Shown: positions 1 to 30,413 of the stretch, piece by piece | Layout of the letters: each line of letters starts with the position of its first letter | How positions within the stretch are numbered: position 1 is the first letter of the stretch | Virus record (IMG/VR): IMGVR_UViG_2541047880_000005 | DNA: 30,413 nt | Reading direction: 5' to 3' (one strand) | From: a virus | Lineage: Duplodnaviria > Heunggongvirae > Uroviricota > Caudoviricetes | The notes under the pieces: model-generated | The model's input: the letters and a program-made list of their open reading frames with translations, nothing else | What the model was told of the DNA's origin: nothing | The model's database searches: none | Position numbers and translations under genes: made by a program

Positions 1-981
1 TTATAACGTCACTCCGCCTTTTAGTGGATTCAGAGCGACGGCATTTTGCAGATAGTCAGGCGCAAGGTGCGCATAGGCCATCGTCTGCTGAATGCTCGCA
101 TGTCCCAGAATCTGTTGCAGTGCGATTATATTGCCCCCATTCATCATGAAATGGCTTGCGAATGTATGCCGCAGGATGTGGGTTGCCTGATTGGGTGGTA
201 TATCAGGTTTCACTCTGCGTAAAATCCCGCAAAATTTCTCATAATCAACTTTGAATAATTTGGCGCTGGCCTCCTCTTTAACTTTTTTCTCCAGTTCCTC
301 AGAAATCGGCACGGTTCGCTTTTTACCGTTTTTGGTTTTCAGGAAGGTAACCCTGCAATTTGTAATCTGTGCTGGTTTTAGCGTGGCAACTTCCGTCCAT
401 CTTCCTCCAGTGCTCAGACATAAAAGCGCGACAAGTAAGTCATCACCAGCCAAAACATTTAACAGTTTTTCGATTTCTGCTTTTTCCAGGAACGTCATTT
501 CAGGGTTGGCCTCCGCCAGTGGCGGCAGTCCGTGAATTGGGTGTTGCCCGGAAAATTCATCCAATTGAATTAATTTTGTGAACATGCCGGATAATCGGTA
601 CATGTCACGGTTTATCGTTGCGGCACTGATACCATCACGTAGTCGCATGGAACGATAATCCATCAAAGCCCTTTTGCTCATCCTGCTCACTGGTATATCA
701 CCTATGCCGCTGATGGTTTTGAGTAGATGATTAAACTCTTTTGTTCCATGCTCGTGGTTTTGCCCGTGATATTTCCACCAGATGTCCAGCAACTCACTCA
801 AAGTCCGGCGGTCTGCTCGCTGGCCTCCCCATTCTTTCTGACTGGCATTGGCGATTGTGTATCGCTCAAATGCTAGTGCTTCAGCTTTTCTTTCGAATTT
901 CCTGCGGATGCGTTTTCCGTCGCGACCGCGAGGTCTAATGTCCACTTCATAGCGACCATCATCGAGCTTCTTAATTGCCAT
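1..981 (-). CDS. int: Tyrosine recombinase, P2-type prophage integrase. Start chosen at the MAIKKL ATG (981), which has a GGAGG Shine-Dalgarno 8 nt upstream; the longer ORF from the ATG at 1011 has none.
   Basis: ORF track 1..1011 minus strand. N-terminus MAIKKLDDGRYEVDIRPRG resembles P2 Int as I recall it. C-terminus carries the tyrosine recombinase box (LRHTFASHF ... LGHASIQQTMAYAHL). First gene of the prophage, followed by C and cox as in P2. Confidence 0.9.
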   Translation of the reverse strand: MAIKKLDDGRYEVDIRPRGRDGKRIRRKFERKAEALAFERYTIANASQKEWGGQRADRRTLSELLDIWWKYHGQNHEHGTKEFNHLLKTISGIGDIPVSRMSKRALMDYRSMRLRDGISAATINRDMYRLSGMFTKLIQLDEFSGQHPIHGLPPLAEANPEMTFLEKAEIEKLLNVLAGDDLLVALLCLSTGGRWTEVATLKPAQITNCRVTFLKTKNGKKRTVPISEELEKKVKEEASAKLFKVDYEKFCGILRRVKPDIPPNQATHILRHTFASHFMMNGGNIIALQQILGHASIQQTMAYAHLAPDYLQNAVALNPLKGGVTL

Positions 982-1050
982 AAGAAAGCCCTCCGGCGCT
1001 GTATTCACCATCTTGGTAGCAAATGGTGAAAATGTAATCTTTATATAGAG

Positions 1051-1344
1051 TTAGCCAATCCTTTTCGCGGAGTGGTTGGACTCTGTTGACTCTGGCCCAA
1101 TGTGCGCGAGAGCCGGTGCGATTTGTCCTGCGTCCGGCGCGGTTTTATCTGTCATAAGCCATAGAGCATATTTTTGGAATGTGGGATGCATAGTGATTTT
1201 TAGCAAAGCTGTGCCACCGGGTTCAAAGTTTCCTCCTTCATATTTTTTAAGTGTGCTTAGCGGTAACTCTATGATTTCACAGAATTTTGATTGGCTTAGC
1301 CCTTCAGCCTCACGCAAGGCCTTAATCTTTTCGCTTAATTTCAT
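1051..1344 (-). CDS. C: P2-type immunity repressor C (helix-turn-helix)
   Basis: 97-aa ORF on the minus strand directly upstream of int and divergent from cox. C-terminal part (TFQKYALWLMTDKTAPDAGQIAPALAHIG) resembles the P2 C repressor as I recall it. Size and position match P2 C. Confidence 0.8.
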   Translation of the reverse strand: MKLSEKIKALREAEGLSQSKFCEIIELPLSTLKKYEGGNFEPGGTALLKITMHPTFQKYALWLMTDKTAPDAGQIAPALAHIGPESTESNHSAKRIG

Positions 1345-1465
1345 TTGACATGGTGCCTATATAGGGACTAAATTCCCTCAAAACTGGAACCTATATAGGT
1401 TCCATTGATTTGAGAATAAACCAGCGTCTAAACGGTTTTGAGTGGTTTAGAAAGGGCTGGATCCT
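1345..1465. promoter_or_regulatory. C/cox immunity-switch region (putative Pe/Pc promoters and operator). Contains two copies of CCTATATAGG (1356..1365 and 1390..1399); the second lies inside a perfect 18-bp palindrome GGAACCTATATAGGTTCC (1386..1403). A TTGACA -35-like hexamer sits at 1345..1350.
   Basis: Read directly from the sequence. Position between the divergent repressor and cox genes corresponds to the P2 developmental switch. Confidence 0.5.
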
Positions 1466-1480
1466 ATGAGGGTACCATAT

Positions 1481-1753
1481 ATGGACGCTGAAAATTATGT
1501 GATTCAGTATCCGCTTGATGCGGTTCATGTGGATAAATTTGCTGATTTATTAGGGAAGCCAAAGACAGCCGTCAGTGAAATGGTGAAGGCAAATAAATTA
1601 CCAATTATTGAATTGCGTGATCCTTGCAAACCGAAGGCTCGTGCCGGTGAAAAATGGGTTTTCATTCCTGAGTTTAATCGCGCTGTACGTGAGGCGTTTT
1701 ATAACCGACCGGTTGAACAGCGTGATGCATGGCTTTTGTGGATGGGGTTGTGA
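1481..1753 (+). CDS. cox: Cox-like excisionase / early-operon regulator. Start placed at the ATG at 1481, which has a GAGGG Shine-Dalgarno; the ORF track start at 1466 is the alternative.
   Basis: About 90-aa ORF, first gene rightward of the switch region. Resembles P2 Cox in size and in its C-terminal RDAWLLWMGL (P2 Cox ends similarly as I recall). Confidence 0.75.
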   Translation: MDAENYVIQYPLDAVHVDKFADLLGKPKTAVSEMVKANKLPIIELRDPCKPKARAGEKWVFIPEFNRAVREAFYNRPVEQRDAWLLWMGL

Positions 1754-1755
1754 TT

Positions 1756-1926
1756 ATGAATGAGCCGCGTTGTATTGCTCAGTTACTGCGTAACGAAAGC
1801 CCCAGGGCGATTGACTTCACCATCACCCACGGGAAGGGTCGCAAGGGAATCATTATCCGCACCAAAAAACAGAGTCCGTTAAAAAAGGCTCTGACCTTTC
1901 TGAAAAGCCGGAGGGTCTGGAAATGA
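1756..1926 (+). CDS. Small early hypothetical protein
   Basis: ORF track 1729..1926; the first ATG after the cox stop is at 1756. Lies between cox and B where P2 carries a small ORF. No recognisable motif. Confidence 0.35.
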   Translation: MNEPRCIAQLLRNESPRAIDFTITHGKGRKGIIIRTKKQSPLKKALTFLKSRRVWK

Positions 1927-2423
1927 CAGTGATGACGCTCAATCTCGTCGAAAAACAGCCAGCAACTATGCGCCGGATAATTGGTAAGCATCTGGCCGTC
2001 CCTCGCTGGCAGGATACATGTGATTATTATAATCAGATGATGGAGCGCGAACGGTTAACGGTTTGCTTTCATGCGCAGTTAAAACAGCGTCACGCAACGA
2101 TGCGTTTTGAAGAAATGAACGACGTCGAACGTGAACGGCTGGTTTGTGCAATTGATGAATTGCGTGGGGCATTCTCAAAACGCCGTCAGGTTGGCGCAAG
2201 TGAGTATGCATATATTAGTTTTTTAACAGTCAGTCAGCGTCGTACTTTATTTATGCATGCCGGATTGACTGAAAAAGAATTCAACCAGCCATACTGGCGA
2301 ATTAATGAAGAGTCATGTTACTGGCGTGATGCTTTATTCCGTGCATTACGTGAATTATTCAGTCTGTTTGAGTATGCACCGACAATTCTGACGTCGGTAA
2401 AACCAGAGCAATATCTGCATTAA
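1923..2423 (+). CDS. B: Replication protein B (helicase-loader-like), P2 gpB homologue
   Basis: 166-aa ORF, the same length as P2 B, in the cox-B-A early operon position. Start overlaps the upstream stop (ATGA). GGAGG-like Shine-Dalgarno upstream. Confidence 0.7.
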   Translation: MTVMTLNLVEKQPATMRRIIGKHLAVPRWQDTCDYYNQMMERERLTVCFHAQLKQRHATMRFEEMNDVERERLVCAIDELRGAFSKRRQVGASEYAYISFLTVSQRRTLFMHAGLTEKEFNQPYWRINEESCYWRDALFRALRELFSLFEYAPTILTSVKPEQYLH

Positions 2424-2444
2424 GTAATTAACCCGAGTTTTTAA

Positions 2445-2472
2445 CGCACTTAATCGTGCGGGGCTTCTTTTT
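2445..2472 (+). terminator. Possible intrinsic terminator or attenuator after B: stem CGCAC/GTGCG with a 6-nt loop, followed by a T-rich tract (GGGCTTCTTTTT)
   Basis: Hairpin and T-run read directly from the sequence. Confidence 0.35.
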
Positions 2473-2486
2473 GCCTGGAGAAAGTC

Positions 2487-2711
2487 ATGCATACAGTTTC
2501 TGAAAATCAGTGCGGTAAATACGCATTACTGCTGCAACAGGCCAGAACCGAAGCACAGGCCGACGCTGCGACGCGCTTTTCTTCTCGTCTTGACGCCATG
2601 ATTCGCCATATCACAAAGGCGGAGTTATCCCGCGTGGAGATAGTCGAGCTGCTCAGTCAGGAGTCGGAAAAATTTCACAATATCGGATTGTCTCGCGGGG
2701 AGGTGCTTTGA
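2487..2711 (+). CDS. Small early hypothetical protein
   Basis: 74-aa ORF with a GGAGAAAG Shine-Dalgarno upstream; in the B-to-A early region where P2 has several small ORFs. Confidence 0.5.
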
Positions 2712-3010
2712 TGTCCTGTTCTCATTCAGTTGTATTACTGAATAACGCCTTAAAAATCGCCGTTATGGAAAATGGTGATTTGTCTCTTATTCAACTTTGT
2801 CTTGATAAAGAAAAACGCGACATAACTGAATCTGTTATCGCGATTTATCAGAATGAATTAAACCTCCTGTCTGATGTGGTCAATTTACTTGTTAAACGCG
2901 CTGTATTCCACAAGCAAATTTCCTCAGTGGATGAACTGACAAAATTAACGACAGAACTTGCCAGTTATTGCGCTGATGTATCCAGGAAACTTAACGATAA
3001 AAGGAGCTGA
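2711..3010 (+). CDS. Small early hypothetical protein
   Basis: ORF track 2708..3010. ATG at 2711 overlaps the upstream stop (TGATG), with GGGGAGG Shine-Dalgarno. AT-rich. Confidence 0.5.
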   Translation: MSCSHSVVLLNNALKIAVMENGDLSLIQLCLDKEKRDITESVIAIYQNELNLLSDVVNLLVKRAVFHKQISSVDELTKLTTELASYCADVSRKLNDKRS

Positions 3011-3012
3011 TA

Positions 3013-3237
3013 ATGCCGGACAACGTAGATTTTATTCAGGAACAACAGGCTGAATTACTGGAGCGCCAGATTAACGCGGCAAGGGTAAAACATTGCGGTG
3101 TTTCTTCGCTGGTTTGCGAAGAGTGTGACGCGCCAATACCTGCTGCCCGTCGTGCGGCTTATCCGTCAGCCACGCGTTGTGTTTCCTGTCAGTCAGTCTT
3201 TGAAGCAAAAAACAAACATTACCGGAGAACGGCATGA
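3013..3237 (+). CDS. TraR/DksA-family C4 zinc-finger protein
   Basis: 74-aa ORF with two CxxC pairs (CEECDAPIP ... CVSCQ). Strong AAGGAG Shine-Dalgarno. Position matches the P2 early zinc-finger ORF. Confidence 0.7.
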   Translation: MPDNVDFIQEQQAELLERQINAARVKHCGVSSLVCEECDAPIPAARRAAYPSATRCVSCQSVFEAKNKHYRRTA

Positions 3238-3509
3238 GTATTCGTATTGAAATTGGCGAACGTTATGTCGTTACCAGTGACAGCTTTCAGTTTATTCTCC
3301 ACGAGAAAAAGAGAGCGGAAAGCGGTAAAAACGCCGGTCAGGAATGGCTGGCAGTGGTTGGTTATTACCCGAAATTAAGCCAGCTCGTTTCCGGCCTGAT
3401 GCATCACGATATTCTGACCGGAAGCGCAAAGTCTTTTGCTGATTTAAACGCGCAGGTTGAGCAACTCAGCAGGCGTTGTTCAGAGGCTTTTGGCTCATAT
3501 GGCCGTTAA
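3234..3509 (+). CDS. Small early hypothetical protein; its 3' end overlaps the start of A
   Basis: 91-aa ORF; ATG at 3234 overlaps the upstream stop, with a GGAG Shine-Dalgarno. Confidence 0.5.
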   Translation: MSIRIEIGERYVVTSDSFQFILHEKKRAESGKNAGQEWLAVVGYYPKLSQLVSGLMHHDILTGSAKSFADLNAQVEQLSRRCSEAFGSYGR

Positions 3510-5784
3510 AGCCTCCGGGCGTTTTGTCCCTCCGTCAGCATTTGCCGCAGGCACCGGTAAGGCGTTTACCGGTGCTTATGCATGGAACGCGCCACGCGAG
3601 GCCGTCGGGCGGGAAAGACCCCTTACACGTGACGAGATGCGTCAGGTGCAAGGTGTTTTATCCACGATTAACCGCCTGCCTTACTTTTTGCGCTCGCTGT
3701 TTACTTCACGCTATGACTACATCCGGCGCAATAAAAGCCCGGTGCACGGGTTTTATTTCCTCACATCCACTTTTCAGCGTCGTTTATGGCCGCGCATTGA
3801 GCGTGTGAATCAGCGCCATGAAATGAACACCGACGCGTCGTTGCTGTTTCTGGCAGAGCGCGACCAGTATGCGCGCCTGCCGGGGATGAATGACAAGGAG
3901 CTGAAAAAGTTTGCCGCCCGAATCTCATCGCAGCTTTTCATGATGTATGAGGAACTCTGCGATGCCTGGGTGGATGCGCATGGCGAAAAAGAATCGCTGT
4001 TTACGGATGAGGCGCAGGCTCACCTGTATGGTCATGTTGCTGGCGCTGCACGTGCTTTCAATATTTCCCCGCTTTACTGGAGAAAATACCGTAAAGGGCA
4101 GATGACCACGAGGCAGGCATATTCTGCCATTGCCCGCCTGTTTAACGATGAGTGGTGGATTAGTCAGCTTAAAGGCCAGCGTATGCGCTGGCATGAGGCG
4201 TTACTGATTGCTGTCGGGGGGGTCAATAAAGACCGTTCACCTTATGCCAGTAAACATGCCATTCGTGATGTGCGTGCGCGCCGCCAGGCAAATCTGGAAT
4301 TTCTTAAATCGTGTGACCTTGAAAACAGGGAAACCGGCGAGCGCATCGACCTTATCAGTAAGGTGATGGGCAGTATTTCTAATCCTGAAATTCGCCGGAT
4401 GGAGCTGATGAACACCATTGCCGGTATTGAGCGTTACGCCGCCTCAGAGGGTGATGTGGGGATGTTTATCACGCTTACCGCGCCGTCAAAGTATCACCCG
4501 ACACGTCAGGTTGGAAAAGGCGAAAATAAAACCGTCCAGCTTAATCACGGCTGGAATGATGAGGCATTTAATCCAAAGGATGCGCAGCGTTATCTCTGCC
4601 GTATCTGGAGCCTGATGCGCACGGCATTCAAGGATAATGATTTACAGGTCTACGGTTTGCGAGTCGTCGAGCCACACCACGACGGAACGCCGCACTGGCA
4701 TATGATGCTTTTTTGTAATCCACGCCAGCGTAACCAGATTATCGAAATCATGCGTCGCTATGCGCTCAAAGAGGATGGCGACGAAAGAGGAGCCGCGCGA
4801 AACCGTTTTCAGGCAAAACACCTTAACCGGGGCGGTGCTGCGGGATATATCGCGAAATACATTTCAAAAAATATCGACGGCTATGCACTGGATGGTCAGC
4901 TCGATAACGATACCGGCAGACCGCTGAAAGATACTGCGGCGGCTGTTACCGCATGGGCGTCAACGTGGCGCATCCCGCAATTTAAAACGGTTGGCCTGCC
5001 GACAATGGGAGCTTACCGTGAGCTACGTAAATTGCCTCGCGGCGTCAGCATTGCTGATGAATTTGACGAACGCGTGGAGGCTGCACGCGCCGCCGCAGAC
5101 AGTGGCGATTTTGCGTTGTATATCAGCGCGCAGGGCGGGGCAAATGTCCCGCGCGATTGTCAGACTGTCAGGGTCGCTCGTAGCCCGTCGGATGAAGTTA
5201 ACGAGTACGAGGAAGAAGTCGAGAGAGTGGTCGGCATTTACGCGCCGCATCTCGGCGCGCGTCATATTCATATCACCAGAACGACGGACTGGCGCATCGT
5301 GCCGAAAGTTCCGGTCGTTGAGCCTTTGACTTTAAAAAGCGGCATCGCCGCGCCTCGGAGTCCTGTCAATAACTGTGGAAAGCTCAACGGTGGTGATACT
5401 TCGTTACCGGCTCCCACACCTTCTGAGCACGCCGCAGCAGTGCTTAATCTGGTAGATGACGGTGTTATCGAATGGAGTGACCCGGAGGTTGTGAGGGCGC
5501 TCAGAGGTGCATTAAAACACGGACTGAGAACACCACATTGTCAGCCAAGAAACGGAAGCCCGTTAAAACCACATGAAATTGCACCATCGGCCAGACTGAC
5601 CCGGTCGGAAAGAATGCAAATCACCCGTATCCGCGTTGACCTTGCTCAGAACGGTATCAGGCCGCAGCGATGGGAGCTTGAGGCGCTGGTGCGTGGCGCG
5701 ACCGTAAATTATGACGGGAAAAAATTCACGTATCCGGTCGCTGATGAGTGGCCGGGATTCTCAACAGTAATGGAGTGGACATGA
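3499..5784 (+). CDS. A: Replication initiation endonuclease A (rolling-circle HUH nickase), P2 gpA homologue
   Basis: ORF track 3457..5784. Starting at the MAVKASG ATG (3499) gives 761 aa, the P2 gpA length. HUH motif (GTPHWHMMLF, about 4690..4710) and tyrosine motif (GYIAKYISKN, about 4840..4870) are visible. Confidence 0.9.
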   Translation: MAVKASGRFVPPSAFAAGTGKAFTGAYAWNAPREAVGRERPLTRDEMRQVQGVLSTINRLPYFLRSLFTSRYDYIRRNKSPVHGFYFLTSTFQRRLWPRIERVNQRHEMNTDASLLFLAERDQYARLPGMNDKELKKFAARISSQLFMMYEELCDAWVDAHGEKESLFTDEAQAHLYGHVAGAARAFNISPLYWRKYRKGQMTTRQAYSAIARLFNDEWWISQLKGQRMRWHEALLIAVGGVNKDRSPYASKHAIRDVRARRQANLEFLKSCDLENRETGERIDLISKVMGSISNPEIRRMELMNTIAGIERYAASEGDVGMFITLTAPSKYHPTRQVGKGENKTVQLNHGWNDEAFNPKDAQRYLCRIWSLMRTAFKDNDLQVYGLRVVEPHHDGTPHWHMMLFCNPRQRNQIIEIMRRYALKEDGDERGAARNRFQAKHLNRGGAAGYIAKYISKNIDGYALDGQLDNDTGRPLKDTAAAVTAWASTWRIPQFKTVGLPTMGAYRELRKLPRGVSIADEFDERVEAARAAADSGDFALYISAQGGANVPRDCQTVRVARSPSDEVNEYEEEVERVVGIYAPHLGARHIHITRTTDWRIVPKVPVVEPLTLKSGIAAPRSPVNNCGKLNGGDTSLPAPTPSEHAAAVLNLVDDGVIEWSDPEVVRALRGALKHGLRTPHCQPRNGSPLKPHEIAPSARLTRSERMQITRIRVDLAQNGIRPQRWELEALVRGATVNYDGKKFTYPVADEWPGFSTVMEWT

Positions 5785-6236
5785 TGGCAAAAATTCACGA
5801 GGTAAAGCTGCACGCAAAATATTTTGACCTTGTGCTGGAAGGAAAGAAACGCGCAGAGTTTCGGAAAAATGACCGTAATTATGAGCGCGGGGACACGTTG
5901 ATTTTGCATGAATGGGCGCAGGGTGTGTATACGGAGCGAAAGGTTGAAGCCCGGATAACAGATGTTACTGACCTGTCAGACTGGCTGGAAGATTATGTCT
6001 TGCTAAGTATTGAGCTGCTTAATACAGGCGCATATGAGATTGTGAACTGGAAAGAACTTAGTGAGCGTGGTCTGGTATTCAGAATTAATCATGAAATTAT
6101 GCATCAGCTCGGCCTTGCTGTTATGTATGCACCAGAGACGGGGATGTCTGGCGGGGCAATGGTTGCCACGGATGGAGCATGGAACTATTCAGATGAACAG
6201 ATTGAGCGTGCAAAGCAAAACGGGTGGCTTGGATAA
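5781..6236 (+). CDS. Hypothetical protein with an N-terminal ASCH/PUA-like region (tentative)
   Basis: ORF track 5748..6236. ATG at 5781 overlaps the A stop (ATGATG). N-terminus MAKIHEVKLHAKYFDLVLEGKKRAEFRKNDRNYERGDTLILHEW resembles ASCH-type domains; this is a judgement from the sequence, not a search result. GC content is phage-like. Confidence 0.55.
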   Translation: MMAKIHEVKLHAKYFDLVLEGKKRAEFRKNDRNYERGDTLILHEWAQGVYTERKVEARITDVTDLSDWLEDYVLLSIELLNTGAYEIVNWKELSERGLVFRINHEIMHQLGLAVMYAPETGMSGGAMVATDGAWNYSDEQIERAKQNGWLG

Positions 6237-6442
6237 TGCACAGAATACCGGGCGAGATACCGCAACATAACACTAAAAATATCAAGCTGATGGCTATTGT
6301 TCACCGTCTACAGCAGATTATGGTCAACGAAAATCTGACGCCTGACGAGCTGGTCGGGTGTGCCGAAATAGTCCGGGATAATTACGGGCGGCTTAATTAT
6401 ATCCGTCAGTCCAGAGTTGCTCCACCGCCACGCAGACTATAG
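6236..6442 (+). CDS. Small hypothetical protein; start uncertain
   Basis: ORF track 6224..6442 (GTG start). The ATG at 6236 overlaps the upstream stop (TAATG). No recognisable motif. Confidence 0.35.
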   Translation: MHRIPGEIPQHNTKNIKLMAIVHRLQQIMVNENLTPDELVGCAEIVRDNYGRLNYIRQSRVAPPPRRL

Positions 6443-6657
6443 AAAACGCCGTCAGTCTTGAAACTTGTTTTCAGGGCTGGCGGGGTTGAACAACGAGCAT
6501 CGCGAGGCGTTAGTGGTATTGGAACCAATGAGAAAACAAAAAACTCAACGCCTCCCCTCATGTTTGATGGTATGGTCTTGTTTTTAGGTAATGAAGCTTT
6601 ATTCGGGTGACGTGTCTAATATAGCTTTCTGCATGACGTTAGAATGATGATGAGATC

Positions 6658-7260
6658 ATGTTATTAATGAATGAGAAAAAAAGACAAAAATATCTAAAGA
6701 TAATGTTTGAATGTCAAAAGCGACTTGAAACACTTCATGCTTTATCATCTGGAAGGATTGATGGCATTTATTTTCAAGTGTTAATTGAAATGGAGGCGTT
6801 GCAGCTTAGGAAGCTACTAGAGCTCATTGCATTTTCATCTCTAATTTCACATGAAAAAGCATACGAGAAGGTTACAAAGAAGATTGATGGTGTATGGAAG
6901 GCGAAGAATATATTTAAAGAGTTGGAAAAGATAAACCCTAACTTTTATCCAGTACCAATATCAGGAGTAACCAAAACGGGCTGGACGAAACTAACGGGAG
7001 GTTTTTTGACGAAAAAACAGTTTATCAAGCTATATGATGAATGCTCAAAACATATTCACGTAAGGAACCCATATCGGGTTAGGGAAAACTCGCTGGGGTT
7101 TCATAAAAAAGTTCCAGAGTATTTATCAAGAATTGAAACTCTACTGTTAAAGCACATTGTTTCTCTTGCCGGGAATGAAGAACTTCTTCTTGTAGATGTG
7201 CCTCATTATGAAGACTCTGTAACAGCTATAAAAATGAGCCACCTCGTTAAAATGGGGTGA
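6658..7260 (+). CDS. Hypothetical 200-aa protein of unknown family; AT-rich accessory cargo in the P2 tin/old hotspot next to cos. Candidate anti-phage defence or abortive-infection gene.
   Basis: Uninterrupted 200-codon ORF, much more AT-rich than the flanking phage genes (first 60 nt have only 12 G or C). Preceded by a 215-bp non-coding AT-rich leader. Lies between the replication module and cos, where P2 carries tin and old. Predicted lysine-rich and probably helical. Contains an R-x6-H string (RENSLGFH, nt 7081..7104) that is compatible with, but does not prove, a HEPN-type motif. Confidence 0.7.
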   Translation: MLLMNEKKRQKYLKIMFECQKRLETLHALSSGRIDGIYFQVLIEMEALQLRKLLELIAFSSLISHEKAYEKVTKKIDGVWKAKNIFKELEKINPNFYPVPISGVTKTGWTKLTGGFLTKKQFIKLYDECSKHIHVRNPYRVRENSLGFHKKVPEYLSRIETLLLKHIVSLAGNEELLLVDVPHYEDSVTAIKMSHLVKMG

Positions 7261-7293
7261 AAAATAAGCAATAAATAGTCGATTCTAGTGAAC

Positions 7294-7315
7294 GGTCGGC
7301 TATTTTTAGCCGGAT
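7294..7315 (+). terminator. Possible terminator after the cargo gene: stem CGGCTA/TAGCCG with a TTTTT loop, followed by GATTTTTATA
   Basis: Hairpin read directly from the sequence, 30 to 50 nt after the cargo stop codon. Confidence 0.35.
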
Positions 7316-7478
7316 TTTTATACTGTTTCCCCTTAATTACAGTCGTTTCTATTCATGCATGTGCTATTGCATCGAATTGCATGCGTTTTCATCCCCTGTT
7401 GCTTATGAGCGTTGTCAGTGCTGGCGCATTCTCGGTATGTTCATGCAACTGCATCAAAATCGCCCCATGAAGCGGGCG

Positions 7479-7497
7479 GGCGAGGCGGGGAAAGCAC
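7479..7497. other. Putative cos site (P2-type 19-nt cohesive end GGCGAGGCGGGGAAAGCAC)
   Basis: This 19-mer is present here and matches the P2 cohesive-end sequence as I recall it. It lies just beyond the stop of portal gene Q, as in P2 (old-cos-Q). Confidence 0.7.
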
Positions 7498-7638
7498 TGC
7501 GCGCTGGCGGTGGTGCTGATTTTATTTTTTCGGCGTCTCAGCGCGTCGTGATGGCGTTTAGATTGTGTGCCGGGGCGTCGGTGTGTCTGCGGGCTGTTTT
7601 GCGTGGAGGTGAGCGTGTGAGGGCGTGATGACGGGGTG

Positions 7639-7661
7639 TAAAAAAGCCGCCCGCAGGCGGC
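7639..7661 (-). terminator. Intrinsic terminator downstream of Q on the minus strand: GCCGCC CGCA GGCGGC hairpin, followed on that strand by a T-run
   Basis: Perfect 6-bp GC stem with a 4-nt loop, flanked by AAAAAA on the plus strand (T-run on the minus strand), immediately after the Q stop at 7667. Confidence 0.7.
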
Positions 7662-7666
7662 GATGT

Positions 7667-8701
7667 TCAGCCGTTGTCAGTGTCCAGTGAGTAGTTTTTA
7701 AAGCGGATGACCTCCTGACCGAGCCAGCCGTTTATCTCGCGGATCCTGTCCTGTAGCGGGATAAGCTCATTGCGGACAAAGACCTTTGCCACTTTCTCAA
7801 TATCACCCAACGACCCGACGTTCTCCGGCTTGCCGCCCATCAACTGAAAGGGGATGCGGTGCGCGTCCAGCAGGTCAGCGGCGCTGGCTTTTTTGATATT
7901 AAAAAAATCGTCCTTCGTTGCCACTTCACTGAGCGGGATAATTTTAATGCCGTCGGCTTTCCCCTGCGGGGCATAGAGAAACAGATTTTTAAAGTTGTTG
8001 CGGCCTTTCGACTTCACCATGTTTTCGCGAAGCATTTCGATATCGTTGCGATCCTGCACGGCATCAGTGACGTACATGATGTATCCGGCATGTGCGCCGT
8101 TTTCGTAATACTTGCGGCGAAACAGCGTGGCCGACTCATTCAGCCAGGCAGAATTAAGGGCGCTGAGATATTCCGGCAGGCCGTACAGCTCCTGATTAAT
8201 ATCCGGCTCCAGCAGGTGAAACACGGAGCCGGGCGTGAAGGCTGTCGGCTCGTTGAAGGACGGCACCCACCAGTAAACATCCTCTTCCACACCACGGCGG
8301 GTATATTTTGCCGGTGAGGTTTCCAGTCTGATGACATTACCGGTGGTGCTGTAACGCTTTTCCAGAAACGCATTACCGAACACCAGAAAATCCAGTACAA
8401 AGCGGCTGAAATCCTGCTGGGAAAGCCACGGATGCGGGATAAATGTCGAGGCCAGAATATTACGTTTGACGTAAATCGGTGAGCTGTGATGCACGGCAGC
8501 ACGCAGGCTTTTTGCCAGACCGGTAAAGCTGACCGGTGGCTCATACCATCTGCCGTTACTGATGCACTCGACGTAATCCAGAATGTCACGGCGGTCGAGT
8601 ACCGGCACCGGCTCACCAAAGGTGAATGCCTCCATTTCCGGGGCGCTGGCGGTCATTGTTTTTGCCGCAGGTCGCGGTGTTTTCTCTTTTTTCTTGCTCA
8701 T
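7667..8701 (-). CDS. Q: Portal protein, P2 gpQ homologue
   Basis: 344 aa, the P2 Q length. N-terminus MSKKKEKTPRPAAKTMTAS resembles P2 Q. Start overlaps the P stop (ATGA). Canonical position next to cos. Confidence 0.9.
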   Translation of the reverse strand: MSKKKEKTPRPAAKTMTASAPEMEAFTFGEPVPVLDRRDILDYVECISNGRWYEPPVSFTGLAKSLRAAVHHSSPIYVKRNILASTFIPHPWLSQQDFSRFVLDFLVFGNAFLEKRYSTTGNVIRLETSPAKYTRRGVEEDVYWWVPSFNEPTAFTPGSVFHLLEPDINQELYGLPEYLSALNSAWLNESATLFRRKYYENGAHAGYIMYVTDAVQDRNDIEMLRENMVKSKGRNNFKNLFLYAPQGKADGIKIIPLSEVATKDDFFNIKKASAADLLDAHRIPFQLMGGKPENVGSLGDIEKVAKVFVRNELIPLQDRIREINGWLGQEVIRFKNYSLDTDNG

Positions 8702-10473
8702 CAGTAAAACTCCAGAATGGTGGATGTCAGTGGGGTGCTGATACCGGCGGTGAGTGGCTCATTTAACAGGGCGTGCATGGTCGCCCAGGCGAGGTCGGCG
8801 TGGCTGGCTTCCTCGCTGCGGCTGGCCTCATAGGTGGCGCTGCGTCCGCTGCTGGTCATGGTCTTGCGGATAGCCATAAACGAGCTGGTGATGTCGGTGG
8901 CGCTGACGTCATATTCCAGACAGCCACGGCGGATAACGTCTTTTGCCTTGAGCACCATTGCGGTTTTCATTTCCGGCGTGTAGCGGATATCGCGCGCGGC
9001 GGGATAGAACGAGCGCACGAGCTGGAACACGCCGACACCGAGGCCGGTGGCATCAATTCCGATGTATTCGACGTTGTATTTTTCGGTGAGTTTGCGGATG
9101 GATTCCGCCTGGGTGGCAAAGTCCATGCCTTTCCACTGGTGACGCTCAAGTATTCTGAATTTGCCACCGGCCACCACCGGCGGTGCCAGTACCACGCATC
9201 CGGCGCTGTCGCCACGGTGTGACGGGTCGTAACCAATCCATACCGGACGTGAGCCGAACGGATTGGCGGCAAACGGCGCATAGTCTTCCCATTCTTCCAG
9301 CGTGTCGACCATGCAGCGTTGCAGCTCCTCGAACGGGAACACCGATGCCTTGTCGTCAACAAATTCACACATGAACAGGTTTTTAAAATCGTCGGCGTTG
9401 TTTTCGCGTTTGAGCTGCTCAATGTCGAACCGCGTGCAGCCGCCTTTCAGGGCGTCCTCAATGGTGACAATCTGCCGCCACTGGCCGTCCGCACAGAGAC
9501 GCCCACCGGCAAGGGCGTTATGACTGACGTCGATTTCCACGCGTTCAGCGGCGCTGGCGCGTCCCCGGTTAAACAGTTCACCCGACCAGAACGGGTAGGC
9601 GTCGTGCGCCAGCGTGGACGGGGTGGAGAAATAGGTCGAGCGCAGGTGACTCTGTGAGGCCATACCTGATGCCACCTTACGCAGTACCTGAAAATTCGGG
9701 ATCCAGAAAATCTCATCGACGTACAGGTCGCCGTTATGGCTCTGCGCGGTGTTGGAGTTGGTGCCGAGAAAAATCAGTTTTGCGCCGTTATTGCCCAGGA
9801 CAATCGGGTCACCGGTAAGGTCAACGTCAACCAGACGGGCAAAGGCGATGATGTATTCGCGGAACACATACGCCTGCGTTTTACTGGCCGACAGAAAAAT
9901 CTGGTTATGACCGGTTTTCAGGGCGCGCAGCAGCGCCTCGCGGGAAAAATAAAACGTCGCGCCAATCTGGCGGGATTTCAGGATATCGCGGATGCGGTGC
10001 TCAAGCCCGGCGCGATACCAGTGCAACTGATAGTCGAAAGACTGCTCAAAGAAAATCTGCTCCAGCTTTTCGATGGCCTCGTCACTGAAAAAATTCTTTT
10101 TCGGTTTGCGACGCCCGCCTTTGTTGCGGTTAGCGACGTTCGGATTAAGGTCTGCCTCGTTGCCGGTCTGACTGTAGCGGTTTACCCGTGCCAGTCGTTC
10201 AATCTGGCGTCCCAGCAGGTCAATTTCCTTGAAGTCACCGCCGGTTTTCTGCGGTTTGATGATGAGCTGGGTCAGCCGCGCTTCCAGACTCATTTCGACA
10301 CGGCTGATGGGGGCAACGCTGTCCCAGCCGTCGCGCTGTTTCCAGCTCTGCACCGTCGGGCGTTTCATCTGCAACATGGCGGCAATCTGCGGCACGGAAA
10401 ACCCCTGCCAGTACAGCAGCGCCGCCTGACGACGCGGGTCGTGCAAAAGAGTGGTGTCTGTGGTGATGGTCAT
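8701..10473 (-). CDS. P: Terminase large subunit (ATPase/nuclease), P2 gpP homologue
   Basis: ORF track 8701..10503. Starting at the MTITTDTT ATG (10473), which has a GGCGAGG Shine-Dalgarno, gives 590 aa, the P2 P length. Divergent from O as in P2. Confidence 0.9.
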   Translation of the reverse strand: MTITTDTTLLHDPRRQAALLYWQGFSVPQIAAMLQMKRPTVQSWKQRDGWDSVAPISRVEMSLEARLTQLIIKPQKTGGDFKEIDLLGRQIERLARVNRYSQTGNEADLNPNVANRNKGGRRKPKKNFFSDEAIEKLEQIFFEQSFDYQLHWYRAGLEHRIRDILKSRQIGATFYFSREALLRALKTGHNQIFLSASKTQAYVFREYIIAFARLVDVDLTGDPIVLGNNGAKLIFLGTNSNTAQSHNGDLYVDEIFWIPNFQVLRKVASGMASQSHLRSTYFSTPSTLAHDAYPFWSGELFNRGRASAAERVEIDVSHNALAGGRLCADGQWRQIVTIEDALKGGCTRFDIEQLKRENNADDFKNLFMCEFVDDKASVFPFEELQRCMVDTLEEWEDYAPFAANPFGSRPVWIGYDPSHRGDSAGCVVLAPPVVAGGKFRILERHQWKGMDFATQAESIRKLTEKYNVEYIGIDATGLGVGVFQLVRSFYPAARDIRYTPEMKTAMVLKAKDVIRRGCLEYDVSATDITSSFMAIRKTMTSSGRSATYEASRSEEASHADLAWATMHALLNEPLTAGISTPLTSTILEFY

Positions 10474-10646
10474 GAATACCTCGCCGTGATGAATACACGG
10501 CAAGGCTACTGAGTCGCGCCCCGCGATTCGCTAAGGTGCTGTTGTGTCAGTGATAAGCCATCCGGGACTGATGGCGGAGGATGCGCATCGTCGGGAAACT
10601 GATGCCGACATGTGACTCCTCTAATCACTATTCAGGACTCCTGACA

Positions 10647-11501
10647 ATGGCAAAAAAAGTCTCAAAATTCTTTCGTATCGGCGTTGAGGGTGACACCTGT
10701 GACGGGCGTGTCATCAGTGCGCAGGATATTCAGGAAATGGCCGAAACCTTTGACCCGCGAGTCTATGGTTGCCGCATTAACCTGGAACATCTGCGCGGCA
10801 TCCTGCCTGACGGTATTTTTAAGCGTTATGGCGATGTGGCCGAACTGAAGGCCGAAAAGATTGACGATGATTCGGCGCTGAAAGGCAAATGGGCGCTGTT
10901 TGCGAAAATCACCCCGACCGATGACCTTATCGCGATGAACAAGGCCGCGCAGAAGGTCTACACCTCGATGGAAATTCAGCCGAACTTTGCCAACACCGGC
11001 AAGTGTTATCTGGTGGGGCTGGCCGTCACCGATGACCCGGCAAGCCTCGGTACGGAATACCTGGAATTCTGCCGCACGGCAAAACACAACCCCCTGAACC
11101 GCTTCAAATTAAGCCCTGAAAACCTGATTTCAGTGGCAACGCCTGTTGAGCTGGAATTTGAAGATCTGCCTGAAACCGTGTTCACCGCCCTGACCGAAAA
11201 GGTGAAATCCATTTTTGGCCGCAAACAGGCCAGCGATGACGCCCGTCTGAATGACGTGCATGAAGCGGTGACCGCTGTTGCTGAACATGTGCAGGAAAAA
11301 CTGAGCGCCACTGAGCAGCGCCTCGCTGAGATGGAAACCGCCTTTTCCGCACTTAAGCAGGAGGTGACTGACAGGGCGGATGAAACCAGCCAGGCATTCA
11401 GCCGCCTGAAAAACAGTCTCGACCACACCGAAAGTCTGACCCAGCAGCGCCGCAGCAAAGCCACCGGCGGTGGCGGTGACGCCCTGATGACGAACTGCTG
11501 A
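10647..11501 (+). CDS. O: Capsid scaffolding protein, P2 gpO homologue
   Basis: ORF track 10581..11501. Starting at MAKKVSKFF (10647, AGGA Shine-Dalgarno) gives 284 aa, the P2 O length. Confidence 0.9.
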   Translation: MAKKVSKFFRIGVEGDTCDGRVISAQDIQEMAETFDPRVYGCRINLEHLRGILPDGIFKRYGDVAELKAEKIDDDSALKGKWALFAKITPTDDLIAMNKAAQKVYTSMEIQPNFANTGKCYLVGLAVTDDPASLGTEYLEFCRTAKHNPLNRFKLSPENLISVATPVELEFEDLPETVFTALTEKVKSIFGRKQASDDARLNDVHEAVTAVAEHVQEKLSATEQRLAEMETAFSALKQEVTDRADETSQAFSRLKNSLDHTESLTQQRRSKATGGGGDALMTNC

Positions 11502-11559
11502 CCGGCGTCAGTCAGTCCGGAAAAACCTTCACGATTAACCCTTAATTTCAGGAAAAACT

Positions 11560-12633
11560 ATGCGCCAGGAAACCCGCTTTAAATTTAATGCCTACCTGTC
11601 CCGTGTTGCCGAACTGAATGGCATCGACGCCGGTGATGTGTCGAAAAAATTCACCGTTGAACCGTCGGTCACCCAGACCCTGATGAACACCATGCAGGAG
11701 TCCTCTGACTTTCTGACCCGCATCAATATTGTGCCGGTCAGCGAAATGAAAGGGGAAAAAATTGGTATCGGTGTCACCGGCTCCATCGCCAGCACCACCG
11801 ACACCGCCGGTGGCACCGAGCGTCAGCCGAAGGACTTCTCGAAGCTGGCGTCTAACAAGTACGAATGCGACCAGATTAACTTCGATTTTTATATCCGCTA
11901 CAAAACGCTGGACCTGTGGGCGCGTTATCAGGATTTCCAGCTCCGTATCCGTAACGCCATTATCAAACGTCAGGCTCTTGATTTAATCATGGCCGGTTTT
12001 AACGGTGTGAAGCGTGCCGAAACCTCTGACCGCAGCAGCAATCCGATGCTGCAGGATGTGGCGGTCGGCTGGCTGCAGAAATACCGCAATGAAGCCCCGG
12101 CGCGCGTGATGAGCAAGGTCACTGACGAGGAAGGCCGCACCACCTCTGAGGTTATCCGCGTGGGCAAGGGCGGTGATTATGCCAGCCTTGATGCACTGGT
12201 GATGGATGCGACCAACAACCTGATTGAACCGTGGTATCAGGAAGACCCTGACCTTGTGGTGATTGTGGGGCGTCAGCTGCTGGCGGACAAGTATTTCCCC
12301 ATCGTCAACAAGGAGCAGGACAACAGCGAGATGCTGGCCGCTGACGTCATCATCAGCCAGAAACGCATCGGTAACCTGCCGGCGGTACGCGTCCCGTACT
12401 TCCCGGCGGATGCGATGCTCATCACGAAGCTGGAAAACCTGTCCATCTACTACATGGATGACAGCCATCGCCGCGTGATTGTGGAAAACCCGAAACTCGA
12501 CCGCGTGGAGAACTACGAGTCAATGAACATTGATTACGTGGTGGAAGACTACGCCGCCGGTTGTCTGGTGGAAAAAATTAAGGTCGGTGATTTCTCCACA
12601 CCGGCTAAGGCGACCGCAGAGCCGGGAGCGTAA
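11560..12633 (+). CDS. N: Major capsid protein, P2 gpN homologue
   Basis: 357 aa, the P2 N length; follows O. Confidence 0.9.
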   Translation: MRQETRFKFNAYLSRVAELNGIDAGDVSKKFTVEPSVTQTLMNTMQESSDFLTRINIVPVSEMKGEKIGIGVTGSIASTTDTAGGTERQPKDFSKLASNKYECDQINFDFYIRYKTLDLWARYQDFQLRIRNAIIKRQALDLIMAGFNGVKRAETSDRSSNPMLQDVAVGWLQKYRNEAPARVMSKVTDEEGRTTSEVIRVGKGGDYASLDALVMDATNNLIEPWYQEDPDLVVIVGRQLLADKYFPIVNKEQDNSEMLAADVIISQKRIGNLPAVRVPYFPADAMLITKLENLSIYYMDDSHRRVIVENPKLDRVENYESMNIDYVVEDYAAGCLVEKIKVGDFSTPAKATAEPGA

Positions 12634-12636
12634 CCG

Positions 12637-13380
12637 ATGACGAGTCCCGCACAGCGCCACATGATGCGGGTCTCGGCAGCGATGACCGCGCAGCGGGAAG
12701 CCGCCCCGCTGCGACATGCAACTGTCTATGAGCAGATGCTGGTCAAGCTGGCCGCAGACCAGCGCACACTGAAAGCGATTTATTCAAAAGAGCTGAAGGC
12801 CGCGAAAAAGCGCGAACTGCTGCCGTTCTGGTTGCCGTGGGTGAACGGCGTGCTGGAGCAGGGCAAAGGTGCACAGGATGACATTCTGATGACAGTCATG
12901 CTGTGGCGTCTGGATACCGGCGATATTGCCGGTGCGCTGGAGATTGCCCGTTATGCCCTGAAGTACGGTCTGACCATGCCGGGTAAACACCGCCGTACCC
13001 CGCCGTACATGTTCACCGAGGAGGTGGCGCTTGCGGCCATGCGCGCTCACGCTGCCGGTGAGTCTGTGGATACCCGCCTGCTGACGGAGACCCTTGAACT
13101 GACCGCCACGGCTGACATGCCTGATGAAGTGCGCGCAAAGCTGCACAAAATCACCGGTCTGTTTCTGCGTGACGGTGGTGATGCCGCAGGTGCGCTGGCG
13201 CACCTGCAACGTGCGACACAGCTCGACTGTCAGGCAGGCGTCAAAAAAGAGATTGAACGACTGGAGCGGGAGCTGAAACCGAAGCCGGAGCCGCAGCCCA
13301 AAGCGGCCACCCGTACCCCGCGTAAGACCCGGAGTGCGACACCGGCAAAACGTGGACGCCCGAAAAAGAAAGCCAGTTAA
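12637..13380 (+). CDS. M: Terminase small subunit, P2 gpM homologue
   Basis: 247 aa, the P2 M length; basic C-terminal tail (KTRSATPAKRGRPKKKAS). Confidence 0.85.
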   Translation: MTSPAQRHMMRVSAAMTAQREAAPLRHATVYEQMLVKLAADQRTLKAIYSKELKAAKKRELLPFWLPWVNGVLEQGKGAQDDILMTVMLWRLDTGDIAGALEIARYALKYGLTMPGKHRRTPPYMFTEEVALAAMRAHAAGESVDTRLLTETLELTATADMPDEVRAKLHKITGLFLRDGGDAAGALAHLQRATQLDCQAGVKKEIERLERELKPKPEPQPKAATRTPRKTRSATPAKRGRPKKKAS

Positions 13381-13479
13381 CAACCGAATGCGCCCCGCGC
13401 CAGGGCGGCACGCCGGTCAGTGAGGGTGAATCACCTGACACTGCACCGGCGTCCACCGCCCGACTTTTCAGAGGTAGTC

Positions 13480-13989
13480 ATGATGACGCTGATTATTCCG
13501 CGAAAGGAGGCTCCCGTGTCCGGTGAGGGTACGGTGGTCATCCCGCAACCGGCAGGCGACGAGCCGGTGATTAAAAACACGTTCTTTTTTCCCGATATCG
13601 ACCCGAAGCGCGTCCGGGAACGTATGCGCCTTGAGCAGACCGTCGCCCCCGCCCGTCTGCGTGAGGCCATCAAGTCAGGCATGGCGGAGACGAATGCGGA
13701 GCTGTACGAGTACCGCGAACAGAAAATTGCCGCCGGTTTTACGCGTCTGGCGGACGTCCCGGCGGACGACATCGACGGTGAAAGCATCAGAGTTTTTTAC
13801 TACGAGCGCGCCGTGTGCGCGATGGCGACCGCGTCGCTTTATGAGCGTTATCGCGGCGTGGATGCCAGTGCGAAAGGCGACAAGAAGGCTGACAGCATTG
13901 ACAGCACCATTGATGAACTGTGGCGGGATATGCGCTGGGCGGTGGCGCGTATCCAGGACAAGCCGCGCTGCATCGTGAGTCAAATCTGA
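13480..13989 (+). CDS. L: Head completion/stabilisation protein, P2 gpL homologue
   Basis: ORF track 13420..13989. Starting at MMTLIIPRKE (13480) gives 169 aa, the P2 L length. Confidence 0.85.
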   Translation: MMTLIIPRKEAPVSGEGTVVIPQPAGDEPVIKNTFFFPDIDPKRVRERMRLEQTVAPARLREAIKSGMAETNAELYEYREQKIAAGFTRLADVPADDIDGESIRVFYYERAVCAMATASLYERYRGVDASAKGDKKADSIDSTIDELWRDMRWAVARIQDKPRCIVSQI

Positions 13990-14192
13990 TGAAGACCTTT
14001 GCGCTACAGGGCGACACGCTCGACGCCATTTGTGTCCGGTATTACGGGCGCACTGAGGGCGTGGTTGAGACCGTGCTCGCCGCAAATCCGGGACTGGCTG
14101 AACTGGGTGCGGTGCTGCCACACGGCACCGCCGTCGAACTGCCCGACGTTCAGACCGCGCCCGTGGCTGAAACTGTCAATCTTTGGGAGTAA
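13989..14192 (+). CDS. X: Tail protein X (LysM-like), P2 gpX homologue
   Basis: Within ORF track 13920..14192. The ATG at 13989 overlaps the L stop and gives 67 aa (MKTFALQGDTLDAICVRYYG...), the P2 X length. Confidence 0.85.
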   Translation: MKTFALQGDTLDAICVRYYGRTEGVVETVLAANPGLAELGAVLPHGTAVELPDVQTAPVAETVNLWE

Positions 14193-14195
14193 CGC

Positions 14196-14477
14196 ATGAC
14201 AGCAGAAGAAAAAAGCGTCCTGTCGCTTTTCATGATTGGGGTGCTGATTGTTGTCGGCAAGGTGCTTGCCGGTGGTGAACCCATCACCCCGCGTCTGTTT
14301 ATCGGGCGCATGTTGCTCGGTGGTTTTGTTTCGATGGTTGCCGGTGTTGTTCTGGTGCAGTTTCCTGACCTGTCACTGCCTGCGGTGTGCGGCATCGGCT
14401 CCATGCTGGGTATCGCCGGTTATCAGGTGATTGAGATTGCCATTCAGCGCCGCTTTAAGGGCAGGGGGAAACCGTAA
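14196..14477 (+). CDS. Y: Holin, P2 gpY homologue
   Basis: 93 aa, hydrophobic with predicted transmembrane segments; immediately upstream of the endolysin. Confidence 0.85.
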   Translation: MTAEEKSVLSLFMIGVLIVVGKVLAGGEPITPRLFIGRMLLGGFVSMVAGVVLVQFPDLSLPAVCGIGSMLGIAGYQVIEIAIQRRFKGRGKP

Positions 14478-14974
14478 TGCCGGTAATTAACACGCATCAG
14501 AATATCGCCGCCTTTCTCGACATGCTGGCCGTGTCCGAAGGGACGGCGAATCACCCGCTGACGAAAAACCGGGGCTATGACGTGATAGTCACCGGACTGG
14601 ACGGGAAGCCGGAAATCTTCACCGACTACAGTGACCACCCGTTCGCACATGGCCGACCGGCGAAGGTGTTTAACCGTCGCGGTGAAAAATCCACGGCCTC
14701 CGGTCGCTATCAGCAGCTTTACCTGTTCTGGCCGCATTACCGCAAACAGCTTGCCCTGCCGGATTTCAGTCCGTTGTCACAGGACAGACTCGCCATTCAG
14801 TTGATCCGCGAACGCGGTGCACTGGATGACATCCGGGCGGGACGCATTGAGCGCGCCATTTCACGCTGTCGCAATATCTGGGCGTCCCTGCCGGGTGCCG
14901 GTTACGGTCAGCGTGAGCATTCACTGGAAAAACTGGTCACCGTCTGGCGTACCGCTGGCGGCGTACCGGCTTAA
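14477..14974 (+). CDS. K: Endolysin (lysozyme/transglycosylase), P2 gpK homologue
   Basis: 165 aa, the P2 K length. Start overlaps the Y stop (TAATG). Confidence 0.85.
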   Translation: MPVINTHQNIAAFLDMLAVSEGTANHPLTKNRGYDVIVTGLDGKPEIFTDYSDHPFAHGRPAKVFNRRGEKSTASGRYQQLYLFWPHYRKQLALPDFSPLSQDRLAIQLIRERGALDDIRAGRIERAISRCRNIWASLPGAGYGQREHSLEKLVTVWRTAGGVPA

Positions 14975-14988
14975 ACGGAGTAAACACC

Positions 14989-15414
14989 ATGAAGAAATTA
15001 TCCCTTTCACTGATGCTGAACGTGTCGCTGGCGCTGATGCTGGCACTGTCCCTGATTTACCCGCAGAGCGTGACCGTCAGTTTTGTCGCCGCCTGGGCGA
15101 TTCTGGCGACAGTTATCTGTGTGGTTGCCGGTGGTGTCGGCGTGTATGCCACTGAGTATGTGCTGGAACGCTACGGGCGGGAGCTGCCGCCGGAATCGCT
15201 GGCCGTGAAGATTGTCACGTCGCTGTTTTTACAGCCGGTGCCGTGGTGCAGATGGGCAGTGGCTCTGGTGGTGATGGTGGCGACATTTATCTCGCTGGTC
15301 GCCGCCGGATGGATTTTTACCGCGCTGATTTATCTCGTGGCGTCGCTGTTTTTCCGGCTGATACATACGGCCTGTCGTCAGCGTTTTGAGGGGCGGGAAC
15401 CATGTCAAAGCTGA
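14989..15414 (+). CDS. lysA: LysA, membrane protein of the lysis cassette (putative antiholin)
   Basis: 141 aa, strongly hydrophobic; position and length match P2 lysA. Confidence 0.8.
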   Translation: MKKLSLSLMLNVSLALMLALSLIYPQSVTVSFVAAWAILATVICVVAGGVGVYATEYVLERYGRELPPESLAVKIVTSLFLQPVPWCRWAVALVVMVATFISLVAAGWIFTALIYLVASLFFRLIHTACRQRFEGREPCQS

Positions 15415-15827
15415 TGATTGTGCTGGTCGTGTTGTTATCGCTGGCGGTGGCGGGGCTGTTTCTGGCGAAGCATGAAAACGCCAGACTGCGCGCCTCGCTG
15501 GACAGGGCGAACAACGTCGCCAGCGGGCAGCAGACGACCATCACCATGCTGAAAAATCAGCTTCATGTTGCCCTCACCAGGGCAAACAAAAACGAGCTGG
15601 CGCAGGTGGCACTGCGTCAGGAGCTGGAAAACGCCGCGAAGCGTGAAGCACAGCGCGAGAAAACCATCACGAGGTTACTCAATGAAAACGAAGATTTTCG
15701 CCGCTGGTACGGTGCTGACCTGCCTGATGCTGTGCGCCGGTTGCACCAGCGCCCCGCCTGCACCGACGCCAGTGATTGTCCACAACGCCTGCCCGAAAGT
15801 GAGTCTTTGCCCGATGCCGGGCAGTGA
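15402..15827 (+). CDS. lysB: LysB, Rz-like inner-membrane spanin
   Basis: 141 aa with an N-terminal transmembrane helix (MSKLMIVLVVLLSLAVAGLFLA) followed by a charged region; matches P2 lysB in length and position. Confidence 0.8.
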   Translation: MSKLMIVLVVLLSLAVAGLFLAKHENARLRASLDRANNVASGQQTTITMLKNQLHVALTRANKNELAQVALRQELENAAKREAQREKTITRLLNENEDFRRWYGADLPDAVRRLHQRPACTDASDCPQRLPESESLPDAGQ

Positions 15828-15972
15828 CCCGGAGACGAACGGCGATTTAAGTGCCGATATCCGGCAGCTTGAGAACGTGCTGGCACGCTGTGCCAGCCAG
15901 GTAAAAATGATTAAACACTGTCAGGACGAAAACGATGCTCAAACCCGACAGCCTGCGCAGGGCGCTGACTGA
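15682..15972 (+). CDS. lysC: LysC, Rz1-like outer-membrane lipoprotein spanin; starts inside lysB in the +1 frame
   Basis: Within ORF track 15565..15972. Starting at MKTKIFAAGTVLTCLMLCAGC (15682) gives 96 aa with signal peptide and lipobox (LCAGC). Pro-rich; matches P2 LysC length. Confidence 0.75.
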   Translation: MKTKIFAAGTVLTCLMLCAGCTSAPPAPTPVIVHNACPKVSLCPMPGSDPETNGDLSADIRQLENVLARCASQVKMIKHCQDENDAQTRQPAQGAD

Positions 15973-16402
15973 TGCCGTCACGGTGCTGAAAACCAGTCCA
16001 GAGATGCTTCGGATATTCGTGGATAACGGGAGTATTGCCTCCACGCTGGCGGCGTCGTTGTCATTCGAAAAGCGTTACACGCTCAATGTCATTGTGACCG
16101 ACTTTACCGGTGATTTTGACCTGCTCATCGTGCCGGTGCTGGCGTGGCTGCGGGAAAATCAGCCCGACATCATGACCACCGACGCAGGCCAGAAAAAGGG
16201 CTTCACGTTTTATGCAGACATCAACAATGACAGCAGCTTTGATATCAGCATCAGCCTGATGCTGACCGAGCGCACGCTGGTCAGTGAGGTGGACGGCGCA
16301 CTGCATGTGAAGAATATTCCGGAACCCCCGCCGCCAGAGCCGGTCACCCGCCCGATGGAGCTGTATATCAATGGCGAACTGGTGAGCAAGTGGGATGAAT
16401 GA
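15935..16402 (+). CDS. R: Tail completion protein, P2 gpR homologue
   Basis: 155 aa, the P2 R length, in canonical position. Confidence 0.8.
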   Translation: MLKPDSLRRALTDAVTVLKTSPEMLRIFVDNGSIASTLAASLSFEKRYTLNVIVTDFTGDFDLLIVPVLAWLRENQPDIMTTDAGQKKGFTFYADINNDSSFDISISLMLTERTLVSEVDGALHVKNIPEPPPPEPVTRPMELYINGELVSKWDE

Positions 16403-16847
16403 GTTTAAGCGTTTTGAAGACCGGCTGACCGGACTTATTGAATCGCTGTCACCGTCAGGGCGTCGGCGACTGAGCGCCGAACTGGCGAAACGTCTGCGGC
16501 AGAGTCAGCAGCGCCGGGTGATGGCACAGAAAGCCCCGGACGGCACACCCTACGCACCACGCCAGCAGCAGAGCGCCAGAAAAAAGACCGGTCGCGTTAA
16601 GCGAAAAATGTTTGCGAAACTTATCACCAGTCGTTTTTTGCATATCCGCGCCAGCCCGGAACAGGCATCAATGGAGTTTTACGGCGGAAAGTCACCGAAA
16701 ATCGCCAGTGTGCATCAGTTCGGTCTGTCGGAAGAAAACCGGAAAGACGGTAAGAAAATTGATTATCCGGCGCGTCCCCTGCTCGGCTTTACCGGTGAGG
16801 ATGTGCAGATGATTGAAGAGATTATTCTGGCGCACCTCGACCGTTAG
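16395..16847 (+). CDS. S: Tail completion protein, P2 gpS homologue
   Basis: 150 aa, the P2 S length; overlaps the R stop. Confidence 0.8.
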   Translation: MNEFKRFEDRLTGLIESLSPSGRRRLSAELAKRLRQSQQRRVMAQKAPDGTPYAPRQQQSARKKTGRVKRKMFAKLITSRFLHIRASPEQASMEFYGGKSPKIASVHQFGLSEENRKDGKKIDYPARPLLGFTGEDVQMIEEIILAHLDR

Positions 16848-16913
16848 TTGTGCCATTCCCGACACCTCATCGTCACATTGCCGCCGGTATGACCCGGCGG
16901 CATCCTTCCCGTT

Positions 16914-17549
16914 ATGAACAATCTCGCAAATATTCAGGAACTCGCGCGCGTACTGCGCAACATGATTCGCACCGGCCTTGTCGTCGAAACCGACCTTAAC
17001 GCCGGTCGCTGCCGTGTGCAGACCGGCGGCATGTGCACTGACTGGCTTCAGTGGCTGACCCATCGTGCCGGTCGTTCGCGCACATGGTGGGCACCTTCCG
17101 TGGGGGAGCAGGTGCTGATTCTGGCCGTGGGCGGTGAACTCGACACGGCGTTCGTTCTGCCGGGGATTTATTCCGGCGATAACCCCGCGCCGTCTGCGTC
17201 GGCGGATGCCCTGCATATCCGTTTCCCTGACGGGGCGGTGATTGAGTATGAACCCGAAACCAGTGCGCTTACGGTAAGCGGAATTAAAACGGCCAGCGTG
17301 ACGGCTTCTGATTCTGTTACTGCCACGGTGCCGGTGGTCACGGTGAAAGCATCAACCCGCGTCACTCTGGACACGCCGGAGGTGGTCTGCACAAACAAGC
17401 TGACTACCGGCACGCTGGAAGTGCAGAAGGGCGGGACGATGCGCGGCAACATTGAACACACCGGCGGTGAACTCTCATCAAACGGTAAGGTACTGCATAC
17501 CCATAAACACCCCGGCGACAGCGGCGGCACAACCGGGAGTCCTCTATGA
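16914..17549 (+). CDS. V: Baseplate assembly/spike protein, P2 gpV homologue
   Basis: 211 aa, the P2 V length; first gene of the V-W-J-I-H-G operon. Confidence 0.85.
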   Translation: MNNLANIQELARVLRNMIRTGLVVETDLNAGRCRVQTGGMCTDWLQWLTHRAGRSRTWWAPSVGEQVLILAVGGELDTAFVLPGIYSGDNPAPSASADALHIRFPDGAVIEYEPETSALTVSGIKTASVTASDSVTATVPVVTVKASTRVTLDTPEVVCTNKLTTGTLEVQKGGTMRGNIEHTGGELSSNGKVLHTHKHPGDSGGTTGSPL

Positions 17550-17893
17550 CAGCACGTTATCTCGGAATGAATCGCAGTGATGGCCTGACTGTCACTGACC
17601 TTGAGCATATCAGCCAGAGTATCGGCGATATCCTGCGCACACCGGTCGGCTCACGGGTGATGCGTCGTGATTACGGCTCGTTGCTGGCGTCAATGATTGA
17701 CCAGCCGCAGACTCCGGCGCTTGAGTTGCAGATTAAGGTCGCCTGTTACATGGCAGTGCTGAAATGGGAACCCCGCGTCACCCTGTCATCCGTCACCACG
17801 GCGCGCAGTTTTGAGGGGCGAATGACGGTCACGTTAACCGGTCAGCACAACGACACCGGCCAGCCACTTTCGTTAACCATCCCTGTGAGTTGA
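17546..17893 (+). CDS. W: Baseplate wedge protein (gp25-like), P2 gpW homologue
   Basis: 115 aa, the P2 W length; overlaps the V stop. Confidence 0.85.
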   Translation: MTARYLGMNRSDGLTVTDLEHISQSIGDILRTPVGSRVMRRDYGSLLASMIDQPQTPALELQIKVACYMAVLKWEPRVTLSSVTTARSFEGRMTVTLTGQHNDTGQPLSLTIPVS

Positions 17894-17897
17894 AACC

Positions 17898-18806
17898 ATG
17901 CCGATTATCGACCTGAACCAGCTACCCGCACCGGATGTGGTCGAGGAGCTGGACTTTGAAACCATTCTTGCCGAACGCAAGGCGACACTGATTTCCCTTT
18001 ACCCGGAAGACCAGCAGGAGGCGGTCGCCCGTACCCTGACACTGGAATCTGAGCCTCTCGTCAAACTGCTGGAGGAAAATGCTTATCGTGAGCTTATCTG
18101 GCGTCAGCGTGTGAATGAGGCTGCACGGGCGGTGATGCTGGCCTGTGCTGCCGGTAATGACCTTGATGTGATTGGTGCCAATTACAACACCACGCGCCTG
18201 ACTATCACCCCGGCAGATGATTCGACCATCCCGCCGACACCGGCAGTGATGGAATCTGACACAGATTATCGTCTGCGTATTCAGCAGGCGTTTGAAGGTT
18301 TAAGCGTCGCCGGGTCGGTGGGAGCCTATCAGTATCATGGTCGCAGTGCCGACGGGCGTGTCGCGGATATCTCTGTCACCAGTCCGTCTCCGGCCTGTGT
18401 CACCATCTCTGTGCTGTCACGTGAAAATAACGGTGTCGCTTCCGAAGACCTGCTGGCGGTGGTGCGTAACGCCCTTAATGGCGAGGACGTCAGACCGGTG
18501 GCCGACCGCGTGACCGTGCAGTCTGCCGCCATCGTTGAATACCAGATAAATGCCATGCTTTACCTTTACCCTGGTCCCGAAAGCGAACCCATCCGCGCTG
18601 CCGCCGTGAAAAAACTGGAAGCGTATATCACGGCACAGCACCGGCTGGGGCGCGACATCCGTCTGTCTGCCATTTATGCCGCTTTGCATGTGGAAGGCGT
18701 GCAGCGTGTCGAACTGGCTGCACCACTGGCCGACATCGTGCTCAACAGTACGCAGGCGTCTTTCTGTACCGAATACAGCGTCGTGACCGGAGGCTCGGAT
18801 GAGTGA
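17898..18806 (+). CDS. J: Baseplate protein, P2 gpJ homologue
   Basis: 302 aa, the P2 J length. Confidence 0.85.
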   Translation: MPIIDLNQLPAPDVVEELDFETILAERKATLISLYPEDQQEAVARTLTLESEPLVKLLEENAYRELIWRQRVNEAARAVMLACAAGNDLDVIGANYNTTRLTITPADDSTIPPTPAVMESDTDYRLRIQQAFEGLSVAGSVGAYQYHGRSADGRVADISVTSPSPACVTISVLSRENNGVASEDLLAVVRNALNGEDVRPVADRVTVQSAAIVEYQINAMLYLYPGPESEPIRAAAVKKLEAYITAQHRLGRDIRLSAIYAALHVEGVQRVELAAPLADIVLNSTQASFCTEYSVVTGGSDE

Positions 18807-19329
18807 TTCGCGCCTGCTGCCGACCGGCTCATCACCGCTTGAGGTCGCCGCCGCAAAAGCCTGTGCGGAAATTGAAAAAACGCCGGTCAGTATTCGTGAG
18901 CTGTGGAACCCGGATGCCTGTCCGGCAAATCTGCTGCCGTGGCTGGCGTGGGCGTTTTCGGTCGACAGGTGGGATGAAAAGTGGCCGGAAGCAACAAAAC
19001 GCGCCGTTATCCGCGATGCGTATTTCATTCACTGCCATAAGGGCACTATAGGCGCAATCCGGCGTGTGGTGGAGCCGCTCGGCTATCTCATTAACGTAAA
19101 GGAATGGTGGGAGACAAACGACCCGCCCGGCACTTTCCGGCTTGATATCGGCGTACTGGAAAGCGGTATCACAGAGGAAATGTATCTGGAAATGGAACGG
19201 CTGATTGCCGATGCCAAACCCGCAAGTCGCCACCTTATCGGTCTGAACATTATCCAGGACATTCCCGGCTATCTGTATACAGGCGGTGTGGTCTGTGATG
19301 GTGATGTTATTACTGTTTATCCCGGATAA
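18799..19329 (+). CDS. I: Baseplate/tail-fibre attachment protein, P2 gpI homologue
   Basis: 176 aa, the P2 I length; overlaps the J stop. Confidence 0.85.
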   Translation: MSDSRLLPTGSSPLEVAAAKACAEIEKTPVSIRELWNPDACPANLLPWLAWAFSVDRWDEKWPEATKRAVIRDAYFIHCHKGTIGAIRRVVEPLGYLINVKEWWETNDPPGTFRLDIGVLESGITEEMYLEMERLIADAKPASRHLIGLNIIQDIPGYLYTGGVVCDGDVITVYPG

Positions 19330-19339
19330 GTGAGAAACA

Positions 19340-21961
19340 ATGAGCACGAAATTTAAAACCGTTATCACTACTGCCGGAGCCGCAAAGCTGGCAGCCGCCA
19401 CTGTCCCCGGCGGGAAAAAAGTAAACCTGTCTGCAATGGCCGTGGGTGACGGTAATGGCAAATTACCGGTGCCGGATGCCGGTCAGACGAAACTGGTACA
19501 TGAGGTCTGGCGTCACGCTCTGAATAAAGTCAGTGTGGATAATAAGAATAAAAACTATATTGTGGCTGAACTGGTTGTACCGCCCGAAGTGGGCGGCTTC
19601 TGGATGCGTGAGCTTGGTCTGTATGACGATGCCGGAACACTGATTGCGGTATCCAACATGGCAGAAAGCTATAAGCCAGAACTGGCTGAAGGCTCCGGAC
19701 GTGCGCAGACCTGCCGCATGGTTATTATTCTCAGCAATGTGGCGTCCGTTGAGCTGAGTATTGATGCCAGCACAGTGATGGCGACGCAGGATTATGTCGA
19801 TGACAAAATCGCAGAGCATGAGCAGTCCCGCCGCCATCCTGACGCCACGCTGACAGAAAAAGGTTTTACTCAGTTAAGCAGTGCAACAAACAGCACCAGT
19901 GAAAAGCTGGCGGCAACGCCAAAGGCAGTAAAAGCAGCCTATGACAATGCTGAGAAACGTCTGCAGAAAGACCAGAACGGTGACGATATTCCAGATAAGG
20001 GCGCTTTTCTGGACAATATTGGCGTTACCAGCCTGACGTTTATGAAACACAATGGAATGATTCCAACCACTGACAATCTTGACTCCTATGGCCCAGAAGA
20101 AAAATATCTTGGAACGTGGTCATGTCCGTCACAATCCACTGCAAAACCAGAGTCTGGTTACCCTGAAGATAAAGGCAATGGGGTTCTGGAAGTATTCAAT
20201 GCTGGTCGCTTTCACTGCACACAACGCTACACCACCCGAACCGGTAATATTTACATTCGGATGCTTGATGCAGAATGGAACCCAGCCAGTCCAACATGGA
20301 GTGCATGGAGAGTTATTACAAGCGGGACTCGACCATTAAGCACGTCAATTGACCTGAATTCTTTAGGTGGTGCGGAACACCTGGGAATATGGCGCAATAG
20401 CAGTACATCAATAGCCTCATTTGACCGTCATTTCCCGGAGGAAGGGAGTTTTGGGCAGGGTATTCTGGAAGTCTTTGAAGGCGGTCTGTATGGGAGGATG
20501 CAACGTTACACCACCCGTAGTGGGACTATGTACATTCGCGGACTGACTGCCTCATGGGATGCAGAAAATCCACAATGGGAGGACTGGATTGCTGTTGGGT
20601 ATCAGTCCACGGGATGGACTTATTCAGGGGATCTTGATGACCTTTTAAAGCCTGGTATTTATAGCGTTACGAAACAGGCCACAAATGCACCTGTCACCGA
20701 CTCTAAAGATCTTGCTGTTGGCTCAATAGTTGAAGTGAAAAAACGTTGTGATATTGAATCGTATATCCAGACATACACGACTGTTTCAGCAACGGATGCC
20801 TATAAAAACCGGACATTTCAGCGAACCCGCGCCAGCGGTGAAACTGACTGGGGGGAATGGGCGGAAGTATACAACTCAAAATCATTACTCACTAAATTAG
20901 GTGTCGGCGGTGTTACCGACAGGTTATCCAGTCTGGACTGGCAGACCTACGACTTTATACCGGGCAGCATGATAACTGTCAGGCTTTCAGATATGACCAA
21001 TATTCCCGATGGGATGGAATGGGGCGTCATTGATACTAACCTGATAAATATCACTGTTGGCCCCAGTGAAGGCGGAGGTGTCGCCCGTTCAATGCATGTA
21101 TGGCGCAGCACTTCAAACAAAACCAACTATCGTTTTTTTACAGTCCGCTTATATGGCAATCCTGGGGAGCGTAGCTTCAATATTCGTCGGCTACCAATCA
21201 TTGACGAAGCCCAGACATGGGGCGCGAAACAGACATTCAGCGGTGGCCTTTCTGGTGAGCTGTCAGGCAATGCTGCTACAGCAACAAAGCTGAAAACGGC
21301 AAGGACAATTAACGGCGTAAAATTTGACGGCTCGGCAAATATTGAAGCGTTTCCGCCAGGTGTTCCGCTGCCGTGGCCATCAGATACACCACCTGCAGGC
21401 TATGCAATTATGCAGGGGCAGACGTTTGATAAGGCAGCATATCCTAAACTGGCTATTGCCTATCCTTCTGGTGTTATTCCAGATATGCGCGGCTGGACAA
21501 TCAAGGGCAAACCCGCCAGTGGACGTGCTGTATTGTCACAGGAACAGGACGGGATTAAATCGCATACTCACAGCGCCAGTGCGTCAAATACGGATTTAGG
21601 GACGAAAACGACCAGTTCATTTGATTACGGCACGAAGACAGTCAGTACGTTTAACCATGGCACAAAATCAACGAACAATACGGGCAATCATACGCACACT
21701 GTCGGTGGTGTTTATGGCGGCGACTCTGTCGGTGGAAAACAGCGTGTACAGGCTTCAGGAAACAATCAGGTGTCCAGCACAGCCGGAGCGCACGCCCATA
21801 CGGTGGATATTGGTCAGCATAACCACACTGTAGGTATTGGTGCCCATGCACACACTGTAGCATTAGGTGCGCACGGGCACACCATCACGGTAAATGCTAC
21901 GGGTAATACCGAAAACACCGTCAAAAACATCGCATTTAACTATATTGTGAGGCTTGCATAA
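19340..21961 (+). CDS. H: Tail fibre protein (gpH-like), 873 aa. Has an internal tandem domain duplication and a His-rich HxH-repeat C-terminus.
   Basis: Position after I and before G. Longer than P2 H (which I recall as about 669 aa). Duplicated segment about 20181..20317 and 20459..20596. HxH repeats about 21560..21900. Confidence 0.85.
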
Positions 21962-22539
21962 TGGCTTTCAGAATGAGTGCAGAAGCACAAACTATCCGCG
22001 TTTTCAATTTACTTAATGGAACCAATGAGTTTATTGGCGAAAGTGATGCATATATTCCGCCGTATACTGGCCTGCCTGCAAACAGTACAGATATTGCACC
22101 ACCTGATATTCCTGCTGGTTATGCAGCCGTTTTCAATGCAGATGAAATGAAATGGGAACTGATGGAAGACCATCGCGGAAAGACCGTCTACGAAACGAAA
22201 ACAGGAGCAGCCATTTATATTTCTGAACTTGGCGTATTACCTCCAGACGTGACAGCTATTTCCCCGGAGGGGGATTATCAGAAATGGGACGGAAATGCGT
22301 GGGTGAATGATGAGAATGCAGAACGTGATGCGCTTGTCAGAGCGGCGGAGTCTCAGAAGAAAGAGCAGATTGCATATGCAGGTGAAATTATTGCCACTCT
22401 GCAGGATGCTGTCGATTTAGATATGGCTACCGAGGAAGAAAAGTTAAGCCTGACACACTGGAAAAAATACCGTGTGCTACTGAATCGCGTTCAGCCGGAA
22501 AATGCCCCGGATATTGAATGGCCGGAACTACCGCAATAA
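21961..22539 (+). CDS. G: Tail fibre assembly chaperone, P2 gpG homologue
   Basis: 192 aa; start overlaps the H stop (TAATG); canonical position. Confidence 0.8.
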
Positions 22540-22544
22540 ACACA

Positions 22545-22570
22545 GGCGGGCTTATTGTCCGCTTTTTCTT
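22545..22570 (+). terminator. Probable intrinsic terminator after G: imperfect GC hairpin (GGCGGGCTTATTGTCCGC) followed by TTTTTCTTT
   Basis: Read directly from the sequence; lies at the end of the V-to-G operon and before the FI promoter region. Confidence 0.55.
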
Positions 22571-22671
22571 TATCGGTGGTTGTGCTGTCGATTAGCCAAC
22601 CGGGACAAATAGCCTGACATCTCCGGCACAACTGAAAATACCACTCACCCATTAACCACGGAGTTAAACGG

Positions 22672-23862
22672 ATGAGTGACTATCATCACGGCGTGCAGGT
22701 GCTGGAGATTAACGACGGCACCCGCGTCATTTCCACCGTATCTACTGCCATTGTCGGCATGGTCTGCACGGCCAGCGATGCGGATGCGGAAACCTTCCCC
22801 CTCAATAAACCGGTGCTGATTACCAATGTGCAGAGCGCAATTGCAAAGGCTGGTAAAAAAGGCACGCTGGCGGCATCGTTGCAGGCCATCGCCGACCAGT
22901 CAAAACCGGTCACCGTTGTCGTGCGTGTGGAAGACGGCACCGGCGACGACGAGGAAACGAAACTCGCGCAGACCGTTTCCAATATCATCGGCACCACCGA
23001 CGAAAACGGTCAGTACACCGGACTGAAAGCCCTGCTGGCGGCGGAGTCGGTAACCGGTGTTAAACCGCGTATTCTCGGCGTGCCGGGACTGGACACCAAA
23101 GAGGTGGCTGTTGCACTGGCATCAGTCTGTCAGAAGCTGCGCGCTTTCGGGTATATCAGCGCATGGGGCTGTAAAACTATTTCCGAGGTGAAAGCCTACC
23201 GCCAGAATTTCAGCCAGCGTGAGTTGATGGTCATCTGGCCGGATTTCCTCGCATGGGATACGGTCACCAGTACCACCGCCACCGCGTATGCCACCGCCCG
23301 TGCGCTGGGTCTGCGCGCTAAAATCGACCAGGAGCAGGGCTGGCATAAAACACTGTCCAACGTTGGGGTGAACGGTGTTACCGGCATCAGCGCATCTGTA
23401 TTCTGGGATTTGCAGGAGTCCGGCACCGATGCTGACCTGCTTAACGAGTCAGGCGTCACAACACTGATTCGCCGTGACGGTTTCCGCTTCTGGGGTAACC
23501 GTACCTGCTCTGATGACCCGCTGTTCCTCTTTGAAAACTACACCCGCACCGCGCAGGTACTGGCCGACACGATGGCTGAGGCGCACATGTGGGCGGTGGA
23601 CAAGCCCATCACCGCAACGCTGATTCGCGACATCGTTGACGGCATCAATGCCAAATTCCGAGAGCTGAAAACAAACGGCTATATCGTGGATGCGACCTGC
23701 TGGTTCAGTGAAGAATCCAACGATGCGGAAACCCTCAAGGCCGGAAAACTGTATATCGACTACGACTATACCCCGGTGCCTCCTCTTGAAAACATGACCC
23801 TGCGCCAGCGTATTACTGATAAATACCTGGCAAATCTGGTCACCTCGGTTAACAGCAATTAA
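22672..23862 (+). CDS. FI: Contractile tail sheath protein, P2 gpFI homologue
   Basis: 396 aa, the P2 FI length. Confidence 0.9.
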   Translation: MSDYHHGVQVLEINDGTRVISTVSTAIVGMVCTASDADAETFPLNKPVLITNVQSAIAKAGKKGTLAASLQAIADQSKPVTVVVRVEDGTGDDEETKLAQTVSNIIGTTDENGQYTGLKALLAAESVTGVKPRILGVPGLDTKEVAVALASVCQKLRAFGYISAWGCKTISEVKAYRQNFSQRELMVIWPDFLAWDTVTSTTATAYATARALGLRAKIDQEQGWHKTLSNVGVNGVTGISASVFWDLQESGTDADLLNESGVTTLIRRDGFRFWGNRTCSDDPLFLFENYTRTAQVLADTMAEAHMWAVDKPITATLIRDIVDGINAKFRELKTNGYIVDATCWFSEESNDAETLKAGKLYIDYDYTPVPPLENMTLRQRITDKYLANLVTSVNSN

Positions 23863-23874
23863 GGAGCCTGACCG

Positions 23875-24393
23875 ATGGCAATGCCGCGCAAACTCAAATA
23901 CATGAATGTCTTTCTGAACGGCTACAGCTATCAGGGCGTTGCAAATTCCGTCACGCTGCCAAAACTGACCCGTAAGCTCGAAAACTATCGCGGTGCGGGG
24001 ATGAACGGCAGCGCACCGGTAGACCTCGGCCTTGATGATGATGCGCTGTCAATGGAGTGGTCGCTCGGGGGCTTCCCGGATTCGGTTATCTGGGAGCTTT
24101 ACGCTGCAACCAGTGCTGATGCCGTACCGATTCGTTTTGCTGGTTCTTACCAGCGCGACGATACCGGTGAAACGGTGGCCGTCGAAGTGGTCATGCGTGG
24201 GCGTCAGAAAGAAGTCGACACCGGAGAGGGTAAACAGGGAGAGGATACCGAATCGAAACTCCCGGTGATTTGTACTTATTTCAAGCTGACGATGGACGGT
24301 AAGGAGCTGGTCGAAATCGACACCATCAACATGATTGAGAAGGTGAACGGCGTCGACCGGCTGGAGCAACACCGCCGCAATATCGGCCTGTGA
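23875..24393 (+). CDS. FII: Tail tube protein, P2 gpFII homologue
   Basis: 172 aa, the P2 FII length. Confidence 0.9.
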   Translation: MAMPRKLKYMNVFLNGYSYQGVANSVTLPKLTRKLENYRGAGMNGSAPVDLGLDDDALSMEWSLGGFPDSVIWELYAATSADAVPIRFAGSYQRDDTGETVAVEVVMRGRQKEVDTGEGKQGEDTESKLPVICTYFKLTMDGKELVEIDTINMIEKVNGVDRLEQHRRNIGL

Positions 24394-24400
24394 TTTTCAT

Positions 24401-24421
24401 CCGGTCAGCCTGGCTGACCGG
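24401..24421 (+). promoter_or_regulatory. Perfect 9-bp stem / 3-nt loop hairpin (CCGGTCAGC CTG GCTGACCGG) between FII and E; possible attenuator or RNA-processing/stability element
   Basis: Read directly from the sequence. Not followed by a clear T-run. Confidence 0.45.
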
Positions 24422-24449
24422 TTAACCCCGATTCAGAAGTGAGAAAACC

Positions 24450-24725
24450 ATGAACAAAGAAAATGTGATTACCCTGGACAATCCGGTCAAGCGTGGTGAG
24501 CAGGTTATCGAACAGGTCACGCTGATGAAACCTAATGCCGGGACGCTGCGCGGTGTCAGTCTGGCTGCGGTCGCGAACTCCGAAGTCGATGCACTGATTA
24601 AGGTGCTGCCGCGCATGACGGCACCGATGCTGACCGAGCAGGAAGTCGCCGCGCTGGAACTGCCTGACCTTGTGGCGCTGGCCGGTAAGGTGGTCGGTTT
24701 TTTGTCGCCGAACTCGGTGCAGTAA
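24450..24725 (+). CDS. E: Tail assembly chaperone E, P2 gpE homologue
   Basis: 91 aa, the P2 E length. Ends in a TTTTTTG slippery heptamer context. Confidence 0.85.
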   Translation: MNKENVITLDNPVKRGEQVIEQVTLMKPNAGTLRGVSLAAVANSEVDALIKVLPRMTAPMLTEQEVAALELPDLVALAGKVVGFLSPNSVQ

Positions 24726-24811
24726 CGTTCCCGAAAAATCTCTCGGTCGATGACCTGATGGCGGATGTGGCAGTGATATTTCACTGGCCGCCATCAGAAC
24801 TGTATCCCATG
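24450..24811 (+). CDS. E': E+E' -1 programmed-frameshift fusion product (tail assembly chaperone, analogous to lambda G/GT); slip at the T TTT TTG heptamer 24698..24704
   Basis: Slippery heptamer is in the correct phase relative to the E frame. Hand translation of the -1 frame from 24704 gives VAELGAVTFPKNLSVDDLMADVAVIFHWPPSELYP, ending at a TGA at 24809..24811. Confidence 0.6.
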
Positions 24812-24869
24812 AGCCTGACCGAACTCATCACATGGCGCGAAAAGGCGCTCCGGCGAAGCGGAAACACGA

Positions 24870-27317
24870 ATGAGTAACAATGTAAAATTACAGGTATTGC
24901 TCAGGGCTGTTGACCAGGCATCCCGCCCGTTTAAATCCATCCGCACAGCGAGTAAGTCGCTGTCGGGGGATATCCGGGAAACACAAAAATCACTGCGCGA
25001 GCTGAACGGTCACGCATCCCGTATTGAGGGATTTCGCAAGACCAGCGCACAGCTTGCCGTGACTGGTCATGCACTTGAAAAGGCACGGCAGGAAGCCGAA
25101 GCCCTTGCCACACAGTTTAAAAACACTGAACGTCCGACCCGTGCTCAGGCGAAAGTGCTGGAATCCGCAAAGCGTGCGGCGGAGGACTTACAGGCGAAAT
25201 ATAACCGCCTGACAGATTCCATTAAACGCCAGCAGCGGGAACTGGCCGCTGTGGGAATTAATACCCGCAATCTTGCACATGATGAGCAGGGACTGAAAAA
25301 CCGTATCAGTGAAACCACCGCACAGCTTAACCGTCAGCGTGACGCGCTGGCGCGTGTCAGTGCACAACAGGCAAAACTTAACGCAGTAAAACAGCGTTAT
25401 CAGGCCGGAAAGGAACTGGCCGGAAATATGGCCTCAGTGGGCGCTGCCGGTGTGGGGATTGCTGCTGCGGGAACGATGGCCGGAGTTAAGTTGCTGATGC
25501 CCGGTTATGAGTTTGCGCAGAAAAACTCAGAATTGCAGGCTGTGCTCGGTGTGGCAAAAGACTCCGCCGAAATGGCTGCACTACGCAAGCAGGCGCGCCA
25601 GCTCGGCGACAATACCGCAGCCTCGGCAGATGATGCAGCCGGTGCGCAGATTATTATTGCGAAAGCCGGTGGGGATGTTGATGCCATTCAGGCGGCAACG
25701 CCGGTCACGCTGAATATGGCGCTGGCGAACCGTCGCACGATGGAAGAAAACGCCGCCCTGCTGATGGGGATGAAATCCGCCTTTCAGCTTTCAAACGATA
25801 AGGTCGCTCATATCGGGGATGTTCTCTCCATGACGATGAACAAAACCGCCGCCGATTTTGACGGTATGAGCGATGCGCTGACCTATGCCGCACCAGTGGC
25901 AAAAAATGCCGGTGTCAGCATTGAAGAAACCGCCGCAATGGTCGGGGCGCTGCATGACGCAAAAATTACTGGTTCAATGGCGGGGACGGGAAGCCGTGCC
26001 GTGTTAAGCCGCCTGCAGGCACCGACGGGAAAAGCATGGGATGCACTCAAAGAGCTTGGTGTGAAAACCTCAGACAGCAAGGGAAATACCCGACCAGTAT
26101 TTACCATTCTGAAAGAAATGCAGGCCAGTTTTGAGAAAAACCGGCTCGGTACTGCCCAGCAGGCTGAATACATGAAAACTATTTTCGGGGAGGAGGCCAG
26201 CTCAGCCGCCGCCGTGCTGATGACTGCCGCCTCAACTGGAAAGCTGGACAAACTGACCGCTGCGTTTAAAGCCTCAGACGGGAAGACCGCTGAGCTGGTA
26301 AATATCATGCAGGACAACCTCGGCGGTGACTTTAAGGAGTTTCAGTCCGCTTATGAGGCGGTGGGGACTGACCTGTTTGACCAGCAGGAAGGCGCACTGC
26401 GTAAGCTCACGCAGACGGCCACAAAGTATGTGTTAAAACTCGACGGCTGGATACAGAAAAACAAATCACTGGCGTCAATCATCGGCATCATTGTCGGTGG
26501 TGCACTGGCGCTGATTGGTGTCATCGGTGCCATTGGCCTCGTAGCCTGGCCGGTTATCACCGGCATCAATGCCATCATCGCGGCAGCAGGCGCAATGGGA
26601 GCAATCTTCACGACGGTTGGCAGTGCTGTTATGACGGCCATCGGGGCGATTAGCTGGCCGGTTGTGGCCGTGGTGGCCGCCATTGTCGCCGGGGCGTTAC
26701 TTATCCGTAAATACTGGGAGCCTGTCAGCGCATTCTTTGGCGGTGTGGTTGAAGGGCTGAAAGCGGCATTTGCGCCGGTGGGGGAACTGTTCACGCCACT
26801 TAAGCCGGTGTTTGACTGGCTGGGCGAAAAGTTACAGGCCGCGTGGCAGTGGTTTAAAAACCTGATTGCCCCGGTCAAAGCCACCCGGGACACCCTGAAC
26901 CGTTGCCGTGATACGGGCGTCATGTTCGGGCAGGCACTGGCTGACGCGTTGATGCTGCCGCTTAATGCGTTCAACAAACTGCGCAGCGGTATTGACTGGG
27001 TACTGGAAAAACTCGGTGTTATCAACAAAGAGTCAGGCACGCTTGACCAGACCGCCGCCAGAACTCATGCCGCCACGTATGGCACCGGTGGTTATATTCC
27101 GGCGACCAGCTCTTATGCAGGCTATCAGGCTTATCAGCCGGTCACGGCACCGGCTGGCCGCTCTTATGTGGACCAGAGTAAAAACGAATATCACATCAGC
27201 CTGACGGGTGGTACTGCACCGGGGACACAGCTTGACCGCCAGTTACAGGATGCGCTCGAAAAATACGAGCGGGATAAACGTGCGCGCGCCCGTGCCAGCA
27301 TGATGCATGACGGTTAA
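24870..27317 (+). CDS. T: Tail tape measure protein, P2 gpT homologue
   Basis: 815 aa, the P2 T length. Coiled-coil-rich N-terminus, Ala/Gly-rich hydrophobic central segments. Confidence 0.9.
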   Translation: MSNNVKLQVLLRAVDQASRPFKSIRTASKSLSGDIRETQKSLRELNGHASRIEGFRKTSAQLAVTGHALEKARQEAEALATQFKNTERPTRAQAKVLESAKRAAEDLQAKYNRLTDSIKRQQRELAAVGINTRNLAHDEQGLKNRISETTAQLNRQRDALARVSAQQAKLNAVKQRYQAGKELAGNMASVGAAGVGIAAAGTMAGVKLLMPGYEFAQKNSELQAVLGVAKDSAEMAALRKQARQLGDNTAASADDAAGAQIIIAKAGGDVDAIQAATPVTLNMALANRRTMEENAALLMGMKSAFQLSNDKVAHIGDVLSMTMNKTAADFDGMSDALTYAAPVAKNAGVSIEETAAMVGALHDAKITGSMAGTGSRAVLSRLQAPTGKAWDALKELGVKTSDSKGNTRPVFTILKEMQASFEKNRLGTAQQAEYMKTIFGEEASSAAAVLMTAASTGKLDKLTAAFKASDGKTAELVNIMQDNLGGDFKEFQSAYEAVGTDLFDQQEGALRKLTQTATKYVLKLDGWIQKNKSLASIIGIIVGGALALIGVIGAIGLVAWPVITGINAIIAAAGAMGAIFTTVGSAVMTAIGAISWPVVAVVAAIVAGALLIRKYWEPVSAFFGGVVEGLKAAFAPVGELFTPLKPVFDWLGEKLQAAWQWFKNLIAPVKATRDTLNRCRDTGVMFGQALADALMLPLNAFNKLRSGIDWVLEKLGVINKESGTLDQTAARTHAATYGTGGYIPATSSYAGYQAYQPVTAPAGRSYVDQSKNEYHISLTGGTAPGTQLDRQLQDALEKYERDKRARARASMMHDG

Positions 27318-27331
27318 GGAGGTGACGAAAA

Positions 27332-27811
27332 ATGATGCTCGCGTTAGGTATGTTTGTTTTTATGCGCCAGACGCTGCCACACCAGACCATGCAGCGTGAA
27401 TCAGATTATCGCTGGCCGTCAAATTCCCGTATCGGTAAACGGGATGCCTACCAGTTTCTCGGCGTTGGTGAGGAAAACATGACGCTTGCCGGTGTGCTTT
27501 ATCCCGAACTGACCGGCGGCAAGCTGACGATGACCACGCTCAGACTGATGGCAGAGGAAGGCCGGGCGTGGCCGTTGCTGGATGGCACCGGCATGATTTA
27601 CGGCATGTATGTCATCAGCAAGGTGAGTGAAACAGGGAGTATTTTCTTTGCAGACGGCACACCCCGGAAAATTGATTTTACGCTGTCGCTCACCCGCGTT
27701 GATGAATCACTGGCCGCGCTTTATGGCGATATCGGTAAACAGGCGGAATCGCTCATCGGTAAGGCTGGCAGTATGGCGACTAAATTCACGGGTATGACGG
27801 GGGCGGGATAA
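27332..27811 (+). CDS. U: Tail protein, P2 gpU homologue
   Basis: 159 aa, the P2 U length; strong AAGGAGG Shine-Dalgarno. Confidence 0.85.
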   Translation: MMLALGMFVFMRQTLPHQTMQRESDYRWPSNSRIGKRDAYQFLGVGEENMTLAGVLYPELTGGKLTMTTLRLMAEEGRAWPLLDGTGMIYGMYVISKVSETGSIFFADGTPRKIDFTLSLTRVDESLAALYGDIGKQAESLIGKAGSMATKFTGMTGAG

Positions 27812-28974
27812 TGCTGGATGCACTGACATTTGATGCAGGCAGTACGCTGACGCCGGATTACATGCTGATGCTCGACAGCAGGGATATTACCGGCAATATC
27901 AGCGACCGTCTGATGAGCATGACCCTGACGGATAACCGGGGCTTTGAGGCTGACCAGCTTGATATTGAACTGAACGATGCCGACGGGCAGGTCGGACTAC
28001 CGATTCGTGGCGCTGTCCTGACGGTGTATATCGGCTGGAAAGGTTTTGCCCTGGTATGCAAAGGGAAATTTACCGTTGATGAGGTTGAACACCGGGGCGC
28101 ACCGGATGTGGTCACCATCCGCGCCCGGAGTGCAGATTTTCGCGGGACGCTCAATTCCCGCCGTGAAGGCTCATGGCATGACACCACGCTCGGTGCGATT
28201 GTTGAGGCGATAGCCTCCCGTAACAGGCTGGAAGCCAGTGTCGCTCCATCACTGGCCGGAATTAAAATCCCGCACATCGACCAGTCGCAGGAGTCTGATG
28301 CGAAATTTCTGACCCGTCTTGCAGAACGCAACGGCGGTGAGGTGTCGGTAAAAATGGGAAAACTGCTGTTTCTCAAAGCGGGGCAGGGGGTGACGGCCAG
28401 CGGTAAAAAAATCCCGCAGGTCACCATCACCCGCAGCGACGGTGACCGCCATCATTTTGCGATTGCTGACCGTGGAGCCTACACCGGCGTAACGGCAAAG
28501 TGGTTACACACCAAAGACCCGAAGCCGCAAAAGCAGAAGGTAAAACTGAAACGCAAAAAGAAAGAAAAACACCTGCGCGCACTGGAGCACCCGAAAGCAA
28601 AACCGGTCAGGCAGAAGAAAGCGCCAAAAGTACCGGAAGCGCGCGAAGGTGAATACATGGCCGGTGAGGCTGACAACGTTTTTGCCCTGACCACGGTATA
28701 TGCCACGAAAGCACAGGCCATGCGTGCCGCTCAGGCGAAGTGGGATAAACTGCAACGGGGCGTTGCGGAGTTCTCCATCAGCCTGGCTACCGGTCGTGCT
28801 GATATTTACACGGAAACACCGGTTAAAGTATCAGGCTTTAAGCGCGTCATAGACGAGCAGGACTGGACAATCACTAAGGTGACACATTTTCTGAATAATA
28901 GCGGCTTCACGACGTCCTTAGAGCTTGAGGTCAGGCTTTCTGATGTGGAGTACGAAACAGAAGATGATGAGTGA
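27811..28974 (+). CDS. D: Tail/baseplate hub protein, P2 gpD homologue
   Basis: 387 aa, the P2 D length; overlaps the U stop (TAATG). Confidence 0.85.
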   Translation: MLDALTFDAGSTLTPDYMLMLDSRDITGNISDRLMSMTLTDNRGFEADQLDIELNDADGQVGLPIRGAVLTVYIGWKGFALVCKGKFTVDEVEHRGAPDVVTIRARSADFRGTLNSRREGSWHDTTLGAIVEAIASRNRLEASVAPSLAGIKIPHIDQSQESDAKFLTRLAERNGGEVSVKMGKLLFLKAGQGVTASGKKIPQVTITRSDGDRHHFAIADRGAYTGVTAKWLHTKDPKPQKQKVKLKRKKKEKHLRALEHPKAKPVRQKKAPKVPEAREGEYMAGEADNVFALTTVYATKAQAMRAAQAKWDKLQRGVAEFSISLATGRADIYTETPVKVSGFKRVIDEQDWTITKVTHFLNNSGFTTSLELEVRLSDVEYETEDDE

Positions 28975-29055
28975 TGTAATTTATTTATCTGTTTGTTTTA
29001 TAAGGATAAATTAACTAAAATGGCACTATCAACAAAACCGGAAGAGGTGCTCGCG

Positions 29056-29274
29056 ATGTTTCATTGTCCTTTATGCCAGCATGCCGCACATGCGCGTACA
29101 AGCCGCTATATCACTGACACGACAAAAGAGCGTTATCACCAGTGTCAGAACGTGAATTGCAGCGCCACGTTCATCACCTATGAGTCGGTACAGAGATACA
29201 TCGTGAAGCCGGGAGAAGTCCACGCCGTAAGGCCGCACCCGTTGCCGTCAGGGCAGCAAATTATGTGGATGTGA
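29056..29274 (+). CDS. ogr: Ogr, zinc-finger late-gene transcription activator
   Basis: Within ORF track 28993..29274. Starting at MFHCPLCQHAAHARTSRYITDTTKERYHQCQNVNC (29056) gives 72 aa, the P2 Ogr length, with the C4 zinc-finger cysteines. Last phage gene before the host junction, as in P2. Confidence 0.9.
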   Translation: MFHCPLCQHAAHARTSRYITDTTKERYHQCQNVNCSATFITYESVQRYIVKPGEVHAVRPHPLPSGQQIMWM

Positions 29275-29284
29275 TCACAAAAAT

Positions 29285-29310
29285 AGCCCCTCAGTTGAGG
29301 GGCTTTATTT
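29285..29310 (+). terminator. Intrinsic terminator after ogr: AGCCCCTC AGTT GAGGGGCT hairpin followed by TTATTT
   Basis: Perfect 8-bp stem with a 4-nt loop, 10 nt after the ogr stop. Confidence 0.7.
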
Positions 29311-29402
29311 ATGGTCGATGTGGACGCTATGTGGACAGCGGTTGACATAAATCCATTTATATCATCAGGTTAGGTGCTTTTTTTTGACACCATCCCTGTC
29401 TT

Positions 29403-29429
29403 CCCCCACATGATGTGGGGGTTTTTTTT
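29403..29429 (+). terminator. Strong intrinsic terminator: CCCCCACAT G ATGTGGGGG hairpin followed by eight T. Likely the host-side terminator of the gene upstream of fieF, and possibly the 3' end of a 3'-UTR-derived sRNA.
   Basis: Perfect 9-bp stem and T8 run read directly from the sequence, about 80 nt upstream of fieF. Confidence 0.75.
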
Positions 29430-29510
29430 ATCCTCAATTTGCCTGCTGCTTAATGCATTGCAGATGATTTGCTTCCGTTATACTACCATCAGTTGATAGC
29501 GGGAGTATTT

Positions 29511-30413
29511 ATGAATCAATCTTATGGACGGCTGGTCAGTCGGGCGGCGATTGCTGCGACGGCGATGGCTTCGCTGCTATTGCTGATTAAAATTTTTGCA
29601 TGGTGGTATACCGGGTCGGTGAGTATTCTCGCCGCGCTGGTGGATTCGCTGGTGGATATCGGCGCGTCGTTGACGAATTTACTGGTGGTGCGATATTCCC
29701 TGCAACCTGCCGACGATAATCACTCGTTTGGTCACGGTAAAGCTGAGTCCCTCGCGGCGCTGGCGCAAAGTATGTTTATCTCCGGTTCGGCACTATTCCT
29801 GTTTTTGACGGGTATTCAACATCTGGTATCTCCAACACCGATGACAGATCCAGGCGTCGGGGTTATCGTGACAATTGTGGCGCTAATTTGTACGATTATC
29901 CTTGTCTCGTTTCAGCGTTGGGTGGTGCGCCGGACGCAAAGCCAGGCGGTGCGGGCTGATATGCTACATTACCAGTCTGATGTTATGATGAACGGCGCAA
30001 TTCTGCTGGCGCTGGGGTTGTCCTGGTACGGCTGGCATCGCGCCGATGCTCTGTTTGCATTGGGGATCGGCATCTATATTTTATATAGCGCGTTACGCAT
30101 GGGATATGAGGCGGTACAGTCATTACTGGATCGCGCATTACCTGATGAGGAACGGCAAGAAATTATTGATATCGTGACTTCCTGGCCGGGTGTTAGCGGC
30201 GCTCACGATCTTCGCACGCGGCAGTCAGGGCCGACCCGCTTTATTCAGATTCATTTGGAAATGGAAGACTCTCTGCCTTTGGTTCAGGCACATATGGTGG
30301 CGGATCAGGTAGAGCAGGCTATTTTACGGCGTTTTCCGGGATCGGATGTGATTATCCATCAGGACCCCTGTTCCGTCGTACCCAGGGAGGGTAAACGGTC
30401 TATGCTTTCATAA
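29511..30413 (+). CDS. fieF: Cation-diffusion-facilitator family Fe/Zn efflux transporter FieF (YiiP); host chromosomal gene
   Basis: 300-aa ORF (track 29469..30413, ATG at 29511). Multi-pass membrane protein with a C-terminal cytoplasmic domain; the sequence matches E. coli FieF/YiiP as I recall it. Marks the host flank to the right of the prophage. Confidence 0.9.

Follow-up and report, generated by a model that had tools for sequence, protein, structure and literature searches.

The analysed stretch of DNA, a window of 30,413 nt, appears to hold a complete P2-like temperate myovirus (genus Peduovirus) that is integrated in E. coli and, as judged from its sequence, is most likely able to form infectious particles. 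It is an ordinary new member of this genus and adds nothing new to the knowledge of P2-like phages. In a tblastn comparison, 38 of the 42 annotated P2 proteins were matched in the window, end-to-end and as a single uninterrupted HSP with the exception of H, G and orf91. Q, P, O, N, M, L, X, Y, K, R, S, V, W, J, I, FI, FII, E, T, U, D, ogr, B and A were found at P2 length and in P2 order (92-100% identity, single HSP), and lysA, lysB, lysC, orf78 and orf80-83 were likewise full length. The initial annotation had proposed that all expected P2 genes are present, uninterrupted, in canonical order and mostly at canonical lengths. This holds for every essential gene, whereas H and G align to P2 only in part, orf91 is the 150-aa form of L-413C, and no counterparts of P2 orf30, fun(Z), tin and old were detected in the window by tblastn with the 42 P2 proteins. 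These four are non-essential lysogenic-conversion genes of P2.

The early region on the plus strand comprises orf78, B, orf80, orf81, orf82 (DksA/TraR zinc finger) and orf83 (1756-3509; full length in tblastn, 88-100% to P2), followed by the rolling-circle replication initiator A (3499-5784, 761 aa; 96.8% over 761/761 residues) and an orf91-like protein of 150 aa with DUF3850/ASCH and DUF7415 domains in Pfam (5784-6236; 90% to L-413C orf91). The portal Q (344 aa) and the large terminase P (590 aa) are encoded on the minus strand at 7667-10473 (98.3% and 99.5% to P2). On the plus strand, these are followed by the head, lysis and tail completion genes O, N, M, L, X, Y, K, lysA, lysB, lysC, R and S (10647-16847; full length, 92-100% to P2), and, identified by tblastn against P2, the baseplate genes V, W, J and I (16914-19329) and the tail genes FI, FII, E, E+E', T, U and D (22672-28974). 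The late activator gene ogr (29056-29274, plus strand) encodes 72 aa, all identical to P2 Ogr (72/72), and is followed by a terminator hairpin.

To evaluate intactness, the window was aligned to P2 (NC_001895) and to two Yersinia phages, L-413C (AY251033), a clear-plaque mutant of the temperate L-413, and vB_YpM_50 (NC_055846, Peduovirus YPM50), an isolated plaque-forming phage. About 23.5 kb aligned to P2 at 92-98%. Collinearity with L-413C extended over 27 kb at 96-97%, free of gaps in 1-6277 and 7479-21312, and 7 gap positions were counted in 22542-29432; because of this collinearity, no IS or other inserted element is present. The DNA was also collinear with vB_YpM_50. None of the 29 genes checked contained an internal stop, and synonymous and non-synonymous codon differences to L-413C amounted to 346:135, with the head genes too being under purifying selection. 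The earlier statement that frameshifts, insertion sequences and truncations are lacking therefore stands, and careful alignment did not uncover any disrupted gene. Marks of a defective prophage (broken essential genes, IS, a lost att site) were not found in the alignment, stop and att checks, and with 29.5 kb the prophage falls into the size range of virion genomes sequenced for this group (28.9-33.8 kb). Among complete E. coli genomes, the nearest match was that of strain M15 (98.2%).

The cis-acting sites of a P2-like phage were recovered as well. The cohesive-end sequence GGCGAGGCGGGGAAAGCAC at 7479-7497 (plus strand), placed between the accessory gene hotspot and gene Q, confirms the cos listed in the initial annotation; it matches the cos 19-mer of P2 and L-413C exactly, and the 90 bp to its left are identical to the vB_YpM_50 virion genome at 89/90 positions. 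The ori nick region inside A (about 5327-5390) is identical to that of P2 at 63/64 positions. The divergent late promoters PP/PO with the Ogr activator site (10520-10615) are identical to P2 3040-3135 (96/96), and the late promoter PF with its Ogr site (22560-22671, plus strand) matches at 113/116 positions. The S-V spacer (16848-16913, 66 bp) is of the L-413C type without orf30; this PV region is identical to L-413C only, and P2 PV with its activator site did not align to it. A strict regular expression search for TGT-N12-ACA in the late intergenic regions returned no element. The -1 frameshift slippery site GGTTTTTTG is present at 24696 (TTTTTTG, 24696-24704), and the E+E' frameshift product (24450-24877) is open and has 142 aa as in P2, from which it differs in one residue. 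The fun(Z) locus is empty, with 133 bp separating G and FI, while vB_YpM_50 carries an additional 373-aa gene there. In gene order, cos, late promoters, ori, Ogr and the E/E' frameshift, the prophage resembles P2.

Differences to P2 were found in the tail fibre. H (873 aa) and its chaperone G/Tfa (192 aa), which contain tail-fibre and Caudo_TAP domains according to Pfam, are encoded at 19340-22539 on the plus strand. By tblastn, only residues 1-207 of H matched P2, and G matched partially (39%). Residues 1-675 of H are 96% identical to L-413C, and the distal part shows 89% DNA identity to Peduovirus P24A7b. To judge from these alignments, the C-terminal receptor-binding part of H and the chaperone are of a type other than those of P2 and L-413C. 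vB_YpM_50 has its own, Y. pestis-specific type of tail-fibre tip and chaperone (H 911 aa, G 175 aa). The exact H protein was present in 53 collection blocks.

The lysogeny module likewise departs from P2. The tyrosine integrase gene int (1-981, minus strand, 326 aa; its stop codon ends at position 1 of the window) encodes Int_N and Phage_integrase domains (Pfam) and belongs to the WPhi/L-413C class, with 99.7% identity to L-413C Int and 322/326 identical residues to Int of WPhi (AY135739). It is followed by the gene for the HTH immunity repressor C (1051-1344, minus strand, 97 aa; HTH_3), which is 100% identical to L-413C C, and by cox (1466-1753, plus strand, 95 aa, or 90 aa from an alternative start at 1481; Phage_Cox), with 98.9% identity to L-413C Cox. 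All three have L-413C lengths and are just 52, 43 and 43% identical to P2 int, C and cox, so that the module can be assigned to the WPhi/L-413 type rather than to that of P2. WPhi represents a different immunity class, since its C is identical at 54/97 positions only and its operator spacer could not be aligned. In the region 1345-1399 (plus strand), the early promoter Pe (TTGACA-18-TAAATT, 1345-1374) is accompanied by two copies of CCTATATAGG at 1356-1365 and 1390-1399, which presumably serve as C operators. The C-cox spacer is shared without change by 11 further prophage copies (12 including the window) and by vB_YpM_50, whereas that of L-413C has three substitutions that none of these share.

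Divergent C (HTH_3) and cox (Phage_Cox) genes, Pe and direct repeats are what is expected of a P2-type C/Cox switch, and the immunity switch that had been called plausible could be recognised as such. A promoter consensus scan gave no match for Pc. Prophages with a P2-type C/Cox switch are insensitive to SOS, and their excision is poor, since expression of Int depends on Pc, the promoter of the repressor, and that of Cox on Pe, the lytic promoter. A LexA-box-like site was not found when up to 3 mismatches were allowed; all ORFs between int and ogr are homologues of P2 or L-413C genes or belong to the hotspot, and a LexA-controlled antirepressor (Tum), as in the SOS-inducible 186-type switch (CI/Apl/Tum), does not seem to be encoded. 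The suggestion that the prophage looks inducible was therefore not supported. It is not of the SOS-inducible type, and only rare, spontaneous release is to be expected. This corrects what an induction experiment should rely on, namely spontaneous release or derepression by P4 epsilon or Cox, and not treatment with mitomycin C or UV.

The prophage sits between E. coli cpxP and fieF, in the terminator of cpxP/CpxQ. Its right end is the 47 bp attR core at 29386-29432 (plus strand) and not position 29310, where the element had first been taken to end. The core is made up of the 3'-terminal 44 nt of the sRNA CpxQ and 3 further nt, and it equals the attP cores of L-413C and vB_YpM_50; Rfam at gathering thresholds returned no match, including for this partial CpxQ copy. 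The core is preceded by two Int arm-type repeats of the P arm (TGTGGAC twice, 11 bp apart, 29319-29336, plus strand), arranged as in the P arm of P2, and followed, outside the phage, by host fieF (29511-30413, plus strand), which agrees with the K-12 gene of E. coli at 897/903 nt. The left end with the attL core and the P' arm lies outside the window. A missing attL would have spoken against an intact prophage; it is present in contig L016, which is 100% identical to window positions 1-15784 and in which an intact attL core, the same as the attR core, adjoins cpxP 116-162 bp to the left of the window. If the starts of the two cores are taken as its limits (162 bp left of the window for attL, 29386 for attR), the phage genome has a length of 29,548 bp. 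The integrase (322/326 to WPhi) and the core common to its cpxP-side and fieF-side junctions place the prophage in the WPhi/L-413 integration class. WPhi has its attachment site downstream of cpxP as well, and its attP core is identical to that of L-413C (PMC3448106); the attachment site of P2 is a different one.

Among the isolated phages, vB_YpM_50 shares with the prophage its integrase, C, cox, switch spacer and attP core, and the DNA identity is 99.0% over 1-3498, 96.5% over 3499-20580 and only 93.5% in the tail region 22542-29432. Prophage copies that are far closer were found in other hosts. One copy, in another E. coli lineage, differs by 5 substitutions in 29.4 kb, whereas its flanks differ by 0.8-2.7%. 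Another copy at the same site has 4 substitutions in 15.8 kb; in its contig, the proteins encoded next to the prophage are those of Salmonella enterica, and the flank shows 86.6% identity (13% divergent). The SnoaL-like flank protein of L017 gave only an 84% hit to a Citrobacter species, which did not reveal the host, whereas exact cluster names resolved it as Salmonella enterica. Since near-identical copies occur in another E. coli lineage and in Salmonella enterica, the phage must have spread recently. Such copies could also have been moved as chromosomal segments by conjugation, generalised transduction or recombination, in which case the spread would be uninformative on viability; the evidence for spread is the sequence identity of the copies. 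However, the attL core of the Salmonella contig is exactly the point where the identity falls from 99.97% to 86.6%, and in the second E. coli a divergence of 0.017% gives way to one of 0.8-2.7% at the att cores. These drops indicate site-specific integration and not homologous replacement of a larger segment, and we consider segment transfer very unlikely. That the prophage is not decayed but part of a live mobile element, as initially proposed, is well supported by its intact genes and regulatory sites, attL in L016, the 346:135 ratio and the near-identical copies in other hosts.

A structurally complete prophage could still be functionally dead if it was freshly inactivated by a missense mutation, the most plausible candidate being S359N in the large terminase gpP (nt 9398). 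This change is derived, private to the strain of the window and the sole non-synonymous change that arose in its lineage relative to the near-identical sisters. The exact gpP protein occurs in just 2 contigs, none of 1511 complete E. coli genomes with a match to the surrounding 61-mer matches it exactly, and Ser occupies position 359 in 120 of 122 aligned sequences. On the other hand, Ser to Asn is a conservative exchange, Asn is found at this position in one homologue, P0183 from Klebsiella, and there was very little time for decay, because the window is just 2 derived substitutions away from the ancestor that it has in common with the copies in other hosts. We therefore regard inactivation as unlikely, if less so than segment transfer. 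The least probable reading, to which we give hardly any credence, is that of a tailocin or defence island domesticated from a P2-like phage, which the host would retain for the tail or the cargo and which would have ceased to act as a phage. It would fit the cargo in a known defence hotspot and the existence of decayed P2 relatives with the same cargo (L013 with IS21 in gene O, L014 with a broken gene A, L005 with a shortened lysA), but purifying selection acts across the head genes, and intact head, portal, terminase, cos, replication and integrase genes or sites together with both att sites contradict such an element.

The phage was inserted by its WPhi-class tyrosine integrase at the cpxP/CpxQ terminator upstream of fieF, and lysogeny is presumably maintained by the L-413-class C repressor, which would act on the pair of CCTATATAGG repeats at Pe. 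For lytic growth, the scheme known from P2 would apply, in which Cox shuts off Pc, gpA nicks ori within its own gene, Ogr switches on four late operons and the terminase M/P cuts cos. Its transfer between hosts was very recent.

The single accessory module of the prophage lies at the hotspot and consists of a 68-aa ORF (6236-6442, plus strand; phrog_11386), for which the related M15 prophage has an annotation, and a gene for an uncharacterised 197-aa orphan protein (6667-7260, plus strand; phrog_13799) that lies, according to the GC profile, in a region of about 39-42% GC. A terminator-like hairpin is located near this gene at 7296-7313. The cos-proximal slot between gpA and gpQ is a known defence hotspot, in which P2 has old and tin. 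The cargo at this position is a 330-aa ORF in L-413C and a methylase and others in WPhi, whereas vB_YpM_50 carries the same 197-aa protein (99.4% DNA identity over 6230-7478). It is the location of the gene that suggests a role in phage exclusion or defence, and we tentatively propose that the live prophage might be the vehicle of a widespread, uncharacterised single-gene phage-exclusion factor. The accessory gene rides a complete, recently mobile phage and not a decaying remnant, and its distribution, including that between E. coli and Salmonella, is to be read as phage-borne horizontal transfer.

Searches of Pfam and PADLOC with the 197-aa protein gave no match, and a sequence-profile search of the PDB was negative. 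A HEPN toxin was considered and rejected, as the likeness was weak and non-significant (probability 0.1-0.2) and the Rx4-6H motif is absent. The genomic context of a Pseudomonas homologue was uninformative. AlphaFold predicted a helical-bundle-plus-sheet structure (pLDDT 90.6), for which Foldseek found no match in the PDB (best E-value 0.6) or BFVD (best E-value 0.24). Arg48, Glu52, His131 and His163 of the protein are invariant.

Stop codons bound the window, that of the integrase at position 1 and that of the host gene fieF at position 30413; fieF is identical to its E. coli K-12 counterpart at 897 of 903 nt. Peduovirus (P2-family) phages were the top megablast matches to the window. Within its first 25 kb, the isolated Yersinia phage vB_YpM_50 gave 92% coverage (97.2% identity), L-413C, the clear-plaque mutant of the temperate Yersinia phage L-413, 90% (97.1% identity) and P2 84% (96.2% identity). 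Similar prophages are carried by most complete E. coli genomes, and the prophage in the window is a new but unremarkable representative of a very well-known kind.

All 42 annotated P2 genes were translated and used as tblastn queries against the window. Q, P, O, N, M, L, X, Y, K, lysA, lysB, lysC, R, S, V, W, J and I as well as FI, FII, E, T, U, D, ogr, orf78, B, orf80-83 and A each yielded one HSP covering approximately the whole protein, and these full-length matches (88-100% identity) had the lengths and the order known from P2. The E+E' product of the -1 frameshift was likewise open (142 aa, one residue different from that of P2), with the slippery GGTTTTTTG located at 24696. For P2 orf30, fun(Z), tin and old, which are non-essential lysogenic-conversion genes of P2, no tblastn match was obtained in the window; the corresponding S-V (66 bp) and G-FI (133 bp) slots were empty, and the A-Q slot was filled by other cargo. 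The initial annotation, which had listed all expected P2 genes, was thus correct for the full-length set in P2 order, but not for these four genes.

Int, C and Cox showed only 52, 43 and 43% identity to their P2 counterparts, whereas identity to those of L-413C was 99.7, 100 and 98.9%. In the P2-like phage WPhi, Int was identical to that of the window at 322 of 326 residues, but C at just 54 of 97. As Int is near-identical to that of WPhi and C to that of L-413C, the element pairs integration of the WPhi class with immunity of the L-413 class. Over its first 675 residues, H (873 aa) is 96% identical to H of L-413C, and for its distal part and the Tfa-type chaperone G (192 aa) Peduovirus P24A7b (89% DNA identity) and STYP1 were nearest; the public collection contained the exact H protein in 53 blocks. 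Window and L-413C were collinear in three stretches, 1-6277 and 7479-21312 (both without gaps) and 22542-29432 (7 gap positions); therefore, no IS elements or indels are present outside the two swapped modules. In the 29 genes compared codon by codon with L-413C no internal stop was found, and most codon differences were synonymous (346 against 135 non-synonymous), a sign of a live lineage. Full-length P2 genes, uninterrupted codons and collinearity confirm that the prophage is intact, and its description as free of frameshifts, insertion sequences and truncations was borne out.

The right end of the element is formed by a 47-bp core, GACACCATCCCTGTCTTCCCCCACATGATGTGGGGGTTTTTTTTATC, at 29386-29432, and the end at 29310 proposed initially is too short. 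This attR core is identical to the attP cores of L-413C and vB_YpM_50 and the P arm in front of it contains TGTGGAC twice, at 29319 and 29330. The core corresponds to the last 44 nt (3' end) of CpxQ, a 58-nt sRNA (cpxP terminator), plus 3 nt, with the E. coli K-12 copy at L004 1345-1391. In the phage class of the window the core lies 116 bp past the int stop codon, so that attL and the P' arm are necessarily located outside the window. Via an exact gpA match, contig KE701712.1 of GCA_000460395.1 (L016) was found to be 100% identical to window positions 1-15784. It carries an identical 47-bp core at 6340-6386, intact and directly after cpxP, in the order cpxP, core, P' arm repeats, int; therefore, attL, on which the reading as an intact prophage hinges, is not missing. 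One phage-genome length amounts to 29,548 bp and thus falls within the 28.9-33.8 kb measured for sequenced virion genomes of the group.

Because the phage carries its own copy of the 3' part of CpxQ, the sRNA is rebuilt at attL (L016 6326-6386), with one change (C to A) in the terminator loop, and attR holds a partial CpxQ copy without promoter. The terminator-loop base is A in both cores of the window prophage; the host C was found at attR in the prophage-carrying E. coli strain M15 and in GCA_027986685.1.

The cis-acting sites were also conserved. The cos site reported before was recovered as an exact 19-mer at 7479-7497, and the 90 bp to its left were identical to the packaged vB_YpM_50 genome at 89 positions. 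Identity to P2 was 96/96 in the region of the late promoters PP/PO, 113/116 for PF and 63/64 in the ori nick region inside gene A. The S-V spacer, in which PV is expected, did not align to P2; its sequence exactly matches the S-V spacer of L-413C, a viable phage.

Differences from near-identical copies were polarised against outgroups, and just two changes were derived in the window lineage, a synonymous one in D and S359N in the large terminase gpP (nt 9398, codon 359 of gene P). The 61-mer around the S359N site matched 1511 complete E. coli genomes, and in none of them was the match exact; the exact gpP protein occurred in only 2 public contigs. Position 359 is Ser in 120 of 122 aligned sequences, and Asn was also found in one Klebsiella homologue. 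Given this private substitution, a silent functional defect of the prophage was considered and is judged improbable. Other rare gpP residues, R325 (codon 9499-9501) and R348 (codon 9430-9432), are both Leu-to-Arg changes at positions where homologues have V or L (325) and, in 120 sequences, L (348); as they are common to copies in other hosts and to the more distant M15 prophage, they are apparently tolerated.

That the prophage is intact and recently mobile is supported by its closest relatives. The isolated, plaque-forming vB_YpM_50 shares int, C, cox, the switch spacer, the attP core and the cargo gene with the window. The same prophage is present in GCA_027986685.1, where just 5 substitutions separate it from the 29.4 kb lying in the window, and in a contig of GCA_032677865.1 (L017 6340-22286), where it shares the insertion site at cpxP and differs by 4 substitutions in 15.8 kb. 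Proteins flanking the latter are exact Salmonella enterica proteins, and its flank shares 86.6% identity with that of E. coli; this copy indicates a very recent transfer between genera. Identity with copies in other hosts falls off exactly at the att core, as expected if the phage integrated site-specifically after infection. These near-identical copies and the break at the core uphold the view of the cargo gene as part of a live mobile element.

Relatives with the same cargo show an IS21 inside gene O (L013 14379-16933), a split gene A (L014 8486-9118), a lysA shortened to 83 aa (L005 18323-18574) and an orf82-orf83 fusion (L010 6346-6843). Such decayed or variant prophages serve well as negative controls when a prophage is called intact, and none of the lesions of the decayed ones (IS21 in O, broken A, short lysA) was found in the window.

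The immunity switch is of the P2 C/Cox type. Between C and cox a strong candidate for the early lytic promoter Pe (TTGACA-18-TAAATT) was found at 1345-1374, with CCTATATAGG occurring once on either side of its -10 region at a spacing of 34 bp; by analogy with O1 and O2 of P2 these two copies are putative C operators. The C-cox spacer (1345-1465) of the window recurs unchanged in vB_YpM_50 and in 11 other prophage copies. No LexA-box-like site was found in a search of the window, and a Tum-like antirepressor is absent, since every ORF is either a P2/L-413C homologue or a hotspot ORF. As established for P2, SOS does not induce prophages of this type and their excision is inefficient, because Int is made from the repressor promoter Pc and Cox from Pe. 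The earlier assumption that the prophage is inducible is unsupported.

In L-413C, the C protein is 100% identical and the spacer (L002 24686-24806) differs at 3 positions: C to A at the left edge of the first CCTATATAGG repeat, GGTTCC to GGTTAC two bases downstream of the second, and TAAATT to TAAACT in the Pe -10 hexamer. These substitutions are candidates for the cause of its clear-plaque phenotype.

The sole accessory DNA (6236-7478, from the orf91-like gene to cos) lies in the gpA-gpQ interval, the locus of old and tin in P2 and described as a defence hotspot (PMC9122126). It contains two ORFs (68 and 197 aa), and the GC content of the region is ~39-42%. The 197-aa protein (6667-7260) had no match in Pfam or PADLOC and belongs to phrog_13799, a family without known function; this cargo arrangement is listed in Table S5 of PMC9122126 with no function given. 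Only its location would suggest a role in defence. As reported in PMC13586616, 19% of P2-like elements have only unknown-function genes at this locus, and 15-32% of such P2 proteins score as defensive. The exact sequence was present in 1748 collection blocks, in P2-like prophages with at least 3 different integrase/att modules, and at 30-50% identity the family reaches Pseudomonas, Shewanella and metagenomes. The AlphaFold model was confident (pLDDT 90.6), and no significant structural neighbour was found in PDB or BFVD. R48, E52, A55, L59, F93, Y94, P95, L114, F119, Y123, H131, P135, L159 and H163 were invariant.

Follow-up and report, generated by a model that had tools for sequence, protein, structure and literature searches.

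A variable, low-GC cassette at positions 6520-7440 of the window (the whole stretch of 30,413 nucleotides that was analysed, a P2-like prophage) is best explained as a self-contained, horizontally acquired accessory module of one gene, a so-called moron, located in the gpA-gpQ hotspot. The gene codes for a 197-aa protein, which is proposed, with a chance somewhat short of even, to be a single-gene anti-phage factor in a defence hotspot. The protein would act alone, and abortive infection or exclusion would be its means of protecting the lysogen. Defence is made plausible by the location of the gene, its foreign composition and modular reuse, its carriage on a plasmid, its singleton behaviour and the strong constraint on it. 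The window extends from the integrase gene (1-1011, minus strand) through the host gene fieF (29469-30413, Cation_efflux), and the equivalent prophage of E. coli M15 adjoins cpxP. The features around the slot are the following.

3457..5784, plus strand: gpA replication endonuclease (from the ORF list; the M15 equivalent is annotated 'replication endonuclease', and Phage_GPA is matched at homologous loci)
5784..6236, plus strand: gene with DUF3850/ASCH and DUF7415 (Pfam E-values of 6.7e-17, 2.5e-14 and 6.3e-10)
6224..6442, plus strand: small ORF of 72 aa in the ORF list and 68 aa as annotated
6445..6487, no strand assigned: strong conserved hairpin with a 15-bp stem (fold of -31.7 kcal/mol, z = -3.7)
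6520..7440, no strand assigned: variable low-GC cassette, delimited by its junctions in comparison with relatives
6520..6666, plus strand: AT-rich leader, from cross-genus alignment
6667..7260, plus strand: CDS of the 197-aa protein (WP_021519103; phrog_13799), as in RefSeq; 200 aa if translation begins in frame at 6658 instead
7296..7321, plus strand: terminator-like hairpin with T-run, from a terminator scan, 36 nt past the stop codon
7479..7497, no strand assigned: GGCGAGGCGGGGAAAGCAC, read directly from the sequence, which we take to be the cohesive-end sequence (cos) of P2
7667..8701, minus strand: portal gene Q, from the ORF list and annotation

The gpA gene, whose annotated start is probably slightly downstream of 3457, and the portal gene Q are the left and right core genes defining the hotspot. 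The latter was defined by Rousset et al. (2022; PMC9122126), who validated old-tin and found that three of eight further cloned hotspot systems protected against their panel of eight phages. In the survey of Moura de Sousa et al. (2026), gpA-gpQ is a hotspot with many P2 defence systems; known defence systems were present in 49% of P2-like prophages, and in 81% when putative ones were counted. An earlier reading of this DNA made from the sequence only had recognized a single-gene cargo in the P2 tin/old hotspot, and this was confirmed: the gene lies between gpA, which ends at 5784, and Q, next to cos, and the content of the slot is variable among syntenic P2-like genomes. The same reading had assigned the DUF3850/ASCH gene and the 72-aa ORF to the replication module, which had to be corrected since Rousset et al. 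(2022; PMC9122126) include both in the cargo of the hotspot. The DUF3850/ASCH gene is a more widespread accessory cargo, unlinked to the 197-aa gene, and is missing from the Enterobacter and Salmonella loci harbouring the latter. No family match was obtained for the small ORF, and the ORF list contained no credible gene on the minus strand of the cassette. The Z/fun slot of the prophage is empty, and the prophage is otherwise minimal P2-like.

The GC content of the cassette is 37.1%, compared to 53.5% in the remainder of the window. It represents the lowest-GC stretch of the window, with a z-score of -3.8 against all other 921-nt windows. This quantitative comparison, in which the cassette was not identical in composition to the flanking DNA, substantiated the foreign composition noticed in the sequence-only reading. 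The insert had been delimited there at 6443-7320. The AT-rich insert itself was recovered, while its edges were displaced on both sides. On the left, the first approximately 75 nt (6443-6519, 52% GC) were identified as conserved P2 backbone common to 198 E. coli genomes, P2 and Wphi, with 90-100% identity across these E. coli genomes and other P2-like phages. Consequently, the leader measures about 140 nt and not 215 bp as previously proposed. On the right, the junction was located at 7368-7445, varying with the relative used for comparison, and backbone homology restarts approximately 35-110 nt left of cos. The cassette of about 920 bp is thus made of the leader, the gene and the terminator-like hairpin. 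Other P2-like phages matched the flanks only, without the cassette. Searches for flanking repeats or transposon ends of the cassette found none, and no Rfam/ncRNA match was obtained in the cassette or the leader.

Analysis of expression signals revealed a -10-like box (TAATAT, 6617-6622) in the leader, to which TATAAT is aligned in the Salmonella copy. This box is the only promoter element alignable among the three genera. A strict sigma-70 promoter scan gave zero plus-strand sites upstream of the gene, and the fold stability of the leader was not higher than that of shuffled sequences. The fold of the hairpin at 7296-7321 is weakly favourable (-15 kcal/mol, z = -1.8). The gene may be expressed from its own signals. 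It is, however, oriented like the early operon cox-A and lies immediately 3' of it, an arrangement that would also suit a gene expressed early for the benefit of the phage, either to beat the immunity of the host or of a rival, or to aid replication or packaging by its position next to cos. The strong hairpin at 6445-6487 speaks against such a role since it stands between the gene and the early operon. It belongs to the backbone segment of 75 nt that borders the variable region on the left, and is followed by TTTTCT on the minus strand.

The ORF of 200 codons at 6658..7260 on the plus strand was present as claimed in the sequence-only reading. RefSeq and the phage record both begin the gene at 6667, giving 197 aa. 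In the alignment, the copies of Enterobacter and Salmonella begin with this ATG and have a Shine-Dalgarno sequence (GGAGG or GGGG) for it, so that the start at 6667 appears more likely than that at 6658. Comparison of the E. coli, Enterobacter and Salmonella copies gave dN/dS values of 0.07-0.09 with synonymous sites near saturation, which indicates at the sequence level that the gene is under strong purifying selection. The product contains 12.5% Lys, has a pI of 9.5 and is mostly helical, and the earlier description of a lysine-rich, helical protein agrees with the AlphaFold model, in which helices dominate. That the gene is an ORF present by chance in AT-rich junk, or a remnant in decay, would be in line with the lack of promoter in the strict scan, but the probability of this explanation is close to nil. 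In addition to the low dN/dS values, thousands of full-length homologues exist, the structure prediction is confident, and the gene is intact with 99-100% identity in all 20 complete E. coli genomes that harbour the cassette. The conservation data rule out a non-functional ORF.

The distribution of the cassette was investigated in 5,426 complete E. coli genomes. The whole cassette was found in 20 of them, and the left junction in 198. An identical cassette is also present in the Yersinia phage vB_YpM_50 (recorded host Y. pestis). P2-like prophages of Enterobacter display a copy with 76% identity directly after gpA, either alone or beside unrelated cargo, and 186-like prophages of Salmonella display a copy with 72% identity, located after a DinI-like gene and a gene coding for 243 aa. 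Altogether, the homologues from Enterobacter and Salmonella in this slot span 72-77% identity and have different neighbours. The comparison with the same slot in other prophages, which had been proposed as a follow-up, thus showed that the gene recurs between gpA and gpQ in P2-like/186-like prophages of Escherichia, Enterobacter and Salmonella.

Beyond this slot, a member with 32% identity adjoins genes for a CI-like repressor, a sigma factor and O/DnaC-type replication proteins in an unrelated temperate phage. Another family member is encoded on a 6.6-kb MobQ plasmid of Paracoccus (eight annotated genes), where it adjoins a RelE/ParE toxin. A word-indexed search identified 80 homologues of the 197-aa protein, and a profile search in 1.84 billion representatives retrieved 2,633 clusters at 50% identity, including 606 with E < 1e-30. 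The hosts belong to the Gamma-, Beta- and Alphaproteobacteria, Acidobacteriota, Campylobacterota, Nitrospinota, Verrucomicrobiota, Chloroflexota, Cyanobacteria, Thermotogota and Bdellovibrionota. Almost all of them are lone genes coding for about 200 aa, and apart from the cases above the family is chromosomal. In sequenced phages the family is rare, with one phage (two records) among 50,697 records and six IMG/VR contigs. In 71 of 76 genomic loci, the GC content of the gene was lower than that of its flanks; the difference had a median of -8.8 points. Because of this lower GC and the scattered distribution, the sequence data argue for a family spread by repeated horizontal transfer and not for a housekeeping role.

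These data also bear on a role for the benefit of the phage. The retention of the cassette in vB_YpM_50 is compatible with such a role, and anti-RM or anti-CRISPR genes have been found in 28 of 1,511 P2-like prophages (Moura de Sousa et al., 2026). On the other hand, only about 0.4% of these prophages harbour the cassette, which is therefore not needed for replication or packaging. Moreover, the family is overwhelmingly chromosomal and is found as lone genes in many phyla, outside any phage context, unlike typical anti-defence proteins, which have a narrow range and evolve fast. It also displays strong purifying selection and invariant residues. A counter-defence or other phage-serving function is thus considered very improbable.

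The neighbourhood of the gene was analysed in the 76 loci. No neighbour family recurred beyond generic ones, and the immediate neighbours were dissimilar to each other even at an E-value of 0.01, with no antitoxin among them. A two-gene toxin-antitoxin or Abi module is not indicated, as a partner was absent in these loci and the Enterobacter copies can stand alone. The immediate neighbours of chromosomal homologues were mostly housekeeping genes, with a few resolvases and transposases. Single immediate neighbours matched the defence models for Type III methyltransferase, ThsB, SoFic, PycC, RT and PD-T4-6. As they were counted without a background rate, the tie to neighbouring defence genes is mild at most. 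Several observations weigh against defence: the 197-aa protein has no PADLOC match, most chromosomal homologues lie among housekeeping genes, in no obvious defence islands, the family is rare in sequenced phages, the strict scan gave no promoter, and only three of the eight further hotspot systems mentioned above were protective.

The gene could also be a non-defence accessory gene, with a stress, metabolic, regulatory or addiction-type function, that simply rides in the hotspot. The housekeeping surroundings of the chromosomal homologues fit such a function, as do the lack of likeness to any defence model and the fact that pI is not conserved in the family. Furthermore, part of the hotspot cargo is non-defensive, with partition systems and a cytolethal distending toxin as examples (Rousset et al., 2022; PMC9122126). 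In contrast, the low GC in most loci and the scattered distribution point to repeated horizontal transfer, the gene recurs at moron positions in two unrelated kinds of temperate phages and on a small mobilisable plasmid, and no conserved metabolic or regulatory partner was found. A non-defence function is regarded as rather unlikely, though less so than the other rivals of the anti-phage role. Regarding the latter, hotspot cargo and a defence candidate designated by location are what stood of the defence interpretation given in the sequence-only reading, while the HEPN motif on which it also drew did not (see below).

The gene had been called undescribed. The exact 200-aa sequence is however already listed as system 58, without domain, by Rousset et al. 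(2022; PMC9122126) in their Table S5B, where the figure 70 given beside it is apparently an occurrence count. In Table S5 of the same study, WP_021519103 appears in loci labelled 'DUF3850/ASCH + hypothetical (+ hypothetical)'. The accession and the sequence were not found elsewhere in the supplements of that study, including the table of tested systems. In the literature searched, no paper naming WP_021519103 or phrog_13799 was found beyond Rousset et al., and nothing on the gene was found in Vassallo et al. (2022; including supplements), Egorov et al. (2024) or a 2026 NAR paper. The protein can thus be considered as listed, yet uncharacterised and without annotation.

The 197-aa protein gave zero matches in Pfam, NCBIfam and PADLOC, in agreement with the earlier statement that it has no recognisable domain signature. 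The profile search recommended at that time (Pfam, PADLOC) matched no known structural, replication or other family, and no recurrent Pfam or PADLOC match was obtained with 150 diverse relatives. The protein is a full-length member of phrog_13799 (PHROGs v4; E = 1.8e-109, residues 4-200 on profile positions 1-197 of 198), which is also matched by a distant phage-borne relative (E = 6e-35). This PHROG has no functional annotation and shows only that the family had been clustered earlier. Among ten longer relatives, extended at the N- or the C-terminus, none contained a Pfam domain. In one of them, the N-terminus includes a hydrophobic region that weakly matches EI24/CysZ. The basic charge of the product was rejected as a family trait, since the median pI of the family is 7.9 and 27% of the members have a pI below 6.5. 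As pI is not conserved across the family, charge does not imply nucleic-acid binding.

The structure was predicted with AlphaFold2 from an alignment of 49 sequences, resulting in a confident model (pLDDT of 90.4, pTM of 0.88) with helices at residues 3-28, 36-59, 63-73, 79-89, 116-130 and 142-161, and strands at 96-102, 105-108, 162-166, 173-177 and 189-193. Mean-field coevolution analysis of 222 family sequences gave antiparallel registers for H1-H2, H2-H5 and H5-H6, and packed the C-terminal sheet on helix 1. Taken together, the model and the coevolution registers predict a core that is a four-helix bundle (H1-H2-H5-H6), in which a long insert separates the second bundle helix from the third. 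The product would thus be a soluble alpha+beta protein of about 23 kDa, in which a small C-terminal sheet lies on helix 1 of the bundle. The structural search, also suggested earlier, was done with Foldseek and gave no significant match, either against the PDB (best E = 0.66) or against the predicted viral structures of BFVD (best E = 0.46). The PDB was also searched by sequence, once with the 197-aa protein alone and once with the profile of its family, and nothing significant emerged, the best match being 2jpu/2q00 with an E-value of 0.18. This PaREP1 HEPN protein was rejected as a relative because the family profile fails to align to PaREP1, which points to a chance match.

In the 150 diverse members, R48, E52, P95 and H131 are invariant, and Y9, R19, E41, F93, Y94, P97, N134, P135 and H163 are conserved in at least 90%. 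According to a coarse coevolution register, established without model coordinates, R19, R48, K49, E52, T115 and H163 occupy one level of the bundle, and E41, Y123, H131 and N134 are located one to two turns off, so that the conserved polar residues form two layers. As the register places H131 one to two helical turns apart from R48 and E52, these residues may not belong to one shared site.

The sequence-only reading had proposed the R-x6-H string RENSLGFH (residues 142-149 in the 200-aa form) as a degenerate HEPN-type RNase motif. The string is present, but it is located in a variable, indel-containing stretch, and therefore does not qualify as a catalytic motif. Its Arg and His (R139 and H146 in the 197-aa numbering) are not conserved in the alignments of 49 and 150 sequences, even among gammaproteobacterial relatives. 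[quoted passage not shown] No Rx4-6H is found throughout the protein, and no Arg precedes the invariant H131 by 4-6 residues. The invariant acidic residue E52 appears as R48-x3-E52, in the reverse order of Ex3[KR], and the N-terminus of the last helix, where the HEPN site would be expected, is variable. At E-values up to 1, none of the 150 members matched a Pfam HEPN family. Profile-profile comparison with hhalign covered two HEPN families and gave probabilities of 0.06-0.12% for DUF86/HepT, the profile of which was built from the HepT gene at locus L068, and of 0.08% for PaREP1. The similarity in fold to HepT toxins was no better than to generic helical bundles.

A divergent HEPN protein can still be conceived as a particular case of the defence function, in which a metal-independent RNase cleaves tRNA or mRNA upon phage infection. 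H131, in the loop preceding the last bundle helix, would serve as catalytic His, and R48 and E52 on helix 2 would replace the motif Arg and the acidic residue. The predicted pair of alpha-hairpins, set apart by the long insert, is compatible with the HEPN topology, and among HEPN families PaREP1 keeps the His without the motif Arg and AbiV uses alternative sites (PMC3710099). The invariant residues add a chemical argument in the same direction. Sets of Arg, Glu and His are suited to metal-independent RNA cleavage, as in RNase T1 and barnase. Besides the missing motif and the negligible profile similarity, however, the coevolution register sets H131 away from R48 and E52. HEPN membership is not supported, a divergent HEPN RNase appears improbable, and RNase-like action of the protein is a low-probability guess.

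Returning to the anti-phage role in its general form, the family occurs in many phyla, always as a lone gene, with an invariant set of Arg, Glu and His. For these reasons the protein would be an enzyme or a ligand-binding effector whose substrate is universal in cells, with RNA or a nucleotide as leading guess, and not a binder of one particular phage protein. Catalysis by the protein is suggested by residue conservation. In its most extended version, the proposal implies a new broad family of single-protein anti-phage effectors that need no partner, show a fold not represented in the PDB, carry an Arg/Glu/His site on the four-helix bundle, and are shuttled by temperate phages and small plasmids. 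As a whole, this is a possible but doubtful scenario.

If protective, the gene would represent a small defence coded by one gene of about 0.6 kb, the product of which has an unrecognised fold, and the annotation of defence would reach far past enterobacterial prophages, to thousands of clusters in many phyla. If the gene has no defence phenotype, it would exemplify non-defence cargo in a hotspot often presumed defensive. It offers in both cases a clean test of guilt-by-location, as it is among the few variable genes of an otherwise minimal P2-like prophage. Because little else varies in this prophage, a phenotype of the lysogen could be traced more easily to the 197-aa gene, and the four invariant residues are ready targets for mutation. 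While it is one among many candidates of the P2 hotspot, and of moderate interest as such, it makes a good experimental target as a gene that stands alone, belongs to a large family and codes for a confidently predicted, apparently unmatched fold.

Compared to known systems, the protein differs from standalone or toxin-type HEPN RNases such as HepT/DUF86 and AbiV-like Abi proteins in that it has neither the Rx4-6H motif nor any profile similarity to the HEPN families compared. Furthermore, its gene has no MNT or antitoxin partner, and its product displays an additional C-terminal beta-sheet. The validated DUF4238 system also consists of one gene in the P2 hotspot, without assigned molecular function, and was found by guilt-by-location (Rousset et al., 2022; PMC9122126). 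It belongs to another family, as the 197-aa protein matches neither DUF4238 in Pfam nor any PADLOC model, and an anti-T7 phenotype has been shown for DUF4238.

P2 Tin is a single protein responsible for the exclusion of T-even phages. Like tin and old, the 197-aa gene is an accessory gene of the slot between gpA and cos/Q, the content of which is variable among P2-like phages. Its product is neither Tin nor Old, as stated in the sequence-only reading, and shares no sequence similarity with them: tblastn against the 50,697 phage records, including the P2 genomes, returned vB_YpM_50 only, and PADLOC was blank. Tin is likewise a single protein without recognisable enzymatic domain (Rousset et al., 2022; PMC9122126). 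In contrast to Tin, which binds one phage protein, the 197-aa protein would rather be an enzyme or a ligand-binding effector and, unlike Tin, it belongs to a family that is widespread over bacterial phyla outside phages.

The cassette carrying the 197-aa gene was detected outside E. coli prophages as well. It is identical (99.9% at the nucleotide level) in the P2-like Yersinia phage vB_YpM_50 (MT374858.1, 2945-3822), whose host on record is Y. pestis EV76, so that a free phage with the 197-aa gene is available for experiments. Paracoccus sanguinis harbours a family member with about 29% identity on pPspOM7 (NZ_CP051545.1, 1708-2322), a MobQ plasmid of 6.6 kb with eight annotated genes, the family member included. 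An HTH protein and a RelE/ParE toxin are encoded there too. A further member of 204 aa is encoded on an IMG/VR contig (L020, 5983-6597) of a temperate phage of unrelated kind, where it adjoins genes for a sigma factor, a CI-like repressor and replication proteins of the O/DnaC type. Such a location close to the immunity region is typical of morons.

Fused forms of the family are rare, and none of them (P0087, P0083, P0094, P0096, P0225 and P0157) gave a Pfam match. P0087 displays a hydrophobic region at its N-terminus which is probably membrane-spanning, and P0083 carries an uncharacterised N-terminal domain of 125 aa. An acidic C-terminal extension is common to P0094, P0096 and P0225, and P0157 has a C-terminal extension of 180 aa. 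In a locus from an Acetobacteraceae MAG (L068), a canonical HepT/DUF86 toxin gene with the motif RHRLIHDY (13635-13979) and the family member are separated by about 3 kb. The proximity of both genes is probably coincidental, and the HepT/DUF86 gene was used solely as seed of the HEPN profile.

In the window, the gene with DUF3850/ASCH and DUF7415 domains and the following 72-aa ORF (5784-6442) are assigned to the cargo of the gpA-gpQ hotspot, and not to the replication module, by Rousset et al. (2022; PMC9122126). Both are much commoner than the 197-aa gene, as follows from the presence of the conserved left junction of the hotspot in 198 complete E. coli genomes. ASCH domains are RNA-binding folds. 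Directly 3' of the final ORF of the early operon, and within the 75-nt conserved left edge of the hotspot, the following structure was predicted:

6445-6487: hairpin with a 15-bp stem (fold -31.7 kcal/mol, z -3.7)

It is devoid of a U-run on the plus strand, and TTTTCT follows the stem on the minus strand. The hairpin could be a terminator for leftward-transcribed cargo of other P2 variants, or a recombination boundary.

The second classical P2 hotspot, Z/fun, which is flanked by FI and the tail-fibre assembly gene G, contains no cargo in this prophage, and the ORFs are only 133 bp apart (22539-22672). Therefore, the gpA-gpQ cargo is the obvious variable content of this prophage of ~29 kb. In the segment 29280-30413, the prophage stops short of the host gene fieF (Cation_efflux and ZT_dimer domains), and two structures were found 3' of ogr:

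about 29285-29310: terminator-like hairpin with T-run
about 29405-29430: terminator-like hairpin with T-run

E. coli strain M15 harbours the equivalent prophage at the same insertion site, adjoining cpxP. Enterobacter P2-like prophages with a homologue of the 197-aa gene carry further cargo directly after the tail gene S:

L005, 19654-20594: HNH_5 protein
L006, 19801-20594: Pycsar pair (PycTM and cyclase)
L007, 19832-20594: GmrSD_N protein

These three loci illustrate another variable slot of the same Enterobacter prophages.

Follow-up and report, generated by a model that had tools for sequence, protein, structure and literature searches.

The mosaicism of P2-family tail fibres, the hybrid fibre of L-413C and the lambda/T4 cassette of tip plus chaperone are textbook cases of horizontal exchange. 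The gpH of Yersinia phage L-413C has been published as a four-part mosaic fibre of the P2 family (Garcia et al., 2008, as summarised in PMC7460101). In T4, the C-terminus of g37 and g38 came from lambda-like sequences, and gp38 and gp57 are described as chaperones (PMC3157838). The needle of T4 gp37 contains seven Fe ions that are coordinated by HxH triplets and are needed for folding, and the LPS and OmpC contacts of gp37 were mapped by mutagenesis to its subdomain 932-959 (PMC6957217). P2 can also be retargeted to a porin receptor by engineered chimeras in which P2 gpH is joined to gp37 of phage S16 (PMC9594776). We found nothing on P2-like fibres in the BASEL paper.

Here, we analysed tail fibre gene H in a 30,413-nt stretch of DNA (hereafter the window, meaning this whole stretch), which represents a complete P2-like prophage in E. 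coli. Its left end carries an ORF (1..1011) in the integrase position, and its right end carries ogrK and the host gene fieF. The ORF map and collinear matches gave the operon order V-W-J-I-H-G, followed by FI-FII, in synteny with P2, L-413C and P24A7b. H therefore has the place of a P2-family (Peduovirus) gpH in the V-W-J-I-H-G late operon, ahead of FI/FII, and it also carries an N-terminal Phage_tail_fib domain homologous to that of P2 H. A terminator-like hairpin lies 3' of G, as does the annotated terminator of the V operon in P2. An NCBIfam search of H and G returned no family. The best overall explanation is that gpH is very probably the receptor-binding fibre of this E. coli P2-like prophage and is composed of three exchangeable cassettes. 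The features of the locus are collected in Table 1.

Table 1. Features of the H-G region in the window. Coordinates are nucleotide positions in the window; aa positions refer to gpH.
Feature	Coordinates	Strand	Evidence
Gene H, tail fibre protein, 873 aa	19340..21961	+	ORF; Pfam Phage_tail_fib, Phage_fiber_2 and Collar; PHROG tail-fibre families; synteny
P2-type N-terminal domain, aa 1-151	19340..19792	+	PF12571, E 3.9e-57; aa 1-204 are 85% identical to P2 H
One Phage_fiber_2 repeat (a 21-residue sequence), aa 170-210, Mu S-like shaft	19847..19969	+	PF03406, E 2.5e-21
Module 1, knob-like domain, aa 240-328	20057..20323	+	BLASTP against module 2; hhalign; AF2 pLDDT 70-85
Module 2, knob-like domain, aa 332-421	20333..20602	+	BLASTP and hhalign against module 1; AF2
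Module 3, diverged third copy, aa 426-517	20615..20890	+	hhalign; pLDDT about 60-80
Module 4, beta-rich domain, aa 524-625	20909..21214	+	hhalign E > 0.3; low-confidence model, pLDDT 30-67
Junction motif (33 residues), aa 636-668, where the match to L-413C H breaks off and the tip cassette begins	21245..21343	+	DNA alignment; blastn end points
Collar domain, aa 674-721	21359..21502	+	PF07484, E 7.2e-10; about 70% identity to the 2XGF collar
Descending needle strands, His boxes H742-x-H744 and H784-x-H786	21563..21697	+	Motif positions; 2XGF alignment
Head/tip loop, hypervariable, aa 787-817, predicted receptor contact	21698..21790	+	P24A7b comparison; T4 alignment
Ascending needle strands, His boxes at aa 818, 827, 836 and 845, and conserved C-terminal 28 aa	21791..21958	+	27/28 identical to T4
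Gene G, tail-fibre assembly chaperone, lambda Tfa type, Caudo_TAP	21961..22539	+	PF02413, E 3.3e-40; 65% to lambda Tfa over 191 aa (full length)
Intrinsic-terminator-like hairpin and T-run, end of the V-W-J-I-H-G operon	22544..22574	+	Sequence

Two gross properties of H had been put forward in an earlier note on this DNA. Its estimate that H is about 200 aa longer than P2 H proved accurate (873 versus 669 aa, a difference of 204 aa). Its description of the 3' half of H as more AT-rich than the 5' half was not borne out, the GC contents being 0.487 and 0.497, respectively. It is the whole H-G block that is AT-richer, with a GC content of 0.46-0.52 versus 0.56-0.575 in the flanking P2 tail genes.

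The first cassette is of P2 type. Similarity to the P2 H protein is limited to aa 1-204, and the blastn match to P2 DNA ends at 19945 (~aa 203), within the Phage_fiber_2 repeat, to resume only at 22543. The repeat region is homologous to the Mu fibre protein S, whose structures 5YVQ and 8JU3 match H aa 167-246 with E values of 2e-15 to 6e-17. Judging from the biology of P2, aa 1-203, that is the P2-type domain and the single Phage_fiber_2 repeat, would anchor the trimer to the baseplate. An invertible segment of the Mu/P1 kind was also considered and rejected: an inverted Sv'/U' pair is absent, G is followed directly by the terminator and then by FI, and the interval 22540-22671 holds no extra ORF.

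The second junction was located by comparison with L-413C and with a further E. coli genome. The gpH of L-413C (NP_839867.1) is 96% identical over aa 1-675, a span that includes the N-terminal domain, the Mu-like repeat and modules 1-4 of the middle part. Beyond it, L-413C has a C-terminus of the P2 H type and a G of the P2 type, whereas the window has a tip of the T4 gp37/lambda Stf type and a G of the lambda Tfa type. At the DNA level, the match to L-413C ends at ~21297-21312, inside a conserved motif made up of a 13-residue stretch and a following FDGS. E. coli FDAARGOS_1337 has the same fibre architecture and the same Tfa-type G downstream. Its DNA shows 0 mismatches over 19300-21100 and differs by about 4% from 21199 through the tip and G, with 2 aa changes in H and 5 in G. 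Most of this divergence is synonymous, as the H proteins (WP_204691545.1 for FDAARGOS_1337) match at 871 of 873 positions. A population-level breakpoint thus lies at the same place as the L-413C junction. Together, the sharp breakpoints against P2, L-413C and T4/lambda support the proposal of the earlier note that H is a mosaic fibre with a horizontally acquired, HxH-rich C-terminal module of the T4 gp37 type that would set host range. The cassettes meet at conserved motifs, namely the Phage_fiber_2 repeat, the 13-residue motif and the His boxes, and these junction motifs probably act as patches of homology for recombination.

The tip cassette was compared with the crystallised tip of T4 gp37 (2XGF), a collar-needle-head fragment to which it is clearly homologous: aa 655-873 matched with an E value of 2.9e-76 and about 62% identity. 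The identity was about 70% in the collar and the first needle strands and dropped to 44% near the head; of the last 28 residues, 27 were identical. The C-terminus of lambda Stf was 60% identical to the tip. The T4 gp37 tip and lambda Stf have in common with H a collar, an HxH needle, a distal head and a near-identical last 28 aa, and the tip of H is accordingly predicted from these alignments to comprise a collar, a needle of intertwined chains and, at the distal end, a small head. The head loop in the window is ~6 residues (net) shorter than that of T4 and about 42 aa shorter than that of lambda, and the proximal part to which the tip is joined is of P2 type, not T-even. Such tips form a family with matches in 621 phage records, and its members occur among T4-like, P2-like and lambdoid phages.

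The repeated C-terminal HxH motifs that had been noticed earlier are real and enriched. There are six in the last 135 aa, at aa 742, 784, 818, 827, 836 and 845, compared with a mean of 1.1 in shuffles of the last 138 aa (p about 1.5e-4). Two lie in the descending and four in the ascending strands, and each is aligned to a box of T4. The second box of T4 is missing in H, where the T4 sequence GGHTHSGS aligns with FNH---GTKS, leaving six boxes versus seven; six metal sites, not seven, would therefore be expected. By homology with T4 gp37, each HxH box would supply two His per chain, so that six octahedral metal sites would line the axis of the trimer. The idea of 'His boxes' in T-even gp37 reportedly goes back to Tetart et al. 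in 1998, and we did not find 'His boxes' of gp37 in the literature searched.

The boxes could also serve mainly as conserved recombination patches for the swapping of hypervariable segments and not as structural metal sites. This reading is possible but doubtful. The only block in which H differs from the P24A7b fibre sits exactly between two His boxes, the DNA across the His boxes is periodic at 27 nt (the three C-terminal boxes form a 9-codon tandem repeat at 21824-21882), and every breakpoint carries conserved motifs. A role as patches is nevertheless compatible with metal binding, given that the HxH triplets of T4 hold the seven Fe ions required for folding (PMC6957217) and that the tip is ~62% identical to that construct.

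The gene downstream of the tip belongs to the same lambda/T4 type. A chaperone gene of the Tfa/gp38 type directly follows H, and its start overlaps the stop of H in the sequence TAATG (within 21941-21980). Through this overlap, translation of G is probably coupled to that of H. G was 96% identical to the G of P24A7b, and about 40% identical to the G of P2 and of L-413C, there in the C-terminal 100 aa only. Because tip and chaperone both match the lambda/T4 type while the G proteins of P2 and L-413C diverge, tip and chaperone travel together as one lambda/T4-type cassette, and the co-transferred G would fold the C-terminal trimer. It is very unlikely that G has an additional role, remaining attached to the tip and taking part in receptor binding or capping it, in the manner of the gp38 adhesin on T2/T6/S16 fibres or of Tfa in its complex with the Mu fibre. 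G does adjoin H with overlapping start and stop, and Mu Tfa-type proteins form stable fibre-tip complexes (PDB 5YVQ), but the part of H that 5YVQ matches is the N-terminal shaft and not the tip. Moreover, G is far closer to lambda Tfa (Table 1) than to the gp38-type chaperone of the T4-like phage PTE-Eco15 (29% identity), and its Pfam and PHROG matches show no resemblance to the gp38 adhesins of T2 type. In T4 itself, gp37 carries the receptor site (PMC6957217), and the role described for gp38 is that of a chaperone (PMC3157838). As to the engineered chimeras, gene H of the window is a natural counterpart of the P2::gp37 design, with a P2 N-terminal part and a T-even-type distal part, but the S16 tip has a gp38 adhesin cap, whereas the window has a self-adhesin tip of the T4/lambda type and a chaperone of the Tfa type.

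The middle cassette (aa 204-655) is of the L-413C type and consists of repeated modules. The earlier note had described two tandem copies of a ~45-aa module. Both peptides are present (aa 281-326 and 374-419; nt 20180-20317 and 20459-20596), but each forms the core of a longer homologous unit, whose true length is ~85-90 aa. Modules 1 and 2 are 42% identical over 83 aa (BLASTP, E 2e-20; hhalign of family sub-alignments, E 9e-30). Module 3 was recognised by hhalign with E values of 5.6e-6 against module 1 and 7.9e-5 against module 2, and module 4 showed no detectable sequence similarity to modules 1-3 by hhalign (E > 0.3). Self-BLASTP of the whole H returned the identity match only, and the repeats were defined by split-sequence BLASTP and hhalign. 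At the DNA level, the only repeat found between the modules is a patch of 14 nt whose copies lie 279 nt apart, so the duplication of the modules must be ancient.

The array is also found well outside this prophage. Searches with aa 230-660 gave 1,088 homologous proteins at E <= 1e-5, with varied N-termini and C-termini. The ordered array of modules 1 to 4 is present in L-413C gpH (96%) and in the gp37-equivalent of the T-even phage JK23, a distal long tail fibre subunit that is 50% identical over 98% of the middle region. It also occurs in fibre proteins with non-P2 N-termini (P0003, P0005, P0023) and in a plasmid-encoded protein, and numerous fibres of E. coli share it. Since the same ordered array is present in such distant fibres, the apparent tandem duplication is, on sequence comparison, an old array of three to four inherited domains and did not arise in this gene. 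That H outgrew P2 H through a recent tandem duplication inside the gene is rejected on these grounds and has next to no probability. The copies are adjacent and clearly homologous, and H does exceed P2 H by the 204 aa noted above; yet proteins just 42% identical, with a DNA repeat confined to 14 nt, do not look like recent copies, and the extra length reflects replacement of the P2 middle part by a different cassette, not duplication.

The fold of the inherited array was approached by modelling. No Pfam or NCBIfam match was obtained within aa 230-650, and when the profile of the middle region was searched against PDB sequences, only Mu S and gp37 matched, at the ends, with no solved knob structure among the hits. 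Many of the middle-region homologues carry the NCBI name 'pyocin knob domain-containing protein'. An AF2 model of aa 225-660 had a mean pLDDT of 65 and a pTM of 0.33, with values of 70-85 in modules 1-3 and a poor module 4. A model of module 2 alone was poorer (pLDDT 58 versus 65 for the whole middle) and was left out of the fold search; the module as cut may be off its true borders, or the trimer may be needed for the fold. With the middle model (pLDDT 65), Foldseek retrieved the R1 pyocin fibre 6CL5 (E 5.9e-6), which indicates a fold similar to the knob/head domains of R-pyocin fibres. Structural alignment to the R-pyocin domains (6CL5, 6CL6 and 6CU2) and to gp47 of Pseudomonas phage Pa193 gave identities of 13-25%, with no sequence-level relation detectable. 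By fold similarity alone, the modules may thus be called knob-like. Pyocin fibres end in a lectin-fold foot (PMC6363177), not in a gp37-type needle as in the window. We propose that three homologous knob-like beta domains and a fourth domain form a rigid beaded shaft, and the modules may add glycan contacts.

As a whole, H is an ordinary mosaic allele that has already been sequenced: a RefSeq protein is 99.8% identical, and the same architecture is present in a catalogued Peduovirus. The fibre of Peduovirus P24A7b (YP_009877362.1) has the same three cassettes, is collinear over its full length with 95% aa identity, and is followed by the same Tfa-type G. The earlier note had taken collinear full-length identity to one known fibre as a sign against recombination. 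Such identity was formally found, in P24A7b (95%) and in FDAARGOS_1337 (871/873), but these are the same mosaic allele, so it speaks against novelty and not against mosaicism.

The comparison with P24A7b also points to the head loop. All substantive difference between the two H proteins falls within aa 788-817, between the His boxes HTHTV and HAHTV; P24A7b in addition has no His at the position of the lost second box (FNYGTK, compared with FNHGTK in the window). The loop aligns to subdomain 932-959 of the T4 gp37 tip and keeps its central VGG motif. The 31-aa head loop between His boxes 784 and 818 is therefore the predicted receptor contact and would determine host range. For the class of receptor, the prior expectation would be set by T4, whose receptors are OmpC and LPS core: a porin and/or the LPS core. 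The T4 contact residues S947, Y949 and Y953, however, fall in deletions of the window protein, and because of this and the missing His box, the receptor may differ from that of T4. This loop allele is rare: among 5,426 complete E. coli genomes, 4 carry it at >=99% identity and 3 more at 85%. The same loop type was found in gp37 of the virulent T4-like phage PTE-Eco15 (79% identity over the last 238 aa; 78.5% in DNA). A more far-reaching view is that the short head loop with six metal sites confers a distinct specificity, perhaps not for the OmpC/LPS-glucose of T4, while the knob modules bind a second, glycan ligand, making H a two-receptor temperate fibre; we consider this view unlikely.

For engineering, the junctions at aa ~203, at aa ~655 and at the His boxes flanking aa 787-817 offer natural points at which P2- or pyocin-type particles may be given T4/lambda-type tips, although the practical value of the H-G junction points is modest. 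For the biology of these phages, the locus shows that one head-loop type is found both in a temperate prophage of the P2 kind and in a virulent phage of the T4 kind.

Approximately 11 substitutions were clustered at window positions 21199..21275 of the tail-fibre gene H, immediately 5′ of the breakpoint at which the DNA match to Yersinia phage L-413C stops. In this patch, the window differs from both L-413C and P24A7b, the Peduovirus whose H is collinear with that of the window, and the encoded protein carries G628 and G635 in place of E and A. The same two residues are the only differences between the H protein of E. coli FDAARGOS_1337 and that of the window. This patch suggests a small extra gene-conversion tract at the cassette junction. 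At the tip, gp37 of the virulent T4-like Escherichia phage vB_EcoM_PTE-Eco15 and the prophage H have in common a short tip with six His boxes (HxH motifs) and the type of head loop; however, the tip partner in PTE-Eco15 is a gp38-type chaperone only 29% identical to the prophage G. Two distant chaperone lineages apparently serve one tip type.

Features located in the window and in PTE-Eco15
Feature	Location	Strand	Description
162-aa ORF	window 5748..6236	+	overlaps the end of gene A; DUF3850/ASCH and DUF7415 domains
200-aa ORF	window 6658..7260	+	in the interval from A (replication) to Q (portal)
G-FI intergenic region	window 22540..22671		132 bp only; predicted terminator, then FI upstream region
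ogrK and host gene fieF	window 28980..30413		right end; matches many E. coli chromosomes at 99.8% identity
gp37 of vB_EcoM_PTE-Eco15	L006 (phage sequence) 1239..4142		T4-like phage

The prophage adjoins fieF, and the near-identity of this right end to many E. coli chromosomes indicates that the host is E. coli. Between G and FI, P2 carries fun(Z) and P24A7b carries three small ORFs, whereas the window has none of these; thus, the G-FI cargo slot is empty. The 200-aa ORF lies in what is presumably the slot of tin/old in P2. Its product had no match in Pfam or PADLOC. This ORF is an unannotated cargo gene, for which an anti-phage or moron role is possible.

Follow-up and report, generated by a model that had tools for sequence, protein, structure and literature searches.

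The window, by which we mean the whole 30,413-nucleotide stretch of DNA that was analyzed, carries in order int, genes for C-like and Cox-like regulators, replication genes, P2-type tail genes, D, and ogr (annotated as ogrK in RefSeq genomes), followed by the host gene fieF at its right end (Table 1). The integrase was found to be 99% identical to that of Wphi. The int open frame reaches position 1011, 30 nt (10 codons) more than the annotated gene, and would encode 336 aa as against the 326 aa given by RefSeq and by the Wphi ATG. The window opens exactly with the int stop codon, which leaves the phage P' arm and attL beyond its left edge.

Table 1. Features of the int end and of the ogr-fieF junction, with their positions in the window
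Feature	Position	Strand	Basis
Tyrosine integrase, Wphi specificity	1..981	-	322/326 vs. Wphi Int; Pfam Int_N and Phage_integrase
ogr (zinc-finger protein activating P2 late genes), final phage gene ahead of attR	29056..29274	+	Pfam Ogr_Delta, E = 1e-21
Phage P arm of attR	29275..29385	+	Contiguous with core and P' arm in free phages R18C and Wphi
Terminator hairpin of ogr, AGCCCCTC-AGTT-GAGGGGCT	29285..29304		Terminator-like score on both strands
Two direct ATGTGGAC repeats, 11 bp apart	29318..29336	+	P2-type Int arm-binding sites (consensus match)
IHF-like site TATCATCAGGTTA (putative)	29360..29372	+	Read from sequence; one mismatch vs. consensus WATCAANNNNTTR
att core, 47 bp, GACACCATCCCTGTCTTCCCCCACATGATGTGGGGGTTTTTTTTATC	29386..29432	+	CpxQ nt 15-58 plus ATC
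Orphaned CpxQ nt 15-58	29386..29429	+	Alignment to annotated K-12 cpxQ
Candidate overlap region CCATCCC	29390..29396	+	7-nt spacer between inverted repeat GACA / TGTC
CpxQ Rho-independent terminator	29403..29429	+	8-bp stem, TGA loop, T8
Host cpxQ-fieF interval, unaltered (fieF upstream region)	29433..29510	+	Identical to K-12 save 29486 and 29488
fieF, host gene, CDF-family cation exporter	29511..30413	+	Pfam Cation_efflux and ZT_dimer; RefSeq annotation FieF

Between ogr and fieF, positions 29403..29421 read CCCCCACA-TGA-TGTGGGGG and form a hairpin that is followed by T8 at 29422..29429, with 82 nt from the end of this tract to the fieF ATG at 29511. The first-pass annotation, made from the letters of the sequence, had described a 9-bp GC hairpin with T8 upstream of fieF; the hairpin, the T8, and the position were all confirmed, whereas the stem given by RNAfold is 8 bp with a loop of 3 nt, a stem of 9 bp being one pair too long because the ninth pair would leave a loop of 1 nt. 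The end of the T8 coincides with the annotated 3' end of cpxQ in K-12. Terminators were no more numerous in the stretch than expected by chance (3 vs. 1.9 ± 1.7), and the case made here therefore rests on sequence identity and not on the hairpin by itself. With the hairpin that belongs to ogr, the CpxQ hairpin makes a tandem pair of terminators that separates fieF from the phage late region.

The gene order in Escherichia coli K-12 MG1655 is cpxA, cpxR, cpxP, cpxQ, and fieF, with cpxQ annotated as an ncRNA of 58 nt at NC_000913.3 4106330-4106387, which agrees with the earlier statement that cpxP lies upstream of fieF in E. coli. Positions 29386..29510 aligned without gaps to the cpxQ-fieF segment of K-12, with 3 differences (in the hairpin loop, at 29486, and at 29488), and this alignment identifies the terminator of the window as that of CpxQ, as had been suspected. 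The part corresponding to CpxQ nt 15-58 matched K-12 at 43/44 positions and BL21, whose CpxQ allele is the majority allele, at 44/44. The 2 substitutions in the fieF upstream region read ACTACCATCAG in the window vs. ACTAGCGTCAG in K-12, and an intermediate form, ACTACCG, was seen at the same place in strain Z247. To the left of 29386, no similarity to K-12 was found (window ...GGTGCTTTTTTTT vs. K-12 ...TTTTCCTTGCCATA); CpxQ nt 1-14 are absent from the window copy, and phage sequence, GGTGCTTTTTTTT, stands in their place. The window copy has the same nt 15-58, with terminator and U8, as the CpxQ of the cpxP 3' UTR (majority allele), but it is a fragment that lacks nt 1-14, the RNase E site, and cpxP upstream, and it has neither the cpxP-adjacent position nor the full length of about 58 nt of a CpxQ gene. 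The gene that precedes it is ogr, and in related genomes cpxP is located at the other end of the prophage.

CpxQ was reportedly presented by Chao and Vogel in 2016 as an Hfq-dependent sRNA derived from the cpxP 3' UTR. This envelope-stress RNA of E. coli has no promoter of its own, its 5' end being generated by RNase E from the mRNA 3' UTR, and in its Hfq-bound form it represses nhaB, skp, and other targets. Grabowicz et al. also described CpxQ in 2016 (PMC4817254; reviewed in PMC9438474), and its 5' region around U7 pairs with nhaB (PMC10250213).

We also searched the whole window against Rfam, which apparently holds no CpxQ family, and obtained zero matches at gathering thresholds, while a permissive scan returned sub-threshold matches at chance level and Hrs1 on the wrong strand, and nothing else. 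Hrs1 (RF02628), the sole Rfam family scoring notably here, covers the same bases as CpxQ but lies on the opposite strand and below its gathering score of 56.4, with 31.9 bits in the window (29363..29429, minus strand) and 41.4 bits in K-12 (1816..1888, minus strand, of the extracted K-12 cpxP-fieF locus). The Hrs1 model starts with A7 followed by a GC hairpin and resembles the reverse complement of the CpxQ terminator, and since its consensus looks like a reversed CpxQ terminator, Hrs1 may be a CpxQ ortholog that was modeled on the wrong strand.

The attP of P2 is laid out as arm sites, an IHF site, and a core. The P arm of the window does not resemble what K-12 has to the left of CpxQ nt 15, and a promoter scan of this arm passed no candidate that could drive an orphan CpxQ copy. 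The IHF-like sequence in the arm could be an IHF site, judging from this layout. The motif ATGTGGAC occurs 3 times in the window, 2 of these copies being the direct repeats of the P arm, and a matching pair is present in the P' arm at the attL of Ec55; it matches the published consensus of P2-type Int arm sites, tgTGGaCa (PMC3448106).

We assembled an attP from the P arm of the window and the P' arm of the Ec55 lysogen and compared it with free phage genomes. Single-piece matches were obtained in R18C (99.7%, the closest free phage), HQ103 (98.7%), L-413C (97.2%), and Wphi (90.8%), located in each of these phages between ogr and int. Wphi shares with the window prophage the integrase, the identical 47-bp core, the cpxP-fieF site, the P2-type arm repeats, and the ogr-attP-int layout, but the P arms of the two differ at a few bases (e.g., TTTTTTTT vs. 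TTTTTTGT beside the core), and the Wphi P' arm diverges from that of the closest lysogens of the window. Many phages propagated on Yersinia pestis, including HQ103, vB_YpM_50, P37, GMG73, and L-413C, were also seen to carry the Escherichia-type CpxQ core. A matching attB is absent from sequenced Yersinia genomes (PMC3448106), and these carriers probably originated in E. coli or its relatives, with a site that is unusable in Y. pestis.

The att core was defined by comparing the attR of the window, the attB of K-12 and BL21, the attP of R18C and Wphi, and the attL of 4 lysogens. It was identical at 47/47 positions in the window attR, the R18C and Wphi attP, the unoccupied attB of BL21(DE3), and the attL of 2009C-3133, and its flanks diverge at once on both sides, into the phage P arm on the left and the fieF upstream region on the right. 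The core takes in the whole CpxQ terminator, and the overlap between att core and terminator that had been put forward is therefore real. Int specificity, a core that is the same in attP and attB, and arm repeats, by which a Wphi-type attR is recognized, were all found.

The partner junction was read from related genomes. In Ec55 and 2009C-3133, the int end is 100% identical to positions 1-1500 of the window, and attL consists of cpxP, a complete 58-nt CpxQ, the phage P' arm, and then int; cpxP lies directly left of int in both, in support of the earlier proposal that the prophage had integrated in or next to the cpxP 3' region. With H9Ecoli and strain 1000, the lysogens in which cpxP and a full CpxQ adjoin int number 4. 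The RNase E processing site and the first 14 nt of CpxQ stay beside cpxP at attL, and the rebuilt CpxQ of 2009C-3133 matches the BL21 allele at 58/58 positions. From the genomes that share positions 1-1500, we infer that the attL of the window would likewise have cpxP and a full CpxQ beside int, and to the left of window position 1 we would expect a P' arm of approximately 115 bp and then, reversed, ATC-A8-CCCCCACATCATGTGGGGG..., that is, CpxQ and cpxP. It is this rebuilt attL copy, located beyond the window, that serves as the functional CpxQ gene. We hold with high confidence that the feature in the window is the attR of a Wphi-type P2-like (Peduovirus) prophage located inside cpxQ and that the phage copy of the 3' part rebuilds CpxQ at attL.

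The first-pass annotation had also raised the possibility that integration alters CpxQ production, for which the sequence gave no support, since attL holds a full 58-nt CpxQ equal to the majority native allele. With its RNase E site, 5' pairing region, and terminator all retained at attL, CpxQ would be expected to be produced in the lysogen as before, and the exact restoration of CpxQ makes an effect on it unlikely. We nevertheless considered that integration might perturb CpxQ or the Cpx response through a weaker terminator at attL, an altered sequence after the U-tract, or antisense read-through from Pc-C-int, and we regard this as improbable. In some lysogens, such as Ec55, the rebuilt CpxQ is off by a single G-to-T change at the stem base (position 2372 in the extracted Ec55 attL locus), which gives GGGGT + T9 and a 7-bp stem with a predicted -14.4 kcal/mol vs. 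-17.4 kcal/mol in K-12. The sequence 3' of the U-tract changes at attL from CTCAATTTG to AATTACTTAC, and in the P' arm of the Ec55 attL (locus 2386..2500), no terminator-like site was predicted on the minus strand from the int stop codon to CpxQ, across which repressor-int transcripts of a lysogen might continue, in antisense, into cpxQ and cpxP. However, the full GGGGG + T8 is present in most attL, with 44/51 attL-like copies beginning GT or GC after the motif and matching the majority native CpxQ at 58/58 positions; the G-to-T variant is found at unoccupied sites as well (SCEC020022; 5/83 species-representative attB); and occupancy of the site is tolerated by approximately 15% of complete E. 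coli genomes. This variant was present at attL, attR, attP, and unoccupied attB alike, and may have arisen as a polymorphism in its own right or been left behind by an earlier round of integration and excision. The stem-base G/T was considered as a marker of the exchange point and discarded, because T was seen at unoccupied attB, too, as well as in part of the attP copies.

Less probable again is that the phage-linked copy (at attR, or at attP in lytic growth) would be processed from ogr read-through into a short Hfq-binding mimic or competitor of CpxQ. The copy lies in sense orientation 111 nt after the ogr stop codon, is preceded by a U-rich stretch, and has kept the terminator with its U8 tail, and identity to CpxQ nt 17-58 is retained in every attP lineage examined, whatever its arms. 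Such an RNA would, however, have the terminator of ogr upstream of it and a P arm with no predicted promoter-like site, and it would lack the nhaB-pairing 5' region around U7 (PMC10250213), and the requirement for a rebuilt CpxQ at attL accounts in full for the length of the identity. We give only a small chance to a prophage that is non-neutral for the Cpx response, be it through constitutive antisense Pc-C-int transcription into cpxQ/cpxP or through an Hfq-binding RNA from the phage-linked 3' module; if true, widespread P2-like phages would tune envelope-stress signaling in approximately 15% of E. coli strains.

The reading of the feature as an attR inside cpxQ leaves the parental origin of the hairpin to be assigned, for which we used a polymorphism in the loop of the CpxQ terminator. 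At window position 29413, the base is A in the window and in BL21 and C in K-12 (position 1871 of the extracted K-12 cpxP-fieF locus). Loop A was found in approximately 80% of E. coli genomes and at 83/83 intact sites in representatives of other Enterobacterales species. In a sample spread over all 5,426 complete E. coli genomes, approximately one sixth matched K-12 perfectly and most differed by one base; the loop C of the K-12 laboratory reference is the derived minority form. The A of the window was discarded as a sign of phage origin, since it is the majority native allele, carried by BL21 and by that large share of E. coli genomes. Only hosts with loop C are informative on origin; in the window, both parental alleles would be A.

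Loop A was present in all of the 11 attP-like copies (9 from IMG/VR and 2 from reference phages) and in 1 phage-flanked GTDB copy. In H9Ecoli and strain 1000, two loop-C hosts whose prophages differ slightly, the loop base is A at attL and C at attR. Across the IMG/VR and GTDB samples, loop C was identified in 0/49 attL-like vs. 3/54 attR-like copies. A loop-C attL query had no perfect match among 531 E. coli attL sites of the Ec55 P' type (best 99.0%), and for a loop-C attR query a 100% match exists in E. coli. Since attL carries A and attR carries C in loop-C hosts, strand exchange takes place to the left of the loop at 29413, on the evidence of these two other lysogens and the population counts. 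By the same comparison of sequences, the loop, the 3' arm, and the U-tract at attR are the original DNA of the host, as the label "host-side" had implied for the terminator, and the CpxQ of a lysogen ends in phage DNA. That the hairpin is a phage terminator downstream of ogr that resembles the one of CpxQ, with the host junction to its right, is scarcely credible: the attP of free phages does contain an identical hairpin, likewise oriented and placed after ogr, and the origin of any base inside the 47-bp identity block is unreadable from the window alone, but loop-C hosts keep their C at attR and never show it at attL, where the phage A is found, which makes the attR hairpin host DNA from the loop rightwards and leaves the 5' arm alone as a part that could be of either origin.

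On the other side, attP lineages lose identity with the host just left of CACC. With the loop on the right and this identity edge on the left, the exchange is confined to approximately 25 bp, within which CCATCCC is the candidate overlap region.

In this integration inside cpxQ, CpxQ nt 15-58 and the ATC that follows are brought in by the phage attP as a 47-bp copy, and the tyrosine Int exchanges strands near the left end of this block. The resulting attL consists of cpxP, the CpxQ 5' end of the host, and the 3' part of the phage with its terminator, together giving a complete CpxQ, and the original CpxQ 3' part of the host lies at attR, behind ogr, where it is fused with the P arm of the phage. 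The displaced host terminator keeps its native position upstream of fieF, with the fieF upstream region untouched. The hairpin at attR would still terminate transcription, now that of read-through arriving from the late genes and ogr, and fieF would stay insulated by the CpxQ hairpin and the ogr terminator at 29285..29304. The need to rebuild CpxQ at attL accounts for a core that, at 47 bp, is much longer than strand exchange requires, and an identity edge at the 3' end of the sRNA is the pattern expected of a phage that replaces the end of an RNA gene, as tRNA-targeting phages do (PMC3448106).

We examined how common occupancy of the site is and how far it extends beyond E. coli. Among the 5,426 complete E. 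coli genomes, 4,592 had an intact site and 834 (15%) a split one, with the ogr-core-fieF junction as in the window in 598/834 of the occupied genomes. The 29-nt central motif was found exactly in many genera, including Salmonella, Citrobacter, Klebsiella, Enterobacter, Kosakonia, Kluyvera, Serratia, Mixta, and Erwinia, and the order cpxP-core-fieF was identified at no fewer than 78 species-representative loci, at least approximately 25 such loci having an integrase, ogr, or an insert of 0.6-2 kb at the site. Among the matches listed, the integrases at these Enterobacterales sites were 60-100% identical to the window Int. The attP arms differ between lineages, and identity through CpxQ nt 17-58 was kept in all that were examined, its right edge being the CpxQ 3' end. 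In several species representatives, 0.6-2 kb of extra DNA without a recognizable int or ogr lies between CpxQ and fieF, and Citrobacter amalonaticus P55 has two copies of the core 1.8 kb apart (locus 1051..1079 and 2889..2917). These inserts resemble what would remain of elements that once occupied this site and have since decayed.

The attachment site itself is already known: it has been published, the phage type is known, and it is common in E. coli. Position 4104392 of the older MG1655 version corresponds, by a shift between versions that we take to be 1,977 bp, to about 4106369, inside cpxQ. That older coordinate is the integration site given for Wphi and L-413C (PMC3448106). In E. coli W, a prophage is listed as "cpxP-fieF Wphi1 (P2)," and P2-like prophages are also found at the rybB and cyaR RNA genes (PMC3032704), while a study of O157:H7 reported a 31-kb prophage between cpxP and fieF (PMC7609406). 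P2-type integrases were classed as integrating "between other genes" (PMC3448106), CpxQ having been described later, and our search of the open-access full-text literature found no paper linking the Wphi att core to CpxQ. What the present analysis adds is the mapping of the core to CpxQ nt 15-58, the evidence for a host/phage chimeric CpxQ, and the use of the site across Enterobacterales; to specialists, it will be neat and not surprising.

There are practical consequences for annotation and for RNA studies. The proper label for the hairpin and for the junction at 29386 is a Wphi-type attR that includes CpxQ nt 15-58, and not a free-standing terminator or a new sRNA. Such lysogens have two copies of the 3' 44 nt of CpxQ, to which short RNA-seq, RIL-seq, and CLIP reads multi-map, and the CpxQ that they make is a host/phage chimera. 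The present case extends the familiar rule that phages target the 3' ends of conserved RNA genes and supply a replacement, the target here being an sRNA processed from an mRNA 3' UTR.

The same replacement-3'-end logic is known from phage 186 (tRNA-Ile), Fels-2 (ssrA), and the P2-like prophages at rybB and cyaR. In these phages of RNA genes, as here, the block of identity starts where strands are exchanged and stops where the RNA gene ends, the rebuilt copy has int beside it, and the old 3' end is found at the far junction. The targets of the 186 and Fels-2 type differ from the present one, which is an sRNA that is processed from an mRNA 3' UTR and has no promoter.
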